Below are positions 1 through 64,000 of a stretch of 64,000 nucleotides of DNA, piece after piece (the stretch's first letter is position 1; the number at the start of each line of letters is the position of its first letter). The stretch comes from an uncultured Flavobacteriaceae bacterium. GTDB taxonomy: Bacteria > Bacteroidota > Bacteroidia > Flavobacteriales > Flavobacteriaceae. Under the pieces are notes generated by a model. That model saw nothing but the letters and a program-made list of their open reading frames with translations, made no database searches and was not told the origin of the DNA. The translations under genes and the position numbers were made by a program. The stretch is taken from assembly GCA_913020475.1 (NCBI GenBank), contig CAJVZM010000001.1, forward strand, positions 18,701 to 82,700. The letters run 5' to 3'.

Positions 1-1284
1 AAAACTATTCTCTCGGCCAAGCGAATTGTCCTTTTGGCATGGGGAACTAACAAAAGTGAAATCATTCAAAAAGCGGTGGAGGGCATCATAACTCCGAATA
101 TTCCAACAACCTATCTTCAGGAGCACAATAATACTACTTTGGTTTTGGATGAACAGGCAACTTCGGGATTGACTCGGTTCAAAGCCCCTTGGATTACTGG
201 AAACTATGATTGGAGCAACCTTTCCAATCAATGCAAAGCGGTATATTGGTTGTGTGAAAAAACAGATAAATCCATTCTAAAGCTTACTGAGGAAGATTAC
301 AATCAAAATTGCATGTCTGAGCTTTTGAACTTAGAGGGCAATTATTATGATCTGAACATTAAAATGTTTAATCGCTTACAAAACACGATCACAGGTTGGC
401 CTGGAGGAAAGGCCAATGCTGACGACAGTAATCGACCTGAACGTCGTATTCCAGAGAAAAAAAGAGCCATTATTTTCAGTCCTCATCCCGATGATGATGT
501 AATTTCTATGGGAGGTACTTTTGATCGCTTAGTTTCCCAAGGGCATGAGGTTCACGTGGCCTACCAAACTTCTGGAAATATTGCAGTTTCAAATGATGAG
601 GCAATAAAGTATATTGAGGTAATCTCTGATATCAGTAACGACTCCGCAGAATATGAAGCAATCAAAAAGGAGTTGTTGCTAAAGGAAAAAAATACCATAG
701 ATTCTTTGGCTTTGAGAAAGTTAAAAGGAGCCATTAGAAAAAGGGAGTCTCTGGCCGCCACACGTTATATCGGAATTCCAGACGATCAAGTTCATTTTCT
801 AAATCTTCCTTTTTATGAGAGTGGTAAAATCAAAAAAAATCCACCCTCTCAAGAGGATATTGACATTACCAATCAATTAATCAAAACGATTAAGCCACAC
901 CAAATCTATGCTGCTGGTGATCTGGCTGATCCTCACGGAACTCACCGCATTTGTTTGGAAATACTATTTGATTCCATCATTCAACTCAAATCAGCTTCTT
1001 TTATGAATGATTGCTGGGTATGGCTCTATAGAGGAGCATGGCAAGAATTCGAAGTTCACGAAATCGAAATGGCCGTTCCAATGAGCCCCGACCAAGTTTT
1101 ACGAAAGCGCAAAGCAATTTTTTATCACCAATCTCAAAAAGACAGTGTTATGTTCCAAGGAAGTGACGACCGTGAGTTTTGGCTTCGTGCTGAAGAAAGA
1201 AACCGTTTGAGTGCTAAACGATATAGAGATTTGGGCCTTTCTGATTATCAGGCGATGGAATTATTCAGGCGTTACCATTTTTAA
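1..1284 (+). CDS. nagB: Glucosamine-6-phosphate deaminase, long two-domain form (end of NagB-like domain plus LmbE/PIG-L-like domain); 5'-partial, continues off the window
   Basis: The frame is open from base 1 (KTILSAKRIVLLAWGTNKSE...). The TTG at 34 is only the first start-like codon in the track. AIIFSPHPDDDVISMGG and DPHGTH are LmbE/PIG-L-type motifs. I remember Bacteroidetes NagB as this two-domain form. Confidence 0.7.
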   Translation, partial: KTILSAKRIVLLAWGTNKSEIIQKAVEGIITPNIPTTYLQEHNNTTLVLDEQATSGLTRFKAPWITGNYDWSNLSNQCKAVYWLCEKTDKSILKLTEEDYNQNCMSELLNLEGNYYDLNIKMFNRLQNTITGWPGGKANADDSNRPERRIPEKKRAIIFSPHPDDDVISMGGTFDRLVSQGHEVHVAYQTSGNIAVSNDEAIKYIEVISDISNDSAEYEAIKKELLLKEKNTIDSLALRKLKGAIRKRESLAATRYIGIPDDQVHFLNLPFYESGKIKKNPPSQEDIDITNQLIKTIKPHQIYAAGDLADPHGTHRICLEILFDSIIQLKSASFMNDCWVWLYRGAWQEFEVHEIEMAVPMSPDQVLRKRKAIFYHQSQKDSVMFQGSDDREFWLRAEERNRLSAKRYRDLGLSDYQAMELFRRYHF

Positions 1285-1649
1285 AAAAAAAATCTTGTTA
1301 CGAAAAAGCTATTTTAGCTGAAGAATTATATTGCCCAGCTATTTGATTTAAATAATTAGGCTTAAAGAGCAAATAGCAATCGTTTGAAAAAAACGACTAA
1401 ATAGTGCCAATGTAGCTTCTGATTTGTAGTTACCGCCTAGTAATATGATTCAAAGTATTCATATATAAATTTAAATGTAATTAATTGTGATATTTAATTT
1501 TTTAATATATTCATAGGATATCGATTGGTATTAGATTAGTATATTATTCATAACCTTAATAATAATTTATGTATTAACTACAGTAATTTTAAAATTAAGG
1601 GTTGATATTATGCGAAAACATTAACTTAAAACTCCAAACTTAAATCATT

Positions 1650-2579
1650 ATGAAACGTAAACAGTTTTTATCCTTAACCGGTATTACTGCCCTTGGTATG
1701 ACGTTGCCCATTCCACTTTTTTCAAAAAATAATATTGCAAAGAATAAAATTTCATTGGCTCAGTGGTCCATGAATAGGGCTTTTTTCTCTGGTAGAAAAG
1801 ATGCCCAAGATTTTGCTATATATGCAGCTAAAATGGGATTTGCAGGAATTGAATATGTCAATCAATTTTATTTCGACCAACTCAAAAATGGAACAACATC
1901 AAGTAAAAACGTAAGTAGCCTTGCTAAAACGCTGAATTCACGGGCAAAAGACAATGACATTTCCAATGTATTGATAATGGTAGATGAAGAGGGTAATCTT
2001 GCAGACTCCTCTACGGCGGTGATCAATACTGCCATTGAACAACACAAAAAATGGGTAGAATTAGCCGCCGAAATCGGTTGTCATTCCATTCGGGTTAATC
2101 TGGTAGGTGAAAAAGATTCTCAAAAATGGGTTTATCAATCAGTTAAGGGGCTTACCGGTCTGTGTGAGTTTTCGAAAACCATGGGAATCAATGTTATCGT
2201 TGAAAATCACGGTGGATTATCTTCCAATGCTGCCTTACTGGCCAAAGTTATGAAACAAACTAACCTTGACAATTGTGGCACCCTTCCTGATTTTGGAAAC
2301 TTCTGTATTTCAGATGTTTGGGGGGATGACGGATGTAAAGACTGGTATGATATGTACAAAGGTATGGCAGAGCTGATGCCCTATGCAAAGTCTGTAAGTG
2401 CAAAATCCTATGATTTTGACAACTATGGAAATGAAACTAAAATTGATTACGGTAGGATGATAGGAATCCTGAAAGAAAACAATTACTCCGGTTATATTGG
2501 TGTTGAATATGAAGGGAGCCGTTTGGGAGAAAAAGAGGGTATTATAGCTACCAAAAATCTAATTCAACGGTTACTTTAA
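1650..2579 (+). CDS. Exported sugar phosphate isomerase/epimerase family protein (xylose isomerase-like TIM barrel)
   Basis: 309 aa. The N-terminus MKRKQFLSLTGITALGMTLPIPLFS looks like an export (Tat-like KR variant or Sec) signal. ISLAQWS, GFAGIEY, HSIRVN, VIVENHGG and GYIGVEYEG fit the TIM-barrel family. Confidence 0.6.
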   Translation: MKRKQFLSLTGITALGMTLPIPLFSKNNIAKNKISLAQWSMNRAFFSGRKDAQDFAIYAAKMGFAGIEYVNQFYFDQLKNGTTSSKNVSSLAKTLNSRAKDNDISNVLIMVDEEGNLADSSTAVINTAIEQHKKWVELAAEIGCHSIRVNLVGEKDSQKWVYQSVKGLTGLCEFSKTMGINVIVENHGGLSSNAALLAKVMKQTNLDNCGTLPDFGNFCISDVWGDDGCKDWYDMYKGMAELMPYAKSVSAKSYDFDNYGNETKIDYGRMIGILKENNYSGYIGVEYEGSRLGEKEGIIATKNLIQRLL

Positions 2580-2588
2580 CCAAAATAT

Positions 2589-4142
2589 ATGTCTCAATTT
2601 ATAAAAAAAATATTTTTTGTTCCTGCTATTATCCTTGTTGCGATGAGTGCATGTAATACTCCAGACCCTGTATATGTTTTGGATAAAACTCCATTGATTC
2701 CACTTCCATTATCGGTTTTGGCCTCAGATGAGGTTATGCCTCTTGATGCGATTGGTTCTGTAAGAACCATTGGCGCTGACGAGCGACTAAAAGTGATAAC
2801 TGAAAATTTTATAAATTTTTGGGAAAAACACACCCAACAAAAACTAATTCATGTTGCTGATTTAACTCATGGTGGTGGTGCTATTACAATTGAAATTGAC
2901 AAAAGCTTTAGTCAAGAACAGGAGGCTTATAAACTAAAAATAGCTTCGGATAAAATTACGGTAAAGGGAAAAACAACTGAGGGAGTTTTTAGAGGGTTAA
3001 AAACCTTAGAGCAGATTGTATTTCTTAGTAAACTTCGCGGGAAAACTGAGTTTTTGTCTCTTCCGGGAGGTGAAGTTACTGACCAACCAGCCTATGGATA
3101 CAGAGGAGCCATGTTGGACGTTGCTCGACACTTCTTTTCGGTTGCAGATGTTAAAAGGTATATCGACCTGTTGAGTATTTACAAAATCAACTTTTTACAT
3201 TTTCACCTTTCCGACGATCAAGGATGGCGAATCGAGATCAAATCTTGGCCAAAACTCACTGAAATTGGAGGAAAAACTGAAGTCGGAGGAGGTGAAGGAG
3301 GGTTTTACACTCAAGAGGATTTTAAAGAAATTATCAAATATGCTGCGGATAGATTTATCACCATTGTTCCTGAAATTGACCTTCCTGGTCATACTAATGC
3401 TGCGCTGGCTTCTTATGCGGAACTCAATTGTGATGGTAAAGCAACCGAGCTATATACGGGAATTGAGGTAGGCTTTTCCACCTTGTGCGTAGAAAAAGAG
3501 GTAACATACGCTTTTGTAGAGGATGTAATCCGAGAAATCAGTGAAATATCACCCGGCCCTTATTTTCATATTGGAGGCGATGAATCCCATGTTACCCCTC
3601 AGAAGGATTTTAATCGCTTCATGGGTCGTACGCTAGCCATTGTAAAAAAGTACATGAAAACACCTATGGGCTGGTATGAACTTATCAATGCTAATATCTC
3701 TGAGGAAACACTCTTACAATATTGGGCCAAAACTGAAGATTTTTCCAAATTGATTCACAAAAAATCGAAAATATTGATCTCTGCAGCTTCATATAATTAT
3801 TTGGATATGAAGTACGACAGTCTTACCCCTTTGGGGCTTTCATGGGCAGGATATTTACCGATTAGGAAGGCCTACGAATGGGAGCCCAAGACCTTAGTTC
3901 CAGATTTAGATCCAGAGCAAATTATTGGCTTGGAAGCTCCACTTTGGACAGAAACCATTGAGGATTTTGATGATATCGCTGTTATGGCTTTTCCAAGAAT
4001 CATTGGTCATGCCGAAATCGGTTGGACAAATGCCGCTCAAAGAAAATGGGAGGGTTATGCAGAGAGGCTTTCATTTCATGGTCAGCTTCTGCAAGCCCTA
4101 GATGTCAAGTATTATTCGGAGACCGAAATTGATTGGAAATAA
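2589..4142 (+). CDS. Beta-N-acetylhexosaminidase, GH20 family, lipoprotein
   Basis: 517 aa with a lipobox-like VAMSAC. GH20 core signatures FHFHLSDDQGWRIEIKSWPKLTEIGG and HIGGDE are present. Confidence 0.85.
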   Translation: MSQFIKKIFFVPAIILVAMSACNTPDPVYVLDKTPLIPLPLSVLASDEVMPLDAIGSVRTIGADERLKVITENFINFWEKHTQQKLIHVADLTHGGGAITIEIDKSFSQEQEAYKLKIASDKITVKGKTTEGVFRGLKTLEQIVFLSKLRGKTEFLSLPGGEVTDQPAYGYRGAMLDVARHFFSVADVKRYIDLLSIYKINFLHFHLSDDQGWRIEIKSWPKLTEIGGKTEVGGGEGGFYTQEDFKEIIKYAADRFITIVPEIDLPGHTNAALASYAELNCDGKATELYTGIEVGFSTLCVEKEVTYAFVEDVIREISEISPGPYFHIGGDESHVTPQKDFNRFMGRTLAIVKKYMKTPMGWYELINANISEETLLQYWAKTEDFSKLIHKKSKILISAASYNYLDMKYDSLTPLGLSWAGYLPIRKAYEWEPKTLVPDLDPEQIIGLEAPLWTETIEDFDDIAVMAFPRIIGHAEIGWTNAAQRKWEGYAERLSFHGQLLQALDVKYYSETEIDWK

Positions 4143-4168
4143 AAGATTAAGTATAAAAAAATAATATT

Positions 4169-4762
4169 TTAAAGGGATTTAACTTGAAGGTTTCTCCAGT
4201 TAACTTTTATTCCCCCTCCGTCATGAATTTGAAGTGCAATTGAACCCTTTGCTCTTCCAATTCTATCATCTTGTAATTGTATCATTTTGGTGCCGTTTAG
4301 CCAAGTGGTAACTTTGTTTCCTACCACTTTGATTTTCATTTGATTCCACTCGCCCATTTTCAGTACTTTGTCTTTTTTTGAATCCGGCTTAATCAACCAA
4401 CCCCTTCCATAGGATTCGTACACCCCGCCACTGTTGTGTCCTGGTGGGGCAACCTCTACCTGCCAACCACTGATTTTTGTGCCATCTAATGTTGAACGGA
4501 AAAATACACCACTATTTCCGTTGGCTTCTTGTTTAAACTCTAGTGTCAAGATAAAATCGTCGTAAAACTTTTTAGTAGATAAGTATCCGTATTTTTCTTC
4601 TGGACCACTCTCGCAAACCAGTAAACCATCCTCGACATACCAAAGTTCTGATCCGTGGATGTTCCACCCACTTAAGTCTTTTCCGTTGAAGAGCGATTCT
4701 TTCTGTGCGTTGACAACTTTTGTTAAGATTAGAAATAATAGGGAAACGATGTAATGTTTCAT
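4169..4762 (-). CDS. DUF1080 (3-keto-disaccharide hydrolase family) domain protein, secreted
   Basis: 197 aa with a signal peptide. FNGKDLSGWN near the N-terminus and IKVNWRNLQVK at the C-terminus frame a typical single DUF1080 domain. Confidence 0.75.
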   Translation of the reverse strand: MKHYIVSLLFLILTKVVNAQKESLFNGKDLSGWNIHGSELWYVEDGLLVCESGPEEKYGYLSTKKFYDDFILTLEFKQEANGNSGVFFRSTLDGTKISGWQVEVAPPGHNSGGVYESYGRGWLIKPDSKKDKVLKMGEWNQMKIKVVGNKVTTWLNGTKMIQLQDDRIGRAKGSIALQIHDGGGIKVNWRNLQVKSL

Positions 4763-4843
4763 TTCGATGATATTTAATTATTTTTATTAAGCTAGATTTA
4801 AATGATGAAGTATTTTCAAAATAAATAAAATTGTTTAATATAG

Positions 4844-4917
4844 TAGCGAGAGGGAGACTTGAACTCCCGACCTCCGGGTTATGAATCCGACGCTCTAACC
4901 GGCTGAGCTACCTCGCC
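4844..4917 (-). tRNA. tRNA with CAT anticodon (Met; lysidine-type Ile2 not excluded)
   Basis: The reverse complement is GGCGAGGTAGCTCAGCCGGTTAGAGCGTCGGATTCATAACCCGGAGGTCGGGAGTTCAAGTCTCCCTCTCGCTA. It folds as a 7-bp acceptor stem (two G-U pairs), a GCTC/GAGC D stem, anticodon loop TTCATAA, a 5-nt variable loop and a GGGAG/CTCCC T stem with loop TTCAAGT. CCA is not encoded. Confidence 0.85.
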
Positions 4918-5038
4918 ATCTTCGATGCGCAAATATAAAATTATAATTTTTAGTGAGCCTTTGAACTTTCAAAAAAAAATTAGCAGTTTGGATGGCACAT
5001 AAACTTTTTTGTATATATTAACGATAAATATTACTTCG

Positions 5039-5431
5039 ATGAGTAAAAAAACTTTCTTTTCTGTAGAGTATGATTTCCAAGCATCTCCTCAGTTATTATA
5101 TCAATACCTTTCCACTCCCTCCGGTTTGTCAGAATGGTTTGCCGATAACGTTAATTCTAGGGGAGAAACCTTCCTTTTTATTTGGGATGATACAGAAGAA
5201 AAGGCAAAATTGATTCAAAATAAATCCAATGAAAGAATTCGATTTCAATGGGACAATGGGGAAGAAGACGATGCTGATTTTTATTTTGAATTTAAGATTG
5301 AAGTAGATGAAATCACCAAGGACGTCTCCTTGGTCGTATCGGATTTTGCTGATGAAAATGAATTAGACGAATCAAAACTCCTTTGGAATAGTTTGATTTC
5401 TGACCTGAAACAGGTTCTAGGTTCTGCCTAA
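5039..5431 (+). CDS. START/AHSA1-like (SRPBCC superfamily) small protein
   Basis: The ATG at 5039 (MSKKTFFSVEYDF...) is preferred over the upstream TTG at 5009. The pattern LYQYLSTPSGLSEWFADNV plus an acidic tail resembles START-like domain proteins. This is a family-level call only. Confidence 0.45.
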   Translation: MSKKTFFSVEYDFQASPQLLYQYLSTPSGLSEWFADNVNSRGETFLFIWDDTEEKAKLIQNKSNERIRFQWDNGEEDDADFYFEFKIEVDEITKDVSLVVSDFADENELDESKLLWNSLISDLKQVLGSA

Positions 5432-5441
5432 TTCTTTTCTG

Positions 5442-6275
5442 ATGATTAATTTTGATGGGAAATGTTTTTCTAGTTATAAGTCTGTTCCTGAGGAATCACT
5501 CAGTTGTCTCAATTCTCTCCCCATACATACTCATCATTTGATTGCATTCGATGGTGAAATAAGCCTTTTGGAGGCACATTATTTTTCTGTTATGGCGGCT
5601 CTTAGAAGATTTAGAGTTGAAATTCCCATGCATTATACGTTGGATTTTTTTCAAGAACAAACCGATCTGCTTAATGACTTTAACAAAAACCCTACAGATG
5701 TTCAGCAATTGAGCCTTAAATTTTACAGAAAAAAACGACCGATAAAGGAGGCCGTGGAGGGTTCGATTTGTTTTTTAATGCAAGCTGGTCTATTCCCTTT
5801 GGAAAACAAGACGCTTGACTTGACTCTATACAAGGATCACTATATTTTTGCTAATGATTATTCTAATCTTTTTCAGACGAATACTTCTTTGCGAGAATTG
5901 GGACAAGTATTCGCCTATGAAAATGGTTTTGAAGTAGCTTTGCTTCTTAACAATCATAAAAGGTTGGTTGAGAGCACTCATGGAGCTGTTTTTCTAATTC
6001 AACATGATGGGATTCAAACTCCAGCCCTTTCTGAGGGCACTGCCAATACAGTTATACGCAATGCTTTTATTCAATTTTTAATAAAGGAGTGTGAAGTCCA
6101 AGTGGTTGAAACCGAGATAGCGGTATTTTCAATCCAACAAGCTCAAGAGGTGTTACTGATTTCTTCAGCCTATGGATTCACTCATATTGGACAATTCAGG
6201 AAGAAAAAATATGAAAAAGAAAGGTCAGTGTCTTTACTTTTTCAATTCCTAAATTACTTGAAAAATCAGTTGTGA
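5442..6275 (+). CDS. Aminotransferase class IV-like / aminodeoxychorismate lyase-like protein
   Basis: 277 aa. The C-terminal half ESTHGAVFLIQHDGIQTPALSEGTANTVIRNAFIQFL ... EVLLISSAYGFTHI follows the class IV fold pattern (E-x-x-x-N-F ... TP ... G-x-x-R). The match is weak. Confidence 0.45.
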   Translation: MINFDGKCFSSYKSVPEESLSCLNSLPIHTHHLIAFDGEISLLEAHYFSVMAALRRFRVEIPMHYTLDFFQEQTDLLNDFNKNPTDVQQLSLKFYRKKRPIKEAVEGSICFLMQAGLFPLENKTLDLTLYKDHYIFANDYSNLFQTNTSLRELGQVFAYENGFEVALLLNNHKRLVESTHGAVFLIQHDGIQTPALSEGTANTVIRNAFIQFLIKECEVQVVETEIAVFSIQQAQEVLLISSAYGFTHIGQFRKKKYEKERSVSLLFQFLNYLKNQL

Positions 6276-6811
6276 TAAGGGTTTTCGGGGGTATTAGACC
6301 AAATTGCATACTTGCCTCCAAGAGCTTTCATTTGATCTTTCCACAAACCTTCTGTTTGATAGGATAAAATGTTTGCCGCAAAAGAATTTTTTACCACTAC
6401 CCATGAGTGGGCTCTGATTTCTTGTTGTAACTGATCACTGGACCATCCTGAATAGCCCAAAAAGAACCGAATATCCTCAGGTCCGAGCAAGTTATCATTG
6501 ACCAACGCCAAGACTTTTTCAAAATCCCCCCCCCAAAATAATTTTTCGTCTATTTTATTGCTACCTGGAATTAAATGTCCAGCATTGTGGATAAAAAACA
6601 AGTTATCTTGTTCCACTGGCCCTCCATTGAAAAGCGGAAAACTTATTTGAATTTCGGGTAGAATATCTCTGAGTTCATAGCTTAGGGGCTTGTTGACTAT
6701 AAAACCTAGAAAACCGTCAGCTTTTTTTTCAACCATCATTACTATAGATCGATGAAAATTTTGATCTCCAAATATTGAGGGTTCTGCAATAAGAAGTTTT
6801 CCTGATTCCAT
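6266..6811 (-). CDS. YqgE/AlgH family protein (UPF0301)
   Basis: 181 aa. LLIAEPSIFGDQNFHRSIVMMVEKKADGFLGFIVNKP and GGPV..D..FFIH are the family hallmarks. Confidence 0.8.
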   Translation of the reverse strand: MESGKLLIAEPSIFGDQNFHRSIVMMVEKKADGFLGFIVNKPLSYELRDILPEIQISFPLFNGGPVEQDNLFFIHNAGHLIPGSNKIDEKLFWGGDFEKVLALVNDNLLGPEDIRFFLGYSGWSSDQLQQEIRAHSWVVVKNSFAANILSYQTEGLWKDQMKALGGKYAIWSNTPENPYHN

Positions 6812-6863
6812 TAATTGTTAATTTAGATTTTCAATTATTAATATAGTCAATTAATGATTTATA

Positions 6864-6894
6864 GCAAAAAAAAAGCTTCCCATGGGGAAGCTTT
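6864..6894 (-). terminator. Rho-independent terminator downstream of the HU gene
   Basis: There is a 10-bp perfect stem AAAGCTTCCC/GGGAAGCTTT (6872-6894) with a 3-nt loop. On the minus strand it is followed directly by a T run (the plus-strand A run 6866-6871). It lies 21 nt after the HU stop. Confidence 0.65.
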
Positions 6895-6915
6895 AATTGT
6901 TTTCGGTTTTAATAC

Positions 6916-7188
6916 TTAGTTGACAGAGCCAGATAATTCAGCACCAGCTTTGAACTTGACAACATTTTTAGCAGCAATTTGGATAGTGGCTCCGGTCTGA
7001 GGATTTCTACCTTCTCTCGCAGCTCTTTTGGAAACAGACCAAGACCCAAATCCGACTAGGGAAACGCGTCCTCCTCCTTTCAGTGTTTTACCAACACTAC
7101 CAATTAATGATTCTAGCGCTGCTTTTGCAGCCGCTTTGGAGATGCCAGCATCTGCCGCCATAGCATCAATTAATTCTGATTTGTTCAT
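6916..7188 (-). CDS. hup: HU family DNA-binding protein
   Basis: 90 aa. MNKSELIDAMA...GFGSWSVSKRAAREGRNPQTGATIQIAAKNVVKFKAG is a canonical HU/IHF sequence. Confidence 0.9.
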   Translation of the reverse strand: MNKSELIDAMAADAGISKAAAKAALESLIGSVGKTLKGGGRVSLVGFGSWSVSKRAAREGRNPQTGATIQIAAKNVVKFKAGAELSGSVN

Positions 7189-7315
7189 AATCTTTAAGGT
7201 TAAATTTATATTTACAAATTTATACGCTTTACCAAAAGACCAATGAAAAAACCGTTGAAATCCCCATTATTGTTAATAAAAACCAATATTTGTTGATAAT
7301 AGCGGACCTTTAACC

Positions 7316-8260
7316 TCAAGAAACTTCAACTTTATTTAAAAAAGTACATCCATTCAGTAGATCAACTACACTCATTTGTTTTTTGTTAGGGAACTGTAAA
7401 ACCTTGCATTCAAGAAAACCATTGGGATGGGTGATGCGTATTGTTTTGTCTATTATAATGACTTGTTTCGGTTCAAAATGATGATTTACATTGATGATTT
7501 CTGCCTCAAAGATTTTGATAACCGCTATTTTGTCATCTTCGATCCAATTAAATCTTGCGCCTGGGAAGGGAGACAAGCCCCTGATTTTTGCCTCTATGAT
7601 TTCAAGAGGCTGATCCCAATCGATAAAAACATTTTCTTTATTAAGTTTAGGAGCAGATTTTTCTGATCCATTGGTTTCTTGTTTTTTTGGACTTACGGAT
7701 TTTTCAAAGATACCTTTGATGGTTTTGCATATCAGTACGCTTCCATATTCAGCCAATTTTTCGTTCAGGCTGCCGGCAGTATCTTTTTGCTCGATCTTGA
7801 CTTTTTCCTGTAGCAGGATGGCTCCGGTATCAATCTCTTCATTGATGAAAAAGGTAGTAACCCCAGTGTATTTTTCTTGATTGATAATTACCCAATTGAT
7901 GGGTGCAGCACCCCTATAGTCAGGTAGGAGCGACGCATGAAGGTTAAATGTCCCTAAGTAAGGAATTGACCATACATTTTTAGGTAACATCCGAAAGGCA
8001 ACCACCACCATCAAGTCTGGCTCTAAAGCTATTAGTTGATTTATAAATTCGTGGTCTTTAAGATTGATAGGCTGCAAAACTGGTAGGTTTTGGGACATAG
8101 CAAATTGTTTTACCGCTGAGGCTTTTATTTGTCTCCCGCGACCTGCGGGGCGATCCGGAGCAGTTACCACAGTTACAATATTGAATTCCTCTTCAATAAT
8201 TTTTTTCAAACATTTCACTGCAAATGGAGGAGTACCAAAAAAAATAATTTTTTTACACAT
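7316..8260 (-). CDS. fmt: Methionyl-tRNA formyltransferase
   Basis: 314 aa. It has IIFFGTPPFAV at the N-terminus and HASLLPDYRGAAPINW at the formyltransferase active-site motif. A TAGCTTTG (-7-type) box sits on the minus strand at 8319-8326. Confidence 0.9.
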   Translation of the reverse strand: MCKKIIFFGTPPFAVKCLKKIIEEEFNIVTVVTAPDRPAGRGRQIKASAVKQFAMSQNLPVLQPINLKDHEFINQLIALEPDLMVVVAFRMLPKNVWSIPYLGTFNLHASLLPDYRGAAPINWVIINQEKYTGVTTFFINEEIDTGAILLQEKVKIEQKDTAGSLNEKLAEYGSVLICKTIKGIFEKSVSPKKQETNGSEKSAPKLNKENVFIDWDQPLEIIEAKIRGLSPFPGARFNWIEDDKIAVIKIFEAEIINVNHHFEPKQVIIIDKTIRITHPNGFLECKVLQFPNKKQMSVVDLLNGCTFLNKVEVS

Positions 8261-8408
8261 TTTAGGTAAAACTGATTTAAATATTAAATCCGAACATGTC
8301 CTATTTCATCATTTTGTGCAAAGCTATCACAATGGAATCATTTGATGTTACTATTTTAAACCTATTTAATATACGCTTTGTGCTTCCTCTGCAATTTTTT
8401 TTAATTTC

Positions 8409-10133
8409 CTATCTCCTTCCTGTGTTTGACTTCTTTTTTTCACAAGCTATCGCAGAACATTGCCGACAGTTGTCCAATCTCTCCTCTCCGAAGTACCTTA
8501 ATATTTTGTTGCGTTTGCATTTGGATTTTTCAAAGGCATAGTCGAGCATAAAAGTAACTTTGTCAATTTTTAGCTGATTGTGAGCTTCGATCCTTTTGAG
8601 AAAGGGATTTAGCGTGAATTGGTCTTCTCGTGGAACTTTCCAGGAGAGTTTGATGTCTGTATTGTACTGTTTATACTCCAAAACATTCTCTTTGTCCATT
8701 AACCCAATTTTTTTTTGAATTTCATCAAAACCTAAACCAATTAAATCTACGACTTGTCCCAGATTAATTTTCCTTTCTTTTCTAAAAATTTCTTCATAAT
8801 TGCGCATCAAAAACTGAAGTATTCTAGCGGCATCGTCACCCTGTTCTGTTCTGCTTAGAGCTGCTGAGGGAGTACACTTGATCTTTAAATAGGTTTGGGT
8901 TTCATGCATGGACTGCATTTCTAAAACCCCTTCTCTTTCTAGTATCCTAAAACAGTGCTGAGCTTTTTTTGGGTGAAAATCATAAGTACCGCAAAAGTCC
9001 TTCAGGCTGAGTTTGAATTCCTCTCCCTTACCGTCCCCATAGCCAATCTGTAGGTAGTCACATAGTTTTTTAAAAAAGCGTTTGAGGTATTTAGAGTCGG
9101 GAAGATGTCTCAAAAACTGATTTTTTAACCGTTCTTTATCTCCAGGGTGAATCAAAAGAACAGCTACTGAATGAAGTCCATCTCTTCCAGCTCTACCTGT
9201 TTCTTGATAGTATGATTCCATACTTTCTGGCATGATCAAATGAATTACTTTCCTAACGTTGCTTTTGTCAATACCCATCCCGAAAGCATTGGTGGCTACC
9301 ATAATGTGACGGACTTCGTTTTTCCAATCCTCCAGCATTTGTTTTTTTTGTCTCGCCTCCAAACCACCGTGATAAAATCCTGCTTTTAGGCCCCATCTTT
9401 GGAGTTGTTGGGCAGTGTGTTCCGTTTTGGAGCGCGATCGACAATAGATGATGACTGATTCATAAGGAGATGTGGTCAGTAGCTTTTTCAGTGTCTCCAT
9501 TTTATCGTCTACTCGGCGAATTTCATACCGAATGTTTTTTCGTTCAAATGTTGTGCTGAAGATTTTGGGGTGGATTAAACCCAAGGCTGAGTTGATATCT
9601 TTTAACACTTTTGGAGTTGCAGTTGCAGTAAGCGCCATAAAGGGGATATCGGTAAACAAGAGTCTTAAATTCTTTATGAGTCTAAAGGCAGGCCTAAAGT
9701 CGTGTCCCCACTCCGAAATACAATGCGCCTCGTCTATGGCGATCCCTTTGATGGGTAATTTTTCGATTTGACGAAGAAATTCCTCGCTAATCAATCTTTC
9801 GGGAGAACAGTAAATCAATTTAAAATCACCGTTACGAGCATTTTCCAATTGACGGTAAAGATCCTTTTTACCCCCTTGACTCTCAAAAAACATCGATTTT
9901 ATTCCTCGTTGGTTGAGTTGACTCACCTGATCTTGCATCAGCGAAATCAGTGGTGAAATCACCAAAGTTTGCCCCTCGTTTAACAAGGCAGGGAGTTGAT
10001 AACAAAGGGATTTTCCACTTCCAGTGGGCATTAATACCAGGGTGTCTTTTCCCTTAAGATAATGTTGGATCACTTCCTCTTGTAAAGGCCTAAAGGCATC
10101 GCTTTTCCAGTATTGCTTTAAGTAATCAAGCAT
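8409..10133 (-). CDS. RecQ-family ATP-dependent DNA helicase (short form)
   Basis: 574 aa. It has Walker A PTGSGKS, DEAH box IDEAHCISEWGHDFRP, helicase C motifs (ATNAFGMGIDK, QETGRAGRDG) and a Cys-rich C-terminus. Confidence 0.85.
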   Translation of the reverse strand: MLDYLKQYWKSDAFRPLQEEVIQHYLKGKDTLVLMPTGSGKSLCYQLPALLNEGQTLVISPLISLMQDQVSQLNQRGIKSMFFESQGGKKDLYRQLENARNGDFKLIYCSPERLISEEFLRQIEKLPIKGIAIDEAHCISEWGHDFRPAFRLIKNLRLLFTDIPFMALTATATPKVLKDINSALGLIHPKIFSTTFERKNIRYEIRRVDDKMETLKKLLTTSPYESVIIYCRSRSKTEHTAQQLQRWGLKAGFYHGGLEARQKKQMLEDWKNEVRHIMVATNAFGMGIDKSNVRKVIHLIMPESMESYYQETGRAGRDGLHSVAVLLIHPGDKERLKNQFLRHLPDSKYLKRFFKKLCDYLQIGYGDGKGEEFKLSLKDFCGTYDFHPKKAQHCFRILEREGVLEMQSMHETQTYLKIKCTPSAALSRTEQGDDAARILQFLMRNYEEIFRKERKINLGQVVDLIGLGFDEIQKKIGLMDKENVLEYKQYNTDIKLSWKVPREDQFTLNPFLKRIEAHNQLKIDKVTFMLDYAFEKSKCKRNKILRYFGEERLDNCRQCSAIACEKKKSNTGRR

Positions 10134-10137
10134 TTTT

Positions 10138-10695
10138 TCAACGATTCAAGTACTTGAGTAGGGTTGAAATCCTGACCTCTGGTCTTTCAAAAGGAATTTC
10201 AACAATGGGAATCTTATATTTTTGATAGGTTTTTTTAATGTAAAAATACAGTTTTTCAGCTTCCTCAAAATCTTCCTTTCGTTCATTGTCTTGGATATAA
10301 ATGGCCTCCCAAGGGGGGAGAAGCATGGCCATGTCATAGTGAAAAGATGATGGGTCAAACTGACGTGGGTTATAGGTTACTCCAATGTAGTCCAAGTATG
10401 CCACCACATCGTGCAGACCCCTATCGAAGAATGTATATGAACTTTTTGTTTTGTTGATCTTTGGTTTGAATTTTTCATATTTTTCTCTTCTTGCTTTCCA
10501 AACTTCCTCACTAAAATATAGCGGTTGAGATTTAAAAATATTATGTTCCCCTTTTTTTTGAGCATTTTCAATAAGGGTTCTCGAAAATTCGTCAACGCAT
10601 ACGTAGCCATTGCGACGCAATAAATTGACCAAAGTGGTTTTCCCACTTCCTGGTCCCCCGCTAATTACTATTTTTTTATTTTCAAACAGAGGCAT
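10138..10695 (-). CDS. AAA-type P-loop ATPase (NadR/AAA_28-like)
   Basis: 185 aa with P-loop ISGGPGSGKTTL near the N-terminus. It starts 4 nt downstream of the helicase gene on the same strand. Confidence 0.6.
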   Translation of the reverse strand: MPLFENKKIVISGGPGSGKTTLVNLLRRNGYVCVDEFSRTLIENAQKKGEHNIFKSQPLYFSEEVWKARREKYEKFKPKINKTKSSYTFFDRGLHDVVAYLDYIGVTYNPRQFDPSSFHYDMAMLLPPWEAIYIQDNERKEDFEEAEKLYFYIKKTYQKYKIPIVEIPFERPEVRISTLLKYLNR

Positions 10696-10752
10696 CAGTG
10701 CTTCTTAATTGACAGAGATATCGAGTATATTTGCACAAAATAATATTCCTTA

Positions 10753-11043
10753 ATGAATTCAAAGGAAAAACCTGAAGATTTTTACGAAAGATTCCAAAAA
10801 CAATTGGAGGAATCTCAAAACTGGCCCGATCTGTATATGTTCAAATTTATTGTTAAGTCGAACAGCCATCAGATTAATAAACTTAAGGATTTATTCAATA
10901 ATCCCAGCAAGGGTGTTTCATTGGTCAATTCCTCCAAAAACAAGTTTCAAAGTCTCACCATAACCATTGAGATGAAATCCCCACAGCAAGTGATCGCTAT
11001 TTACAAAAAAGCTTCTGAGTTAGAGGGGGTTATCATTTTGTAA
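10753..11043 (+). CDS. DUF493 (YbeD-like) small protein
   Basis: 96 aa. YMFKFIVKS and the overall size match my memory of the DUF493 family. Support is weak. Confidence 0.45.
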   Translation: MNSKEKPEDFYERFQKQLEESQNWPDLYMFKFIVKSNSHQINKLKDLFNNPSKGVSLVNSSKNKFQSLTITIEMKSPQQVIAIYKKASELEGVIIL

Positions 11044-11128
11044 TTAATTATGTAATTAAAGAGCGGATAATTTGAATTTTAGTAAATTGCAGCTTTCCAA
11101 CCTCACTTAAGATAAATTTTTTCCCATA

Positions 11129-11773
11129 ATGGAAACATTACAATACAATACCAAAAGAACCCAGTTGATAATTCCCGAGTATGGCAGACATGTTCAGTTG
11201 ATGATTAATCAAATCTTAGAGACTCAAGACCGAGAGGAGCGCAATAAAATGGCTAGGGCAGTTATTGGAATTATGGGTAATATGAACCCCCATTTACGAG
11301 ATGTTCCTGATTTCCAGCATAAATTATGGGATCAGCTTTTTATCATGTCCAATTTTGAGTTGGATGTTGACAGTCCATATGAGAAACCCCAAAAAGAGGT
11401 TCTGGCACAGAAGCCCGATCGCTTGGCATATCCTCAACGTAATCCCAAATATCGATTTTATGGCAATAACATAAAAAGTATGATTAATGTAGCAATGAAC
11501 TGGGAAGAGGGAGACCTCAAGCATGCACTGGTTTACAACATTGCCAATCATATGAAAAAATGTTTCCTCAACTGGAATAAAGATACGGTTCAAGACGAGG
11601 TCATTCTCAACCACTTAATGGAATTGTCTGACAAAAAACTAAAGGTGAGAGAAGAAGATTTACCATTGACCGATTCCTCCGAATTTCTTAAAATTCGTTC
11701 AAAAAATGGCAATGGTTCCAAAAGCAATCAAAAACAGAGGAACAAAAGAAATAACAGTCGTAAAAGATATTAA
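11129..11773 (+). CDS. DUF4290 domain protein with basic C-terminal tail
   Basis: 214 aa. LIIPEYGRHVQLMI at the N-terminus and a position immediately upstream of murA match the conserved Bacteroidetes DUF4290-murA arrangement as I remember it. Confidence 0.6.
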   Translation: METLQYNTKRTQLIIPEYGRHVQLMINQILETQDREERNKMARAVIGIMGNMNPHLRDVPDFQHKLWDQLFIMSNFELDVDSPYEKPQKEVLAQKPDRLAYPQRNPKYRFYGNNIKSMINVAMNWEEGDLKHALVYNIANHMKKCFLNWNKDTVQDEVILNHLMELSDKKLKVREEDLPLTDSSEFLKIRSKNGNGSKSNQKQRNKRNNSRKRY

Positions 11774-11785
11774 TTTGCAGCTTTA

Positions 11786-13099
11786 ATGGGAAGTTTTCAG
11801 ATTGAAGGAGATCATCGTCTAAAAGGCAACATTACCCCTCAAGGGGCAAAAAACGAAGCTTTGCAAATTTTGTGTGCAGTTTTGCTCACAGAGGAAACGG
11901 TTACCATTTCTAATATCCCAGATATTGTTGATGTCAATAAACTTATAGCACTCCTCAAAAAAATGGGGGTCAAAGTAACCTTCCTACAAAAAGGAAAATA
12001 TGCTTTTACTGCCGATGCTATTGATCTCAATTTTCTGGATACCCAAGATTATAAAACCCACGCTAAGCAGTTAAGAGGATCGGTAATGCTGGTGGGCCCT
12101 ATGTTGTCGAAATACGGCAAGGGGTCAATCCCTCGTCCGGGTGGAGACAAGATTGGCAGAAGAAGATTGGATACCCATTTTGAGGGACTCAAATTGTTGG
12201 GGGCTCATTTTCATTATAACAAAGAAGACTATTTTTATACGGTAAGTGCCGACCAGCTTCAGGGACAAGATCTCTTGTTGGAAGAGGCTTCTGTAACAGG
12301 AACAGCCAATATTGTAATGGCTGCGGTTTTGGCCAATGGAACCACCACCATCTACAATGCTGCCTGTGAGCCCTATCTGCAACAATTGTGTAAAATGTTG
12401 AACAGCATGGGGGCTAAAATTGCTGGTGTAGGCTCCAACCTCCTCACCATTGAAGGAGTAAGCTCTTTGTCAGGAACAGAACACCACATACTGCCCGATA
12501 TGGTTGAAATAGGAAGTTGGATTGGGTTGGCAGCGATGACCAAAAGTGAAATCACCATTCAAAATGTCAGTTGGGATGATTTGGGTCAAATTCCCAATGT
12601 ATTCTCAAAACTCGGAATTCAGCTTGAAAGAAAAGGAGATGATATTTTTATTCCTGCTCATGAAAACGGCTATGAGATTCAGAGTTATATCGATGGTTCT
12701 ATATTGACCGTATCTGATGCCCCTTGGCCCGGTTTTACCCCCGACCTGCTCAGTATTGTTTTGGTTGTAGCCACCCAAGCCCGAGGAAGTGTATTGATCC
12801 ACCAAAAAATGTTTGAAAGCCGACTGTTTTTTGTCGATAAACTCATTGATATGGGGGCCAAAATTATTTTGTGCGATCCCCACCGTGCAACGGTAATAGG
12901 ACATGACTTTAAATCGCAACTCAAGGCTACGGTGATGACCTCCCCCGATATTAGGGCTGGAATTTCCCTTTTGATTGCCGCACTTTCCGCAAAAGGAACC
13001 AGTACCATCTTCAATATCGAGCAAATCGATCGCGGTTATGAAAACATTGTACAACGACTTCAAAAAATAGGGGCTAAAATCGAACGTTTTGACTCCTAA
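11786..13099 (+). CDS. murA: UDP-N-acetylglucosamine 1-carboxyvinyltransferase
   Basis: 437 aa. GAKNEALQILCAVLL, RPGGDKIGRRRLDTH and the EPSP-synthase-fold repeats are typical of MurA. Confidence 0.9.
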   Translation: MGSFQIEGDHRLKGNITPQGAKNEALQILCAVLLTEETVTISNIPDIVDVNKLIALLKKMGVKVTFLQKGKYAFTADAIDLNFLDTQDYKTHAKQLRGSVMLVGPMLSKYGKGSIPRPGGDKIGRRRLDTHFEGLKLLGAHFHYNKEDYFYTVSADQLQGQDLLLEEASVTGTANIVMAAVLANGTTTIYNAACEPYLQQLCKMLNSMGAKIAGVGSNLLTIEGVSSLSGTEHHILPDMVEIGSWIGLAAMTKSEITIQNVSWDDLGQIPNVFSKLGIQLERKGDDIFIPAHENGYEIQSYIDGSILTVSDAPWPGFTPDLLSIVLVVATQARGSVLIHQKMFESRLFFVDKLIDMGAKIILCDPHRATVIGHDFKSQLKATVMTSPDIRAGISLLIAALSAKGTSTIFNIEQIDRGYENIVQRLQKIGAKIERFDS

Positions 13100-13117
13100 A
13101 TAGCTTTTACTCTCCCC

Positions 13118-13945
13118 ATGCCCAAGTCTTTTTTCTTACTGCTCTATTTTTGTATACTGCCGCTTTTTGGTTTTGCACAGACTTCTATTGCCGGTCAAAT
13201 AATTGATGCCGATAGCCAACAGCCACTGCCCTATGTCAATGTTGGGTTGGTCGATCTCAACCTAGGAACTGTTACTGACGAAGAGGGATTTTTTGAATTT
13301 GAGGTGTCCGATGGGGTAGATACAAATGCACTGTTGCGTTTTTCCATGATCGGGTTCCAAACCATAGAGTACTCCCTAAAAGATTATATCAAACAAGACC
13401 TTTTCTTTATTCCAATGGCCGAAGAAACTACTGCCTTGGATGAAGTGGTGGTTAGTACCCAGCGCACAAAATTTGAAAACAAAATTTTGGGTAATAAAAC
13501 CACCTCCAAGATGATCTATGCGGCTTTTACCACCAACCGACTAGGAAACGAAATGGGATTTGTGGTGCGTCAAAGAAAACGCCCCATGATCCTCAAAAAA
13601 TTCAATATTTCTATCGTCCAAAACGACTTTTTTCCATTGCGGTTTCGACTCAATTTTTATACCGTTGAAAACGGAATGCCTGCTAAAACACTTTTGGATC
13701 AAAACATCCTCATCGAAACCGATATTGAATCTGGCATTATTACCAAAGACTTGAGCCCTTATGAAATAGTGATCGATCAAGACTTTTTTGTTGCGATCGA
13801 ATGGATAGAGGATTTGGGGCCAGGAAATCTCTTTTTTTCCGGGGGCTTTTTTGGGTCTCCTTTGATCGCTCGTGAAGTTAGTCAAGGAACTTGGTCCAAA
13901 GTGGGCACTGCCAGTGTGGGCATGAATGTAGAGGTCAGGTATTGA
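13118..13945 (+). CDS. Carboxypeptidase-regulatory-like domain protein, secreted
   Basis: 275 aa with a signal peptide. IAGQIIDADSQQPLPYVNVGLVDLNLGTVTDEEGFFEF is the CarboxypepD_reg-type beta-sandwich motif. Confidence 0.6.
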   Translation: MPKSFFLLLYFCILPLFGFAQTSIAGQIIDADSQQPLPYVNVGLVDLNLGTVTDEEGFFEFEVSDGVDTNALLRFSMIGFQTIEYSLKDYIKQDLFFIPMAEETTALDEVVVSTQRTKFENKILGNKTTSKMIYAAFTTNRLGNEMGFVVRQRKRPMILKKFNISIVQNDFFPLRFRLNFYTVENGMPAKTLLDQNILIETDIESGIITKDLSPYEIVIDQDFFVAIEWIEDLGPGNLFFSGGFFGSPLIAREVSQGTWSKVGTASVGMNVEVRY

Positions 13946-13956
13946 TTATTATTTGA

Positions 13957-14244
13957 CTACTTTCGTTTGGAGACTTTGTTGTTACTGATTCCCCTTTGAC
14001 GACTGCATTTGAAACGATCCACCTGAGTTCCTCGCTGTTTGAGGTGTTTGGTTTTTCGACCTTGAACCCTCTCTCTCCACATTTTAAAGCTGCTGGATTT
14101 CATCTCCCGTCGCATCATTCGAATGACTTCCTCTTCCTTGAGTCCAAACTGTAGCTTAATGGCATCAAAGGGCGTACGGTCTTCCCAAGCCATTTCAATG
14201 ACCCGGTCTATTTGTTCCGGTTTTAAGTCGAGCTGTTTTTTCAT
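13957..14244 (-). CDS. TIGR03643/DUF2805-like small basic protein
   Basis: 95 aa. IEMAWEDRTPFDAIKLQFGL..E.V..MR matches my memory of the DUF2805 family, which commonly sits beside photolyase genes. Confidence 0.55.
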   Translation of the reverse strand: MKKQLDLKPEQIDRVIEMAWEDRTPFDAIKLQFGLKEEEVIRMMRREMKSSSFKMWRERVQGRKTKHLKQRGTQVDRFKCSRQRGISNNKVSKRK

Positions 14245-14270
14245 CGATTTTTATACTTTATAGCCATCTT

Positions 14271-15758
14271 CTATCTCATCAAACTGTTTCGGTCAGCAAG
14301 GGTGTGTTTGGCCAAAATTCTTTTTCCTTCTTTTCTAACGGGAGTGCTTTTGGACAAAGGCCAAAGAGCACTGGTGGCGTGTTTTCTCGCTTTTTGAAGA
14401 TCCACAATAGGTTGGGGATAGGTTTTTCCAAGCTCAAAATCATATACCCCAGCTTCTATGGAAGTGAGTTCCCAAGGGGTATGAATCATTTCCTCGGGTA
14501 GGTTTTTCAGCTCAGGAATCCATTGTTTTACAAACAATCCTTTGGGGTCGTGTTCTTGTCCGTTTTTGACAGGGTTGTAGATTCTCAGCATATTAATGCC
14601 TGTTACCCCCGCTTGCATTTGCAGTTGAGGGTAATGGATACCCGCTTCGAAATCCAAAAATTGTCTGGCCAAAAAATGAGCACAGGCCTGCCAGGGTTGC
14701 CACAAATGGTGGCAAAAAAAAGAAACCACCAACGCACGCATTCTGAAATTCAAATAGCCCGTTTGGACCAAACAGCGCATGGCCGCATCGACCAACGGTA
14801 CACCCGTATTTCCTTTTTCCCAGGCATTGATGTAAGCTTTGTTAATGGGTTTGTCCAATTTTTGATAGCCCTTGTTGATGCATTCAAACTCCATGGAGCA
14901 CTCCATTTCAAATTTTTGGATAAAGTGAGATTGCCATCTGAGACGAGAACCAAAGGCTTTGAGGGCAAAACTTTTGTTGCCGATTGAGGTTTCGTATTCG
15001 GTTTTTTGCAAAACTTGTCGCATCGAAAGGTTCCCAAAAGCCAGGTATGGGGACAAGCGACTGCAGGCCCTGCGCGACAAATCGGGTTTGGAAATATGTT
15101 TTTGGTAATTGCGGTAACGCTCTTTAAAGAATGAGTAGAGATAACGTACTGCATTGTGGGTGCCTCCTGCTTGTCGCAAGGAGTGTTTTTCGGTTTGGAG
15201 TGCTGATTCATCTATGCCCAATGACAATCGATCAATTTCTCTTTTTGAAATCAAAGACTCCTTTTTCAAGGGAGTTTTTTCAATGGGTTGGTTCATCAAA
15301 ACATCCCATTTTTGCAACCATTTCACACGGTTTTTCATTCCTCTAAACACCCCTTGTTGGTGTTTTTCTTCAAAAGAGATTTTTTCTTTTTGGCACCATC
15401 GCATCACAGCTAAATCTCTTTGGTAGGTTACCATTACTCCCGTTTCTTGGTGGGCCCATATTTTTTCGATGCGGTATTCCCTTGAAATAGATTCCAATAC
15501 GCTGATGACCTTTCCTTGGGCGGTTAGGACCTTAGTGTTAAAGGCTTTTAATGCTTCATTGAGTGCGCAAATTGATTGTTTGATGAAGTCAAAATGACGT
15601 GGGCTGCAATGAGGGTCTTCCAACAACAGGTCTTCCAATACAAATAGCAGCAGTGTCCTTCGCCCCGATTTTAGGGCATGGGTGAGGGGAGGGTGATCCT
15701 CGAGTCGGAGATCTCTTTTTAGCCAAACAATATGTATGGGTTCCAGATCAGAAATCAT
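14271..15758 (-). CDS. Photolyase/cryptochrome-family FAD-binding protein, divergent subclass
   Basis: 495 aa. It has the N-terminal photolyase alpha/beta motif IVWLKRDLRLEDHPPL, and a C-terminal FAD-domain pattern GVPLVDAAMRCL..TGYLNFRMRALVVSF..LRIYNP. The usual N-x-G-x-W-Q-W box is replaced (see findings). Confidence 0.7.
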   Translation of the reverse strand: MISDLEPIHIVWLKRDLRLEDHPPLTHALKSGRRTLLLFVLEDLLLEDPHCSPRHFDFIKQSICALNEALKAFNTKVLTAQGKVISVLESISREYRIEKIWAHQETGVMVTYQRDLAVMRWCQKEKISFEEKHQQGVFRGMKNRVKWLQKWDVLMNQPIEKTPLKKESLISKREIDRLSLGIDESALQTEKHSLRQAGGTHNAVRYLYSFFKERYRNYQKHISKPDLSRRACSRLSPYLAFGNLSMRQVLQKTEYETSIGNKSFALKAFGSRLRWQSHFIQKFEMECSMEFECINKGYQKLDKPINKAYINAWEKGNTGVPLVDAAMRCLVQTGYLNFRMRALVVSFFCHHLWQPWQACAHFLARQFLDFEAGIHYPQLQMQAGVTGINMLRIYNPVKNGQEHDPKGLFVKQWIPELKNLPEEMIHTPWELTSIEAGVYDFELGKTYPQPIVDLQKARKHATSALWPLSKSTPVRKEGKRILAKHTLADRNSLMR

Positions 15759-17283
15759 CGGGATTCTCTATTATGGACAATGCCCTGTTTTTGATTTCTT
15801 CCTTTTCTAAGGCGGGGATTTTTTCCAATAAACGCAACATCATGGCCATGCGATTGTTTTTTTGGAAATGTTCTTTTTTATCGTCCAAAAAATTCCAGTA
15901 GAGACTGTTGAAAGGGCAAGCGTTTTCGCCTGTTCTTTTGGATCGGTCATATCGACATTCCTCACAGTAGTTGCTCATTTTGTATATGTAGGCGCCCGAA
16001 GAGACATAGGGTTTGGTGGCCACAATACCACCATCGGCCCATTGGCTCATGCCACGGGTGTTGGGTAACTGTACCCATTCTATTGCATCGGCATAGATGC
16101 CCAAATACCAATCATCTACCTCATCGGGATGGCACTGAATCAACAAAGCAAAATTGCCGGTGATCATCAATCGCTGAATGTGGTGGGCATAGGCAGTTTT
16201 TAAAGAATCCGTAATGCTTTCTTTAAGGCAATTCATTTTTGTTTTTCCCGTCCAAAAGAAGTCGGGAAGTTGATTGAAATTTTCGAGTTGGTTTCGGCTT
16301 TTGTAGTCGGGCATTTCTCGCCAATAGATCCCCCGCATGTATTCGCGCCAACCCAATATTTGCCTTACAAACCCTTCTACTTGTGAAAGCGCTATGGCTT
16401 CAGGATTTTTGTGGTAGTGATCAATCACCACTTTCATTACCTCCATAGGATGGAGTATTTTGGTATTTAGGGCAAAAGAAATTTTGGAGTGGAAGAGGTT
16501 GCGTTGTGCCGTATGCATGGCATCTTGATAATCCCCAAAATGAACCAATAGGTGTTTACAGAAATAATCCAATTGCTCCAAGGCTTCAGTCCTATTGGCG
16601 GGGAAAAGATAGTTTTCAGCATCATAAGTTCCTATGGATTTGATCCCAGCTTGGGTGATGGACTTATAGACTTCTTGATTTCCCTGATTCTTGGTCTTGA
16701 AGGGGGGTGGAATGGCGGGATTGCCTTTCCATTTCTTGCGGTTGTTTTTGTCAAAATTCCACTGTCCCCCCAAAGGTTTTCCTTGTTCCATCAATAAATC
16801 AAATTTCTTCCGCATTTCGCGGTAGAAGAACTCCATGATCAATTGTTTTTTGCCTTCAAAAAAAGATTTTAGATCCTCTCTTGTGGTCAAAAAGTGCTCA
16901 GTATCAAAACTTTCTGAAGGGATGTCGATGTGGTTACTTATGGACTTGAGTTGTTGGTCCAAACGGTATTCATCGGGGAGTTGATATTCGAATTTTGTAA
17001 ATCCTTTTTCGGCAATAAGGTCTTTGATATTGTCCTCTAAAGACTTTTTGGAAGCTGGACTGTTGATGTCAAAATAGAGTACTTGGTGACCTTGTTTTTG
17101 GAGGTCTGAGGCAAAAGCCCGCATGGCAGAAAAAAAAGCAACTATTTTTTGAATGTGATGAATCACATAATGCGTCTCCTGATGTAATTCATAGAGTACA
17201 TAAAAGGTGTTGTCCTCTTGCTTGTCAAACCAAGAGTGTTTCAAGTTCAATTGATCGCCCAAAAGTAGTCTCAGTTTCATCAA
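15748..17283 (-). CDS. FeS-BCP-type cryptochrome/photolyase family protein (bacterial (6-4) photolyase-like)
   Basis: 511 aa. Its N-terminus [11 protein letters not shown] is unlike classical photolyases. It has HHIQRLMITGNF and four Cys at residues 352, 440, 443 and 456 (KMNC...YCEECRYDRSKRTGENAC). It overlaps the downstream gene by 11 nt. Confidence 0.7.
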   Translation of the reverse strand: MMKLRLLLGDQLNLKHSWFDKQEDNTFYVLYELHQETHYVIHHIQKIVAFFSAMRAFASDLQKQGHQVLYFDINSPASKKSLEDNIKDLIAEKGFTKFEYQLPDEYRLDQQLKSISNHIDIPSESFDTEHFLTTREDLKSFFEGKKQLIMEFFYREMRKKFDLLMEQGKPLGGQWNFDKNNRKKWKGNPAIPPPFKTKNQGNQEVYKSITQAGIKSIGTYDAENYLFPANRTEALEQLDYFCKHLLVHFGDYQDAMHTAQRNLFHSKISFALNTKILHPMEVMKVVIDHYHKNPEAIALSQVEGFVRQILGWREYMRGIYWREMPDYKSRNQLENFNQLPDFFWTGKTKMNCLKESITDSLKTAYAHHIQRLMITGNFALLIQCHPDEVDDWYLGIYADAIEWVQLPNTRGMSQWADGGIVATKPYVSSGAYIYKMSNYCEECRYDRSKRTGENACPFNSLYWNFLDDKKEHFQKNNRMAMMLRLLEKIPALEKEEIKNRALSIIENPDDF

Positions 17284-18590
17284 AATAAGGTTTTTTGAAG
17301 CCAGAGGTTCTGAAATTTCCTCTTGGCATCATAGCGTTCGGCTTGCCATCGTACATCAAATTTTCTGTCTCGGGGATCGTTGCCCACTCCCGAAACATAC
17401 ATCCAGTTGCCATAATTGCTATGAACATCATAGTCCAGCAATAGCGATTCAAAGTAGGCTGCTCCCATGCGCCAGTCCATCTTCATATCTTTGGCAAAGT
17501 AACTGGCCACATTTTGTCGTCCGCGATTACTCATCCATCCCGTTTTTTTCATCTCGACCATATTGGCATTGACAAAAGACTCGGGGGTCTGTCCTTCGGC
17601 CCATTGCTCGAATCTTTTTGTGTCAGTCTCCCAGCGGTAGTCTCTTTCCAAAATCCCTCCGAGTTGAAAGATTTTGTTTCCGTGTTTCAAAGAAATGTAT
17701 TTAAAATAATCCCTCCAGATCAATTCAAAAATGAGCCAATAAGTGGATTGGTTTTTTTGGATTTCACTTTCGTAGCGTTTGATTTCCCAGTAAATTATTT
17801 TTGGAGAAAGAGAACCATTGGCCAGCCAAGGGGAGAACTTTGAACTGTAGTCCGTTCCCAAGAGCCCGTTGCGGGTGTTTTTGTAATAGCATAGTTTTTT
17901 GCTGTTCCAAAAATAATGCTCCAATCGTTGTATGGCATTTTGAGTTCCCCCCCGAAAAGGGAAAGCTGATCGAGCATCTGTTTCAAAACCTTCCAAACCC
18001 AAATCGGAAAGATGAGGGAGGGGATGATCAAGTGCGATTCTGTTGGTTTTTGCTAGGGGTTGGTTTGAGGAAATAAGGGGTCTTACGGTGACTTCTTTTT
18101 CACATTTCCTCCTGAAATTACCGAATACTTCGGGCGTTTGTTGGATTGAAAAAGTGAGCTCATCAGGGTGAAACAAAAATTGTTCGTAATGTCGAATCCA
18201 TTGGATGGAGGAACTGGCTTTTGATGCAACGGCAATTTCTTCTTTTTTTTCTTCGTCTGTCCATTCCTCTTGCAAATAAACCGTTTGAACATCATATTGT
18301 TGTAGGTAATCGACCAACGAGTCCTCTGCTGCGTCTAGGTCTATGATCAGAGAAATGTTCAGCTCTTGCAGTGCAGTTTTAAGCGCTGCAACACTCTCTA
18401 TTAGAAACTGAGCTCTGTATTTTTCAGTTTTCTTAAAACCCCATGCAGTGGGTTGAAATAGTTTAGGAGAAAAAGAATAGTAAGCAATTACTCTTTTTTG
18501 AGAAGCCAAGGCTTGTTGTAATCCCTGATGATCTTCTACCCTTAAATCATTCCTAAACCAAACCAGAACCGATGCTATGCTTTCTGACAT
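17280..18590 (-). CDS. DASH-family cryptochrome
   Basis: 436 aa. [31 protein letters not shown] and [14 protein letters not shown] fit Cry-DASH. There is a 4-nt ATGA overlap with the downstream gene. Confidence 0.75.
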
Positions 18591-18708
18591 TTTTTACTGC
18601 AATATTTTACGTTTTCCCAATCTCTTTCCCATTTCTTTCTCCAATGAAAAGGGCGCTGGCATTTTGGGCAAGTTTTTGTGGGCAGGTGCTCTTTTTTGAC
18701 CCCTCTCA

Positions 18709-20010
18709 TTAAGTATTCAAGGCTAATTTGTACTCCATCAAACAGCGTTCTCTTGCGAATTTGTGAGCTACTATTGGTTCTGGATAGCTCGGCTGATCCA
18801 AATCCTCAACCCAGGTCTTGATGTATTCTAAGTTCTTATCAAATTTCTTGATTTGCTCATGGGGATTGAAAATTCTAAAATAGGGAGCCGCATCGACTCC
18901 GCAACCTGAACTCCATTGCCAATTGCCAATATTGCTAGACATTTCATAATCAAAAAGTTTTTCGGCAAAGTAAGCCTCTCCCCATCGCCAATCGATCAGT
19001 AGATGTTTGCACAAAAAACTGGCTGTTAGCATACGAATTCGATTGTGCATAAATCCAGTACGGTTCAATTCACGCATACCTGCATCTACAAGTGGATAAC
19101 CTGTCTTGCCTTGACACCACTTTTCGAATTCTTCTTCGTTGTTTCTGTATTCGATTCTGTTGTACTGCTTTTTAAAGCACTGATTTACGGTATGAGGGAA
19201 ATGCCATAATATTTGCATAAAGAACTCTCTCCAAATGAGTTCTTTCAGAAATGTTGGATTCTCTCTGTCAGCGCTTTTAGAAACAAATTTTCTCACACTT
19301 TGGGTACCAAAACGAAGCTGAACGCCAATACGAGAGGTAGCATCCTGAGCAGGAAAATTACGCGTAGCCTCGTATTGATCAACCAGGTCATCATTAAACT
19401 TAAAGTCTTTTGGAAATATTTTTGAAACCTCAAATCCCATTTCTTCAAGGCATACTTGAGGCAGAGGTTGTTTGTTGTAAAGATTCTCCAAATGATTTTC
19501 AGAGGGATAGCTTTCAATTCCCTCCTGATTTAACTTGGCTAACCACTTTCTTGAAAAGGGGGTGTATACCATATATGGGTTTCCATCGTCTTTGACCACT
19601 TCGTTTCTTTCAAAAATCACCTGATCTTTATATGTTTCAAAGTCGATACCTTTTGTTTTTAGAAGCTCCTTAACCCTTTCATCTCTTTCCGTTGCATAAG
19701 GTTCGTAGTCGTGATTAGCAATAACTTTTTCGATGGGAAATTCCTGAATGATTTTTTCAAAAACAGCCTTGGGAGTGCCCCGATAAGTTCCCAGCGCGCA
19801 TCTGTTCCTCTTCATAGCATTATTGATGCCACCCAAGGCGTTTTGAATAAATGTCAATCGGTGATCGTCCGAAGGTAATTTATCTATTATATTTGTATCA
19901 TAGATAAATATGGGAATCACCTTATTTTTTCCATTCAGGGCTTCAAAAAACCCTTTATTATCGTCAATTCTTAGATCTCTTCTAAACCAAAAAATGGTAA
20001 ATTTTTCCAT
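18709..20010 (-). CDS. phrB: Deoxyribodipyrimidine photo-lyase, class I CPD type
   Basis: The ATG at 20010 ([18 protein letters not shown]) is preferred over the upstream TTG at 20019. [30 protein letters not shown] and [26 protein letters not shown] are classical class I motifs. Confidence 0.8.
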
Positions 20011-20015
20011 TAAAA

Positions 20016-20714
20016 TCAACTTTTAATTGTCCCTATACCACCATCTATAGTTAAGGTTTGAGCAGTCATCCAACTGCTGTTGTCGCTCAATAAAAATGCT
20101 GTCATTTGAGCAATTTCATCAGGGCGGCCTACTCTTTGTAGGGGGTGTCTTACTGCAGCATTATTTTTTTTTGTGTCGTTGTTGAGAAATTTTTCAGCCA
20201 GCGGAGTGTCAATTAGGGAGGGAGCGATAACATTAAATCTTATTTTAGGGGCAAATTCTGCAGCCAGGGAACGTGACAGTCCCTCTATGGCGCCTTTGGC
20301 CGCTGCAACAGATGTGTGATATGGCATGCCCGTCTGTACGGCTACAGTGCTAAAAAACACTACACTGGCAGGAACTTCGCTGCTTTGCAGTCGCCCCAAG
20401 ACAGATTGGAGTGTCTTGATTGCTCCCAATACATTGATGGAAAAGTCTTTAGAAAATACTTCAGGTTTGATTCCTTTAAAGGGTCTAAGATTAATGGTTC
20501 CAGGACAATAAACCAGTCCATGAAGGGTTTCAGGTAAGCTCGAAACCTCCAGTTCATCAGTCTCTACATCGAAGGGAATGTAGTTATGGGCTAGCCCATC
20601 CAACCTTTCTTTGGTTCGATTGGCCACAATAATATTGTGTTTGGATTCAAGTTGTTTTACTAATGAAAAGCCTATTCCTGAGCTTCCTCCAACAATTAAA
20701 ATATTTTTTCTCAT
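20016..20714 (-). CDS. SDR family oxidoreductase
   Basis: 232 aa. It has the Rossmann motif VGGSSGIG and the catalytic Y-x-x-x-K region (PYHTSVAAAKGA). It ends 5 nt before the phrB ATG. Confidence 0.8.
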   Translation of the reverse strand: MRKNILIVGGSSGIGFSLVKQLESKHNIIVANRTKERLDGLAHNYIPFDVETDELEVSSLPETLHGLVYCPGTINLRPFKGIKPEVFSKDFSINVLGAIKTLQSVLGRLQSSEVPASVVFFSTVAVQTGMPYHTSVAAAKGAIEGLSRSLAAEFAPKIRFNVIAPSLIDTPLAEKFLNNDTKKNNAAVRHPLQRVGRPDEIAQMTAFLLSDNSSWMTAQTLTIDGGIGTIKS

Positions 20715-20721
20715 TTTGTAT

Positions 20722-21183
20722 TTAGTATTTTCCGAACAATTCTGTCAATTTGTTATGTCGATATTCAAATATTGCTTTTAGTTTAGGTTTAACTACTATG
20801 GGATGAACCATTTGACCCAATAGCCCAAAAGGTATTTTATAATCAATAATGTCTTCCATTTCAACCCCCTTTTTAATGGGACGAATAAAATGTTTGTGGT
20901 GCCACAAATCGTAAGGACCAAACCTTTGTTCATCAACAAAATATTCTCCTTCTTTGACATGGGTGATTTCGGTTACCCATTGGGTGGGGATTCCCATTAT
21001 TGGGGTGACAATATATTTGATAATCTGTCCCGGATACATCATTTTTTCATCACCTTCTAAGATTTTAAACCCCATATAATTGGGTGTTATAGTTTTTAAG
21101 TTTTTTGGATCACTTAGGAACTGCCAGGCCTGATCCACACTAATGGGCAATTGCTGAGTCTTCTGTAAACGATATATTTTCAT
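20722..21183 (-). CDS. SRPBCC-superfamily protein (polyketide cyclase/dehydrase-like fold)
   Basis: 153 aa. The pattern VDQAWQFLSDPKNL ... FVDEQRFGPYDLWHHKHFI is reminiscent of the SRPBCC proteins that accompany photolyase clusters. This is a family-level call only. Confidence 0.55.
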   Translation of the reverse strand: MKIYRLQKTQQLPISVDQAWQFLSDPKNLKTITPNYMGFKILEGDEKMMYPGQIIKYIVTPIMGIPTQWVTEITHVKEGEYFVDEQRFGPYDLWHHKHFIRPIKKGVEMEDIIDYKIPFGLLGQMVHPIVVKPKLKAIFEYRHNKLTELFGKY

Positions 21184-21306
21184 AACTAACTTCTGGGTAA
21201 ATATACAAATTGTTTAACTATTTTTAAAAAAAATTAAACAACATGTAAACATTTTACAAAGAATCTTTGAATTAGAGGGGGTTTTATAAATTTGAAAAAA
21301 AATATT

Positions 21307-22149
21307 ATGAGACTTACTTACCTTTTACTTTTTACTTTTTCCCTTGGGGCTACCTTTGCTCAAGTCACAACGCCTCAACCAAGTCCTCGTTCCAAAATCT
21401 CTCAACAAGTGGGGTTGACTCAGATTGATATTGATTATTCCCGACCCTCAGCCCGAGGAAGACAAATCATGGGAGGTTTGGTTCGTTATGGTGATATTTG
21501 GCGAACGGGTGCCAACCAAAACACTACGGTTTCTTTTTCGGACCCCGTTAGTATTGCAGGTCAAACCTTAGCAGCAGGGAAATACGCCCTTTACACGCGT
21601 CCTTCTGCCAATCAATGGGAAGTTTATTTTTATAAAAAAAATAATTTAGGAGATGCTTCCCTTAATTGGGAAGAGAATCACGTGGAATTAACGGCTATTG
21701 CTTCCCCCATTTATTTTGATCCGATGGTGGAGACTTTTACCATTTCTTTATCTAATTTACAAAGCAATAGTGCCTCTATGAACTTGATTTGGGAACATAC
21801 TTTGATACCCATTTCCATTGTTGTCCCCACAGCATCGAAAGCTCAAGAAAGTATTGATAGGACCCTCTCCGGTGAGCCCAAGGCAAGAGATTATTTTCAA
21901 GCAGCAGTATATTATCTTCAAGAAAATAAAGACCTAAAAAAAGCACAGTCTTGGATTGAAAAGGCCATAGAGATGCGAGAAAAACCAGCCTATTGGATGT
22001 ATCGTCAGTACGCACTGATTTTAGCAAAACGGAATGATAAAGATGCAGCGCTAAAGGCGGCTAAAAAGTCTTTAACCTTGGCAGAAAAAGCGGGTAATAA
22101 AGATTATGTAATAATGAACAAGGCCTCCATTTTTGAGTGGAGTAAATAA
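21307..22149 (+). CDS. DUF2911 domain protein with helical C-terminal extension, secreted
   Basis: The ATG at 21307 (MRLTYLLLFTFSLGATFAQ) is preferred over the TTG at 21292. SRPSARGRQIMGGLVRYGDIWRTGANQNTTVSF ... LAAGKYALY is the DUF2911 core. The C-terminal ~100 aa are helical and TPR-like. Confidence 0.6.
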   Translation: MRLTYLLLFTFSLGATFAQVTTPQPSPRSKISQQVGLTQIDIDYSRPSARGRQIMGGLVRYGDIWRTGANQNTTVSFSDPVSIAGQTLAAGKYALYTRPSANQWEVYFYKKNNLGDASLNWEENHVELTAIASPIYFDPMVETFTISLSNLQSNSASMNLIWEHTLIPISIVVPTASKAQESIDRTLSGEPKARDYFQAAVYYLQENKDLKKAQSWIEKAIEMREKPAYWMYRQYALILAKRNDKDAALKAAKKSLTLAEKAGNKDYVIMNKASIFEWSK

Positions 22150-22156
22150 TATTTAT

Positions 22157-22195
22157 GTAAGAAGGATCAACCCTCTTACCTAGGATTTTTTTTTT
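22157..22195 (+). terminator. Possible rho-independent terminator after the DUF2911 gene
   Basis: GTAAGAAGG/CCCTCTTAC forms a 9-bp stem with one mismatch and a 5-nt loop. A T10 run begins 6 nt after the stem. Confidence 0.4.
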
Positions 22196-22236
22196 ACAAA
22201 ATGATTTTTAGACTTTCTTATAAAATTTTAAGCTAA

Positions 22237-23895
22237 TTAATTTTTTGTAATGTTTTGAATTATTGAGGCTGTCACTAGCGTCAGTATCGCTCCAATAACA
22301 TTGAGCCAAAGAAAGGTGACCCATTCTTGACTGTAGATGATGAGTACGATAATTTCAGTAAATATGGCGGCATAAAATACTGCATTGGCCCTAATGGAAT
22401 TTAGAAAAATGGCAATCATGAAAATCCCCAAAATGGTTCCGTAAAACAATGAGCCAATGATATTGACCAATTGGATTAGATTTTCAAAGAGGTTTCCCAC
22501 CAAAGCGAAGGCAATTGCAATCATCCCCCAAACCAGCGTAAACCATTTGCCTACCATTACATAATGCTTTTCGTCATGGTTGTTAAAGAAGCTTTGGTAC
22601 AAATCCACCACTGTAGTGGCCGAAAGGGCGTTGATCTCTGAGGCTGAAGAACTCATGGCAGCTGATAGGATGGCAGCCAGCACCAGTCCTATCAATCCTT
22701 GCGGTAAATAGTTTACAATAAAATAGATAAAGACATAGTCCTTATCGTTGGATTCGATTTGGGGTTGATTGAGTTCCATGATTTTTTTGGCCTCAGCCCG
22801 ATTGATTTGAGCTTGATTTTCCAGTTGGAGGTATTTTTTTTGAGAGGTGGTGTTGGAGAAAAAATCTTCTTTTTGAAGTTGTTTCTTTTTTTCTTGATGG
22901 ATGATGTCGTTAGCTACTTCCAAGGCTTTAAATTTTTCACTTCCTTGGGTGGTTTTTATTTTTTCTGAAGCGTAAGGATTAAAATGCAGAGGAGCCTTTT
23001 CGAATTGAAAAAAAACAAAAACCAATATACCGGTCAATAAGATAAAAAATTGCATTGGGATTTTTAAAAACCCATTCATGATGAGTCCCCTTTGGCTTTC
23101 GACAAGAGACCTTCCAGAGAGGTAGCGTTGCACCTGACTTTGATCCGTACCAAAGTATGAAAGGGCTAGAAAAAGTCCTCCAGTGACGCCACTCCAAAAG
23201 TTGTAGCGATTGTTGAAGTCTAAATTAAAATTGATTATGTTGAGTTTGTCATTGATCCCGGCCAAATGAAGGGCGTTTGAAAAAGAAAGGTTTTCTGGAA
23301 GGGCCCTTACAATAAAAATAAAGGCAGACACCATACCTAAAAAAACGATGAACATCTGTTGTTTTTGGGTAACATTGACGGCTTGCGTCCCACCTACTAA
23401 AGTGTAGAATATCACCAATAAGCCAATCACTGCAACCAGTAATTTTAGATTCCACCCCAATACCACACTTAGTATGATGGCGGGAGCATAAATTGTAATT
23501 CCCGCAGCCAGTCCACGTTGGATAAGAAATAAGACAGCGGTTAGGGTTCGAGTTTTAAGATCAAAACGTTTTTCCAAGAACTCATAAGCCGTAAAGACTT
23601 TTAATCGGTGATAAACGGGAAGAAAAAACAAACAGATGATAATCATTGCAAAGGGCAATCCAAAATAGAACTGCACAAACCCCATCCCATCGTTGAAAGC
23701 TTGTCCGGGGGTTGACAAAAAGGTTATTGCACTTGCTTGGGTGGCCATTACCGAAAGCCCTACGGTAAACCACGAAGCTTGATTCCCCCCCCTAATGTAG
23801 TCTTTGATGTTTTTGTGAGAATTGTTTTTCCAAATCCCATAAACAATTATGAATACAAGAGACAGACTCAGTACTAGCCAGTCGATCATTTCCAT
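22237..23895 (-). CDS. Sodium:solute symporter (SSS) family transporter
   Basis: 552 aa, highly hydrophobic and multi-spanning. The GGNQASWFTVGLSVMATQASAITFLSTPG motif region is typical of the SSS family. Confidence 0.8.
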   Translation of the reverse strand: MEMIDWLVLSLSLVFIIVYGIWKNNSHKNIKDYIRGGNQASWFTVGLSVMATQASAITFLSTPGQAFNDGMGFVQFYFGLPFAMIIICLFFLPVYHRLKVFTAYEFLEKRFDLKTRTLTAVLFLIQRGLAAGITIYAPAIILSVVLGWNLKLLVAVIGLLVIFYTLVGGTQAVNVTQKQQMFIVFLGMVSAFIFIVRALPENLSFSNALHLAGINDKLNIINFNLDFNNRYNFWSGVTGGLFLALSYFGTDQSQVQRYLSGRSLVESQRGLIMNGFLKIPMQFFILLTGILVFVFFQFEKAPLHFNPYASEKIKTTQGSEKFKALEVANDIIHQEKKKQLQKEDFFSNTTSQKKYLQLENQAQINRAEAKKIMELNQPQIESNDKDYVFIYFIVNYLPQGLIGLVLAAILSAAMSSSASEINALSATTVVDLYQSFFNNHDEKHYVMVGKWFTLVWGMIAIAFALVGNLFENLIQLVNIIGSLFYGTILGIFMIAIFLNSIRANAVFYAAIFTEIIVLIIYSQEWVTFLWLNVIGAILTLVTASIIQNITKN

Positions 23896-23986
23896 CCGTT
23901 AAAAATTTTCATTATCAGATAAAAAAAGCACCAAAAAAACAATTGGCTCAAGAACAGTATCCAATAAATCTTAGGGAGTTTTTTTT

Positions 23987-26470
23987 TCACGGCCTAGCAA
24001 TTAGATTAAAGAACAAACGGTAGGCACCTGGAACGCCCTTTGGAAGCTGTCGGAAAAAACTTAAACCTGTGTAAACAATCCTTCCCTTACCATAATTCGC
24101 AACTAGAAGGCTTCCTTTTTTTGGAGACTCGCCTGTATCATTCATTTGCAGTAGGGGGATGAATTTCTCATCCCAAGAATTTGGAAAATATAAGCCTCTT
24201 TCTTGCACCCATTGCTCGAAATCTTGAGATGTAATTTTATTGGGACGATTCAAAACCGGATGATCTGGATTAATGATTTGTACTCTAGATTTTTCGTTGG
24301 ATACACGATCTCGAGAAAGGTTTAATTTCAGAGGTGTCAACTCCTTAGTTTTTAGTCCTCTACTGGTATTGTATTGCATTAGTAGGTTACCTCCGGCTTC
24401 AACATATTCCCAAAGAATTTTATTTTTATAAGCCAGAGCCTCCTCGACATTGAAGGCTCTGATCCCGACGATTACTGCATCAAAGTAGTTTAATTTTTCA
24501 AGAGTGATATTTTTGGCTTTTAATATTTCTACTTCCACTCCCAGGTCAGTTAAGCTTTGCGGTATGTTGTCTCCCGCGCCTTCAATATAAGCTACTTTTT
24601 CTACACCTGTTTTTAAACTTAGGGCCACCACTTTAGACTCAGCAGGAGACACAAGGAATTGTTTGGGGATATGGTCGTATGTTATTTCTTGAAGCGAGGC
24701 TTGGAGTTTTTTTGTATGGGTTTCAATTAGGGGCCTTAAATAGCCTACCGTTGTATGAGAAGGAGCTTTAATATCAAAATAAAAATCGGTTTCATTTCCT
24801 TTACCCGATATGGATACTTTAACAGATTTAGGATTAACTTCCCAAGATTTAGGGGTTTCCAATTCTAGTGTTCCCATTACTTTGGTGCCTAAATTTTTGA
24901 CACTTATCTTGACCTTACGACTTTGGTCAGTAGCAAATAAAAAGACGGGGGCTTCGAGTTGGAGGGTGGCCTCAGGAAGGATGTGAAATGGTGTGATAAC
25001 TTCTCCTCTAACAGGATCAGTTCTTCTGAATTTGAGAGGTAAGCTAATCTCTAACTTTTTTCCTTCAATTGATAAATCAAGTGTCGCTTGATAAGCAGCC
25101 GGACTTTTTGCGGCTCCTATCGATCCAGTTTTGTTGGATATATACATCCCCTGACTGCCTTTTTGGCTAAGCCAGTAGGGACTGCTAATAGCACCCTTTA
25201 CTTTGGTATCAAAACGTTTAATGAAAAGTTGATTTGTATTAAGAGTTTGGTGTAAATCATGAGATTCGTCTTTCCATTGTATCCGATTTAAATTTACAGT
25301 GAGGTGGCTCGGATTATTGACCAATAGTTTCATCTGTAAATTTTCCCCTGAAACTCCGTATGGAATTTGGGCATTGAGTTGAAATTCAATTCCAAGACAG
25401 TTAATTATAAGGTCAGTTATTTCCTCTGTTTTTACTTTTTTCCAGTGTTTATTTTCCAGTTGAGTGATCATTTTTTGGACATGTAGTAAGGGAACCACGC
25501 TTTTGTGGGGAGCGGAAAAATCAAAATCTTCAATGATTTTTTGGATAGCTTTTCCAATGGCTGTTCCCCCTTTTACCCTTGTCCATTGAGTATTGATGTC
25601 ATCAAATGGATCGTTTTGGGTTAGTTTTTTTCCTCTGATTAACTCAAAATATTCCAATCTTTCTCCCAATACAGGGGCACTTCCAAAACCCTGAGACTTG
25701 TGTTTACTTCGGCTTAGTGCGGCAACCTCCGAATTGGTTTTTCCCGAGAGTGGATCAAAAACTCCCATATCAATGGTAAGCATTGCTTTTTTGTTGGCTT
25801 TTTCAAAATTTTCTCTGCTCCCGTAAAAATACCAAGAGGTATTATGGAACAGACGTTTAGGATGCCAAGAATTTTGATCAGCATTCATTTGGTCAAATGC
25901 CCATTCACTTATCATAGCCGAAGCAGTGTGGTGGCCGTGTGTTCTTCCAGTACTTTGGCTGTTAAAGCGGTTGATGATAATGTCTGGCTTGAATTCTTGA
26001 ATTCTGGCTTTGGTTTGAGCCAAAACCTGTTTTCTGTCCCAAATAGATAGGGTTTCGACCGGATTTTTGGAATACCCAAAATCATTGGCCATGGTAAAAA
26101 ACTGTGATCCACCGTCAACTTTTCGAGCTGCTAAAAGTTCTTGTGTTCGGATCAATCCCAAAGCCTCTCTAAGTTCTGCTCCAATTAGATTTTGCCCTCC
26201 ATCACCTCGGGTCATGGATAAATATGCAGTTCGGGCCAATACATGATTGGAAAAATAGGAAATTACTCGTGTATTTTCATCGTCTGGGTGGGCAGCAAGA
26301 TAGAGTACTGAGCCCAAAAAGTTGAGCTTTTTGAGTTGTTTGTATACATCAGAAGAGGATTGTCCCTTTAGCGTTATAACAAAAAATAAAATTACTATTA
26401 AGCTATTCCTTTTAAACCAATTTATTCTTTTGGTCATTGATAATGAAGTTCTACGGTTTTTTGTGTCCAT
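23987..26470 (-). CDS. Large PIG-L/LmbE family deacetylase-like protein
   Basis: 827 aa with the N-terminal LmbE motif LAAHPDDENTRVISYF, then HGHH. A long C-terminal region has no motif I can name with confidence. Confidence 0.7.
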   Translation of the reverse strand: MDTKNRRTSLSMTKRINWFKRNSLIVILFFVITLKGQSSSDVYKQLKKLNFLGSVLYLAAHPDDENTRVISYFSNHVLARTAYLSMTRGDGGQNLIGAELREALGLIRTQELLAARKVDGGSQFFTMANDFGYSKNPVETLSIWDRKQVLAQTKARIQEFKPDIIINRFNSQSTGRTHGHHTASAMISEWAFDQMNADQNSWHPKRLFHNTSWYFYGSRENFEKANKKAMLTIDMGVFDPLSGKTNSEVAALSRSKHKSQGFGSAPVLGERLEYFELIRGKKLTQNDPFDDINTQWTRVKGGTAIGKAIQKIIEDFDFSAPHKSVVPLLHVQKMITQLENKHWKKVKTEEITDLIINCLGIEFQLNAQIPYGVSGENLQMKLLVNNPSHLTVNLNRIQWKDESHDLHQTLNTNQLFIKRFDTKVKGAISSPYWLSQKGSQGMYISNKTGSIGAAKSPAAYQATLDLSIEGKKLEISLPLKFRRTDPVRGEVITPFHILPEATLQLEAPVFLFATDQSRKVKISVKNLGTKVMGTLELETPKSWEVNPKSVKVSISGKGNETDFYFDIKAPSHTTVGYLRPLIETHTKKLQASLQEITYDHIPKQFLVSPAESKVVALSLKTGVEKVAYIEGAGDNIPQSLTDLGVEVEILKAKNITLEKLNYFDAVIVGIRAFNVEEALAYKNKILWEYVEAGGNLLMQYNTSRGLKTKELTPLKLNLSRDRVSNEKSRVQIINPDHPVLNRPNKITSQDFEQWVQERGLYFPNSWDEKFIPLLQMNDTGESPKKGSLLVANYGKGRIVYTGLSFFRQLPKGVPGAYRLFFNLIARP

Positions 26471-26499
26471 TTTAGAAAATCAATTTTACTCAATTTATT

Positions 26500-27084
26500 T
26501 TATACTTTAATCAAGATCGCAATTTTTTCCTTCACTTGCGCCAATGGTAATCCAACTACGTTAGTGTAACTTCCTTCAATTTTCGTTATTCCTATGGCCC
26601 CTATCCATTCCTGAATACCGTATGCTCCTGCTTTGTCAAGAGGGGAGTATTCCTCTATATAATAATCGATTTCTTGATCTGTTAATTTTTTAAAATAAAC
26701 TTTGCTAGTTTCTGTTATTATTTCAAAATTTTGGCTAGTGAGAAATCCTACTGAGGTAATGACTTTATGTGATTTCCCAGATAGAAAAGACAGCATTTCT
26801 CTTGCAGCTTCTATATTTTTAGGTTTTCCCAAATATCGATTTTCACACCAAACGATAGTGTCTGCGGTAATGACGATTTGACGGTCTTGAATAAGTTCTG
26901 TAAAAGGAGCATTTTTTTTTTGGACAATGTGTTGAGTGATTTCTTCTCCTTGGAGCTGCGGTGGGAAGGTTTCATCGACAGAAAAAGTCTTAATTGAAAA
27001 AGGAATGTTTAAACTTTCCAAAAAAGTCTTTCTTCTAGGGGAAATTGAGGCTAAAATGATTTCAAAACCATTGAGATTAAGCAT
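26500..27084 (-). CDS. maf: Maf-like nucleoside triphosphate pyrophosphatase
   Basis: 194 aa. ILASISPRR, ITADTIV, GKP and KAGAYGIQ are Maf family signatures. Confidence 0.85.
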   Translation of the reverse strand: MLNLNGFEIILASISPRRKTFLESLNIPFSIKTFSVDETFPPQLQGEEITQHIVQKKNAPFTELIQDRQIVITADTIVWCENRYLGKPKNIEAAREMLSFLSGKSHKVITSVGFLTSQNFEIITETSKVYFKKLTDQEIDYYIEEYSPLDKAGAYGIQEWIGAIGITKIEGSYTNVVGLPLAQVKEKIAILIKV

Positions 27085-27092
27085 ACCTGGAA

Positions 27093-27620
27093 TTAGCGAT
27101 TTGAGTTTTTAGTAAATATCCACTTGTTTTGAACCCTCATCACTTGCTCTAAAATTTCCCTTACACACCCATCTCCTCCATTTTTGTGGGATACATAGTC
27201 AGCAATCCTTTTAACATCAGAAACAGCATCTTGTGGACAGGTTGCCAATCCTGCTTTTTCCATTACTGAAATATCTGGAATATCATCACCCATGTAAAGC
27301 ACCTCCTCTGGATTGATATTGTAGGTGTTAATAAAGTTATCGAAAGCAATCATTTTTTCATGAATACCCAAATATACTTTATCAACCCCTAGGTTTTCAA
27401 GTCTACTTTTTACCCCTGGGTTGGTGCCTCCAGAAATAACCCCAATCTTAAAGCCTTTGAGTGAGGCATATTTGAGTGCAAACCCATCTCGAGTATTCAT
27501 CTCGCGATACATTTCCCCTTCTGTGGTTACTAATATTTTACCATTGGTCAATACCCCATCTACATCAAAAATAAAGGTGGTGATTTTATTAAGTAGTGTT
27601 TTATAGTTTTTACTGCTCAT
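27093..27620 (-). CDS. kdsC: KdsC-type HAD-IIIA phosphatase (3-deoxy-D-manno-octulosonate 8-phosphate phosphatase-like)
   Basis: 175 aa with FDVDGVLTNG, LKGFKIGVISGG and YMGDDIPD motifs. Confidence 0.8.
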   Translation of the reverse strand: MSSKNYKTLLNKITTFIFDVDGVLTNGKILVTTEGEMYREMNTRDGFALKYASLKGFKIGVISGGTNPGVKSRLENLGVDKVYLGIHEKMIAFDNFINTYNINPEEVLYMGDDIPDISVMEKAGLATCPQDAVSDVKRIADYVSHKNGGDGCVREILEQVMRVQNKWIFTKNSNR

Positions 27621-28365
27621 ATTTTTTTTGGATTGAAGAAGATAAATTTAGGTATAGTTTTTTTATGTCTAGTTCTGTTAACAAATTGAGGTGCTTTTTG
27701 ATTGTTTTCAGATCTTGTCGCAAGGCGGGGCCAGTTTGCGCATTTTGGGGCTCCATAATCAAGGCTTTTTTGTAAGTTTCCTCTATTAGAGGATGGAATA
27801 TCTCGAAAGGGATTTGGTGTTTTTTGGATAAATCATTTCCTAAATGCAACATGTGGTTGCTGAAATTATTAACCCATACTGCGATCATGTGCAGGTGCGC
27901 TCTTTTTTTTGTATTGATTATGTGCGGAATTCCTCCTAGCTGTATGGCGAATTCACATAATAGGTTCTGGTCTTTTTTTTCTAAGGCCTCTATACAAATC
28001 GGAAGTTTGTCAAAACTTAAAGATCTTTCTTTGGTAAAGCTTTGAAGAGGGTAGAAAACTCCTTTTCTGATTGAGCCTTCTAGCTCGTCGATGGGAATCC
28101 CCCCCGCACAATGAACCGCCAAACTGTTTCTTTTGATTTTTTCACTTATGGACTTAATGGCCTCGTCCTTTACACAGATTAAATAGACATCCGCATCTTC
28201 CAAATCATCGATATGATTTGTAATTTTAATTTGGTTTTTCGCAAAATCAATTTTATCAATAGATCGGTTGTACCATTGAATTAAATCCAATTTAGGGCAT
28301 GAATTAATTTGTTCGTAAAAGTGAATGGCCAAGTGACCTGCTCCTAGTAGCACAATTTTTGTCAT
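27610..28365 (-). CDS. Rossmann-fold DUF2520-type protein
   Basis: 251 aa with the N-terminal motif KIVLLGAGHLA. Size and position next to kdsC match the Bacteroidetes DUF2520 proteins I remember. It overlaps kdsC by 11 nt. Confidence 0.55.
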   Translation of the reverse strand: MTKIVLLGAGHLAIHFYEQINSCPKLDLIQWYNRSIDKIDFAKNQIKITNHIDDLEDADVYLICVKDEAIKSISEKIKRNSLAVHCAGGIPIDELEGSIRKGVFYPLQSFTKERSLSFDKLPICIEALEKKDQNLLCEFAIQLGGIPHIINTKKRAHLHMIAVWVNNFSNHMLHLGNDLSKKHQIPFEIFHPLIEETYKKALIMEPQNAQTGPALRQDLKTIKKHLNLLTELDIKKLYLNLSSSIQKKYEQ

Positions 28366-28624
28366 ATTTCAAAAATACACAAACTTATTTCCCTAATTTT
28401 GAAATACATAAATCTTATTGTCATAAATATTTAAAGTACTTTACTTTAAAAATTTCTTCGAATGTTTGTTTGTGTTGTTCTGCTAATTTTCTCTTTGGCT
28501 ATTTTGTTGTAGAAATTCAAAAATGAAATTTTATTTAGTGATCTGGTTTTACATTCTTTATTAAATCGATTCTTTTGACTAATAATTTAGTTTTTTGAAG
28601 TTGTTATAATTCAATTTCAACAAT

Positions 28625-28632
28625 TATCTTTG
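28625..28632 (+). promoter_or_regulatory. Candidate Bacteroidetes -7 promoter box for ccsBA
   Basis: TATCTTTG fits TAnnTTTG and lies 28 nt upstream of the ATG at 28661, at the end of a 295-bp AT-rich gap. Confidence 0.35.
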
Positions 28633-28660
28633 CACTTCAAATGGTGAGCTGAAGATTTAG

Positions 28661-31600
28661 ATGAGAGAAAGAATCCTTAAATACTTATTTTCCAACCAGT
28701 TAATGGCCATGCTGTTTATTTCATTTTCCACTGCAATGGCATTTGGTACATTCATAGAAAGTTGGTACAGCACTGATACCGCTAAAATATGGGTATATAA
28801 TGCTTGGTGGTTTGAATTGATTTTGATACTATTTATGATGAATTTCTTCGGGAATATTTTCAAATATAGACTTTTAAGAAAAGAAAAATGGGCCATACTG
28901 ATGATTCATTTGTCTTTTATCTTAATCATTTTTGGTGCTTTTATTACTAGATATTTTGGATATGAGGGGGTAATGCCAATTAGAGAAGGGGCCACAGAAA
29001 ACAGCTTTTTGTCCGAAAAAACTTATTTAACCGTTTTTGTAGAGGGACTGATTCAAGGCGTTCCGCAACGCAAAACTTTGGAAAAAGACTTTCTTTTTTC
29101 GGAGCATGTAAATAATGAATTTGAGTGGGATAATGAATTCAACGGTCAACCTTTCTCTATTAGATTTGAAAATTATTCAGAGGATGTCAGCGAACAGCTA
29201 ATATTGGACGATAGTGGAGATCGCTACATCAAAATTGTGGAGTCTTCCGATGGCAGTCGCCATGATCATCCCCTTAAAGAGGGTGAAGTGGCAAATATTC
29301 ATAATATACTTTTTACTCTAAACAACCCTGTAGCTGGCGCTGTAAACATTCGCTCCGAAGAGGGACTGCATTATATTACTACCCCTTTTGATGGGACTTA
29401 TCTCAGAATGGCCACCCAACAGTCTGGCTCGGTACTAAAAGGAATTGAGGAGGAACTAAAATTCCGCTCACTTTACAACCTTGGTGGGTTTCAGTTTGTT
29501 ATTCCTGAGCCTCCATTGAGGGGTAAATTTGATTGGGTTAAGTCAGAGGAGGGAGCCCCAGGTGTTCAGGATGCATTGAAACTCCAAGTAATTACCAATG
29601 GTGTTGAGGAATCTGTTACTGTATTAGGAGGAAAGGGAATGGTGAACAATATGAAAAAAATAAGTTTAGGTGGTCTTGATTTTTATTTTAAATACGGTTC
29701 CAAAAGCTTGGATTTGCCGTTTGCAATCCGTCTTAATGATTTTGTTGCCGAAAAATATCCAGGCACGGAAAATAGTTACTCCTCATTTATGAGTAGAATA
29801 ACAGTAGAGGAACCTGAGCCGTTTGATTATGACATCTACATGAATCACGTTTTAGATTACAAAGGATTTCGTTTTTTTCAGGCTTCATTTGATCCCGATG
29901 AAAAAGGTACTGTACTTTCTGTAAATAACGATTTTTGGGGAACTTGGGTTACTTATGTAGGCTATATTCTTCTTTATTTGAGTATGATGGGTATTTTCTT
30001 TCTAGGAAAAACAAGATTTAAGGATTTGTCAAATGCTTTGGAAAAAATTAAACAAAAAAAGAAAGCCCTCGTTTCTATATTTTTTTTATTGAGCTCTTTT
30101 GGTTTAAATGCTCAAGATCATGATCACCTCCCAAATAAAAATATTGACTTCGATTCCCTAGTCATTGCCAATACCATTGCCAAGGAACACGCGCAGAAGT
30201 TTGGGAGCCTGGTCATTCAAGATACAGGTGGAAGAATGAAACCGGCCAATACTTTTTCTTCCGAACTGCTCCGTAAGGTTAGCAAAAGAGATCACTACGG
30301 GGAGCTTAATGCAGATCAGGTGATGATGTCAATTATTGAAAGTCCTGCACTCTGGTATAATGTTCCAATTATTTATCTTAAGAGAGGAAATGATAGCCTG
30401 CGCAAAATAATTGGGGTGGACATCAAACAAAAGTATGCCTCACTGGTTTCGTTTTTTGACAACCAAGGTAATTACAAAATTTCCTCTCATTTGGAGGGGG
30501 CCTATCGGGCTGCTATTCCCAATCAATTCCAAAAAGATTTTATTGAGGTTGATAAAAGGGTCAACCTTTTTTATTCTGCCTTAGAAGGAAAGGTAATGAG
30601 GGTTTTTCCCATCCCTGATGATTTATCCAACAAGTGGGTCTCTTATCCCGAGTTAAATGAAGCCTCTTTTAAAGGCAAAGACTCCCTTTATGTTCACAAT
30701 ATCTTACCCTTGTATTTCAATTCTTTGAGGTTGGCTAGAGAAGATAATGATTATTCTCAAGCAGATAATTTATTAGAGAGTTTAGAGGGATTCCAGAAGA
30801 AATTTGGAGGTGCAGTATTACCTGCAGAGGATAAGATTGAAGCCGAAATACTTTACAATCAATATGATATTTTCAAAAAACTTTTCAGTTGGTACCTCTA
30901 TTCAGGATTATTCCTTTTTGTGTTATTGATATTTAAAATATTTCAGGAGGGTAAATTTTTAAATTTTAGCATTACTCTACTCAAATGGAGTGCGGTACTT
31001 CTTTTTCTAATCCATACAGCTGGACTTGTTGCGCGATGGTTTATTTCTGGTCATGCGCCTTGGAGTGATGCTTATGAATCGATGATATATGTCGCTTGGG
31101 CCACTATGTTCTTCGGTTTAATCTTCGGCAGAAAATCGGAGTTAACTATAGCCGCCACTACTTTCGTCTCATCGATGGTATTGATGATTGCCCATTGGAA
31201 TTGGATGGATCCGTCAATTGCAAATTTACAGCCTGTACTAGACAGTTATTGGCTAATGATTCATGTTGCAGTTATTGTAGGTAGCTATGGACCTTTTGCA
31301 CTGAGTATGATTATCGGTGTTGTTGCTTTAATTCTTATTTCCATCGCCGGTAAAAAGAATAAAGTAAAAATAGATTTAAACATTAAGGAGTTGACAATTA
31401 TAAATGAACTCTCGCTTACAGTTGGCTTGATCATGTTAACAATAGGAAATTTTCTTGGAGGTATGTGGGCCAATGAAAGTTGGGGACGCTATTGGGGTTG
31501 GGATCCCAAAGAGACCTGGGCCTTGATCAGCATTCTGATATATGCTTTTGTGATTCACATGCGTTTTGTTCCGGGATTAAGAGGAAATTGGACGTTTAAT

Positions 31601-31801
31601 TTCATGAGCATAGTGTCTTTTGCAAGTATATTGATGACCTATTTTGGAGTGAATTTTTATTTGGTTGGATTGCATTCCTATGCCAGTGGAGACAAAATCA
31701 TTACTCCAAGCTTTGTATACTATGCAATTTTGATTGTAGCTTTGTTAGGAGCCTTTTCTTATTGGCGTTATCAGAAAGTTTTTAAGTCCAAAGTTGAATA
31801 G
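28661..31801 (+). CDS. ccsBA: Fused cytochrome c biogenesis protein (ResB/CcsB-like N-terminal part plus CcsA C-terminal part)
   Basis: 1046 aa with many transmembrane segments. The CcsA Trp-rich heme-handling motif WANESWGRYWGWDPKETWA is near the C-terminus. Confidence 0.85.
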   Translation: MRERILKYLFSNQLMAMLFISFSTAMAFGTFIESWYSTDTAKIWVYNAWWFELILILFMMNFFGNIFKYRLLRKEKWAILMIHLSFILIIFGAFITRYFGYEGVMPIREGATENSFLSEKTYLTVFVEGLIQGVPQRKTLEKDFLFSEHVNNEFEWDNEFNGQPFSIRFENYSEDVSEQLILDDSGDRYIKIVESSDGSRHDHPLKEGEVANIHNILFTLNNPVAGAVNIRSEEGLHYITTPFDGTYLRMATQQSGSVLKGIEEELKFRSLYNLGGFQFVIPEPPLRGKFDWVKSEEGAPGVQDALKLQVITNGVEESVTVLGGKGMVNNMKKISLGGLDFYFKYGSKSLDLPFAIRLNDFVAEKYPGTENSYSSFMSRITVEEPEPFDYDIYMNHVLDYKGFRFFQASFDPDEKGTVLSVNNDFWGTWVTYVGYILLYLSMMGIFFLGKTRFKDLSNALEKIKQKKKALVSIFFLLSSFGLNAQDHDHLPNKNIDFDSLVIANTIAKEHAQKFGSLVIQDTGGRMKPANTFSSELLRKVSKRDHYGELNADQVMMSIIESPALWYNVPIIYLKRGNDSLRKIIGVDIKQKYASLVSFFDNQGNYKISSHLEGAYRAAIPNQFQKDFIEVDKRVNLFYSALEGKVMRVFPIPDDLSNKWVSYPELNEASFKGKDSLYVHNILPLYFNSLRLAREDNDYSQADNLLESLEGFQKKFGGAVLPAEDKIEAEILYNQYDIFKKLFSWYLYSGLFLFVLLIFKIFQEGKFLNFSITLLKWSAVLLFLIHTAGLVARWFISGHAPWSDAYESMIYVAWATMFFGLIFGRKSELTIAATTFVSSMVLMIAHWNWMDPSIANLQPVLDSYWLMIHVAVIVGSYGPFALSMIIGVVALILISIAGKKNKVKIDLNIKELTIINELSLTVGLIMLTIGNFLGGMWANESWGRYWGWDPKETWALISILIYAFVIHMRFVPGLRGNWTFNFMSIVSFASILMTYFGVNFYLVGLHSYASGDKIITPSFVYYAILIVALLGAFSYWRYQKVFKSKVE

Positions 31802-31825
31802 TTCTTATAAAAGATTTCAAAAAAT

Positions 31826-32254
31826 ATGAGAATTTTAATGGTGTCCTTTTTTGTTTTTTTTTACCTCGCTTGTGAAAAAGACAAACCAGATCCTTTAATT
31901 GATTTTGAAATCAATAAAAACAATTGGGAATCACTTAATATTAATTCTTACACCTACAACTTTCAAGTTTCTTGTTACTGCCCAGACGAGATTACTTCAC
32001 CCAAAGAAGTTGAAGTGATTGATGGAGAAATCGTCATTGTTAACAATACTAACTATAATGCTGAATTGCATTGGGGGGTGCTTTCCATAGAACAATTATT
32101 TTATGTTATTGAAGAAGCCCAAAAAAATAAAGCTGCGGTTATAAAAGCAGAATACCATGAAGAAAAAGGTTATCCTGTTACAGTTTATATTGATCAAGAG
32201 GAAATGATAGCAGATGAAGAAATGGGTTACTTTGTTAGTGACCTTAATTACTAA
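31826..32254 (+). CDS. Small lipoprotein of unknown function (DUF6174-like)
   Basis: 142 aa with lipobox FYLAC. YTYNFQVSCYCPDE ... VIDGEIV ... GYPVTVYIDQEEMIADEE resembles my recollection of DUF6174. Support is weak. Confidence 0.4.
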   Translation: MRILMVSFFVFFYLACEKDKPDPLIDFEINKNNWESLNINSYTYNFQVSCYCPDEITSPKEVEVIDGEIVIVNNTNYNAELHWGVLSIEQLFYVIEEAQKNKAAVIKAEYHEEKGYPVTVYIDQEEMIADEEMGYFVSDLNY

Positions 32255-32439
32255 ATTTCAGATGTGTCTGGAAAACATCTACGTCAATGCCTGTGACCCA
32301 CATTTTAAAGTTTTTTCTACCACTTTTTACGAACTATCAGCTTTAACACCAAGTCCAATTATTAATTTGTTGAATAGTTTTTTTAAAAGTTCAATAAAAA
32401 GTAATTAGAATCTTGGAAAACATTCAATAAAATATAATT

Positions 32440-33687
32440 TTATTGCTTTTTATTCTTAGCGAAATTGGAATTAGAAGTATACTCGAAGCACTCTAGTTTA
32501 AAGTAAGTAATTGCTGCCAACAAATGATCGAAAATGTCAGACATGATGCGTTCATAATTGACCCACACTTTGTCTTTTACAAAAACATAAATTTCCAAAG
32601 GAACTCCTTCTGAGGTGGGAGCTAGTTGTCTGACCATTACAGTTAAATCTTTATTTATCTCTGGATGATTTTTCAGATAGGCCAATGCATAACGTCTAAA
32701 AAGTCCAATATTAGTCATGTTTCTTCCATTGAGTAAGAGAGACTTATCGGTTTTGTTGGTACTGTTTTCGATTTCAATATCTTCCTTTCTCCTTCGGATG
32801 TAGTCAGTAATTCGCTCAATCTTCTCTAGTTCATTTAGTTGTTCAAGCTCAATAAATTTGATACTGGAAACTCGAATCAGCAGTGATCGTTTTATTCTTC
32901 TTCCTCCCGACTCGCTCATTCCACGCCAATTCACAAAAGAATCTGAAACTAACTTATAAGTGGGGATGGAGGTAATGGTATTATCAAAGTTTTGAACTTT
33001 GACAGTAGAAAGGTTAATTTCTATTACATCTCCATCAGCATTGTAGCTTTTCATGGTGATCCAATCACCTATCCTTACATTGTCGTTTATGGTTACTTGT
33101 ATGCTTGCCACAAAACCGAGGATAGAGTCCTTAAAAATCAACAAAATAACAGCCGAAAGTGCACCCAAAGTTGCCAAAAAGGTACCGATGTCTTTGCCTG
33201 ATAATATGGAAAAAATAAACATAACTCCAACGAACCACACAAAAATCATAACAACCTGAATATAGCTGTCAATTGGTTTGTTTTTAAAATTTTTGAGAGT
33301 TTTAAAAAAGTCTTTAAAAGCCTTCAACAAACGTCTTATCAAAAGTATGGAGAAAATGGCAACCAAAATCTCTAATAGAGAGGCTAAGGGTTCTTGGATT
33401 AGAGGGAAAGAGCTTAAGGATTGTGGGAGAAAACCTATAAGTAAGATGAGTGGCGGAAATAATGAGATTGTCTCTGGGATTTTATTTTTGACTAAATAAT
33501 CGTCAAATTTTGATTTTGTCCTTTTGGAAACTTTAAAAAAAATTATCCTAAAAATTCGTTTACTGACCATCCAAAAAATTAAGGCCAATAGTCCGATGAT
33601 AAGACCAAAGGTGATGGCTTCTAAATCCTCAGCGATTGTAGGAATAATTCCCAAACGTTGGTAAAATTTTAGCAAAATTTCCTTCAT
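32440..33687 (-). CDS. Mechanosensitive ion channel (MscS) family protein
   Basis: 415 aa with N-terminal transmembrane helices. The MscS beta-domain pattern is IRIGDWITMKSYNADGDVIEINLSTVKVQNFDNTITSIPT. Confidence 0.8.
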   Translation of the reverse strand: MKEILLKFYQRLGIIPTIAEDLEAITFGLIIGLLALIFWMVSKRIFRIIFFKVSKRTKSKFDDYLVKNKIPETISLFPPLILLIGFLPQSLSSFPLIQEPLASLLEILVAIFSILLIRRLLKAFKDFFKTLKNFKNKPIDSYIQVVMIFVWFVGVMFIFSILSGKDIGTFLATLGALSAVILLIFKDSILGFVASIQVTINDNVRIGDWITMKSYNADGDVIEINLSTVKVQNFDNTITSIPTYKLVSDSFVNWRGMSESGGRRIKRSLLIRVSSIKFIELEQLNELEKIERITDYIRRRKEDIEIENSTNKTDKSLLLNGRNMTNIGLFRRYALAYLKNHPEINKDLTVMVRQLAPTSEGVPLEIYVFVKDKVWVNYERIMSDIFDHLLAAITYFKLECFEYTSNSNFAKNKKQ

Positions 33688-33751
33688 AAGGTTTTTAAAT
33701 AATGGACTAAATTACAGTAAAAATCCTTTTGAACTATCAAGAACTCAAGCA

Positions 33752-33780
33752 AATAAAAAAACCCCTAAAAAGGGGTTTAT
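33752..33780 (-). terminator. Rho-independent terminator after the second DUF2911 gene
   Basis: There is an 8-bp stem AAACCCCT/AGGGGTTT (33759-33778) with a 4-nt loop, followed on the minus strand by a T run. It lies 21 nt after the stop at 33799. Confidence 0.6.
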
Positions 33781-33798
33781 TTTATAGTTTCATTTGAT

Positions 33799-34329
33799 CT
33801 ATAGAATGGTAATGGGAATCTCTACCCTTACATTTCCCCAACCGGCATGAAGAATAGCATTCTTTTCTTTACCGCTAAAGGCAAAAGAAAAAGATTCTAT
33901 ATATTGGGTTGAATCCATTACGGGTACCTCTAATCTTGCAACGTCTTTTGATTTGTCATATCCATAGGCTCCCCAGACGTTTGTTGCTGAATTAATAATT
34001 ATTTCTAAGGACTCGTCTTTGGGGTAAGAATACATGGTGTATGTACCTGCTTTAATTACGGTGTCTCCCAATTTAATAGACTTATTAAGTCTGACCTCTG
34101 TTGCTTCATTAGCTCCAGTTCTCCAAATCTTATAGGTGGGAACGACATCCTCTAAATTTCTTCCTCTTAACTGAGGGCGGCTGTAAGTGATCACGACAGC
34201 CTTATCCGTCACTCGGTTGGAGGCAGGATAAAACACACGATCCATTGGGCTTTTGTCCAAACCTTTAAAATCTTGAGCTTGTGCAATGGTAGCTATGGAT
34301 ACAAGAATGAAAATTGATAATTTCTTCAT
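33799..34329 (-). CDS. DUF2911 domain protein, secreted
   Basis: 176 aa with a signal peptide. YSRPQLRGRNLEDVVPTYKIWRTGANEATEVRL ... IKAGTYTMY parallels the core of the paralogue at 21307. Confidence 0.6.
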   Translation of the reverse strand: MKKLSIFILVSIATIAQAQDFKGLDKSPMDRVFYPASNRVTDKAVVITYSRPQLRGRNLEDVVPTYKIWRTGANEATEVRLNKSIKLGDTVIKAGTYTMYSYPKDESLEIIINSATNVWGAYGYDKSKDVARLEVPVMDSTQYIESFSFAFSGKEKNAILHAGWGNVRVEIPITIL

Positions 34330-34352
34330 TGAATTATTTATTGAGTTAAAAA

Positions 34353-34544
34353 TTAATTGTTACAAACCATTTCAACACCACAACATGAGGGTGACTTTAT
34401 TTTTCCCTCACATTCGGGACATCTAGAAACTTGGACTTCAGTTCCATCATCTAGCTTTAAGATATCATCAACTAAAGCTTTATCACATTTGGCGCAACTT
34501 GCATTGACAGCCATGTCGCAGTTATTACATTCGTATGTTGCCAT
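34353..34544 (-). CDS. Small Cys-rich protein, putative metal-binding (two Cys4-type knuckle sets)
   Basis: 63 aa with 9 Cys arranged CxxC-x7-CxxC ... CxxC-x8-CC-x5-C. It has an ATG start and lies 23 nt upstream of, and co-directional with, the DUF2911 gene. The antisense ORF of similar size has no such pattern. Confidence 0.5.
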   Translation of the reverse strand: MATYECNNCDMAVNASCAKCDKALVDDILKLDDGTEVQVSRCPECEGKIKSPSCCGVEMVCNN

Positions 34545-34602
34545 GATTTTTATTTAAAGGTAATAAGTTTTCAGAAATTTTAGCTAACGGAATTCATTTT
34601 AA

Positions 34603-36915
34603 TCACTTTACCTCTAATAAATTACTTCCAGAGTAAAAATTCTTCAAATGAAAATATCCTTTTTCCGATTTATTTTGGGTGGGTTTGCCGTTTATATACA
34701 GCTTTTTATCTCCCTTAAGGGCAGGTATTTTAAGATCTCCCTTAACCCCACCAGGGAGTTTCACTTTCATTGCATAAGTGCTATCAGTCTGACGACAATC
34801 AACCTCAACGGATCCTGATATAAAACTGGTTTTCAGGTTTGCATATTCAAGTGCTCCGATTTTGGGATGAATTTTAATGTTTTGTGCTCCTGGGGTTAGG
34901 GGAGCTACTCCCATCATTTTTCTGACTATGATGTTTGCCGGTGCACCACCCCAAGCGTGGTTTAAATCCAAATTGGGTTTGTACCTTTTGTCCCATGCTT
35001 CCATAGTAATGGTAGAGCCATAGCGAATCATATTGTACCAACTCCTTTCGGTTTTGGCAGCCATTAGTTCTATGGCATGATTCTCTTCCCCGTAATCAAA
35101 AAGGCCCTCTAATAAAATTTGTGATCCATACACACTGCATGACATCTTTTTTTGTTCTATATATTTAACTACATTTTGAATGTTTTTTTCTGGGATTAAA
35201 CCAAAAGTAAGAGCAAACATGTTTGCATGTTGTGATTTATGGTCAGTATCTTCTCCATCGTTGATCAATCCATTGGTTTTGTCTTGAAATATGTCCAGAT
35301 AAGCTTTTTTAAGTTTTTTACTATGAGTTAGAAATAAAATTGAATCTTCTTTTTGATCCAAGTCAAGAGCAATTTTACCCATTATTTTTAGTGCTCCATA
35401 ATACAAGGCGTTTACCACTGCATTGTATTTTTGATATACATAACCATCATTTTCTCCAGCATACTCTTTTTCTGTCCCTGTAAAATGATTCAAGTTTTCA
35501 TATCCTCCAGGGGGACTCGCTTGAGGCCAGTCCACTATGTCCCTAAGGTTGTTATTCTTCCCCCAGTGATTTTTATGAAGTTTTTCAAAAAAATCCTCCG
35601 TTTGTTTTCCGGTTAAAGTACTAATTAGGCCCGTCTCGTTGGACAAGTCCATTAGTGTTTTGATTTTTAGCTCATGATAGTATTTTACGATAAAACGATT
35701 GTCCCCTGTGTAGAGATAATCATACCAAGCCATCAATATATTGTAAAGCGTCCATTCTGTTGGCCATGTTGGGTTGAATAACAGGTGTTTCATACTTCCC
35801 CTAGCAATACCGTATTCTGCATCCACCGCATAATGAGAAAGTTGATTGATATATGCATCGGCTTCATAAGGAATTCGTTCTCTGTCACCGTCTACATAAT
35901 AGCCACAAAAACTCGTGGCTTTCATGGAATATTTACAAAATTCCCAAACATGGTTCAATACTTCATTACTAGACTCAAAAGACGAGGCTGAATCTACGAA
36001 AGTATAATTTACCTTTGTTCTGACCACTTGATGAGCTTTTAAAGTTCCTTGACTCCCTTTTAGTTCAACAAATCTGAATGGATAGACCTCTCCGATATAG
36101 TCTGGCATTTTTATCATAAAACGGTTACTGGCCCTTTTTTTATTTTCTGGCCAAACGATTTCATACCAATGTGTTCCAGGCTTTAATTTCAGTTGGGTTT
36201 GATAATACCTAATATTTTTCCCAGGATTAGTATCAATGGAAAATTCGTTTTTTTGTTTCATTTCACCAACACTGACTAAAACAGAATCTTCTTTTATGGA
36301 ACTCAATTCAATTTTGAGCTTGGCAAAAGCCGCTTTTCTGAAATCTAGAAAATAGTTTCCATCTCTTTTTTTGGTCATTTCAGGAAACTCATCCATAGTG
36401 ACCAGTGGTTCTTGAGAGAATTTTTCCGAAGTTGCATTTGGATCAATTATAAATGCTCTAGGCTTTGAATAGACAGAGTTTTGATCGCTATTTTCCCAAT
36501 ATCGAACTTTCCAGTAATAGACTTTATTTTTTTGAAGAGGTTTACCTGCATACAAGGAAGAGCACTTTTGGGTATTTACTTTTCCACTGTCCCAAAAATC
36601 ACCTTTATTTTGATCTAATCCTTCCCGATTACTGCTGACCAAAATCTGATGGGCTGTGATATTTTGAGACCGGTCGTCAAGTATCCAATGGAATAGTGGG
36701 TTTTCAGATTGAACTTTAGCAATTTCATACTTCCCTTCGTTCAAAATACCGTCATGCAATAAAAGGGATTGTTTTTTACCATTTAGACCAATATAATCTG
36801 CATTACGCATTAAATCGACTCTTAAGTTTTTTGGTCGATTTTTTTCTTTTACACAGCTTTGGAAGGATAGGGTGGTGAGTATAATTATAAGTGTGTTTAA
36901 AGCCTTTATTTTCAT
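34603..36915 (-). CDS. GH78-like alpha-L-rhamnosidase family lipoprotein
   Basis: 770 aa with lipobox LSFQSC. It has the N-terminal pattern HQILVSS...GDFWDSGKV...LYAGKPLQKNKVYYWKVRYW and the C-terminal pattern HAWGGAPANIIVRKMMGVAPLTPGAQNIKIHP, both typical of GH78. Confidence 0.7.
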   Translation of the reverse strand: MKIKALNTLIIILTTLSFQSCVKEKNRPKNLRVDLMRNADYIGLNGKKQSLLLHDGILNEGKYEIAKVQSENPLFHWILDDRSQNITAHQILVSSNREGLDQNKGDFWDSGKVNTQKCSSLYAGKPLQKNKVYYWKVRYWENSDQNSVYSKPRAFIIDPNATSEKFSQEPLVTMDEFPEMTKKRDGNYFLDFRKAAFAKLKIELSSIKEDSVLVSVGEMKQKNEFSIDTNPGKNIRYYQTQLKLKPGTHWYEIVWPENKKRASNRFMIKMPDYIGEVYPFRFVELKGSQGTLKAHQVVRTKVNYTFVDSASSFESSNEVLNHVWEFCKYSMKATSFCGYYVDGDRERIPYEADAYINQLSHYAVDAEYGIARGSMKHLLFNPTWPTEWTLYNILMAWYDYLYTGDNRFIVKYYHELKIKTLMDLSNETGLISTLTGKQTEDFFEKLHKNHWGKNNNLRDIVDWPQASPPGGYENLNHFTGTEKEYAGENDGYVYQKYNAVVNALYYGALKIMGKIALDLDQKEDSILFLTHSKKLKKAYLDIFQDKTNGLINDGEDTDHKSQHANMFALTFGLIPEKNIQNVVKYIEQKKMSCSVYGSQILLEGLFDYGEENHAIELMAAKTERSWYNMIRYGSTITMEAWDKRYKPNLDLNHAWGGAPANIIVRKMMGVAPLTPGAQNIKIHPKIGALEYANLKTSFISGSVEVDCRQTDSTYAMKVKLPGGVKGDLKIPALKGDKKLYINGKPTQNKSEKGYFHLKNFYSGSNLLEVK

Positions 36916-37118
36916 TGTATTTTGATTTGTTGGATATACAATTCCTTAGGTTTCACAGCGAATTTTATCCTCAATATTTAAGGCTCCCTATTTATAATTG
37001 GGTTGTAAACATAAAACTTAAAATGACGAGGATCAATTGTAAAATATTTTTTTTCAATTCTTAAAATCAAGAATGCTTGTAAAGAAAGTTTTATACACCA
37101 TAAAAATAAAATACAAAT

Positions 37119-38441
37119 TTAATCTATGTATTGATTTTTTCCATTTTGTTTCAAAAGCTCAAAACGGTCAAATAATTCTCCCGTGGCGGTAAAAGAGCGA
37201 TAAATCAATTGATCACCATCGATTGAAATGTGCTGAAACAACTGTTTACGTTCTCCGTTCTTTTCTTGTACGGCTCCAAATTTATCCCATCCCGACTCAT
37301 TGACAGAATACATTTTGCCGCCACTTACTGAGACAACATATACAGGGCCCATTAATTCTTTGTTTTGATCACTTCTATTCACAACAATGGGGTTTTCAAA
37401 TATTGCTCCTCTGGCATAGCTGTGGTCATGTCCCTGAAGTGCCAAGTCCACATTATATTGATCAAACAGTGGCTTCCAATATTTTCGTAGTTCAGGATTA
37501 TCTCTTCCTGTAGATGCAGAAAAGATGGGGTGATGAAAGGTAACTACAGTCCATTTTTTATTGTTTTCTTCCAAAACTTTTTTTAGCCATTGGGCCTGAA
37601 GTTTGATGGCCCTATTGCTGTTGAGGGCAATCACTCTTAGATTGGGATAATCTATATAATAACAGGTTTTGTGTAATTCCTGAGGGCCATTTTTTGGAAA
37701 ACCAAACTGCGCGTCCCATTGAATGGAGAGCTCTGGTTTGTCTCGAGGTCTGTTGGCATTTAATCCCCGATACTCGTGGTTTCCCGGAACTGCAATTGCA
37801 GGTATTTCGCTATGGATAAATCCTCCAGCTGCAAACCATTCATTCCACTCACTTTCATCGTGGGCGGTATCGATCAAATCTCCTGCATGGATAAAAAAGT
37901 CTGCATTCGGTGCTTTTTTATAGGCATTTCTGATCACCCTAGACCACAATTCCAAAATGTAATTTTGCGCGTCACCCACATACAAGAAGGAAAGGGGGGT
38001 AGATTGGTTACTGGCAGTTGAAAATTGATGCCATTCACTTTTGAAATTATCGTTACCCACACGATAAGCATAAAGAGTATTGGGTTTTAACCCATTGAGT
38101 TGTACTTCAAAAAAGGAAGATTTAAAACCATCTTTGGATGCCTCAGCTGAGTTGATAAGGGTTCTCTTAGCTGGATAAGCTTTTGTGTTAATTCTAAATT
38201 CTGGCCCTGGCCCCGCGATTCCAATCTCTAGATAGCCCACTGTATTATTGGCATGAGTTCGCCAGTTGACACCAATCGATTGAGTGGGGTCGGCTGTAGC
38301 ACTTAATATAATGTGATCCGGAAATTCATCAGGTGCAGCCCATTTCTTGATAATTTTATCTAGTTGTTTTTGGGTTTGTTGTGCCCAACTGATTTGAAGG
38401 GAGAGAAATATAGAGCTGCCGATCAAAAACTTTTTTAACAT
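37119..38441 (-). CDS. Purple-acid-phosphatase-like metallophosphoesterase, secreted
   Basis: 440 aa with a signal peptide and an N-terminal Fn3-like part (YAYRVGN). The calcineurin-like motifs GDAQN, HAGDLID, GNHEY, FHHP and GHDHSY are present. Confidence 0.75.
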   Translation of the reverse strand: MLKKFLIGSSIFLSLQISWAQQTQKQLDKIIKKWAAPDEFPDHIILSATADPTQSIGVNWRTHANNTVGYLEIGIAGPGPEFRINTKAYPAKRTLINSAEASKDGFKSSFFEVQLNGLKPNTLYAYRVGNDNFKSEWHQFSTASNQSTPLSFLYVGDAQNYILELWSRVIRNAYKKAPNADFFIHAGDLIDTAHDESEWNEWFAAGGFIHSEIPAIAVPGNHEYRGLNANRPRDKPELSIQWDAQFGFPKNGPQELHKTCYYIDYPNLRVIALNSNRAIKLQAQWLKKVLEENNKKWTVVTFHHPIFSASTGRDNPELRKYWKPLFDQYNVDLALQGHDHSYARGAIFENPIVVNRSDQNKELMGPVYVVSVSGGKMYSVNESGWDKFGAVQEKNGERKQLFQHISIDGDQLIYRSFTATGELFDRFELLKQNGKNQYID

Positions 38442-38462
38442 ACTGTAAATATGGTAGTTTTT

Positions 38463-40037
38463 TTAGAAACATGCAATTTCAATGGCTTTATACCAAATCT
38501 CCATTTCTCTTTTTCCGTGAAGTTGAAGGCCTACTGGGCCAACTAAATTAGCGTTTTCAAGTGAATAGTCCATCACCTGTTTGTCGTTCAGCCAAACTCG
38601 GTAGCGGTTTTCGATGGCTTCTACTTCCATTTTGTTCCAATCGTCTTGTTTGAGTAGTTCCTTAACCAACATTGCTTCTTTGGGATAGCCCTGCTTTGGA
38701 ATGTAGGGTGAAGCTGTCATGTCCCTTTTGAGTGATCCTGAAATTCCAATTTGGACTTGTGGATTACGGGGATTGTCACCACGTATAAAAATCCCTGAAT
38801 CCACAGTTCCGGAGCCAAACTTAAACTTTAACCGAATACGAAAATTATCAAACTTGTCTTTGGTCCAAAGCGTTGATCCTTTTTGTTTAGGACCGCTTTT
38901 GACTTTTAATATTTTATCCTCAATAGACCACCATATATTGTTTTCAGGAATTATCCATTTGGAGAGGTCCTTCCCGTCAAAATAACTTTTATATTTAGAG
39001 CTCACTAATGAAAATTTATTGATATCGTTAGGACCTAAAACCGATCCGTTGTGTATCAACATTCGATAGTGAAAACTTACAGATTCTCCTTCTTTTAGAG
39101 CAAAGTTTAAGACTTCTTTACCTTTAGAGAAAACTTCTTGCCCCAGTGGGTTGGCTGCGAAAAGTCCGTAGTCTCTTGCATGCCAATAGGTTGGATATCC
39201 CACATTGTTAGGGTTATCCATAATGGTTATGGAAACTGCTTCTCCATCTATTGTACTGAAGAGTTTTACCCATTCGGCACGGGTTCCCCAAACGTCATTT
39301 CCCTCCAACCCTTCACTACTAAGGTAATTCCCGTTAACTCCGGTATTGTCCAATACTTTTACCTCTGTGGGATTGCCTTGTGCATCAACAAAAATCGCAG
39401 GTTTTTTAGAGGGTAATTCCATAGCGCGGGTTACTCGAACCCCAAAAAATCCTTCCTTGTTGTCCTTGAAAGAAATGTCTTGTAGGGCAGTGAGAGTGGT
39501 GTATCGATCAACAATCCTTGTGTTTCCTTTTTGTGAGAATTTAAAAACTGTTATTTCTTTTAACATGGATTCACCCGAAGTACTTTGCCAGGCGCTTTTC
39601 GTGGTAAGGCTGCCTTCCACTTGATTTATTTTTACAATTTCACTGTGAACAATCTTTCCGTAGTCTTTCAGTTTTTCTCTTGCAATGGCATCGGAGTTGT
39701 TCCAAAAGTCCAAACCATTAACGTCACCATAGTTTAACCAATGTCCCATATGATGAGGGTGGTCAACTCGCTCCCCCGGTTGAGGGTCAATAGGAAAACC
39801 TCTGGTAAGTGTTTTTCCACTGGTAGTAACCAAAGGAAAGAGAACTGGTTTTGGCAATGAAGCTTTATAATGGTAACTGGTGAATGGCTTTCCATTGAGT
39901 TGTACGTCAACTTTTTGGCCAGCTGTATCGTTTACAAAAACAACCGAAGCAGGTTCTGCTTCGGTTGTTCTGGATTGATCATTGCATGACATCGAATAGA
40001 TGCAAAAAGTACTTATTAAAAAAAAAGATCGAATCAT
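38463..40037 (-). CDS. Fusion lipoprotein: DUF6807 (PmoA-like) domain plus C-terminal DUF1080 domain
   Basis: 524 aa with lipobox YSMSC. The N-terminal part has ERVDHPHHMGHWLNYGDVNGLDFWNN (the DUF6807/PmoA-like hallmark). The C-terminal ~190 aa start FDGKDLSKW and end EIWYKAIEI (DUF1080 frame). Confidence 0.65.
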   Translation of the reverse strand: MIRSFFLISTFCIYSMSCNDQSRTTEAEPASVVFVNDTAGQKVDVQLNGKPFTSYHYKASLPKPVLFPLVTTSGKTLTRGFPIDPQPGERVDHPHHMGHWLNYGDVNGLDFWNNSDAIAREKLKDYGKIVHSEIVKINQVEGSLTTKSAWQSTSGESMLKEITVFKFSQKGNTRIVDRYTTLTALQDISFKDNKEGFFGVRVTRAMELPSKKPAIFVDAQGNPTEVKVLDNTGVNGNYLSSEGLEGNDVWGTRAEWVKLFSTIDGEAVSITIMDNPNNVGYPTYWHARDYGLFAANPLGQEVFSKGKEVLNFALKEGESVSFHYRMLIHNGSVLGPNDINKFSLVSSKYKSYFDGKDLSKWIIPENNIWWSIEDKILKVKSGPKQKGSTLWTKDKFDNFRIRLKFKFGSGTVDSGIFIRGDNPRNPQVQIGISGSLKRDMTASPYIPKQGYPKEAMLVKELLKQDDWNKMEVEAIENRYRVWLNDKQVMDYSLENANLVGPVGLQLHGKREMEIWYKAIEIACF

Positions 40038-40044
40038 ACAATTA

Positions 40045-41427
40045 TTAATATTTAAATACTTTACCTCCTGCTAACACTTCCTGATTTTCCTCGTCAAAGG
40101 TAGCTTTTAGACCAGTTCTCATGGAGGCTGTGGTCATGATATTTGCTATTGAGTGGTTGTAACCTGCTTCAACCGGTGCATTTGTTTTTTCTCTTGAACG
40201 GACACATTCCAGCCAATTCAGCATGTGATTGGAAGTCATATTATCCACTCCCGTATTGGCAGAGGTAACCACCTTGGTGTCTAAATCAGATAAAGAGAAT
40301 TCTTTTAATTGATTGGGTTTCATTTTCATAGCCTTAGAATAGCGCTCTGTAAGTCCACCATTGGGTGTTACTTTGTTGGTTTTCATGTTTAATTCACCAC
40401 CGTTGGAATAATAAATTTCTTTAGTTCCTCCAGCAGAGTTAGTAAAGCGAGATGAATATACCACTTGGAAACCGGAGTTTATGTCATCCAAGGGGCCGTA
40501 ATCAAATACTGCCGTCATGGTATCAAAGTTGGATCGTCCATCTTTCCAAAGGTAGATACCTCCGTTGGCAGCAACACTTCTTGGGTGTGCCAAATCTGTA
40601 AACCAATGAACGGTATCTATTTGGTGTGCCATCCACTGTCCTGGAATACCAGAAGACAAGGGCCAGAACAATCGATATTCTAAATACTTTCTAGGATCCC
40701 ATTTTTGATAGGGTCGGTTCATCAAATATCTTTTCCAATCTACATCAGATTCCTTTATGTCACTTACTTTATTGGGATATACTCTCCATCTTCCAGGTTG
40801 ATTGACGTTCCAAGTCATTTCTACCATTACCAAGTCTCCAAAAGCGCCAGATTTGATGTATTTGTCGGCAGCATGATAGTTTTTTCCGCTTCTTCGTTGT
40901 GATCCAACCTGAAGAACAATGTCAGCATCATTTGCAGCTTTTCTACCCAATCTGGCATCTTCCATGGTTTCGGCAAAAGGCTTTTCTACATATACATCCT
41001 TTTTGGCGTTGGCGGCTTGAACGGTATGAAGGGCATGTTGGAAGTCGGCAGTTGAAATGATCACAGCATCAATTTGATTTTTGTCATACATTTCCTCATT
41101 GTTTCTCCATGTTTCGATCTTGTTACCAGTTGTTTTTTCTAAAAATGCTTTTCCCTCGTCTCTTCTTCTATTCCAAATATCAGAAACACCTACAATCTGG
41201 CAGTTTTGTTGTTTTGTATGCCCTTGAAAAGCGGGAATAAGTGAACCTTTGGCTCGACTTGAAAATCCTACGATTCCTACATTTAGGCGATCATTGGAGC
41301 CAATTATTCTTCTGTAACTTTGGGAACTCATCGAACTACTGGCAGCACTGACCCCGCTTACTCCAGCGATTACCCCAGCAGAGACTAATGAGGCGTCTTT
41401 GATAAATTTCCTTCTGTTTAAATCCAT
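40045..41427 (-). CDS. Tat-exported Gfo/Idh/MocA family oxidoreductase
   Basis: 460 aa with twin-arginine signal MDLNRRKFIKDASLVSAGVIAG. It has the Rossmann start LNVGIVGFSSRA and the EKP motif (VYVEKPFA). Confidence 0.8.
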   Translation of the reverse strand: MDLNRRKFIKDASLVSAGVIAGVSGVSAASSSMSSQSYRRIIGSNDRLNVGIVGFSSRAKGSLIPAFQGHTKQQNCQIVGVSDIWNRRRDEGKAFLEKTTGNKIETWRNNEEMYDKNQIDAVIISTADFQHALHTVQAANAKKDVYVEKPFAETMEDARLGRKAANDADIVLQVGSQRRSGKNYHAADKYIKSGAFGDLVMVEMTWNVNQPGRWRVYPNKVSDIKESDVDWKRYLMNRPYQKWDPRKYLEYRLFWPLSSGIPGQWMAHQIDTVHWFTDLAHPRSVAANGGIYLWKDGRSNFDTMTAVFDYGPLDDINSGFQVVYSSRFTNSAGGTKEIYYSNGGELNMKTNKVTPNGGLTERYSKAMKMKPNQLKEFSLSDLDTKVVTSANTGVDNMTSNHMLNWLECVRSREKTNAPVEAGYNHSIANIMTTASMRTGLKATFDEENQEVLAGGKVFKY

Positions 41428-41461
41428 AATCTATGTTAGTTAAAGTTTAATGTGCATTTTA

Positions 41462-41474
41462 GTGTGCGTACACG
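41462..41474 (-). promoter_or_regulatory. PUL box copy a: GTGTGCGTACACG (gene-oriented CGTGTACGCACAC), candidate operator or leader element
   Basis: It lies in the 128-bp gap upstream of the Gfo/Idh/MocA gene, 10 nt downstream (minus strand) of the TATTTTTG box. The 13-mer is identical to the one at 47975-47987. Confidence 0.5.
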
Positions 41475-41484
41475 AACGCATTTC

Positions 41485-41492
41485 CAAAAATA
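41485..41492 (-). promoter_or_regulatory. Candidate -7 promoter box (TATTTTTG on the minus strand)
   Basis: Plus-strand CAAAAATA is the reverse complement of TATTTTTG, which fits TAnnTTTG. It lies 57 nt upstream of the ATG at 41427. Confidence 0.4.
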
Positions 41493-41555
41493 AAGTTTTT
41501 TTTGAATATTGCTACTTATTTAAGATTTTAAATGTTAGCTGTTAAAAAAATCAAA

Positions 41556-43436
41556 TTACCTTACTTTATTCATAGTCCCATTTAGAACATTTAATCCATG
41601 ATTGAGAACCCTAACAACGTACTTATTGGGGTCACTATTGATTTGATTTTTAGCGGGGACCTCCAAAGTTCGGAGTGCATCTTGAAAATCATCCAAAACC
41701 AAAGCAGCTTGTAATCGGGTCCACTCGTTTTCTGCCTCTAATCCTTGAGATAATATTTTTAATATTTCATTTGATGATGAGCGATGCTTAAGTAGTGCTC
41801 TGGCGGCACTAATACTTACATTAATAATAGAGTCATTAAGTCTTTGTTTCAAGCGTTGACTGGTCCTTTTTTTTATTTTTTTATCCAAATTGTAAATGCC
41901 TTGTCCTGCCCAATATCGAACGGCTTCGTTAGGGTGGGTAAGCCCATCAAACAAGGTCTTTTCATCCGCTGTTGAGGACATCAGTAGCAAGTCATCATAA
42001 AAATACTCTTGAGCTCTAATCCATTCATAAATAGATTGATTGTTCTTTTCTTCCCACCGCCTCATTATGGCCTCGGGTATCAAGCCTACATCCAAAACAT
42101 TTTTCATCCATTTGTCGTGTTCGGACCGGAGTCTAGTTAGCACCTCTTTCATCTTGGGATCATTGGCCAAGTCATTGAATTCCATTGGATCTTTTTGTAA
42201 GTCAAATAAGGATTCAGTAGGCTTGGTTGTAGCCAACAATTGTTGCCCTACTGGCTTTAATGACCCTGCTATTTCAGCCTTTCTAAGTTCTGCCATCATA
42301 GGTCCTCCCTCTGGGGTATTCATGAATTGAATAAAAGGTTTTTTGGGCTCGTAATACCGCAGGTACTTATAACGTTTACTTCTTACTCCTCTTTGGATGT
42401 CATAGCGTTCATCCATTCTACCTCTAGCCAAATAAACATACTCTCTTTCCGCTTTTTGTTTTTCTCCAAGAAAAACTTTCCCTTGCATGGTTTTCGGAAT
42501 TTCTGCTCCAGCCAACTTAATGATAGTGGGAGCTAAGTCAATAAAACTGACCAATTGATTTACCTCGCTTCCTGGTTGGGCGGGATACAGTTCTTTGAAT
42601 TTTTCTGGAATATATATGATAAAAGGAACTTTTACCCCCGTATCAAAGAGCCATCTTTTGTGTCTGGGCAATCCGGTTCCATGATCGGAGTAAAAAAATA
42701 CGATGGTATTTTCACTTTCCCCGGCAGCATCGAGTTCACCGAGTATCTTTTCAACCACTGCATCCATAGTTGCTATATTGTCATAATGTCGGGTTAGTAG
42801 TGCTCTTGTTTCGGGCGTATCTGGAAAGTAGGGAGGGACCACTATTTTACTGGAGTCTGTCCTTAAGTGATTGGGAAGATCTTTGGTCAGTCGCTCGTGT
42901 TTATCTTTATCGTTTATGCAACTTTCGTGAGTCATGATTAAGTTAAAAATTGAAAAGAAAGGGGTACTATTATTAGGTCGGTTTTTCCAGTGAGCCGTTT
43001 TACTCGATTCGTCCCATATTTTCCTTTTCAAATTAAAGTTATAATCCTCTTTGGTGTTGTTGGTACAATAATAACCAGACTTTCTCAATACCTCAGGATA
43101 GAGTTTTACCTCATCTGGAATTCTTCCTGTACTTTTCATAGCATTAGAGAAAGACCGCATATGCAGCGTTCCTAAAGAGGAGGGATACATTCCAGTGACG
43201 ATGGCGTTTCGTGCCGGAGCACAAACGGGCGCATTGGCAATGGCATTATTGTATAAAAATCCCTTTGAGGCTAGAGCATCCAATGAAGGGGTGTAGGCAA
43301 GGGAATCTCCATAACATCCAAGATTAGTGCTAATGTCTTCAACGGTAATCCACAATATGTTGGGTGGGGGAGATGAGACCTCTTGGCAACCGTTAAGCCC
43401 CAAAAATAACATTAAGGCAATTATATTTCCATTCAT
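41556..43436 (-). CDS. S1 sulfatase with C-terminal HEAT-like repeat extension, lipoprotein
   Basis: 626 aa with lipobox GLNGC. NILWITVEDIS and the formylglycine motif CAPARNAIVTG are present. The C-terminal ~170 aa (HPNEAVRYWAGQG..., SISAARALL, NEWTRLQAALVL) look like HEAT/armadillo repeats. Confidence 0.8.
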   Translation of the reverse strand: MNGNIIALMLFLGLNGCQEVSSPPPNILWITVEDISTNLGCYGDSLAYTPSLDALASKGFLYNNAIANAPVCAPARNAIVTGMYPSSLGTLHMRSFSNAMKSTGRIPDEVKLYPEVLRKSGYYCTNNTKEDYNFNLKRKIWDESSKTAHWKNRPNNSTPFFSIFNLIMTHESCINDKDKHERLTKDLPNHLRTDSSKIVVPPYFPDTPETRALLTRHYDNIATMDAVVEKILGELDAAGESENTIVFFYSDHGTGLPRHKRWLFDTGVKVPFIIYIPEKFKELYPAQPGSEVNQLVSFIDLAPTIIKLAGAEIPKTMQGKVFLGEKQKAEREYVYLARGRMDERYDIQRGVRSKRYKYLRYYEPKKPFIQFMNTPEGGPMMAELRKAEIAGSLKPVGQQLLATTKPTESLFDLQKDPMEFNDLANDPKMKEVLTRLRSEHDKWMKNVLDVGLIPEAIMRRWEEKNNQSIYEWIRAQEYFYDDLLLMSSTADEKTLFDGLTHPNEAVRYWAGQGIYNLDKKIKKRTSQRLKQRLNDSIINVSISAARALLKHRSSSNEILKILSQGLEAENEWTRLQAALVLDDFQDALRTLEVPAKNQINSDPNKYVVRVLNHGLNVLNGTMNKVR

Positions 43437-43437
43437 T

Positions 43438-45000
43438 TTAATTAGATGATAAGTTATTCAATATTACTTCAACCATTTCATCATTGGTAATCTTAAAATT
43501 TTTAACATCTTTAACAACGATCTGTTTGGGGTATCCTTCCCCTTTAATCTTAATGTCCGTTAATTCAGAATTTTTAACATCATCCATCACAATAGACGGT
43601 CTGTAATCCTTTTCTTCTGCTTCAAGACTTATGTTTTTTAGTTTGAGTCCTGAAACATGTCTAACGTATAGTCCCCAGGCTGGCAATTCACCAAACATAC
43701 TGAATTCTGGATAACTTTCTTTTTTTTCAGGGACTCCATCCATTCGCCAGGTAGGCATATTGGCATAGGCTTGATTCCCTCCCCCAGGATATCTGATGAT
43801 TACATTTTCAATACTGATATTTTTTACATCGTATCCTGGAATGCCCGTAATCGAAGATGGGAATATATTGTGAAAGAAAGGCAACATGGGGCCTCTTATT
43901 TCATAATCTTTATCGGGAATTCCTTTGGGAACGCTAACATCAATATTTTTGATCTCCACATTTTTCAAACTTCCCACAGCACCAGGTGCGTTTCGGTTTC
44001 CCAATTTTATAAAAATAGCATTTCCAGTGTTGATTGCTTTGATATTCCTAACTTTTACACCGTCAACAAATCCTCCGTCTACTGCCTCTATGGCAATTGC
44101 AGACCGATAGGTATCATAAATTTCTAGGTTTTCTAACTCAATGTTTTTGAATCCACCGTGTGATGCGGTTCCAAATTTTACGGCACTTGCACTGGATCTG
44201 ACTCTACAGTTGGAAACATAAATGTTTTCACAATAGGAGAACTTGTGATGTGATTTAAAACATATGGCATCATCAGCGGCATTGATATCGCTGTTGGTTA
44301 TTCGCACATTTTTACTGTCCACCAAATCTATTCCGTCATTATTCCAATACACATCGCTTTCCAATTTTATTTGATCAATTTCTACCGAGTCACATAGCTC
44401 AATTTTTGTAACCCATTCTGCGCCATTTTTTAGAGTTACGCCTTTAATCTGAATATTTTTTGATTGATTAAAAAAAATAAGGTTAGGCCTTCCTCCTTCG
44501 TTTGGTCTTTTCCTTCTTTCATTATAGCTCCTGGAGATTTTGAAATAATCTTGAGGATTACTATAATAAAGACTGTCCAAAGCTAAAGCTAAATATCCTC
44601 CTTGGCCATTTACAGTGCCAAAGCCGGTAAGCTTGATATTATTCCTAAAATGAGCACTTATTAATGCAGTGTTGTGTCGTGTCATAAGGGTGTCTTTTGA
44701 GACTACTTTTTTGTAATCAAAAGGATTTTTGCTACCCAATAAAACGGCTTCTGCTTCAAAAAAAAGTTCGATATCATCCTTAAGTTCAATACTTCCACTG
44801 AGAAACTCTCCAGCAGGAAATATAATTTTCCCTCCACCTTTATCACTCACCTGGTCAATCAAATTTTGTATGGCCGTGGTATTTAGTGTTTTCGCATCTC
44901 CAATTATTCCATAATCGGTCACCACATATTCAGATCTGATGGAGCTAATAAATGATGATAAAATCAATAAAAGGCTTAGAAAGATTATTCTTGAATTCAA
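43438..45000 (-). CDS. GH28-like glycoside hydrolase (parallel beta-helix)
   Basis: 520 aa with a signal peptide. It has VTDYGIIGDAKTLNTTAIQNLID, then the GH28 motif series NNDGIDL, ADDAICFKS, GTASHGG and RSAIAIE. Confidence 0.75.
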   Translation of the reverse strand: MNSRIIFLSLLLILSSFISSIRSEYVVTDYGIIGDAKTLNTTAIQNLIDQVSDKGGGKIIFPAGEFLSGSIELKDDIELFFEAEAVLLGSKNPFDYKKVVSKDTLMTRHNTALISAHFRNNIKLTGFGTVNGQGGYLALALDSLYYSNPQDYFKISRSYNERRKRPNEGGRPNLIFFNQSKNIQIKGVTLKNGAEWVTKIELCDSVEIDQIKLESDVYWNNDGIDLVDSKNVRITNSDINAADDAICFKSHHKFSYCENIYVSNCRVRSSASAVKFGTASHGGFKNIELENLEIYDTYRSAIAIEAVDGGFVDGVKVRNIKAINTGNAIFIKLGNRNAPGAVGSLKNVEIKNIDVSVPKGIPDKDYEIRGPMLPFFHNIFPSSITGIPGYDVKNISIENVIIRYPGGGNQAYANMPTWRMDGVPEKKESYPEFSMFGELPAWGLYVRHVSGLKLKNISLEAEEKDYRPSIVMDDVKNSELTDIKIKGEGYPKQIVVKDVKNFKITNDEMVEVILNNLSSN

Positions 45001-45018
45001 TTCTTTAAATTTTATTGG

Positions 45019-46569
45019 TTATTCAATTCCGTATTGTTTAGCCCATTCGGAATAATATTTTTTAAATTCTTCAACCTTCTCAGGTTCCTCTAGCACTAAA
45101 TTTCTCCCCTCAACAGGATCTTTTTTCAAATTGTACAACTCCCACTCCCCCTTGTAAGCCACTAATTTCCAGTTGCCATCCCTAACAGCCTTTCCATGTT
45201 GCCATTGCCAAAATAGAGGTTCCTTTCTTATGACGAGAGGCTCACCAACCATCTGTGGTAAAAAACTTTTTCCAGGGCTAGCAAAAATGACATCATTATT
45301 TAGCATCTTTGGGTAATCTGCTCCAGCAATCTCTTGGAGGGTAGGGAGGAAGTCAATAAAATGGACTACTTGATGAGTAACCGATCCCTTATTTTTGATT
45401 TTCTCTGGCCAATATGCAATTAGTGGAGTTTTGATTCCTCCTTCATGGCTCCAGTTTTTGTATTCTCTATATGGTGTATTACTTACATTAGCCCAATTTT
45501 TCCCCAGTGACTTCCAATTAGTCAATGTACCGATTTTCCCATACCCTCCCGGTAAATTAACGACTTCACTGGATCCACCATTATCGGAAGTAAAAAGAAT
45601 AAGCGTGTTGTTCAGTTTTCCTACTTGCTCTAATTTTGTTAGTATTCTACCGATGTTTTGATCCAATCGATCAATCATTGCTGCATATACAGCCATGGTT
45701 CTACTTTCTTTTGTTTTTTCCGCAATACTTAAGCTTTCCCATTTGGTGTGTTTTGCATGGGAAAGCACTGTATTTTCGGGAAGAATACCCAAGCGTTTTT
45801 GCTTTTCAAATCTTTGCTTACGAATTGCTTCATAGCCCACACTATAACGTCCTCTATACTTTTCAATGTCCTCCGGCCAAGCCATCAAAGGGTCATGGGG
45901 GGCAGTGTAGGAAAGGTACAGAAAAAAAGGTTTTTCGGATTCGATTTGTTCCATCCAATTCAATGCATAATCGGTAAAAACATCGGTTGTATAAAAGTTT
46001 TTGGATTTGGGAGTGTAGGGATTGATAATTTCTCCTTCAATAACCCAATTGCGATAGCTGATGGGTTTTTTTGTTAGTCCTTTTTGGGCAGGTTGACCTT
46101 CCCCCTCTCTCTCTAAGCCAGGATTGAAGTGATTAGATGCACCATCTAACAGCCCACTGTAGTGGTCAAACCCTCGAAAGACCGGATTTTCTGTACTGTG
46201 ATGTTTACCTGACCAAAGAGTTGTATATCCCTCCGATTGAAATAATTCTCCCAATGTAATGGCATTACGAAGGGGTTGACTAAAGCTCTTGTGATATCCC
46301 GTTTGTTGAGAATACAATCCAGTGAGTATTGTTGCTCGTGAAGGAAAACACTTAGAGGTATTGTAGGCATTGGTAAATCGAACTCCCTCAAAAGCCAAAC
46401 GGTCGATGTTGGGTGTTGATATTTCACTACCATATGCTCCCAAATCTGAATAGCCCATATCATCGACCAAAATCAATATGACGTTGGGGCGATTATCTAT
46501 ACTTGGTGATCTTTGACAATTGGATAGAGTGGTAAAAAGAATTAAAAAAAATAATAATCTATAACTCAC
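45019..46569 (-). CDS. Arylsulfatase-type S1 sulfatase, lipoprotein
   Basis: 516 aa with lipobox LSNC. NVILILVDDMGYSDLG, CFPSRATILTG, GKHH and SDNGG are present. Confidence 0.85.
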   Translation of the reverse strand: MSYRLLFFLILFTTLSNCQRSPSIDNRPNVILILVDDMGYSDLGAYGSEISTPNIDRLAFEGVRFTNAYNTSKCFPSRATILTGLYSQQTGYHKSFSQPLRNAITLGELFQSEGYTTLWSGKHHSTENPVFRGFDHYSGLLDGASNHFNPGLEREGEGQPAQKGLTKKPISYRNWVIEGEIINPYTPKSKNFYTTDVFTDYALNWMEQIESEKPFFLYLSYTAPHDPLMAWPEDIEKYRGRYSVGYEAIRKQRFEKQKRLGILPENTVLSHAKHTKWESLSIAEKTKESRTMAVYAAMIDRLDQNIGRILTKLEQVGKLNNTLILFTSDNGGSSEVVNLPGGYGKIGTLTNWKSLGKNWANVSNTPYREYKNWSHEGGIKTPLIAYWPEKIKNKGSVTHQVVHFIDFLPTLQEIAGADYPKMLNNDVIFASPGKSFLPQMVGEPLVIRKEPLFWQWQHGKAVRDGNWKLVAYKGEWELYNLKKDPVEGRNLVLEEPEKVEEFKKYYSEWAKQYGIE

Positions 46570-47953
46570 GTATCTTAATGTTTTTGAACTTTACGTCTCC
46601 TGGACTGTGATCTTGAAGTAATATTCTCCCACTACTTCCCACTCCAAAGCCACTGTGATTTGCATATTTACTTTTTTTGATCAGATTTTTCATCGATTGG
46701 GAATACCGATTGTATTCGACAACTTTAATATTGTTGATCCAGTGTTGGACGTTTCCACCATTTACAACAATTCTAACTTTGTTCCATCGATCAGCGCCAT
46801 TGGCTCTTATGTCTTCGCGATTAGCCTCAGATAGGTTTTCGGCTGCAATTAGATCATAAAGAGATCCTATGGTTCTGTTGCCGTCAACTCCTTTGTGATA
46901 ATCGGGATGGTCCTTGTCAAGTAACTGAAACTCTAATCCAATACCTCTGCCATCCCCTTTAGTCAATGCATCTACAAAGTATTTGACACCACTATTACCA
47001 CCTTTCTTTAACATTACGTCAACCTCCAATTCAAAATTGTCAAATTTTTCCTGGGTAACAATATCTCCAGCTTTTTTATAATCTTTCGATTCTTCATGCT
47101 TTAAAAAGAGTATAGTTCCATCAACAATTTCTATCCCGTGTTTTGGGAAATTTTCAGATTTGGCTCCTTTCCAGCCCCTGGTAGTTTTCCCATCCCAAAG
47201 CAACCTCCAACCTTTTTTCACTTCCTCAAGGGTAAGTGTATTGGTCAAATAGCTGACTTGCCTCGCGTGTGGTTGATTTTTTGATCTGTATTGCTCCGGA
47301 TTTTCTGTAATAATTCTGATATTTTTCCATTGAATGGTCTTCCCTTCTTGATCCTTGTCTTTAATAGAGTGGACTTGTAGGGCGATAAACCCCCTTTGTG
47401 TCATGTCGTCAACAAGGTTGGCACATTGAACCCCGTTCAGGAAAGTTTTGATTGTGTTGCCAATGGCTTCAATTCTCACCTTATTCCATTCACCATTATT
47501 AAAAGCAGCGCTTCCTTTGGAGTTGATGGTTAGGGGATATAGCCAACCTCTGCGTGCTTCGTCAAAAATTCCTGCTGACCATGCTCTCTCACTTGTATCC
47601 AGTTCGGACTGATATCCGTGCACACGACCATCTTTAAATTCCTTCATCGAGTTAGATCTAAATTGGATTCCGGAATTCAATCCCGGCGCAACCAATACTT
47701 CCAGTTCTAGGATAAAATCACTATAATATTCTTTAGTACACAAAAAAGTATTTGGCGTCCCGATTTGGGAGGTACCAACAATGGTGTTTTTGACTATTTG
47801 GTATTTAGCGGTTCCATTTTTCACCTCCCAATCTTTCAAATCTTTCCCATTAAAAAGGGATTTCCATGGAGTTTGAGAGCTTGTATTAGAACATAAAAAT
47901 AAAGCCAATGATAGGATGAACAATTGACTAAAAAAGTTAAATTTGGTTTTCAT
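46559..47953 (-). CDS. Tandem DUF1080 (two 3-keto-disaccharide-hydrolase-like domains) secreted protein
   Basis: I place the start at the ATG at 47953 (MKTKFNFFSQLFILSLALFLCS). The 18-codon extension in the track reads through the promoter and PUL box. There are two repeats: FNGKDLKDWEV...IQWKNIRI and LWDGKTTRGWKG...VKFKNIKI. Confidence 0.7.
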   Translation of the reverse strand: MKTKFNFFSQLFILSLALFLCSNTSSQTPWKSLFNGKDLKDWEVKNGTAKYQIVKNTIVGTSQIGTPNTFLCTKEYYSDFILELEVLVAPGLNSGIQFRSNSMKEFKDGRVHGYQSELDTSERAWSAGIFDEARRGWLYPLTINSKGSAAFNNGEWNKVRIEAIGNTIKTFLNGVQCANLVDDMTQRGFIALQVHSIKDKDQEGKTIQWKNIRIITENPEQYRSKNQPHARQVSYLTNTLTLEEVKKGWRLLWDGKTTRGWKGAKSENFPKHGIEIVDGTILFLKHEESKDYKKAGDIVTQEKFDNFELEVDVMLKKGGNSGVKYFVDALTKGDGRGIGLEFQLLDKDHPDYHKGVDGNRTIGSLYDLIAAENLSEANREDIRANGADRWNKVRIVVNGGNVQHWINNIKVVEYNRYSQSMKNLIKKSKYANHSGFGVGSSGRILLQDHSPGDVKFKNIKIREL

Positions 47954-47974
47954 TATACAACTAATTAAGGTTTT

Positions 47975-47987
47975 GTGTGCGTACACG
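47975..47987. promoter_or_regulatory. PUL box copy b: GTGTGCGTACACG in the divergent promoter region
   Basis: It lies in the 82-bp gap between divergent operons (ATG 47953 minus, GTG 48036 plus). It abuts the minus-strand TACATTTG box and overlaps a plus-strand TAAGGTTTTG near-box. Confidence 0.5.
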
Positions 47988-47995
47988 CAAATGTA
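47988..47995 (-). promoter_or_regulatory. Candidate -7 promoter box (TACATTTG on the minus strand)
   Basis: Plus-strand CAAATGTA is the reverse complement of TACATTTG, which fits TAnnTTTG. It lies 34 nt upstream of the ATG at 47953. Confidence 0.4.
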
Positions 47996-48035
47996 GCAAA
48001 AAAGCAATGATGGTCAATATAAAAAAAATCAAAGT

Positions 48036-49577
48036 GTGAATTTAAAACGGATCTACTTAATTTGTTTGATTTTGATTGCCTGTGGTCCATCCCCCATCAA
48101 AAAACAACTACCACCTAATATTATTTTTATAATGTCTGATGACCATACCAGTCAAGCCTGGGGGGTTTATGGAGGTGTTTTACAAAATTATGCGGTTAAC
48201 CAAAACATCCAGAGATTAGTGGCAGAAGGGGTGGTTTTGGACAATGCCTTTTGTACCAATTCCATTTGTGTACCCAGCCGAGCTTCGGTACTTACTGGAC
48301 AATACAGTCACAACAATAAAGTGTATACCCTTAACGACGCATTGGACCCCAACCGAAAGAATGTGGCCCAACTCCTTCAAAAATCAGGTTACCAAACAGC
48401 AATTGTTGGAAAATGGCACTTAAAAGAAAAACCTTCTGGTTTTGACTATTTCAACATTCTGCCAGGACAGGGGAGGTATCACAATCCCATTTTAAAAGAC
48501 AAAAACAATTGGGAGTACGGAAACAAGGGAGGTAAGGAGTACGAGGGATTCTCTGCCGATGTAATCATGGATGAATCTCTCAAGTGGCTGGATCAAAGAG
48601 AGAAAGATAAGCCCTTTATGTTGATGACTCATTTTAAAGCTACCCACGAGCCATTTGACTATCCAGAACGATTTAAAAATTTATTTGAAAAAGACACCAT
48701 TCCAGAGCCTGTCTCATTACTTGATTTTGATTCTCAAGAGTCAGGACGGAGTTTCGAAGGGCAAATTCTCGAAATTTTGGCAGAGCGTTGGCGGCATGCC
48801 TCAGTTAAGAACAATGGCCGTTACCCAGGGCTTCCATTTGATACAGAGGGATTGAATAATGTTCAGGCCAGAAAAAAAACATATCAAAAATTTGTCAAAG
48901 ACTTTTTGAAATCAGCGGCTGCCATTGATGATAATATTGGTAAAATGTTGAATTATTTGGATGAAAACGGTTTGACCGACAATACTTTGATTATCTATAC
49001 TTCTGATCAAGGCTATTTTTTGGGGGAACACGGAATGTTCGACAAGCGAATGTTTTTGGAAGAGTCCGCTCGTATGCCTTTTGTTATTCGTTATCCCAAT
49101 GAGATTCCTGCAGGAAAAAGAGTAAAAGATATCATCCTGAATATCGACTTTCCCTCACTGCTTTTGGACTACGCAAGGGTTCCCCAACCAGACCAATTTC
49201 AGGGAGAGAGCTTTCGTAAAAACCTCCTTATGGAAACTCCTGATCATTGGAGAGACAAAATGTATTATCGATACTACGCTCATTCACTCAATCGACCAGC
49301 TCATCTGGGTATTCGTACAGATCGTCATAAATTGATTTTTTACTACGGTCTCTCATTAGGTCTAAAGGGAACCTACACCAATCAAGCCACTCCACCTGCT
49401 TGGGAATTTTACGATTTGGAAAATGACCCACTCGAACTAAAAAACCAATACCAAAATCCAAAATATAAAAACATCATTCAGCTATTAAAAAAAGATCTTG
49501 TGGATTTAAGAGCAAACTATGGAGATGCCCTGACCGACGGAGTTCAGATGAAAAAAGTAATTCAAGAAAACTGGTAA
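48036..49577 (+). CDS. S1 sulfatase, lipoprotein
   Basis: 513 aa with a GTG start and lipobox LIAC. NIIFIMSDDHTSQAWG, CVPSRASVLTG, GKWH and SDQG are present. Confidence 0.85.
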   Translation: MNLKRIYLICLILIACGPSPIKKQLPPNIIFIMSDDHTSQAWGVYGGVLQNYAVNQNIQRLVAEGVVLDNAFCTNSICVPSRASVLTGQYSHNNKVYTLNDALDPNRKNVAQLLQKSGYQTAIVGKWHLKEKPSGFDYFNILPGQGRYHNPILKDKNNWEYGNKGGKEYEGFSADVIMDESLKWLDQREKDKPFMLMTHFKATHEPFDYPERFKNLFEKDTIPEPVSLLDFDSQESGRSFEGQILEILAERWRHASVKNNGRYPGLPFDTEGLNNVQARKKTYQKFVKDFLKSAAAIDDNIGKMLNYLDENGLTDNTLIIYTSDQGYFLGEHGMFDKRMFLEESARMPFVIRYPNEIPAGKRVKDIILNIDFPSLLLDYARVPQPDQFQGESFRKNLLMETPDHWRDKMYYRYYAHSLNRPAHLGIRTDRHKLIFYYGLSLGLKGTYTNQATPPAWEFYDLENDPLELKNQYQNPKYKNIIQLLKKDLVDLRANYGDALTDGVQMKKVIQENW

Positions 49578-49651
49578 ATCGATTAAACCAAATAAATCCT
49601 ATTTATTTCATCTAGTTTTCTGGAAAGGATTTGTGATGGTTGTTTTATGTT

Positions 49652-51136
49652 ATGAAAAAATCAATTCAATACCTAATATTTATACTTTTGGCTTTTGCTT
49701 GTAAATCCGAAACAAAAGCCCCAGAGACTCCTTCTCCTAATATTCTTTTTATTGCGGTTGACGATCTGAGACCCGAATTGGGAATCTATGGAAATCAGTT
49801 TGTCAAAAGTCCCAATATTGATAAACTGGCAAGAGAAGGCAGTTTTTTTAAAAGACACTATGTACAAGTTCCTACTTGTGGCGCTTCGCGGTTCAGTATG
49901 ATGACAGGACTTAGGCCTCAAAAAAAAGTCCACATAGAAAATGGTGTTTTTTATAAGCAAATGGCCAATCAAAATGAGAAAGGGCGTCCCGAATCTTTTG
50001 TCCATCATTTTAGAAGAAATGGTTACACCACTGTTGGCATTGGTAAATTGAGTCATTCTGTAGATGGACTGGTCTATGACTTCGGAGAAGAACCCTCAAA
50101 CATAAAAGAAATGCCCTACAGTTGGGATCGTTTTGTGTTCAACCCCGGTAAATGGAAAACAGGATGGAACGCTTTTTTTGGTTATGCCAATGGGGAAAAC
50201 CGTCAAAGTTTAAACGGCCAAGTAAAACCCTATGAAAGTGCTGAGGTTTCCGACGAGGGGTATCCTGACGGTTTAATTCTTAAAAGTGCAGTGCAGGAAT
50301 TAAGAAAATTAAAAACCCACCAAAAACCATTTTTTTTAGGTGTTGGATTTTTCAAACCCCATTTGCCTTTTAACGCTCCTAAAAAATATTGGGACTTATA
50401 CGACCGATCAAATATTCCCATTGCCTCCGATCCCTTTATCCCTCAGAATGTTCATCCTAAAAGTATTGGGAAAATGGGAGAGTTTTATAATTATAAATTA
50501 TCGGATGAGAAGCCAACTTTAGACCAAGCCGTTTCAGATGATTATGCGCGAAAATTAATCCACGGATATTATGCCTCCATAAGTTATATAGATCATCTGA
50601 TAGGTCAACTCTTGAAAGAACTCAAGTTGCTTGATCTGGACAAAAACACTATGATTATTCTTTGGGGCGATCATGGTTGGCATTTGGGAAATGACAGAAA
50701 ATGGGGGAAACACAGTCTTTTTGAGCGATCTCTTAAAAGCGCTTTGATTGTTAAACTGCCCGGGAGCCAAAACAAATTACGTGAGATCAATACCATTGTT
50801 GAGTCGGTCGATTTATACCCTACACTTTTAGATTATTGTGGAATATCTCCACCTCATGACTTGGATGGTAAAAGCCTTTTGGGATTGATTCAATCTGGTA
50901 AATCAGACAAAGTCAACCAGGCTTTTAGCTTTTGGAAGGATGGAATTAGTATCAGAACTGATTCTTATCGTTTGACAAAGTTTTACAGGGAGGAAGAGCC
51001 TAGGGTCGAATTATATAACCATCTTGTCGATCCGAAGGAAAACATCAATATCGCTGCTGATCGACCAAAATTAGTTGATTCGTTGACATTAGTTTTGGAG
51101 GAGAAGCTACCGGAATTTTACCTTAAAATTAATTAA
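49652..51136 (+). CDS. S1 sulfatase with Cys-x-Ala-x-Arg motif variant (iduronate-2-sulfatase-like)
   Basis: The ATG at 49652 (MKKSIQYLIFILLAFAC) is preferred over the TTG at 49640. NILFIAVDDLRPELG, TCGASRFSMMTG (49877-49891) and WGDHGWHLG are present. Confidence 0.8.
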   Translation: MKKSIQYLIFILLAFACKSETKAPETPSPNILFIAVDDLRPELGIYGNQFVKSPNIDKLAREGSFFKRHYVQVPTCGASRFSMMTGLRPQKKVHIENGVFYKQMANQNEKGRPESFVHHFRRNGYTTVGIGKLSHSVDGLVYDFGEEPSNIKEMPYSWDRFVFNPGKWKTGWNAFFGYANGENRQSLNGQVKPYESAEVSDEGYPDGLILKSAVQELRKLKTHQKPFFLGVGFFKPHLPFNAPKKYWDLYDRSNIPIASDPFIPQNVHPKSIGKMGEFYNYKLSDEKPTLDQAVSDDYARKLIHGYYASISYIDHLIGQLLKELKLLDLDKNTMIILWGDHGWHLGNDRKWGKHSLFERSLKSALIVKLPGSQNKLREINTIVESVDLYPTLLDYCGISPPHDLDGKSLLGLIQSGKSDKVNQAFSFWKDGISIRTDSYRLTKFYREEEPRVELYNHLVDPKENINIAADRPKLVDSLTLVLEEKLPEFYLKIN

Positions 51137-51287
51137 ATTTTACTAATTAGTTATTAATAAGGAGGTTTGAGTGGGCATAAAAATTCTACAGACTTTTTTG
51201 TCAGAAAATTTCAAATTAGCACTCCTTTGCAAAAACGAAGATGTTAAGAAAAACAAAAAAAAATAAAAATTTGTGCAAAGTTTTTGT

Positions 51288-51295
51288 TAAGTTTG
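51288..51295 (+). promoter_or_regulatory. Candidate -7 promoter box for susC (TAAGTTTG)
   Basis: It fits TAnnTTTG exactly and lies 70 nt upstream of the susC ATG. Confidence 0.4.
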
Positions 51296-51312
51296 TCTGA
51301 ATAGAAACTTTT

Positions 51313-51324
51313 GTGTGCGCACAC
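51313..51324 (+). promoter_or_regulatory. PUL box copy c: GTGTGCGCACAC, a perfect 12-bp palindrome
   Basis: It lies 17 nt downstream of the TAAGTTTG box and 41 nt upstream of the susC ATG at 51366. Confidence 0.5.
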
Positions 51325-51365
51325 TATTTAATGCACATAAAATTAACGATATAACAATTTAAAAT

Positions 51366-54300
51366 ATGAAAATTAAAAATCATCACTTTTTAGTGACGTT
51401 AATGCTTTTTTTGACAGTCAATTTGAGCTTTTCGCAAAAAACTATTACCGGAAATGTCTCCGATGAATCAGGAGTGCCTCTACCTGGAGTCAATGTGATC
51501 ATTAAAGGTACGCAAGATGGAACTTCCACAGATTTCGATGGAAATTATTCAATCACAACTTCAGACGATGATGTGTTAACTTTCTCCTACGTTGGTTTTT
51601 TGGACCAAGAAATTGATGTCGCCAATGCTGACTCATTTAATGTATCCTTGGAAATGGGATCAGACGAATTAGAAGAGATTGTTTTGACAGGTTATGGATC
51701 GGTTAAAAAGAGAGATTTGACAGGAGCCATTGCCCAAATTAAAACAGAGGTAATTCAGAGAGCCAATCCAATTCAAACTGCTGCATCCCTCCAGGGACAA
51801 GCTGCCGGTGTGTTGATTACTAAAAATTCAAGTAGACCCGGTGATGAATTTGATATTAACATAAGAGGTCTAAATAACTTTGATGACGAAAAAACAAAAC
51901 CCTTAGTAGTTGTTGATGGAATTCTAGGAGCTAATATTGATGATATTAATCCAGTTGATATTCAGACTATTGATGTTCTCAAAGATGCTTCCTCTACTGC
52001 AGTTTACGGTTCTCGTGGCGCTAATGGTGTTATTATTATAACCACTAAAAAGGGTTCATCAGGAAAACCTAGTGTATCTTATAATGGTTATTATGGTATA
52101 AGAACAAAGGCTCATATTCCAAATATTATGAATTCTCAGCAGTTTTACGAAATGTACAAAGATGAAGATAGATATGGTAGAGGTTTTACAGCTCAAGAAA
52201 TGTACAATGTAAATAATGGGATTACCACCGATTGGTTAGATTTAGTAACACGTGATGCGATTCAACAAAATCATACAATTTCAGTTTCAGGTGGATCTGA
52301 TTCAACAACTTATAATTTCTCAGCTGGGAAACAATTGGAAGAGGGTCTTGTTAATTATTCAGACTATGGTCGTTTAAGTTTAAACGCGGGTATTGAAAGT
52401 ATTGTATCAGACAAATTTAAAGTTGGATTTACTGCTTATATTACCGATAATGAAAGAAATTGGGGATCTGATTCAGCAGTAAGATCTGCAATGAGAGTAA
52501 GGCCGACCGCTACTCCTTATTTTGATAATATTGTTGAACCAAACAAACGTGACACTAATTTTGGTCCTGTCGGAGATTATGCTTTCTTTATGGGTATTAA
52601 TGACTCTCAATCAATTAATCCATTGGTTGAAATTGATCCTGATAACTTTCAAAGACAAAGAAGGTCTAACTCAATAATTGCTAATGTATATCTTGAGTAT
52701 GAATTATTTCCAGATTTAAAATTAAAAACTTCATATTCTGCGTACAGTAACAATCAAAGAGAAGGACAATATATAGGGACGAACACTAAAAATAACAAAG
52801 GATCAAAAAATCCATATGCCTCAACAATTCAAACCAAAACTTCCAATTACACACTTGATAACACTTTGACCTATTTAAAGCAATTCGGAAAGCATTCCAT
52901 CAACGCTACAGCTCTTTTCAGTGTTTTTGAAGAGTATAATACAGCAATGAACATTAATGTACAGGATCTCCCTTATAAGTCACTGTGGCATGGTCTAAAT
53001 ACTGGGGCAACTATTGAATCTTATGGTTCCAGTTTAAGTGAGTATGCGATTGTATCTTACATGGGAAGAATTAATTATAGTTTTGATGATAAATATCTGT
53101 TAACGATTACTGGCCGACAAGACGGAGCATCTCAGTTAGCCGAGGGAAATAAATGGGCTTTTTTCCCATCAGCTGCAGTTGGCTGGAGATTATCTGAGGA
53201 ATCTTTTGTTAAAGGGCTCGGAGTTTTTAATAATTTAAAATTAAGAGCTAGTTATGGAGAAGTTGGAAATAATTCAAGTATTAGCCCATATGCCACTCAG
53301 GCAAATATTTTTCAGACCTTCTATGATTTTGGTGGAAATCCATCATCAGGCTACACAATAAATACTTTGGCAAATCAAGGAGTTGTGTGGGAGAGGAGTA
53401 AAGAGGTTAATTTTGGTTTAGACTTTTCCTTGAGCGGCATCCAATTAAGCGGAACGGTTGAATATTATAAAAGAAATACTGAAGATTTAATTTTAGATGA
53501 TAAAGTTCCAAATTCTACAGGATTTAACAATGTACTGGATAATGTGGGAGAAATTGAAAATAGTGGTATTGAAGTCACACTTAATTCTGTAAATTTAAGT
53601 AAAGGAGATTTTAAATGGTCTTCTAACTTAACTTTTACCGCTAATGATGATAAAGTTATAAAGCTTGCTGGTGGTCTTACTGAGGATATAGGAAATAAAC
53701 GATTTGTTGGAGAGTCTGTTAAAGCATATTATACTTATAAGTTCGATGGCATTTGGCAACTTGGACAGGAGGCTGAAGCAGCTGAATTTAAACAAGTGCC
53801 GGGACAAGTAAGAATTCGTGACCTTAATGGTGATAAAAAAATTAATACTGATGATAGAATGATAGTTGGTAAGGGTACTCCAGATTGGACGGCTGGTTTG
53901 AGAAATCAGTTCAATTATAAAAATTGGGATATGTCCTTTTTTGTATATACTAGGCAAGGTCAAATGTATTCAAATGAATTTTTGAATGCTACATATGGAA
54001 AAATTGAAGACGATCGTTACAATAGATCTACAGATATTGATTATTGGACTCCCGAAAATCCAAGTAATACATACTATAATCCAGTAACTGGTCCGGGACT
54101 AAGTAGTAAAAATGAAAAAAAGGGAGGTACTTCTCGAGTCGGATTGAGTTACCAGTTAGCAGATTTTGTAAGAATTTCAGATGTTACAATGGGATATAGC
54201 TTACCTAGTGAGATTTTAAGTGAACTTGGTGTATCAAGATTTAGAGTTTACGGTCAAGTTCAGAACCCATTTATTTTTACTGATTTCCTATCCTTTGATC

Positions 54301-54377
54301 CTGAATTTAATTCAGGAGGTGGTGATGATGGTCTCCCTGCTCTTACTTTATTAGTTGGGGTTAACATTAATTTTTAA
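51366..54377 (+). CDS. susC: SusC/RagA family TonB-dependent outer membrane transporter
   Basis: 1003 aa. It has a carboxypeptidase-regulatory-like N-terminus (ITGNVSDESGVPLPGVNVIIKGT), plug motifs (LTGYGSVKKRDLTGAI, DVLKDASSTAVYGSRGANGVIIITTKKG) and a terminal aromatic residue (NINF). Confidence 0.9.
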   Translation: MKIKNHHFLVTLMLFLTVNLSFSQKTITGNVSDESGVPLPGVNVIIKGTQDGTSTDFDGNYSITTSDDDVLTFSYVGFLDQEIDVANADSFNVSLEMGSDELEEIVLTGYGSVKKRDLTGAIAQIKTEVIQRANPIQTAASLQGQAAGVLITKNSSRPGDEFDINIRGLNNFDDEKTKPLVVVDGILGANIDDINPVDIQTIDVLKDASSTAVYGSRGANGVIIITTKKGSSGKPSVSYNGYYGIRTKAHIPNIMNSQQFYEMYKDEDRYGRGFTAQEMYNVNNGITTDWLDLVTRDAIQQNHTISVSGGSDSTTYNFSAGKQLEEGLVNYSDYGRLSLNAGIESIVSDKFKVGFTAYITDNERNWGSDSAVRSAMRVRPTATPYFDNIVEPNKRDTNFGPVGDYAFFMGINDSQSINPLVEIDPDNFQRQRRSNSIIANVYLEYELFPDLKLKTSYSAYSNNQREGQYIGTNTKNNKGSKNPYASTIQTKTSNYTLDNTLTYLKQFGKHSINATALFSVFEEYNTAMNINVQDLPYKSLWHGLNTGATIESYGSSLSEYAIVSYMGRINYSFDDKYLLTITGRQDGASQLAEGNKWAFFPSAAVGWRLSEESFVKGLGVFNNLKLRASYGEVGNNSSISPYATQANIFQTFYDFGGNPSSGYTINTLANQGVVWERSKEVNFGLDFSLSGIQLSGTVEYYKRNTEDLILDDKVPNSTGFNNVLDNVGEIENSGIEVTLNSVNLSKGDFKWSSNLTFTANDDKVIKLAGGLTEDIGNKRFVGESVKAYYTYKFDGIWQLGQEAEAAEFKQVPGQVRIRDLNGDKKINTDDRMIVGKGTPDWTAGLRNQFNYKNWDMSFFVYTRQGQMYSNEFLNATYGKIEDDRYNRSTDIDYWTPENPSNTYYNPVTGPGLSSKNEKKGGTSRVGLSYQLADFVRISDVTMGYSLPSEILSELGVSRFRVYGQVQNPFIFTDFLSFDPEFNSGGGDDGLPALTLLVGVNINF

Positions 54378-54395
54378 TCCTAAATCAGCCATACA

Positions 54396-56276
54396 ATGAA
54401 AATTTTAAAAGAAATTAAAAAAGAAATGAAAACATTAAATAAAATTTTAATCACTTTCTCTTTATTGGTTGCAATGAGTTGTGAGCCTGAATCTCTTCTT
54501 AAAGAGGAGAGTATTTCAAATCAAACTGCTGAAGCATATTTTTCTACTACTTCCGGTTTTGAAGATTTGAGTAAGTCAATTTATCCACTTTTAAGACCTA
54601 TAGCTCAACTTAGGTCACTAACTTTAAATGGAACTGATATTTTTACAGGTAGTGGTGGTTATAGAAATATTGATACTGGACTCAATGTTAATATTGATAC
54701 TTATGGACCTGAACTCACTGCTGGTATATCTGAAGTTCAAGACTTTTGGGTTTACCATTATAAAGCAATAAATCGAGCAAATACGCTTATTTCAAGAGCT
54801 GAAACGATTGAAACTGTAGGGTCATATGCGTCTACGCGTGATGTTAGAGTTGGAGAAGCAAAGTTTATTAGGGCATATTGCCTTTTTTCACTTGTTCAGC
54901 AATTTGGTGATATTCCGATGCCTCTTTCAGAAACTATTAGTGCTAATAAAGAAGTAGTAAGGGTCCCTTCTGCCGAAGTCTACTCACGAATAATTACTGA
55001 TTTGACTGAAGCTGAAGCAGTTTTACCCGCATCTGCATCTGATTATGGTAGAGCCAACAAAGGAGCAGCCCAACATCTCCTTGCAAGAGTTTATTTAACT
55101 AGAGGTTGGAATTTTGGAAATTCATTGGGAGGGACAGCTGCTGATTTTGAACAAGCAAGAGTTTATGCTGACAAAGTTATTGCTGCTCATCCAATGGTAT
55201 CGGATTATAAGGATCTTTTTCCGAAAAAGAATGAAAATGTAACAGATCAAACTCATGGTCCCGGTGATCAAAATTACAAAAACAGTGAAACAATATTATC
55301 TGTTCAATATTCCAATAGCCCTCTTTATAGTGTTGGGGAAAACTCTGATGCAATTGGGGGTGACGATATTCCGGATGATTGGGGTAATAATTCACATAGT
55401 ATTTTTGGTGGATCTCATGATGAATGTCCTGGGAGTCCAGGTAGAACATCTGACTACAACAGACAATTGGGTTATCACAGTACTGTGCCTGGTGTTTGGC
55501 GACTTTTTGATCCTGAGACTGATACAAGATATCATTTAAACTTTGTCGAAAAGGTTTATGCTGTCGTTGATAATCCTGGATTTGTTCCTGCAGATGGTGT
55601 TGCTGCAATTGATATCAAAGCTGGCGATGTAGTTGTCGAGTATAGAGATTGGAATAATCCAGCGACTACCCTAGCAGAAAGAGGAAAGGATGTAGGAGGA
55701 AATATGGATTACGCCGTAATTAATATTGATCAGCTCGGAAAAATAGATGAATCTAATTATCATAACAACAGTAAGCACCCAATGATGTGGAAGTTTTGGG
55801 AGCCAGGTATTGAGTATGGCAACGGTTACGGCGAATTTGACCAACCACTTATGAGGTCTTCAGAGGCATACCTTATAGCTGCTGAGGCTATAGTAAAGGG
55901 TGCTAGTGCTGGATCTGTTGGTTCAGCGGTTGACTATTACAATACAGTTGTTGATCGAGCAGTTGGTGGATCTGGTGCTGATGCCGATATGGCTGCTGAT
56001 CCAAATGATTTAAGTTCAACTACTGCCAAAAGCTACCGAGCTTCAGGATCTGTTACAATTGAAATGATTTTGGATGAAAGAGCACGTGAGTTTATGGGTG
56101 AGGGACTTAGATGGTATGATTTAAAAAGAACAGGGACTTTAATTAGTAGAAGTAAAGCATTCAATCCATGGATAGGTGCCCTTAATTATATTCAAGAATA
56201 CCACTATTTAAGACCTATTCCACTATCTGAAATTGATCTAGCTACCAACGATGTAAGCCAAAACCCTGGCTACTAA
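54396..56276 (+). CDS. susD: SusD/RagB family nutrient-binding lipoprotein
   Basis: It lies directly after susC. The lipobox is LVAMSC, and the true start may be the ATG at 54426 (MKTLNKILITF). ERAREFMGEGLRWYDLKRTG is the SusD C-terminal signature. Confidence 0.85.
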   Translation: MKILKEIKKEMKTLNKILITFSLLVAMSCEPESLLKEESISNQTAEAYFSTTSGFEDLSKSIYPLLRPIAQLRSLTLNGTDIFTGSGGYRNIDTGLNVNIDTYGPELTAGISEVQDFWVYHYKAINRANTLISRAETIETVGSYASTRDVRVGEAKFIRAYCLFSLVQQFGDIPMPLSETISANKEVVRVPSAEVYSRIITDLTEAEAVLPASASDYGRANKGAAQHLLARVYLTRGWNFGNSLGGTAADFEQARVYADKVIAAHPMVSDYKDLFPKKNENVTDQTHGPGDQNYKNSETILSVQYSNSPLYSVGENSDAIGGDDIPDDWGNNSHSIFGGSHDECPGSPGRTSDYNRQLGYHSTVPGVWRLFDPETDTRYHLNFVEKVYAVVDNPGFVPADGVAAIDIKAGDVVVEYRDWNNPATTLAERGKDVGGNMDYAVINIDQLGKIDESNYHNNSKHPMMWKFWEPGIEYGNGYGEFDQPLMRSSEAYLIAAEAIVKGASAGSVGSAVDYYNTVVDRAVGGSGADADMAADPNDLSSTTAKSYRASGSVTIEMILDERAREFMGEGLRWYDLKRTGTLISRSKAFNPWIGALNYIQEYHYLRPIPLSEIDLATNDVSQNPGY

Positions 56277-56295
56277 AGGAAATATTTTTTAAACC

Positions 56296-56336
56296 AAAAC
56301 CCGTTTTTGATGATTAACAAAAACGGGTTTTTTTTT
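56296..56336 (+). terminator. Rho-independent terminator after susD
   Basis: There is a 13-bp perfect stem AAAACCCGTTTTT/AAAAACGGGTTTT with a 10-nt loop, running into a T run. It lies 20 nt after the susD stop. Confidence 0.7.
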
Positions 56337-56379
56337 ATTTTTATTAAATAAAATTAGAGCTTTCATTTTGATCCATTCA

Positions 56380-57573
56380 ATGAGGTATTTTTATATTTTT
56401 ATATTTTTCACTCTAACTATTTCCGGGCAATATAATTTTGATAATCTCGAAAAGAGAATGCGTCAATTTATTGATGAAAAGGAATTGGTAGGCTTTCAAA
56501 CTATTATTATTAAAGAAGGGAAGGTGATTCATTACGATAAATACGGGTTTGCAGATCTAGAGCAAAAAAAACCAATTCAAGACAACAGTATCTTTAGAAT
56601 TGCTTCTATCACCAAATGCATCGTTGCGGTAGGGATCATGAAGCTTTATGATCAAGGTTATTTTAAGTTAAATGATCCAATAGGGCAATACATTCCTGAA
56701 TATCAAAATCCGATGGTTTTCCAACCTGACGGTTCTCTAAAACCAGCATCAAATCCTATCAGAATAATAGATGTTTTACGTCACACCACAGGCATTGGTA
56801 AGCTTTATCCTTTTTTAAGAGAAAAGTATAATGAGCTAAAAAGAAATCCGTCTTATGACTTAAAAATGGAAATCATGCGAATGAGTAAAATTCCATTGGC
56901 TGCAGATCCAGGAACTCAGTGGATTTATAGTCCATCGGTAAGTCTTGGAGCCTATTTGGTTGAAAAATTGACAGGTACTAAAATCGAAGACTACTTAAAA
57001 TCAGAAATTTTTGATCCTTTACAGATGGAGGATACCTTTTTTGAGATTCCAAAAGAGAAGTATGATCGATTTACTACTGGCTATTTATTAAACAAAAAAG
57101 GGGGATATTCAGTTATCGATCACCCAAGCAATTCTCCCTACACTCAAAAAGTAACTTTTTGTAATCCTGCAGGTGGATTGGCTTCTACCATAAAGGATTT
57201 CTCAAAATTCTGCCTCATGCTTTTGAACAATGGTACTTATAAGGGGCAAAAAATATTGGAAAAACAAACTGTTCAATTAATGATACAAGACCAACTCGAG
57301 GGTATTAAAAACGGGAGACCCAGTGATGACATTCACAAACCCAACGACGCCATAGGCTTCGGTTTCACATTCAATGTCATAAGAAATATTGATGACTATC
57401 CATACCCAGGAAGTCAGGGTAGTTATGGCTGGCATGGATCGTGGGGTCCTTATTTTAAAATCGATCCTAAAGAGAATTTGGTGATGATACTGATGACTCA
57501 AATGAAAGGATGGGATCATTCTAGAAAAGAGATTTTTGAAAACTATGTTTACAATGCAATCCTCAAGAATTGA
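56380..57573 (+). CDS. Serine hydrolase of the beta-lactamase/class C esterase family, secreted
   Basis: The ATG at 56380 (MRYFYIFIFFTLTISGQ) is preferred over the TTG at 56368. The S-x-x-K motif is in FRIASITK, and YS and W/HG elements occur later. Confidence 0.8.
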   Translation: MRYFYIFIFFTLTISGQYNFDNLEKRMRQFIDEKELVGFQTIIIKEGKVIHYDKYGFADLEQKKPIQDNSIFRIASITKCIVAVGIMKLYDQGYFKLNDPIGQYIPEYQNPMVFQPDGSLKPASNPIRIIDVLRHTTGIGKLYPFLREKYNELKRNPSYDLKMEIMRMSKIPLAADPGTQWIYSPSVSLGAYLVEKLTGTKIEDYLKSEIFDPLQMEDTFFEIPKEKYDRFTTGYLLNKKGGYSVIDHPSNSPYTQKVTFCNPAGGLASTIKDFSKFCLMLLNNGTYKGQKILEKQTVQLMIQDQLEGIKNGRPSDDIHKPNDAIGFGFTFNVIRNIDDYPYPGSQGSYGWHGSWGPYFKIDPKENLVMILMTQMKGWDHSRKEIFENYVYNAILKN

Positions 57574-57721
57574 TTCCTCTACTTTCATTAAACATTTTTA
57601 TATAGATAATAATATTATAAATTTTAATTAACTTAATTACAGTTTATTAGAGACATTTTTTTTTACAAGAATTTTAGACATGAAAAATATTTTTTATTTA
57701 TAAATAAATTATATTTACTAA

Positions 57722-57735
57722 CGTGTTCGCGCACG
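57722..57735 (+). promoter_or_regulatory. PUL box copy d: CGTGTTCGCGCACG (degenerate copy)
   Basis: It matches gene-oriented CGTGTACGCACAC at 11 of 13 positions. It lies 4 nt downstream of the near-consensus box TATATTTA (57710-57717) and 13 nt upstream of the TTG start at 57749. Confidence 0.4.
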
Positions 57736-57748
57736 AAAAATATAAAAA

Positions 57749-59173
57749 TTGAAAGCAATTAATTACATTTTTTCAAAGTCTATTCCGCTAAACCTATTCC
57801 TGTTTTCCGTATTTAACTTTTCTTACTTCTGCAGTGCTCAAAATAATATAAATAAAAAACCAAATTTTATTGTGATTCTCACCGATGATCAAAGTTGGGT
57901 AGGCACGTCATTCTTGGCAGATCCCAAAGACTCTCGATCCAAAAGTGATTATTATCAAACCCCCAATATGGAAAGATTGGCCAAAAACGGAATGCGAATG
58001 ACCAACGGTTATGCTCCAGCACCTTTTTGCTCTCCCACACGAAAAAGTATACTAACAGGATTAACTCCTGCTAAACACGAATATCAAAAAGACAGAGATA
58101 ATTGGACCAAGGCTTTTAGAAAACAAATCACCATTCCTAAAATTCTCAAAAAGGCTGACTCCAATTACGTTACCGCTCATTTCGGAAAATGGGATGCTAG
58201 ATACGATGATTTTACTCCCGAAGAAATGGGTTACGATTTTAGTGACGGACTTACCTCAAACAATACAGGAGGGGGCAAGAATACAATTCATAAAAACGGG
58301 GTAGATTTCCCTTTTCCAATGGGCAGAGCTTGGCCCAAAGCCTATGATGATCCTAAGTTGATTTTTTCACTTTCCCAAAGATCCAATGATTTTATGGAGG
58401 AACAAATTAATAACAATAAGCCTTTTTTCATACAAATTTCACATTATGCGGTCCATCTGGCCATTACCTACAGTCAAAAAAACATTAATAAATATGATAA
58501 ATCGGAAAAAGGAGAGAAACACTTTGTTCCTGAGTTTGCGGCCATGACTGAAGATATGGACGCAGGAATTGGGATGATATTGGAAAAAGTAGCCGATCTG
58601 GGTATCGAAGACAATACTTATATAATATTTTTATCCGACAACGGAGGGAGGACATCGATTCCAATTGGGCCGAAACAAAATGTGGCAAGAAACTTTCCGC
58701 TAAGAGGAGGAAAGGGATCAATGTATGAGGGCGGAATCAGGGTTCCTTTTATTATTTCAGGACCTGGTATATCCCCAAACACACACTCTAAGGTTCCCGT
58801 AACGGGCTTGGATATTCTTCCTACTGTAGCAAGATTGGCAGGCTATCATGATCCCCTGCCACAGATTCTTGATGGCGGTAATCTAGAATCAATTATTTAT
58901 AATAATGGCCTTGGAACTGTTGAACGAAATAGCCCTTATCTGATATTTCATCAAGCGGCCAATAGAAAACCCATCTCCGCCATTCGATGGGGTAATTACA
59001 AACTCGTCAAAGATTGGCGCTTTGATAAATTTGAACTTTTTGACCTTTCCAAGGACCTGGAAGAAAAAAACGACCTTTCCAAAGAAATGCCTGAGTTGGT
59101 AGATAAGTTGAACAAGGCTTTGACTCAGTTTTTGATTGATGCTAACGCAGAAACCAAACAAACAGATACTTAA
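57749..59173 (+). CDS. S1 sulfatase, secreted
   Basis: 474 aa with a TTG start (no in-frame ATG before the catalytic region). NFIVILTDDQSWVGTS, CSPTRKSILTG, GKWD and SDNGG are present. Confidence 0.85.
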   Translation: MKAINYIFSKSIPLNLFLFSVFNFSYFCSAQNNINKKPNFIVILTDDQSWVGTSFLADPKDSRSKSDYYQTPNMERLAKNGMRMTNGYAPAPFCSPTRKSILTGLTPAKHEYQKDRDNWTKAFRKQITIPKILKKADSNYVTAHFGKWDARYDDFTPEEMGYDFSDGLTSNNTGGGKNTIHKNGVDFPFPMGRAWPKAYDDPKLIFSLSQRSNDFMEEQINNNKPFFIQISHYAVHLAITYSQKNINKYDKSEKGEKHFVPEFAAMTEDMDAGIGMILEKVADLGIEDNTYIIFLSDNGGRTSIPIGPKQNVARNFPLRGGKGSMYEGGIRVPFIISGPGISPNTHSKVPVTGLDILPTVARLAGYHDPLPQILDGGNLESIIYNNGLGTVERNSPYLIFHQAANRKPISAIRWGNYKLVKDWRFDKFELFDLSKDLEEKNDLSKEMPELVDKLNKALTQFLIDANAETKQTDT

Positions 59174-59182
59174 ATTGTAAAC

Positions 59183-60400
59183 ATGAATCATTCGAGAAGA
59201 AAATTTATACAGCAATCCAGTGGTGCATTACCAATACTTCTTGCTCCCAGTCTTTTAAGTTATTCCTTTCCAATACCATCCATGGAGGTTAAGATTGATG
59301 AAATCAATTTATTTTTAATCAACGTTACCAAGGAGCGAAATTTCAGTTTTGGTGTATGGAAAAACCGTCAACACGTCATGTTCAATATTAAGGGTGGTCA
59401 TCATATTGGTTGGGGAGAGACTAAAGTTTCCAACAATCAACTAGACTTTGATTTAGCACAATGGTCAACAGCATTTATGAATCTAAAAGGAATGAAGCTG
59501 GGCGAAGCCATTAAGGAAGTAAGAAATCAATTTTTTACTAGCCAATGGAGACCCACCATAACAGAAGGTTTATTGATGACTCTTTACGATCTAATGGGAA
59601 AGATTGTAAACCAACCTACCATCAAAATATGGGGTTTAGAAGGGCAAGCTCCTGTTCCGGCAATTTTCTGTATTTTGGAAAAGGAGGAAGAAATGGTGGT
59701 CAAACAAGCACAGATAGCAATTGATCAAAACATGCATCGCTATGTTAAAATCAAAATGTTTGGTGATTTTGAGCAGGATAAAAAGAACATTGGAGCACTG
59801 CGAGAATTCCTAGGGCCAGATTCTTTTATACTGGGTGATCCCAACCGAGGCTATAAATACATAAAAGACCTTAATAAGTTATCAAAAATCATGATCGCTC
59901 TTCATGAGGCTGGGATGGATGGAGTAGAGGATCCCTCTAGTCTCAACAAAGAGGAATTAATTTATTTACAGGCAAATGTGGGGAAACTGTCCATTGTTCC
60001 CGATCATATCATGCGACCTGCTGCAAAAAGCATCAAAAATTTTGATAATCGTATGGGTAATTACTTTAACCTGCATCCCAAGTGCATGGGAACTTTTACA
60101 GAGATCAACGACATTTGCAAGGTGATAAGGGCCTCTGAAAAAGGCATTATGATCGGAGATTCCAGTTTAATTGGAGCCGCTTGTACATTTTGGCAACAAA
60201 TAGCTATTGGCAACCAAGCCTCTTGGGTTGAAGCCATGGAAAAACCCCAAGAACAGGATGCCTTTTTAAGATGTGTGCTAGAAAAAGCCACACACCTTAA
60301 TGAAGAAGGAAAAGTATCTGCAGATTTTAAACCCGGTTTTGGATTAAAAGTTGACGAACAAAAATTAATTTCACTCGCTGACGCACATTTAAAAATTTAA
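59183..60400 (+). CDS. Enolase-superfamily (mandelate racemase/muconate lactonizing enzyme-like) protein with twin-arginine signal
   Basis: 405 aa with Tat motif MNHSRRKFIQQSSGALPILLAPSLL. TLYDLMGKIVNQPTIKIWG, the K-x-K motif YVKIKMFGDFEQDKKNIGALREFLG, and the metal-ligand-like positions GDPNRGY, GVEDP and VPDH follow the enolase-superfamily barrel order. The C-terminus has PGFGLKVDEQKL. Confidence 0.6.
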   Translation: MNHSRRKFIQQSSGALPILLAPSLLSYSFPIPSMEVKIDEINLFLINVTKERNFSFGVWKNRQHVMFNIKGGHHIGWGETKVSNNQLDFDLAQWSTAFMNLKGMKLGEAIKEVRNQFFTSQWRPTITEGLLMTLYDLMGKIVNQPTIKIWGLEGQAPVPAIFCILEKEEEMVVKQAQIAIDQNMHRYVKIKMFGDFEQDKKNIGALREFLGPDSFILGDPNRGYKYIKDLNKLSKIMIALHEAGMDGVEDPSSLNKEELIYLQANVGKLSIVPDHIMRPAAKSIKNFDNRMGNYFNLHPKCMGTFTEINDICKVIRASEKGIMIGDSSLIGAACTFWQQIAIGNQASWVEAMEKPQEQDAFLRCVLEKATHLNEEGKVSADFKPGFGLKVDEQKLISLADAHLKI

Positions 60401-60401
60401 A

Positions 60402-62774
60402 ATGAAAAAAATTCAACTCTTCATCTTACTAATAGGAACTTTAATATACGGTCAACGTCCAGTCGATTTGGTCAATCCACTAGTCGATTCTGCCAACTCC
60501 AGGTGGTTCTTCTTTTCTTCAGCCACCCGTCCTTTTGGAATGGTCAACTTAAGCCCCGATATGGGAACTGCTGGGGCTTGGGAGTCAGGCTATCGTTACA
60601 ACCAAAAAACCATTAACTTCTTTAGTCACATTCACGCTTGGCAACTGTCTGGCATACCTGTAATGCCCACTAGCGGTACAATCAAAGCTCACTTAGGGCC
60701 CAAGGTTTATGGATCTAAATATTCTCATAATAAAGAAACTGTGGAGGCGGGTTATCATGCTGTTGTTTTAGACGATTACAACGTTAAGGTAGAATTGACC
60801 TCTACAGTGCGGGTAGGTTTTCACCGTTACACCTTTCCAAAATCGGATCAAAGCGCAGTAATTCTAGATCTTTCAGCACAATTGGGCCCCAGTGGTACCA
60901 AAAGCGGATATGTCAAAAAAGTATCAAATAAAAAACTTCAAGGTTATGCAGTGATGGAAAAAACCGTCAGAAGACCCAAGGACACGAAAGTCTTTTTTAG
61001 TCTTCATTTTGATCAACCTTTTGAGGATCTATATGCTTTTAAAAACAAAAAATTATTGGGGAAGACAAAAGAATTCAAAGGCGAAAATGGGGGGGTTTAC
61101 ACTATTTTTAAAACTAAAGAAGGGGAGCAGATCATGATGAAAGTTGCGATTTCATATGTGAGCTCGGAGCAAGCCGAACTTAATCTCCAAAAGGAATTAG
61201 ACCACTGGGATTTTGATACTGTGATTCAAGATTCCAAAAATCAATGGAATGATTACTTGGGTAGAATTGAAATCAAAGGAAACACCAAAGACCAGCAAAT
61301 CCGATTTTACACTGATCTTTGGCACGCCTTGCAGGGCAGAAGAATCATTAGCGATGTCAATGGTAAATACAGTGATATGACCGGGGAAAAGCAGCGTGTT
61401 GGACAAATTCCTTTAGACAAAAATGGAAAACCTAACTTTAATCACTATAACTCTGACTCGTTTTGGGGTGCACAATGGACCCTCAACACCCTTTGGCATC
61501 TTGTCTATCCTAGAATTTCCGAGGAGTTTGTAAATTCTATGTTATTGATGTATGAAGATGGTGGATTGATACCCAGAGGCCCATCCGGTGGGAATTACAC
61601 CTATGTAATGACGGGTGCCTCAACGACTCCTTTCATTGTCAGTGCCTATATGAAAGGTATCAGAGGTTTTGATGTTGACAAAGCCTATCAAGGGATGCTC
61701 AAAAACGCCTTGCCAGGGGGTATTATGAGTAAGGTAGGGTACGAACATAACACTAACAAAGGAGGAGGAATAGAATACTATATTGACAGGGGCTATGTCC
61801 CATTTCCAATGTATGACAAGAAATATGGATATCATCAATGTGGCCCTGGGGTAACTATGGAATACGCCTATCAAGACTGGACTTTGGCGCAGTTGGCCAA
61901 GGTACTCAACAAAACCAGCGATCATCAAATGCTCGAAAAAAGAGCTGCCAACTACCGCAATATCTATGATACCTCCAGTGGTTGGATGAGAGGAAGAACA
62001 TTAGACGGTAGTTGGGTTGAACCCTTTGACCCTTTGGTTTATGAAAGTGATTATAAGCATCCTTTAGGGTCAGGTTTTGTTGAAGCCACTGCGGCGGCAG
62101 CTACTTGGTTTGTACCACATGACTTGGCAGGATTGGCTAACCTTATGGGGGGTAGAGAAACGGCAGCCAAACGATTAAATCAATCTTTTTTAATAGCTAA
62201 ACAGCATGGTTTTGTAACCCATAACTATCGTGCAGATAAATTTGTATCCAGTTATCGAAGGAGAGCTTTTATAAATTACGGAAATCAACCATCCATGCAA
62301 ACCGGATATATTTTTAATTATTTCGGTCAACCTTGGCTCACTCAAAAATGGATAAGAGATGTCATTGAAGATGTTTATAGTGATAATGACCCGCAAAACG
62401 GATATAGCGGTGACGAAGATCAGGGTTTAATGGGGGCACTGTGCGTATTGATGAAAATTGGACTTTTTGAAATGAAGGGAGGAGCGGATATTGAGCCCAC
62501 TTATGACCTTTCCAGTCCAGTTTTTGATCAAATAACTTTACATTTGGATCAAGATTATTATTCCGGGAAAACTTTTACCATCAAAGCCCAAGGAAACAGT
62601 CATAAAAACAAGTATATTCAAAGTGTAAGACTTAATGGAAAACCTCTGAATCAATCATGGTTTTATCATAAGGACTTGGTTAAGGGTGGAATTTTGGAGT
62701 ACATTTTGGATGAAGAACCTAATTACAATTGGGCTACAGACGAGAAATTTTTACCGGCCAGTATGTCCGACTAA
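60402..62774 (+). CDS. GH92 family glycoside hydrolase (alpha-mannosidase-like), secreted
   Basis: 790 aa. VNPLVDSANSRWFFFSSATRPFGMVNLSPD is the GH92 N-terminal hallmark, and later motifs include GYSGDEDQGLMGA. It starts 1 nt after the previous stop. Confidence 0.85.
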   Translation: MKKIQLFILLIGTLIYGQRPVDLVNPLVDSANSRWFFFSSATRPFGMVNLSPDMGTAGAWESGYRYNQKTINFFSHIHAWQLSGIPVMPTSGTIKAHLGPKVYGSKYSHNKETVEAGYHAVVLDDYNVKVELTSTVRVGFHRYTFPKSDQSAVILDLSAQLGPSGTKSGYVKKVSNKKLQGYAVMEKTVRRPKDTKVFFSLHFDQPFEDLYAFKNKKLLGKTKEFKGENGGVYTIFKTKEGEQIMMKVAISYVSSEQAELNLQKELDHWDFDTVIQDSKNQWNDYLGRIEIKGNTKDQQIRFYTDLWHALQGRRIISDVNGKYSDMTGEKQRVGQIPLDKNGKPNFNHYNSDSFWGAQWTLNTLWHLVYPRISEEFVNSMLLMYEDGGLIPRGPSGGNYTYVMTGASTTPFIVSAYMKGIRGFDVDKAYQGMLKNALPGGIMSKVGYEHNTNKGGGIEYYIDRGYVPFPMYDKKYGYHQCGPGVTMEYAYQDWTLAQLAKVLNKTSDHQMLEKRAANYRNIYDTSSGWMRGRTLDGSWVEPFDPLVYESDYKHPLGSGFVEATAAAATWFVPHDLAGLANLMGGRETAAKRLNQSFLIAKQHGFVTHNYRADKFVSSYRRRAFINYGNQPSMQTGYIFNYFGQPWLTQKWIRDVIEDVYSDNDPQNGYSGDEDQGLMGALCVLMKIGLFEMKGGADIEPTYDLSSPVFDQITLHLDQDYYSGKTFTIKAQGNSHKNKYIQSVRLNGKPLNQSWFYHKDLVKGGILEYILDEEPNYNWATDEKFLPASMSD

Positions 62775-62785
62775 AAATAGTATAA

Positions 62786-63805
62786 GTGGAAAAAAAGTTT
62801 GGTTTTGGAGTAATAGGTACGGGTAATATTGCCAAATTTCATGCACAATGTATCAACAAAATTCCCAATGCCAAACTATTGGGTGTATTAAGTAAATCTA
62901 AGTCTAGAGCCCGCCAAGTTTCAAAAAGTTTCAATGCTCCTGTTTTCTGGGATATAGAAAAACTGCTTTCCAATTCTGAAATAGATATTATTTGTGTCTG
63001 TAACGAAAGTGGCCTACATGCCCCTACGATTTCCAGAATTGCAAAGGCTGGGAAAAATGTTTTGTGTGAAAAACCACTAGAAACATCGGTGAAAAAAATA
63101 GATGATATTTCCGATATGGTAAAAGTTTCTGGAATCAAATTGGGATGTGTTTTCCAAAACCGCGAAAATCCAGAATACAGAAAACTTAAAACCTATCTCC
63201 AATCGGGAATTTTAGGTAAGATTTTGTTATGCCAAACCAGCATCAATTGGTATCGTCCTCCAAGTTATTATGAGGATTCGTGGCGGGGGACTTTGGCCAT
63301 GGACGGTGGAGCTGCTCTAATTAATCAAGGTATACATACTGTCGATCTCACCCTCGATATAATGGGAGAGGTTGATTGTATCAGTGGGTTTATTGATACC
63401 TTGCATCACCAAATTGAAGGGGAAGATGTGGCCGTTGCCGTCCTGAAGTTCAATAGTGGTGCCTTGGGGACACTCTCTGCCGGCACTGCTCTTTTTCCTG
63501 GTGAACCCGAGTCGATCACCCTTTACGGAACACTTGGTAATGTGGTTTTTAGTGGTGGGAAAATTATTTCTTCCACTGTGGAAAGTATCCAAGAAGAATT
63601 AAATGCAATAGTTGAAAATCCAGGTTCCGGAGCCTCTGATCCTATGGCTATTAGCGATCAATTTCACATCGCCACCATTGTAGATTTTATGAACGCAGTT
63701 CAACAAGGTCTGACTCCAACGGTCAACATTGATCAAGCCAGAAAATCTGTGGCCCTAATCAATGCCATTTACGAATCTAAAGGAAATAAAGTTAAGTTTA
63801 ATTAA
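62786..63805 (+). CDS. Gfo/Idh/MocA family oxidoreductase without a signal peptide (cytoplasmic)
   Basis: 339 aa with a GTG start. It has the Rossmann start FGFGVIGTGNIAKFH and the EKP motif (VLCEKPLE). Confidence 0.8.
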   Translation: MEKKFGFGVIGTGNIAKFHAQCINKIPNAKLLGVLSKSKSRARQVSKSFNAPVFWDIEKLLSNSEIDIICVCNESGLHAPTISRIAKAGKNVLCEKPLETSVKKIDDISDMVKVSGIKLGCVFQNRENPEYRKLKTYLQSGILGKILLCQTSINWYRPPSYYEDSWRGTLAMDGGAALINQGIHTVDLTLDIMGEVDCISGFIDTLHHQIEGEDVAVAVLKFNSGALGTLSAGTALFPGEPESITLYGTLGNVVFSGGKIISSTVESIQEELNAIVENPGSGASDPMAISDQFHIATIVDFMNAVQQGLTPTVNIDQARKSVALINAIYESKGNKVKFN

Positions 63806-63815
63806 AAAAAAATAG

Positions 63816-64000
63816 ATGGGAAATTTTAAAGAGACGATGACTATTAGCGTGCTTGCGATTTTCTCCTTTTTCGTAAGCTGTGAGGGACAACAATCAGACA
63901 CATCTAAACCCAACGTTATTTTGATCATGGCAGATGATATTGGTTTCGAATGTTTGGGCATCAATGGGAGCACGTCCTACAAAACTCCATTTTTGGATTC
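63816..64000 (+). CDS. S1 sulfatase, 3'-partial (runs off the window)
   Basis: This ORF is not in the ORF track because there is no stop. The ATG at 63816 gives MGNFKETMTISVLAIFSFFVSCEGQQSDTSKPNVILIMADDIGFECLGINGSTSYKTPFLD. That sequence has a lipobox (FVSC) and the sulfatase N-terminal metal-ligand motif (ILIMADD.G). Confidence 0.6.
   Translation, partial: MGNFKETMTISVLAIFSFFVSCEGQQSDTSKPNVILIMADDIGFECLGINGSTSYKTPFLD

What the first reader, a model, noticed from the sequence alone, without database searches (positions are those of the whole stretch)
38463..41427. Tat-exported Gfo/Idh/MocA oxidoreductase paired with a DUF6807(PmoA-like)-DUF1080 fusion lipoprotein: candidate periplasmic oxidative glycoside-cleavage module
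Seen in the sequence:
- The oxidoreductase carries a clear twin-arginine signal (NRRKFIK), implying export with a bound cofactor.
- The next gene, 7 nt downstream, fuses a DUF6807 domain (HPHHMGHWLNYGDVNGLDFWNN) to a complete DUF1080 domain behind a lipobox.

From established knowledge (memory): Gfo/Idh/MocA enzymes, DUF1080 (3-keto-disaccharide hydrolase family) and xylose-isomerase-like TIM barrels make up the 3-keto-glycoside routes. These were described for Agrobacterium, for the B. thetaiotaomicron BT2156-BT2160 glucosinolate operon, and for a broad-specificity oxidative glycan breakdown pathway reported in 2024.

Inference: the physical fusion argues that the uncharacterised DUF6807 family works in the same chemistry as DUF1080. 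Here that chemistry may be applied to sulfated sugars that resist ordinary glycosidases.
Basis: partly seen in the sequence, partly recalled or inferred. Interest (0 to 1): 0.65.

Follow-up and report, generated by a model that had tools for sequence, protein, structure and literature searches.

The report
Periplasmic keto-sugar glycoside-cleavage cassette with DUF6807
A marine Flavobacteriaceae sugar-degradation gene cluster encodes an exported NAD-type sugar dehydrogenase next to a two-domain lipoprotein (DUF6807 plus DUF1080); comparison across genomes shows that the unstudied DUF6807 family is a regular partner of this dehydrogenase and very probably a missing enzyme of the recently described "oxidise, then eliminate" route for breaking sugar linkages.

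Summary
On the minus strand, a 460-aa Gfo/Idh/MocA oxidoreductase with a twin-arginine signal (41427..40045) lies 7 nt upstream of a 524-aa protein (40037..38463). That protein has a signal/Cys18, DUF6807 (PF14100, E 1.5e-75) and DUF1080 (PF06439, E 6e-31).

Comparative findings:
- Tat-Gfo plus DUF6807 is a conserved pair. The Gfo is adjacent on the same strand in 46 of 73 genome loci from several phyla.
- DUF1080 lies within three genes in 28 of 73 loci.
- DUF6807 is fused to DUF1080 in at least four architectures, in both orders and with three DUF1080 subtypes.

The Gfo's nearest solved and curated relatives are AL3 and BT2158, glycoside 3-dehydrogenases, but it is a separate clade (92.9 bits against a cutoff of 750). 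The fused DUF1080 is a divergent short subtype that keeps 3 of the 8 BT2 active-site residues. A full BT2-like site (8/8) sits in the tandem DUF1080 protein at 48007..46559 in the same cluster.

DUF6807 models confidently (pLDDT 88.9) as a distant galactose-mutarotase-like β-sandwich. It has about 60 near-invariant residues, including HPHH. I found no paper on its function.

My best reading is a variant 3-keto glycoside-cleavage cassette in which DUF6807 acts on keto-sugar intermediates. The proposed link to sulfated substrates is local to this clade (sulfatases in 9 of 73 loci). This is a new variant of a known kind.

The parts
40045..41427 (-). Tat-exported Gfo/Idh/MocA oxidoreductase (460 aa), a glycoside 3-dehydrogenase-like clade that partners DUF6807
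   Evidence: Pfam GFO_IDH_MocA 8.6e-16. Best PDB hit is AL3 8tdf, 1.9e-14. NCBIfam BT_2158_fam scores 92.9 bits, below the 750 cutoff. K149, Q177, R213, W214 and H268 match AL3's active site. AL3 Asp248 is Gln264 here.
41329..41427 (-). Twin-arginine signal region of the Gfo (about aa 1-33; N-R-R-K-F-I-K followed by a hydrophobic stretch)
   Evidence: Read directly from the sequence. 43 of 47 Gfo genes adjacent to DUF6807 in other genomes carry an [ST]RRxF[IL]K-type motif.
40038..40044 (-). 7-nt intergenic gap (TAATTGT) between the Gfo stop codon and the fusion start codon; probably co-transcribed
   Evidence: No terminator-like site lies between the two genes.
39984..40037 (-). Signal peptide with a candidate lipoprotein cysteine (Cys18) of the fusion protein
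   Evidence: Cys18 is conserved in at least 90% of 49 homologues. N-terminal hydrophobic segments are present in 74 of 75 family members.
39039..39914 (-). DUF6807 (PF14100) domain, aa 42-333: galactose-mutarotase-like beta-supersandwich with an enzyme-like invariant core (R90, D92, H93, H95, H96, N102, D110, D192, K194, R201, E207, D218, H286, R288, N296 and others)
   Evidence: Pfam 1.5e-75. AF2 domain model pLDDT 88.9, pTM 0.90. Foldseek hits to GalM-type proteins and GH36/GH2/GH94 N-domains, E 4e-6 to 1e-3. Invariant residues derived from 75 sequences with median 49% identity.
38475..38993 (-). Short 'type C' DUF1080 (PF06439) jelly-roll domain, aa 349-521: a DUF6807-associated subfamily with motifs DSG, SGSLKRDMT and QLH
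   Evidence: Pfam 6.1e-31. Foldseek hits to BT3469, 3imm, BT2 and AL2. Profile against the PDB: BT3469 1.7e-24; BT2 3.7e-6 over the N-terminal half only. Keeps 3 of 8 BT2 residues. 51% identical to the N-terminal domain of the reverse-order fusion P0049.
46559..48007 (-). Tandem DUF1080 protein (482 aa, BT3469-like) in the same co-directional cluster. Its C-terminal domain (aa 253-482, nt 46562-47251) has the full BT2/AL2 active-site set.
   Evidence: Pfam 2e-80, two stretches. 4jqt 2.2e-141, AL2 4.7e-25, BT2 6.4e-24. 8 of 8 BT2 residues kept, with Glu103 as Asp. A tandem DUF1080 lies within 3 genes of DUF6807 in 17 of 73 loci.
41556..46569 (-). Sulfatase with HEAT repeats (41556-43436), GH28 (43438-45000) and sulfatase (45019-46569), lying between the tandem DUF1080 and the Gfo; specific to this clade
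   Evidence: Pfam. The sulfatases are syntenic in close relatives L001-L004 and L009-L011. They are absent from the Maribacter cassettes.
34603..38441 (-). Downstream co-directional genes: purple-acid-phosphatase-like metallophosphoesterase (37119-38441) and GH78 alpha-L-rhamnosidase (34603-36915)
   Evidence: Pfam. Conserved only in the close relatives.
51366..56276 (+). SusC-like TonB-dependent transporter (51366-54377) and SusD-like protein (54396-56276) of the divergently oriented half of the locus
   Evidence: Pfam. SusC/D also flank the Maribacter cassettes.

Best explanation
The two genes are the core of a periplasmic, non-Koshland 'oxidise, eliminate, hydrate, reduce' glycoside-cleavage cassette. 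It is related to the B. thetaiotaomicron BT2156-2160 / Alistipes AL1-5 system but is a distinct variant.

Proposed mechanism:
1. The Tat-exported Gfo, carrying tightly bound NAD(P), oxidises a ring hydroxyl (most likely C3) of the non-reducing-end sugar of imported oligosaccharides.
2. The membrane-anchored DUF6807-DUF1080 lipoprotein, together with the BT2-like domain of the tandem DUF1080 protein at 48007..46559, acts on the resulting keto-glycoside.
3. My preferred role for DUF6807 is a new-fold keto-glycoside lyase and/or keto-glucal hydratase, possibly metal-dependent through the invariant HPHH/His286/acidic cluster. It would take the place that the TIM-barrel lyase BT1 holds in the Bacteroides operon.
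4. The Gfo-NAD(P)H then reduces the released keto-sugar, closing a redox-neutral cycle.

In this lineage the cassette has been expanded with sulfatases, GH28 and GH78. It probably finishes off desulfated or partly sulfated rhamnose- or uronate-containing algal oligosaccharides.

Shown here: gene structure, domains, fold, conservation, genomic linkage and fusions.
Inferred: every chemical step, the site of oxidation, the substrate, and the periplasmic orientation of the lipoprotein.

My confidence is about 0.7 that the cassette belongs to this pathway type, and about 0.4 for the specific lyase/hydratase role of DUF6807.
For: Linkage:
- At least 566 species genomes encode DUF6807 relatives.
- In 73 analysed loci (Bacteroidota, Acidobacteriota, Ignavibacteria, Calditrichota and others) a Gfo is adjacent on the same strand in 46 and within 3 genes in 53.
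- 43 of 47 adjacent Gfo genes carry a Tat motif.
- 74 of 75 DUF6807 proteins have an N-terminal signal-like segment, so both partners are exported.
- DUF1080 is within 3 genes in 28 of 73 loci. PF01261 TIM barrels were found in 9 of the unlabelled same-strand neighbours within two genes.
- Gene order varies (Gfo-DUF6807-DUF1080; DUF1080-DUF6807-Gfo; DUF6807-tandemDUF1080-Gfo) while the content stays the same.

Fusions:
- DUF6807-typeC (window).
- typeC-DUF6807 (P0049 and five other clusters).
- BT2-like typeA-DUF6807 (P0126, all 8 BT2 residues).
- typeB-DUF6807 (P0146).

Pathway assignment:
- Gfo nearest to AL3/BT2158, with five of six mappable AL3 active-site residues kept.
- The tandem DUF1080 C-domain keeps 8 of 8 BT2 residues.
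- The roles of AL/BT1-3 are taken from bioRxiv 10.1101/2024.03.25.586180.

Catalytic character of DUF6807:
- About 60 positions are at least 97% conserved at a median 49% identity. They include 4 His, 7 Arg/Lys and 6 Asp/Glu.
- The model is confident and has a sugar-handling fold.
- This cluster has no TIM-barrel lyase, so the BT1 role is unfilled.
Against: - No biochemical data exist for DUF6807, for this Gfo clade or for type C DUF1080.
- The Gfo scores only 92.9 bits against the BT_2158 equivalog cutoff of 750. Its C-terminal half does not align to AL3, and AL3 Asp248 is Gln or Asn throughout the clade. The site of oxidation could therefore differ.
- The fused DUF1080 lacks the E-x-Q motif and the Lys245 segment.
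- 20 of 73 DUF6807 genes have no Gfo within 3 genes.
- DUF6807 co-occurs with TIM barrels in about 12% of loci, so it is not a strict replacement for them.
- The mutarotase-like fold is better known for anomerisation or sugar binding than for elimination.
- Other DUF6807 fusions (lactonase, cupredoxin, redoxin) point in other directions.
- I could not inspect model coordinates, so clustering of the invariant residues into one pocket is not shown.
Confidence: 0.4

Rival explanations
1. The pathway is the same, but DUF6807 is a keto-sugar mutarotase or ring-form isomerase rather than a lyase. It would keep the released 3-keto-sugar, which otherwise collapses into furanose forms, in the pyranose or anomeric form that the Gfo-NADH can reduce. 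That would speed the rate-limiting cofactor-recycling half-reaction.
For: - The fold is galactose-mutarotase-like.
- In the AL/BT system, re-oxidation of the enzyme-bound NADH was rate-limiting in vitro, because 3-ketoglucose isomerises to furanose.
- This role explains why DUF6807 tracks the Gfo (46-53 of 73 loci) more closely than either lyase family (DUF1080 in 28 loci, TIM barrels in 9).
- It also explains the fusion to the hydratase-type DUF1080 that produces the keto-sugar.
Against: - A profile comparison with E. coli GalM finds no sequence relationship (probability 0.1%), and I could map no equivalent of the His/His/Glu catalytic set.
- Foldseek TM-scores are only 0.3-0.44.
- Loci with only Gfo plus DUF6807 would then lack a local lyase.
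- The very large invariant set exceeds what mutarotases need.
Confidence: 0.25
2. This is not a glycoside-cleavage system. It would be a periplasmic GFOR-like aldose oxidoreduction module. DUF6807 would act as an aldose 1-epimerase feeding the correct anomer to a Tat-exported aldose 1-dehydrogenase (lactone-forming), with bound NADP recycled by reducing a second sugar.
For: - Zymomonas GFOR is a Tat-exported Gfo with bound NADP, and it is a detectable relative (1h6a, 6.5e-6).
- The DUF6807 fold is mutarotase-like.
- One DUF6807-lactonase fusion exists (P0148).
Against: - GFOR similarity is eight orders of magnitude weaker than similarity to AL3.
- The best curated model is glycoside 3-dehydrogenase.
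- The recurrent and independent fusions and adjacency are with DUF1080, a keto-glycoside lyase/hydratase family, not with lactonases (one cluster only).
- The mutarotase catalytic residues are not demonstrable.
Confidence: 0.08
3. DUF6807 is a non-catalytic carbohydrate-binding or scaffolding module. As a lipoprotein anchor it would hold substrate, or hold the soluble Gfo and DUF1080 enzymes, at the membrane. This would resemble the mutarotase-like accessory domains of GH36, GH2 and GH94 enzymes.
For: - The best Foldseek hits include non-catalytic N-terminal domains of GH36, GH2 and GH94 enzymes.
- Many family members are lipoproteins.
- It is fused to a variety of catalytic domains.
Against: - About 60 near-invariant positions at a median 49% identity, rich in His, Asp, Glu, Arg and Lys (HPHH, DFWNN, DNKEG, YWHAR motifs), are atypical of binding modules and typical of active sites.
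- Most family members are stand-alone proteins of about 350 aa.
Confidence: 0.07

Closest known systems
BT2156-BT2160 (B. thetaiotaomicron) / AL1-AL5 (Alistipes) oxidative glycoside-cleavage operon (Liu et al. 2021, PMC8121099; Nasseri et al., bioRxiv 10.1101/2024.03.25.586180)
   Same: Both have a Tat-exported Gfo/Idh/MocA dehydrogenase plus an exported DUF1080 lipoprotein in a Bacteroidota sugar-utilisation locus. The Gfo is the nearest solved and curated relative of AL3/BT2158 and shares most of its active-site residues. A BT2-type DUF1080 domain with 8 of 8 active-site residues is in the same cluster.
   Different: This cluster has no TIM-barrel (BT1) lyase, no second cytoplasmic Gfo beside the pair, and no SusR-type regulator. 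The Gfo is a separate clade (92.9 bits against a 750 cutoff; Asp248 is Gln). A DUF6807 domain is added and the fused DUF1080 is a divergent short subtype. Sulfatases, GH28 and GH78 are interleaved.
BT3469 (PDB 4jqt), tandem DUF1080 protein of unknown function
   Same: The window protein at 46559-48007 is an ortholog-level match (2.2e-141). The fused short DUF1080 is closest to its N-terminal domain (1.7e-24).
   Different: BT3469 itself has not been characterised. The fused domain has DSG in place of NSG, lacks the Q-x-E acid, and has its own SGSLKRDMT loop.
Galactose mutarotase / aldose 1-epimerase superfamily (e.g. B. subtilis GalM 4bze, human GALM 1snz, E. coli YphB 3nre)
   Same: The overall beta-supersandwich fold matches the DUF6807 model (Foldseek E 1e-5 to 3e-4, probability about 1.0).
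   Different: No sequence or profile similarity (hhalign probability 0.1%). TM-scores are 0.3-0.44. DUF6807 has a long loop-rich insert (aa 57-127) carrying HPHH and DFWNN. The catalytic His/His/Glu set cannot be identified.
Zymomonas mobilis glucose-fructose oxidoreductase (GFOR)
   Same: A Tat-exported periplasmic Gfo-family enzyme with non-dissociating nicotinamide cofactor, which recycles the cofactor by a second sugar half-reaction (established knowledge; cited in PMC8121099).
   Different: Only weak similarity (6.5e-6). GFOR oxidises C1 of free glucose, and no DUF6807 or DUF1080 partner is described for it.
Lac161 soil-metagenome operon (Cheng et al. 2017, PMC5342196)
   Same: This is the only paper I found that mentions a PF14100 gene in a functional context. 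ORF9 (PF14100) lies between two novel beta-galactosidases and an enolase-superfamily gene. The window also has an enolase-superfamily gene (59183-60400).
   Different: No Gfo or DUF1080 is reported in that operon, ORF9 itself was not assayed, and the organism is unrelated.

Membership tests
Pfam PF14100 (DUF6807, formerly 'PmoA') | Match to the family HMM above the gathering score over most of the profile | tested here: met
   254.8 bits against a cutoff of 27; profile positions 1-260 of 270; aa 42-333.
Pfam PF06439 (3keto-disac_hyd / DUF1080) | Match to the family HMM above the gathering score over the whole profile, with the jelly-roll fold | tested here: met
   108.4 bits against a cutoff of 26.8; profile positions 2-186 of 187. 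Foldseek hits to BT3469, 3imm, BT2 and AL2, E 6e-12 to 2e-9.
BT2/AL2-type 3-keto-alpha-glucoside 1,2-lyase / 3-keto-2-hydroxy-glucal hydratase | Conserved active-site and metal set Glu/Asp103, Asn134, Glu164, Gln166, Tyr190, Lys245, Gln273, His275 (bioRxiv 10.1101/2024.03.25.586180), tested in the fused C-terminal domain | tested here: not met
   Only the Tyr190, Gln273 and His275 equivalents are kept. Asn134 is Asp, E-x-Q is absent, and the Glu103 and Lys245 segments are missing. Only the N-terminal half aligns to BT2 (3.7e-6).
BT2/AL2-type 3-keto-alpha-glucoside 1,2-lyase / 3-keto-2-hydroxy-glucal hydratase | The same eight residues, tested in the C-terminal domain of the neighbouring tandem DUF1080 protein (46559-48007) | tested here: met
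   Full-length alignment to BT2157 (3osd/8tda, 1e-23) and AL2 (1e-24). D, N, E, Q, Y, K, Q and H are all present. Enzyme activity was not tested.
BT2158/AL3 glycoside 3-dehydrogenase (NCBIfam NF058561, equivalog) | Score above the curated equivalog cutoff | tested here: not met
   It is the best model, but scores 92.9 bits against a cutoff of 750. Only aa 4-290 align to profile positions 1-268 of 487.
BT2158/AL3 glycoside 3-dehydrogenase | Twin-arginine signal, plus the active-site residues Lys(EKP), Gln161, Arg192, Trp195, Asp248, His252 and Tyr349 | tested here: inconclusive
   The Tat motif NRRKFIK is present. K149, Q177, R213, W214 and H268 are conserved. Asp248 is Gln264 here (Gln or Asn in all 45 clade members). 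Tyr349 lies outside the alignable region.
BT2158/AL3 glycoside 3-dehydrogenase | Tightly bound NAD and regiospecific C3 oxidation of glycosides | not testable with these tools
   This needs purified protein and NMR or kinetic assays.
Galactose mutarotase (aldose 1-epimerase) | Beta-supersandwich fold | tested here: met
   The top Foldseek PDB hits to the domain model (pLDDT 88.9) are GalM-type proteins and mutarotase-like domains of GH36, GH2 and GH94 enzymes, E 4e-6 to 1e-3, TM 0.3-0.44. The resemblance is distant.
Galactose mutarotase (aldose 1-epimerase) | Sequence or profile relationship and the catalytic His/His/Glu set | tested here: not met
   hhalign of the DUF6807 alignment against E. 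coli GalM gives probability 0.1% and E 0.54. No PDB sequence hit was found for the DUF6807 part.
GH109 (NAD-dependent, Tat-exported Gfo-fold alpha-N-acetylgalactosaminidase) | Detectable sequence similarity to solved GH109 members | tested here: not met
   None of the 37 PDB sequences matched at E <= 1e-3 is named as an alpha-N-acetylgalactosaminidase. My recollection that GH109 structures exist in the PDB is from memory.
Bacteroidota polysaccharide utilisation locus (PUL) | Adjacent SusC/SusD pair with CAZymes | tested here: met
   SusC is at 51366-54377 and SusD at 54396-56276. GH28, GH78, GH92 and six sulfatases are nearby. Co-regulation of the module with SusC/D is inferred only.

The most novel reading that the evidence does not exclude
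DUF6807 is a previously unrecognised catalytic family with a mutarotase-like fold and an HPHH-centred site. Together with its own clade of Tat-exported Gfo dehydrogenases it forms a minimal two-protein, redox-neutral, non-Koshland glycosidase. This system would be widespread in marine and soil Bacteroidota, Acidobacteriota and allies (about 3,200 clusters at 50% identity). DUF1080 or TIM-barrel lyases would be optional add-ons that widen anomer or sugar specificity.
Probability: 0.4. Interest if true: 0.75.

Novelty: new variant of a known kind. Interest (0 to 1): 0.6.

Why it matters
The oxidise-eliminate-hydrate route (2021-2024) is a newly recognised alternative to classical glycosidases, and its component list is still open.

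This analysis gives a pathway assignment to an uncharacterised Pfam family. The family has about 3,200 clusters at 50% identity and relatives in at least 566 species genomes. It now has a defined partner enzyme, a compartment, candidate catalytic residues and ready-made test constructs, including natural fusions in both domain orders.

If DUF6807 is the missing lyase, hydratase or keto-sugar isomerase, three things follow:
- A new enzyme family would be added to carbohydrate-active enzyme classification.
- It would help explain how the periplasmic NAD cycle is closed.
- Many marine and soil glycan loci that lack recognisable glycosidases for particular linkages could be flagged as active.

The sulfatase-embedded version here would extend the route to algal sulfated glycans.

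Tried and rejected
- **PDB sequence search for the DUF6807 part.** Only the DUF1080 part matched.
- **Fold search with the full-length model.** It was dominated by the DUF1080 domain and by two-domain GH43/GH32 false global matches. I therefore modelled the DUF6807 domain separately.
- **hhalign of DUF6807 against E. coli GalM**, to map catalytic residues. No relationship was found.
- **Sigma-70 promoter and intrinsic terminator scan of 34.0-48.6 kb.** Counts were at or below the shuffled expectation (39 vs 41.9; 7 vs 13.1). The scan is uninformative, and the promoter model is not appropriate for Bacteroidota.
- **Literature searches** for DUF6807, PF14100, 'PmoA family protein', and combinations of 3-keto, marine and sulfatase terms. 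There is no functional study. The only mentions are a passing DUF count and the Lac161 operon.
- **GH109 membership.** Rejected, as there was no similarity at E <= 1e-3.
- **The 'methane oxygenase PmoA' label** that some databases carry. Rejected: the protein is a soluble exported beta-sandwich with no membrane-protein features.
- **Assembly artefact as the origin of the fusion.** Rejected.
- **Sulfated sugars as the family's general substrate.** Rejected.
- **Not possible:** inspecting model coordinates, running a signal-peptide predictor, or modelling a Gfo-DUF6807 complex.

Full report
**1. Observation**

- Gene 41427..40045 encodes a 460-aa protein beginning MDLNRRKFIKDASLVSAGVIAG.
- Gene 40037..38463 encodes a 524-aa protein containing DHPHHMGHWLNYGDVNGLDFWNN.
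- The gap between them is 7 nt.

Pfam confirms every domain call:
- Gfo: GFO_IDH_MocA (8.6e-16) plus the C3 domain.
- Fusion: DUF6807/PF14100 at aa 42-333 (1.5e-75, 254.8 bits).
- Fusion: a full-length 3keto-disac_hyd/PF06439 domain at aa 349-521 (6.1e-31).

The fusion is real. About 44 clusters at 90% identity from independent metagenomes and isolates have both domains.

**2. Setting**

The window has about 38% G+C. It reads as a marine Flavobacteriaceae genome; the nearest genomes are Flavobacteriaceae MAGs.

The pair sits in a co-directional minus-strand run:
- tandem DUF1080 (48007..46559)
- sulfatase
- GH28
- sulfatase with HEAT repeats
- Tat-Gfo
- DUF6807-DUF1080
- purple-acid-phosphatase-like protein
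- GH78

Opposite this run is a plus-strand set:
- two sulfatases
- SusC and SusD
- a beta-lactamase-fold protein
- a sulfatase
- an enolase-superfamily protein
- GH92
- a signal-less Gfo

Relatives at 69-76% identity keep the same order, apart from an added SASA esterase and no GH28. The promoter and terminator scans were uninformative.

**3. The dehydrogenase**

Its best solved relatives are 8tdf and 8tdh (1.9e-14). By residue numbering these are AL3, the Tat-exported glycoside 3-dehydrogenase of Nasseri et al. Chain index plus 29 reproduces the paper's Gln161, Arg192, Trp195, Asp248 and His252.

NCBIfam's best model is BT_2158_fam 'glycoside 3-dehydrogenase', but at 92.9 bits against an equivalog cutoff of 750.

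I aligned 45 sequences: the window Gfo plus 44 DUF6807-adjacent Gfo proteins.
- The EKP lysine, Gln177 and His268 are invariant.
- Arg213 and Trp214 are present in 41 of 45.
- AL3's Asp248 is never Asp; it is Gln in 34 and Asn in 11.

The Gfo is therefore a sister clade of the known 3-dehydrogenases, not a member of that family. GFOR, inositol dehydrogenases, levoglucosan dehydrogenase and DgpA are all much weaker hits. No GH109 structure appears in the hit list.

**4. DUF1080 content**

A profile of the fused domain and its stand-alone relatives is closest to the N-domain of BT3469 (4jqt, 1.7e-24) and to 3imm. It aligns to BT2 and AL2 only over its N-terminal half (about 4e-6).

I reconstructed BT2157 numbering from the printed alignments; chain index plus 25 gives the paper's residues. 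I then aligned all the DUF1080 types. Three types emerge:
- **Type A (BT2-like).** Carries Glu/Asp103, Asn134, Glu164, Gln166, Tyr190, Lys245, Gln273 and His275.
- **Type B (BT3469-N-like).** Has Q-x-E/D and QVH.
- **Type C (short).** Has DSG/DTG, SGSLKRDMT and QLH.

The fused domain is type C. It keeps only the Tyr190, Gln273 and His275 equivalents.

The tandem protein at 48007..46559 is an ortholog-level match to BT3469 (2.2e-141). Its C-terminal domain is type A with 8 of 8 residues. A bona fide BT2-like site is therefore present in the cluster, but not in the fusion.

**5. DUF6807**

No solved structure matches by sequence.
- The AF2 model of the whole protein has pLDDT 82.5 and pTM 0.83.
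- The model of the domain alone has pLDDT 88.9 and pTM 0.90.

Foldseek against the PDB returns galactose mutarotases and aldose 1-epimerase-like proteins (3dcd, 3mwx, 4bze, 1snz, 3nre, 1jov). It also returns the mutarotase-like domains of GH36, GH2, GH94, PL and OpgD proteins. E-values run from 4e-6 to 1e-3 and TM-scores from 0.3 to 0.44. This is a consistent but distant fold assignment.

hhalign against E. coli GalM finds nothing (probability 0.1%).

Across 75 sequences with a median 49% identity from several phyla, about 60 positions are at least 97% conserved. They include R90, D92, H93, P94, H95, H96, N102, N107, D110, F111, W112, N113, D192, K194, R201, E207, D218, Y238, R253, D274, N278, W285, H286, R288, Y290 and N296. 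That pattern is typical of an enzyme rather than a binding module.

74 of 75 sequences have an N-terminal hydrophobic signal-like segment. About 30 have a lipobox-like Cys. Only one of the 75 had an RR match in its N-terminal region.

The family has 3,233 clusters at 50% identity with E <= 1e-3, and 1,949 at E <= 1e-10.

**6. Genomic linkage**

I called ORFs in the 80 best loci and labelled them with phmmer seeds. Of 73 loci with a DUF6807 ORF:

| Feature | Loci |
|---|---|
| Gfo adjacent on the same strand | 46 |
| Gfo within three genes | 53 |
| DUF1080 within three genes | 28 |
| DUF1080 adjacent | 20 |
| DUF1080 fused | 4 |

Further points:
- 43 of 47 adjacent Gfo proteins carry a Tat motif.
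- Pfam scans of the unlabelled same-strand neighbours found xylose-isomerase-like TIM barrels in 9 cases and LacI regulators in 8. The rest were various carbohydrate enzymes.
- A tandem DUF1080 is nearby in 17 loci, SusC/D is within 10 kb in 19, and a sulfatase is within 10 kb in only 9.

Gene orders differ while the content is kept:
- Maribacter confluentis has Gfo, DUF6807 (358 aa), type C DUF1080 (201 aa) and LacI.
- M. algarum has tandem DUF1080, Gfo, the fusion and LacI, with SusD/C alongside.
- Pedobacter species have DUF6807, tandem DUF1080 and Gfo.
- A Flavobacteriaceae MAG (L072) has type C DUF1080, DUF6807 and Gfo.
- Portibacter lacus has the reverse fusion followed by Gfo.

**7. Fusions**

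Besides the window's DUF6807-typeC order:
- Six clusters have typeC-DUF6807. Their type C domain is 51% identical to the window's.
- P0126 fuses a type A, BT2-like domain (8 of 8 residues) to DUF6807.
- P0146 fuses a type B domain to DUF6807.

That makes at least four architectures joining DUF6807 to DUF1080. This is strong Rosetta-stone evidence for a shared pathway.

Single clusters also fuse DUF6807 to a lactonase, a cupredoxin, a redoxin, an MBL domain, a peptidase S51 domain or a GDSL domain. These are unexplained. I did not check them for assembly artefacts.

**8. Interpretation**

In the characterised system:
- AL3/BT3 oxidises C3.
- BT1 (TIM barrel) eliminates beta-glycosides.
- BT2 (DUF1080) eliminates alpha-glycosides and hydrates the glucal.
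- The enzyme-bound NADH is re-oxidised by the 3-keto-sugar product.

Here the dehydrogenase-like partner and a BT2-like domain are present, the TIM barrel is absent, and DUF6807 is the constant extra. Three readings follow:
- **Preferred (about 0.4).** DUF6807 is a new-fold keto-glycoside lyase and/or hydratase. This makes the conserved Gfo-DUF6807 pair self-sufficient, and it fits the His- and acid-rich invariant core.
- **Main rival (about 0.25).** DUF6807 is a keto-sugar ring-form or anomer isomerase serving the rate-limiting reductive half-reaction. This fits the fold, and it fits the fact that DUF6807 tracks the Gfo more closely than it tracks either lyase family.
- **Less likely.** A GFOR-like aldose-oxidation module, or a non-catalytic anchor.

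I put the pathway-level assignment at about 0.7. All the chemistry is inferred.

**9. Sulfated substrates**

Sulfatases are interleaved in this clade only, and they are rare around DUF6807 in general. The Maribacter cassettes instead sit beside glucuronate isomerase, LacI and SusC/D.

In the known pathway, substitution at the 3-position blocks oxidation, whereas 6-phospho and 6-sulfo sugars are tolerated by some systems. Any role on sulfated glycans therefore probably follows, or depends on, desulfation at particular positions.

**10. Novelty**

No searchable paper assigns a function to DUF6807. The architecture is visible in databases but has not been interpreted.

This is a new variant of a known kind of system. 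It gives a concrete, testable function for a sizeable family of unknown function.

Noticed in passing
window 34-4762: A second group of '3-keto route'-type parts lies about 34 kb from the module: a PIG-L-like deacetylase (34-1284 +), a xylose-isomerase-like TIM barrel PF01261 (1650-2579 +), GH20 (2589-4142 +) and a short DUF1080 protein (4169-4762 -). No Gfo is visible beside them inside the window.
   Followed up: partly
window 14271-20019 (-): Four photolyase/cryptochrome-family genes lie in a row: two with the DNA_photolyase plus FAD_binding_7 pair, one DPRP, and one more photolyase-like gene.
   Followed up: no
window 59183-63805 (+): An enolase-superfamily (MR_MLE_C) protein, GH92 and a signal-less Gfo/Idh/MocA (339 aa) lie downstream of SusC/D. 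The only paper that mentions a PF14100 gene (PMC5342196) also has an enolase-superfamily gene next to it.
   Followed up: no
P0148, P0217, P0244, P0139, P0220, P0240 (50%-identity cluster representatives): DUF6807 is also found fused to a 7-bladed lactonase, a cupredoxin, an AhpC/redoxin domain, a metallo-beta-lactamase domain, a peptidase S51 domain and a GDSL-like domain. Each is a single cluster. They were not checked for assembly artefacts and are not explained by the main model.
   Followed up: partly
L006:2985-9967 (Portibacter lacus): The reverse-order DUF1080-DUF6807 fusion and its Tat-Gfo directly follow a cytochrome-c-like gene, a PSCyt1/PSCyt2/PSD1 protein and a DUF1501 protein. This hints at a possible electron-transfer link for cofactor re-oxidation in that organism.
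   Followed up: no
L050:9977-12250 (Calditrichota MAG): Two DUF6807 genes lie in tandem, flanked on each side by a DUF1080 gene, with no Gfo within three genes.
   Followed up: no
window 37119-38441 (-): A purple-acid-phosphatase-like metallophosphoesterase with a signal peptide lies 21 nt downstream of the fusion. It is conserved in that position only in the close relatives (L001-L004, L009-L011). Its role in a glycan locus is unclear.
   Followed up: partly

What the first reader, a model, noticed from the sequence alone, without database searches (positions are those of the whole stretch)
41462..57735. GC-rich palindromic box GTGTnCGCrCAC recurs just downstream of promoter boxes in four intergenic regions of the sulfatase PUL
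Read directly from the sequence:
- 41462-41474: GTGTGCGTACACG
- 47975-47987: GTGTGCGTACACG (identical 13-mer)
- 51313-51324: GTGTGCGCACAC (perfect 12-bp palindrome)
- 57722-57735: CGTGTTCGCGCACG

Written in the direction of the downstream gene, all four fit yGTGTnCGCrCAC. Each lies in one of the few true intergenic gaps of the locus. Each is also 0-17 nt downstream of a Bacteroidetes -7-type box (TATTTTTG, TACATTTG, TAAGTTTG, near-consensus TATATTTA), which is about where transcription should start.

The four sites lie ahead of these units:
- the Tat-Gfo/DUF6807 unit
- the tandem-DUF1080/sulfatase/GH28 unit and its divergent sulfatase pair
- susC/susD
- the sulfatase/enolase-like/GH92 unit

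I did not notice the box in intergenic regions outside the PUL. No HTCS, SusR, ECF sigma/anti-sigma, LacI, GntR or AraC gene is present in the window. The box is therefore the only visible handle on co-regulation. It could be an operator for a trans-encoded repressor sitting on the start site, or a shared 5' leader element.

Caveat: I computed no background. Exact 13-mer repeats are not rare in 64 kb of AT-rich DNA. The argument rests on the GC-rich palindromic nature of the box and its consistent promoter-proximal placement.
Basis: partly seen in the sequence, partly recalled or inferred. Interest (0 to 1): 0.75.

Follow-up and report, generated by a model that had tools for sequence, protein, structure and literature searches.

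The report
LacI-type operator controlling a sulfatase PUL
The repeated GC-rich palindrome is real and is most likely the binding site of a LacI-family sugar repressor, encoded just outside the window, that switches off four promoters of a marine flavobacterial sulfated-polysaccharide gene cluster; it is a useful but ordinary kind of regulatory site.

Summary
Four copies of GTGTNCGNACAC (the fourth with one mismatch) lie at the stated coordinates against about 0 expected, all in intergenic gaps of the PUL. Each starts 1-17 nt after a Bacteroidetes -7 box, so it covers or directly follows the predicted transcription start.

In syntenic loci of related uncultured marine Flavobacteriaceae the 12-mer is 93-100% conserved at the same four positions, while most flanking sequence is only 26-62% identical.

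Walking beyond the right edge of the PUL in relatives uncovered a LacI-family regulator. It is transcribed divergently from a hexuronate catabolism operon (MFS-Gfo-SDR-uxuA-uxaC-dctPQM). In five lineages carrying an ortholog, in Lutibacter sp. A80 (51% identity, two boxes) and in a Mariniphaga MAG (39%), the same box sits next to the regulator gene. In two TARA contigs the regulator lies on the same contig as orthologs of the window's Sulf4, enolase-like and Gfo2 genes.

The box is an even palindrome with a central CG, the LacI-family hallmark. It is therefore best read as a LacI-type repressor operator that joins the PUL to uronate catabolism. This is a new member of a known kind. Binding, effector and presence of the regulator in this genome are untested.

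The parts
41462..41473 (-). Operator s1 (GTGTACGCACAC in gene orientation), ahead of the Tat-Gfo / DUF6807-DUF1080 / purple acid phosphatase unit. Predicted position +8 to +19.
   Evidence: Orthologous perfect sites in L081, L082/L002, L083/L086 and L162; one-mismatch variants in L085 and L089. Box identity 1.00 against 0.52-0.83 in the flanks.
41485..41492 (-). -7 promoter box TATTTTTG of the s1 unit, 11 nt upstream of the operator.
   Evidence: Conserved in relatives (up13-24 identity 0.83). The -7 box occupies -12 to -5 (PMC9723704).
47975..47986 (.). Operator s2 in the divergent region between the tandem-DUF1080/sulfatase/GH28/sulfatase-HEAT unit (- strand) and the sulfatase pair (+ strand). 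Predicted position -3 to +9 for the - strand promoter.
   Evidence: Perfect orthologous sites in L081, L082, L083, L084, L089 and L162. Box identity 1.00.
47988..47995 (-). -7 promoter box TACATTTG of the - strand unit, 1 nt from the operator.
   Evidence: up1-12 identity 0.87.
51313..51324 (+). Operator s3 (perfect 12-bp palindrome GTGTGCGCACAC) ahead of susC/susD. Predicted position +14 to +25 in the window and +2/+3 in relatives.
   Evidence: Orthologous sites in L001, L002/L082, L081 and L089. Box identity 0.94 against 0.26-0.47 in the flanks.
51288..51295 (+). -7 promoter box TAAGTTTG of susC, 17 nt upstream of the operator (5-6 nt in relatives).
57723..57734 (+). Operator s4 (GTGTTCGCGCAC, one mismatch to the palindrome) ahead of the sulfatase / enolase-like / GH92 / Gfo2 unit. 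Predicted position +2 to +13.
   Evidence: Orthologs are perfect (GTGTTCGCACAC or GTGTTCGTACAC) in L001, L081, L089/L003 and L085. Box identity 0.93.
57710..57717 (+). -7 promoter box TATATTTA of the s4 unit, 5 nt upstream of the operator.
34603..64000 (.). The PUL whose four promoters carry the operator. Gene content: GH78, purple acid phosphatase, DUF6807-DUF1080, Tat-Gfo, sulfatase-HEAT, GH28, sulfatases, tandem DUF1080, susC, susD, beta-lactamase-like, enolase-like, GH92, Gfo2, and a further sulfatase cut by the window end.
   Evidence: Pfam. The cut sulfatase at the right edge was seen. The PUL continues in relatives with more sulfatases, GH88, PhoD and the LacI gene.

Best explanation
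The box is the operator of a dimeric LacI-family repressor. The 12-bp core is GTGTNCGNACAC, which extends weakly to cGTGTrCGyACACg. The repressor is not encoded in the window.

In related genomes its gene lies at the far end of the same PUL, past further sulfatase, GH88 and PhoD genes. There it is divergent from a hexuronate catabolism operon (MFS transporter, Gfo-type oxidoreductase, SDR, uxuA, uxaC, dctPQM, DUF4861, pfkB), which carries the same box.

Proposed mechanism: without substrate, the repressor sits on the box at or just downstream of the transcription start of four PUL promoters and blocks initiation or early elongation. One site serves the divergent promoter pair. When the sulfated, uronate-containing glycan is degraded at a basal level, a cytoplasmic uronate-derived metabolite binds the repressor's periplasmic-binding-protein-type domain, and all units are released together.

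Shown here:
- existence, enrichment and placement of the sites;
- their conservation;
- co-occurrence of the box with the LacI gene across lineages;
- physical linkage of that gene to the PUL in relatives;
- LacI-type geometry of the motif;
- a canonical HTH and hinge in the protein.

Inferred, not shown: presence of the regulator in this genome, actual binding, the sign of regulation, and the effector.
For: (1) Enrichment and placement. There are 4 sites against about 0 expected, all intergenic. In about 493 kb of clade sequence there are 32 distinct perfect sites, all in the roughly 9% not covered by long ORFs. My crude ORF caller placed three of them inside ORFs, but these are orthologs of intergenic sites.

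(2) Footprint. Box identity is 0.93-1.00 among orthologs against 0.26-0.87 in the flanks, and the only other conserved block is the -7 box. The box is lost where Sulf3 identity falls to 62% or below.

(3) Position. The box starts 1-17 nt after TAnnTTTG (modal 5-6 nt in relatives). The -7 box occupies -12 to -5 (PMC9723704), so the operator covers about -3 to +25. That is a repressor position.

(4) Regulator link.
- L164 has a LacI gene with a perfect box between it and the MFS-uxu operon.
- Every ortholog neighbourhood fetched has a box with 0 or 1 mismatch in the same gap (L165/166/168, L169/170, L171/172, L173, L174).
- Lutibacter sp. A80 (51% identity) has two perfect boxes there.
- A Mariniphaga homolog (39%) has GTGCACGTACAC about 100 bp upstream.

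(5) Physical linkage. L165/L167 carry Sulf4 (82%), a box, the enolase-like gene (81%), GH92, Gfo2 (76%), a sulfatase, GH88, PhoD and LacI on one contig. L176 bridges GH92-Gfo2 to the sulfatase/heparinase-like block that precedes LacI in L164.

(6) Motif type. The box is an even palindrome with a central CG, the LacI-family signature (1173 of 1303 TFs, PMC4052901).

(7) Protein. It has PF00356 LacI HTH and Peripla_BP_4 domains. Its head aligns without gaps to CcpA and LacI structures and keeps the hinge leucine.

(8) Regulon logic. Other boxes precede susC genes, an enolase-GH92 operon, and a second PUL with heparinase-II/III-like genes and GH88 nearby. All of these are consistent with uronate-releasing glycan breakdown.
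Against: - The regulator gene is not in the window. It could not be shown in the closest relatives either, because three assemblies break right after the terminal sulfatase. Its presence in this genome is therefore inferred from relatives at 76-82% protein identity.
- The conserved core is 12-14 bp, shorter than the 16-22 nt usual for LacI-family motifs.
- The recognition helix is nearly identical among many paralogs of this subfamily, so which paralog binds here is uncertain.
- L006 has the same gene block at 84% SusC identity but no box, so control is not universal.
- No binding, expression or start-site data exist. TSS positions are extrapolated from the -7 box.
- The genome-wide frequency of the box in the source genome could not be measured.
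Confidence: 0.8

Rival explanations
1. The box is an operator for a repressor of another family. The obvious candidate is a GntR-type protein (HutC or FadR subfamily), as with AusR of the Zobellia alginate PUL. On this view the LacI gene next to the box is merely one more regulated target.
For: The core contains GT-N4-AC, which fits the loose GntR consensus NyGTNxACNy quoted in PMC7641319. AusR operators likewise sit on the -7 box of PUL promoters in a marine flavobacterium.
Against: - No GntR gene is seen in any of the PUL or regulator loci held.
- The invariant central CG and even palindrome are LacI hallmarks.
- The spacing N4 does not fit the FadR consensus TKGTN2-3ACMA.
- The only regulator gene that travels with the box across seven lineages and three genera is the LacI gene.
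Confidence: 0.07
2. The box acts in the RNA as a shared 5' leader element: a short hairpin or protein/sRNA-binding site at the 5' end of the PUL transcripts that controls stability or translation.
For: In most relatives the box starts at about +2/+3, so it would form the extreme 5' end of the mRNA. It is self-complementary.
Against: - The hairpin is only -1.3 to -1.5 kcal/mol and is not better than shuffles.
- Positions 5 and 8 vary without keeping complementarity, for example GTGTTCGCACAC.
- There is no Rfam match.
- At s2 the box spans about -3 to +9, and in Lutibacter one box is fused to the -7 box, so the transcript would lack part of it.
- The distance to the start varies from +2 to +14.
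- One copy serves two divergent genes.
- The association with a DNA-binding protein gene is unexplained by this model.
Confidence: 0.04
3. The box is not regulatory. It is a chance repeat, a remnant of promoter duplication, or a short dispersed repeat of the genome.
For: The source genome could not be scanned, so genome-wide density is unknown. Two of the four window sites are identical 13-mers.
Against: - About 0 are expected by chance.
- Flanks of the four window sites are unrelated, so they are not duplicated segments.
- There is strict conservation across relatives with diverged flanks.
- The box is absent from 34 kb of non-PUL DNA in the window.
- Only 3 perfect hits, all coding by context, occur in the loci of distant relatives.
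Confidence: 0.02

Closest known systems
LacI/GalR-family repressor operators (LacI, PurR, CcpA cre, and the many predicted sugar regulons in Ravcheev et al. 2014, PMC4052901)
   Same: - Even palindrome with an invariant central CG.
- Located within about 15-50 nt of the start codon region and overlapping the promoter or start.
- A site lies next to the regulator gene, in a divergent arrangement with a catabolic operon.
- The protein has a PF00356 head with a conserved hinge leucine, plus a periplasmic-binding-protein-type effector domain.
- The core GTGTGCGCACAC differs from the core of the ideal symmetric lac operator GTGAGCGCTCAC at one position per half-site (own knowledge, not tested here).
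   Different: - The conserved core is only 12-14 bp, against the usual 16-22 nt.
- The protein matches no NCBIfam equivalog (all scores far below cut-off).
- The regulon reaches into susC/susD and sulfatase operons of a PUL rather than a single monosaccharide operon.
- The promoters are Bacteroidetes -33/-7 type.
- Flavobacteriia were not covered by the published LacI regulon survey.
Predicted LacI-family hexuronate regulators of Bacteroides: KdgR (BT0487), UxaR (BT0824), UxuR (BT1434), UxmR (BT3613) (Ravcheev et al. 2013, PMC3878776)
   Same: - LacI-family regulators encoded beside uxuA/uxaC/kdg-type genes in Bacteroidetes.
- A few regulons (KdgR, UxmR) were reported to include some periplasmic or extracellular proteins.
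- These are comparative-genomics predictions of the same kind as made here.
   Different: - Orthology to any of them was not tested, because their sequences and site lists were not available here.
- In Bacteroides the polysaccharide-level PULs are mostly under HTCS, SusR or ECF control. Here the LacI operator sits on the susC and sulfatase promoters themselves, and no HTCS or ECF gene is seen.
AusR, the GntR-family repressor of the alginate utilization system of Zobellia galactanivorans (Dudek et al. 2020, PMC7641319)
   Same: - A marine flavobacterium.
- A cytoplasmic one-component repressor with short palindromic operators placed on or next to the -7 box of several PUL promoters, including the TBDT promoter.
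- Single, double or triple operators.
- The regulon extends to monosaccharide catabolism.
- The effector is a degradation intermediate.
   Different: - A different protein family (GntR/FadR rather than LacI) and a different motif (TKGTN2-3ACMA).
- A different substrate.
- AusR is experimentally validated; the system here is not.

Membership tests
LacI/GalR-family operator | Palindromic motif formed by inverted repeats, of even length | tested here: met
   The 12-bp core GTGTNC|GNACAC is a perfect even palindrome at s3. The half-site profile from 32 sites is invariant at positions 1 and 3-6 from the dyad. Criterion taken from PMC4052901.
LacI/GalR-family operator | Consensus CG pair at the centre of the palindrome | tested here: met
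   CG is central in all 32 distinct perfect sites and in all four window sites. One regulator-adjacent variant has CC (L171).
LacI/GalR-family operator | Usual length of 16-22 nt | tested here: not met
   Conservation is strong over 12 bp and weak at position 7 (C in 34 of 64 half-sites). Positions 8-12 are only T/A-rich, like the background. This is a typical range rather than a strict requirement.
LacI/GalR-family operator | Sites lie in promoter regions a short distance upstream of the start codon (more than 75% within 30-140 bp) | tested here: met
   Distances from box to the start codon are 13-194 nt for most sites. Window values by my gene starts are 34, 21/49, 41 and 14 nt, so some sit slightly closer than the typical range.
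LacI/GalR-family operator | A LacI-family TF gene co-occurs with the motif, commonly with a site beside its own gene | tested here: met
   A box with 0-1 mismatch lies in the LacI-adjacent intergenic region in L164, L165/166/168, L169/170, L171/172, L173, L174, L177 and L053.
LacI/GalR-family operator | The cognate TF is present in the same genome as the sites in question | not testable with these tools
   The window holds no TF, and the source genome was not retrievable. Presence is inferred from relatives in which the gene is on the same contig as PUL orthologs.
LacI/GalR-family operator | Specific binding of the protein to the site, relieved by a small-molecule effector | not testable with these tools
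   Needs EMSA or DAP-seq and ligand screening.
LacI/GalR-family protein (the candidate regulator) | N-terminal LacI-type HTH, a hinge helix with conserved Leu, and a C-terminal periplasmic-binding-protein-fold effector domain | tested here: met
   PF00356 and PF13407. Ungapped alignment of residues 2-68 to CcpA and LacI structures, with the hinge NxxAxxLA kept. The effector domain matches 3gbv at E = 8e-37.
GntR-family (FadR-subfamily) operator, as for AusR | Consensus TKGTN2-3ACMA | tested here: not met
   The inner GT and AC are separated by 4 nt (GT NCGN AC), not 2-3. No GntR gene is linked to the box in any locus.
cis-regulatory RNA leader | A stable, conserved secondary structure supported by covariation | tested here: not met
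   The 12-mer folds at -1.3 to -1.5 kcal/mol with z-scores of -0.9 to +0.4. The variable positions do not co-vary. There is no Rfam hit.

The most novel reading that the evidence does not exclude
A single cytoplasmic LacI-type repressor, sensing a uronate-derived catabolite, is the master switch for several sulfatase-rich PULs. These would include the window-type PUL with susC/susD, a second PUL with heparinase-II/III-like genes, and GH88/PhoD genes, together with the hexuronate pathway, in abundant uncultured marine Flavobacteriaceae. It would take the place of the HTCS, SusR or ECF sensors that define PUL control in gut Bacteroides. If so, the operator is also a genomic marker. It assigns uncharacterized sulfatase PULs to uronate-containing sulfated algal glycans and allows the regulon to be read directly from metagenomes.
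Probability: 0.45. Interest if true: 0.55.

Novelty: new member of a known kind. Interest (0 to 1): 0.42.

Why it matters
Regulation of polysaccharide utilization loci in marine Flavobacteriia is poorly known. [quoted passage not shown]

This work gives a second, LacI-based model with a precise, testable operator and a named candidate regulator.
- It explains how a PUL with no visible sensor gene can be co-regulated across four promoters.
- It links the PUL functionally to hexuronate catabolism, which hints that the unknown substrate contains uronic acid.
- The motif can be used to delimit the regulon in metagenome-assembled genomes.
- A cultured organism with the same regulator-box pair (Lutibacter sp. 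A80) makes experiments feasible.

The mechanism itself, a LacI-type repressor on a palindromic operator at the start site, is textbook.

Tried and rejected
- **Source genome.** An exact look-up of the window's SusD found nothing on record, so no genome-wide motif scan was possible.
- **Regulator in the window.** Pfam on all ORFs of 100 aa or more, and on small intergenic ORFs, found only an HU protein.
- **Regulator inside the PUL of close relatives.** None was found in L001-L004, L006 or L081-L091.
- **Extending the very closest relatives.** The contigs of P0001 and P0003 end right after the terminal sulfatase.
- **Literature search for the motif string and variants.** Only unrelated eukaryotic primer hits came back.
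- **Site lists of Bacteroides KdgR, UxaR, UxuR and UxmR.** These are not held in the supplements, so motif comparison and orthology were not done.
- **PMC12125979.** It concerns a Vibrio AraC-type XylRA and is not relevant.
- **RNA hairpin and Rfam.** Both negative.
- **AATGCACAT shared downstream of s1 and s3 in the window.** It is not conserved in relatives, so it was not treated as part of the element.
- **Snuella lapsa homolog P0237.** It could not be looked up.
- **ECF-sigma promoter.** Considered and rejected. The motif is palindromic, it lies downstream of a normal -7 box, and the SusC protein shows no STN signalling domain in Pfam.

Full report
**1. The observation**

They fit a 12-bp even palindrome, GTGTNCGNACAC. 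Three sites are perfect. The fourth (57723-57734, GTGTTCGCGCAC) has one mismatch.

The pattern GTGYGCGNACAC matches four places against 0.00 expected in dinucleotide-preserving shuffles. Allowing two mismatches adds only chance-level hits (12 found, 8.5 expected). All the additional ones lie inside coding regions.

The window is 37.9% G+C, and only about 4.5 kb of it lies outside the called genes. All four boxes are in that fraction, and all are in the PUL (34.6-64 kb). None of the roughly 15 intergenic gaps in the other 34 kb has one.

**2. Gene context**

- s1 precedes a Tat-signal Gfo/Idh/MocA oxidoreductase, a DUF6807-DUF1080 fusion and a purple acid phosphatase.
- s2 lies between a tandem-DUF1080 / sulfatase / GH28 / sulfatase-HEAT unit and a divergent sulfatase pair.
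- s3 precedes susC/susD.
- s4 precedes a sulfatase, an enolase-superfamily protein, GH92 and a second Gfo-type oxidoreductase.

A further sulfatase is cut by the window end. No transcription factor is encoded anywhere in the window. The only DNA-binding protein is an HU homolog at 6916-7188.

**3. Promoter geometry**

In the direction of the downstream gene, each box follows a Bacteroidetes -7 element:

| Site | -7 element | Spacer to box |
|---|---|---|
| s1 | TATTTTTG | 11 nt |
| s2 | TACATTTG | 1 nt |
| s3 | TAAGTTTG | 17 nt |
| s4 | TATATTTA | 5 nt |

 In Flavobacterium psychrophilum the sigma-A box TAnnTTTG occupies -12 to -5 relative to mapped starts (PMC9723704). On that basis the boxes cover about +8..+19, -3..+9, +14..+25 and +2..+13. 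In relatives the spacing at s3 and s4 is 5-6 nt, so the usual position is +2/+3 to +13/+14. These are positions from which a bound protein blocks initiation or early elongation, not positions of an activator. The start sites are extrapolated, not mapped.

**4. Phylogenetic footprint**

A scan of GTDB species genomes with SusC and of JGI/ENA metagenome contigs with the sulfatase downstream of s2 returned syntenic loci from uncultured marine Flavobacteriaceae, with 70-96% protein identity gene by gene.

The box is present at the orthologous positions:
- all four in L081;
- three in L082/L002 and L089/L003;
- two in L083/L086 and L001;
- one in L084.

One-mismatch variants occur at orthologous sites in L085 and L089.

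Anchored on the box, pairwise identity is 0.93-1.00 within the 12-mer, against 0.26-0.87 in neighbouring 12-nt bins. The only other conserved block is the -7 element.

The box disappears in loci whose sulfatase is 62% identical or less. The loci of distant relatives hold only three perfect hits, all in coding context.

One near relative, L006 (SusC 84% identical), has the same gene block without boxes. Sites in L085 and L087 are partly decayed. There is therefore turnover at the edges of the clade.

**5. Not an RNA element**

- The 12-mer folds at only -1.3 to -1.5 kcal/mol, no better than shuffles.
- Positions 5 and 8 vary without keeping complementarity.
- Rfam finds nothing at the sites.
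- At s2, and at one Lutibacter site, the box overlaps the -7 box or the start and would be only partly transcribed.

**6. Finding the regulator**

The PUL runs off the right edge of the window, so I walked along relatives. L086 shows four more sulfatase-family genes after Gfo2. Homologs of its last sulfatase led to L161-L164.

In L164 (GCA_038107695.1) that sulfatase is followed by GH88, PhoD and a LacI-family gene (PF00356 + PF13407). The LacI gene is divergent from an MFS-Gfo-SDR-uxuA-uxaC operon. A perfect box, GTGTACGCACAC, sits between them, 8 nt after TATATTTG and 18 nt before the MFS start codon.

Homologs of this protein form a clear orthologous group at 58% identity or more. All the neighbourhoods I fetched have the same arrangement: LacI divergent from MFS-Gfo-SDR-uxuA-uxaC-dctPQM-DUF4861. 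All have a box with 0 or 1 mismatch in the same gap.

The same pairing is found further afield.
- Lutibacter sp. A80 (complete genome CP092480.1, 51% identity) has two perfect boxes, one fused to the -7 element.
- A Mariniphaga MAG (39% identity) has GTGCACGTACAC about 100 bp upstream of the gene.

By my own rough estimate, the chance of a hit with one mismatch or fewer in a gap of about 160 bp is of the order of 0.002. Finding it in seven of seven lineages is therefore not a coincidence.

**7. Link to the window's PUL**

In the TARA contigs L165/L167 the regulator lies on the same contig as orthologs of the window's genes. The order is Sulf4 (82%), a box, enolase-like (81%), GH92, Gfo2 (76%), sulfatase, GH88, PhoD, LacI. 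These identities equal those of box-bearing relatives such as L089.

L176 bridges GH92-Gfo2 to the sulfatase/heparinase-like block that precedes the LacI gene in L164.

I could not show the gene in the very closest relatives, because three independent assemblies end right after the terminal sulfatase. The source genome was not retrievable. Presence of the regulator in this organism is therefore an inference.

**8. Fit to the LacI family**

According to the survey of 1303 LacI-family regulons (PMC4052901):
- motifs are even palindromes in 1251 cases;
- 1173 have a central CG;
- 72% of the TFs are autoregulated.

The box is an even palindrome with an invariant central CG. It lies 13-194 nt from start codons and sits beside the regulator gene.

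The half-site profile from 32 distinct sites is c-G-T-G-T-r-C. Only weak information lies beyond 7 nt from the dyad, so the core is shorter than the usual 16-22 nt.

The protein's head aligns without gaps to CcpA and LacI structures solved on DNA, and keeps the hinge-helix leucine. In those complexes that leucine inserts at the central CpG step (established structural knowledge). From memory, the core is one base per half-site away from the ideal symmetric lac operator core GTGAGCGCTCAC. That is a lead, not a test.

The protein reaches no NCBIfam equivalog cut-off. Its nearest solved structure is an uncharacterized structural-genomics effector domain, 3gbv.

**9. Regulon and likely signal**

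Besides the four window promoters, boxes precede:
- the MFS-uxu operon in every lineage;
- susC genes next to the regulator (L173/L174);
- an enolase-GH92-Gfo2 operon (L165/L167, L161);
- as a tandem pair 22 bp apart, a second susC/susD with heparinase-II/III-like genes (L162/L163).

GH88, heparinase-like lyases, GH28, uxaC, uxuA, a pfkB kinase and a TRAP transporter all point to uronic acids. I infer that the effector is a uronate-derived cytoplasmic intermediate and that the PUL substrate is a sulfated glycan containing uronic acid. The GH92, GH78 and sulfatase content suggests that mannose and rhamnose are also present. This is inference only.

**10. Comparison with known systems and novelty**

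The mechanism is that of a classical LacI-type repressor.

The closest functional analogue in the same ecological setting is AusR, the GntR-family repressor of the Zobellia alginate system. Its operators also sit on the -7 box of several PUL promoters, and its effector is a degradation intermediate (PMC7641319).

LacI-family regulators beside hexuronate genes have been predicted in Bacteroides: KdgR, UxaR, UxuR and UxmR (PMC3878776). I could not test orthology or compare motifs.

No paper in the library holds the motif, and Flavobacteriia were not in the LacI regulon survey.

I therefore class this as a new member of a known kind. It is a previously undescribed operator-regulator pair of a familiar type. 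Its modest point of interest is that a one-component cytoplasmic repressor controls the susC/susD and sulfatase promoters of a large PUL that has no HTCS, SusR or ECF sensor.

**11. Verdict**

- Observation: confirmed.
- The leader-RNA alternative: not supported.
- Confidence in the LacI-operator explanation is about 0.8.
- Remaining doubt concerns which paralog acts in this genome, the sign and strength of regulation, and the effector.

Noticed in passing
window 38463-41427, 46559-47953, 62786-63805, 1650-2579, 4169-4762: Gfo/Idh/MocA oxidoreductases recur beside DUF1080 (3-keto-disaccharide hydrolase-like) proteins and a xylose-isomerase-like TIM-barrel protein. One oxidoreductase has a twin-arginine signal (MDLNRRKFIK). 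This looks like an oxidative, 3-keto-glycoside route of glycan cleavage embedded in a sulfatase PUL.
   Followed up: no
window 14271-21183 (- strand): Four photolyase/cryptochrome-family genes lie in a row (two classical photolyase-type, one DPRP-type and one more), followed by an SDR and a polyketide-cyclase-like gene. This is an unusually dense light-response or repair cluster.
   Followed up: no
window 51296-51312: The spacer between the susC -7 box and the operator is 17 nt in the window but 5-6 nt in relatives. This is an insertion of about 12 nt that moves the operator from about +2 to about +14.
   Followed up: partly
window 41445-41457 and 51329-51339; L082 13284-13300: In the window, s1 and s3 are each followed 4-6 nt later by AATGCACAT, which can pair with the first half of the box in RNA folds. 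It is not conserved in relatives. At s3 of L082/L002 the box is instead followed by a different palindrome, TTGTGAAGTTCACAA.
   Followed up: partly
L162 11794-11827 (also L163): Two perfect operators (CGTGTTCGTACACG twice) lie 22 bp apart, centre to centre, ahead of a second susC/susD with heparinase-II/III-like and BNR genes. This suggests cooperative binding and a regulon that spans more than one PUL.
   Followed up: partly
L177 9845-9924 (Lutibacter sp. A80, CP092480.1): A cultured strain has the LacI homolog (51% identity) with two perfect boxes 68 bp apart in the divergent region, next to an SDR-uxuA-uxaC-dctPQM-aldolase-kduI operon. One box is fused to the -7 element. This strain is usable for experimental tests.
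   Followed up: partly
L006 9700-10005 and 16198-16400: MAG UBA3159 has the same susCD / beta-lactamase-like / sulfatase / enolase-like / GH92 / Gfo2 block (66-87% protein identity; SusC 84%) but no box at either promoter, whereas L001, with the same arrangement, keeps both. This is a possible case of regulatory loss or rewiring.
   Followed up: partly
L165 about 8750-10000 (also L166, L168): The LacI-MFS intergenic region is expanded to about 1.3 kb by an insertion that carries a 218-aa ORF of unknown function and a tandem array of GGGCAGACA units. The adjacent operator has one mismatch (GGGTGCGTACAC).
   Followed up: no
right ends of L086, L175 and L176: Three independent metagenome assemblies end just after the same terminal sulfatase gene of the PUL. 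This suggests a repeat or a strain-variable junction between the sulfatase block and the GH88-PhoD-LacI segment.
   Followed up: no
window 4844-4917 (- strand) and 6916-7188 (- strand): A tRNA gene (Rfam RF00005, 62.8 bits) and an HU-family nucleoid protein gene lie in gaps that the 100-aa ORF list left empty.
   Followed up: yes
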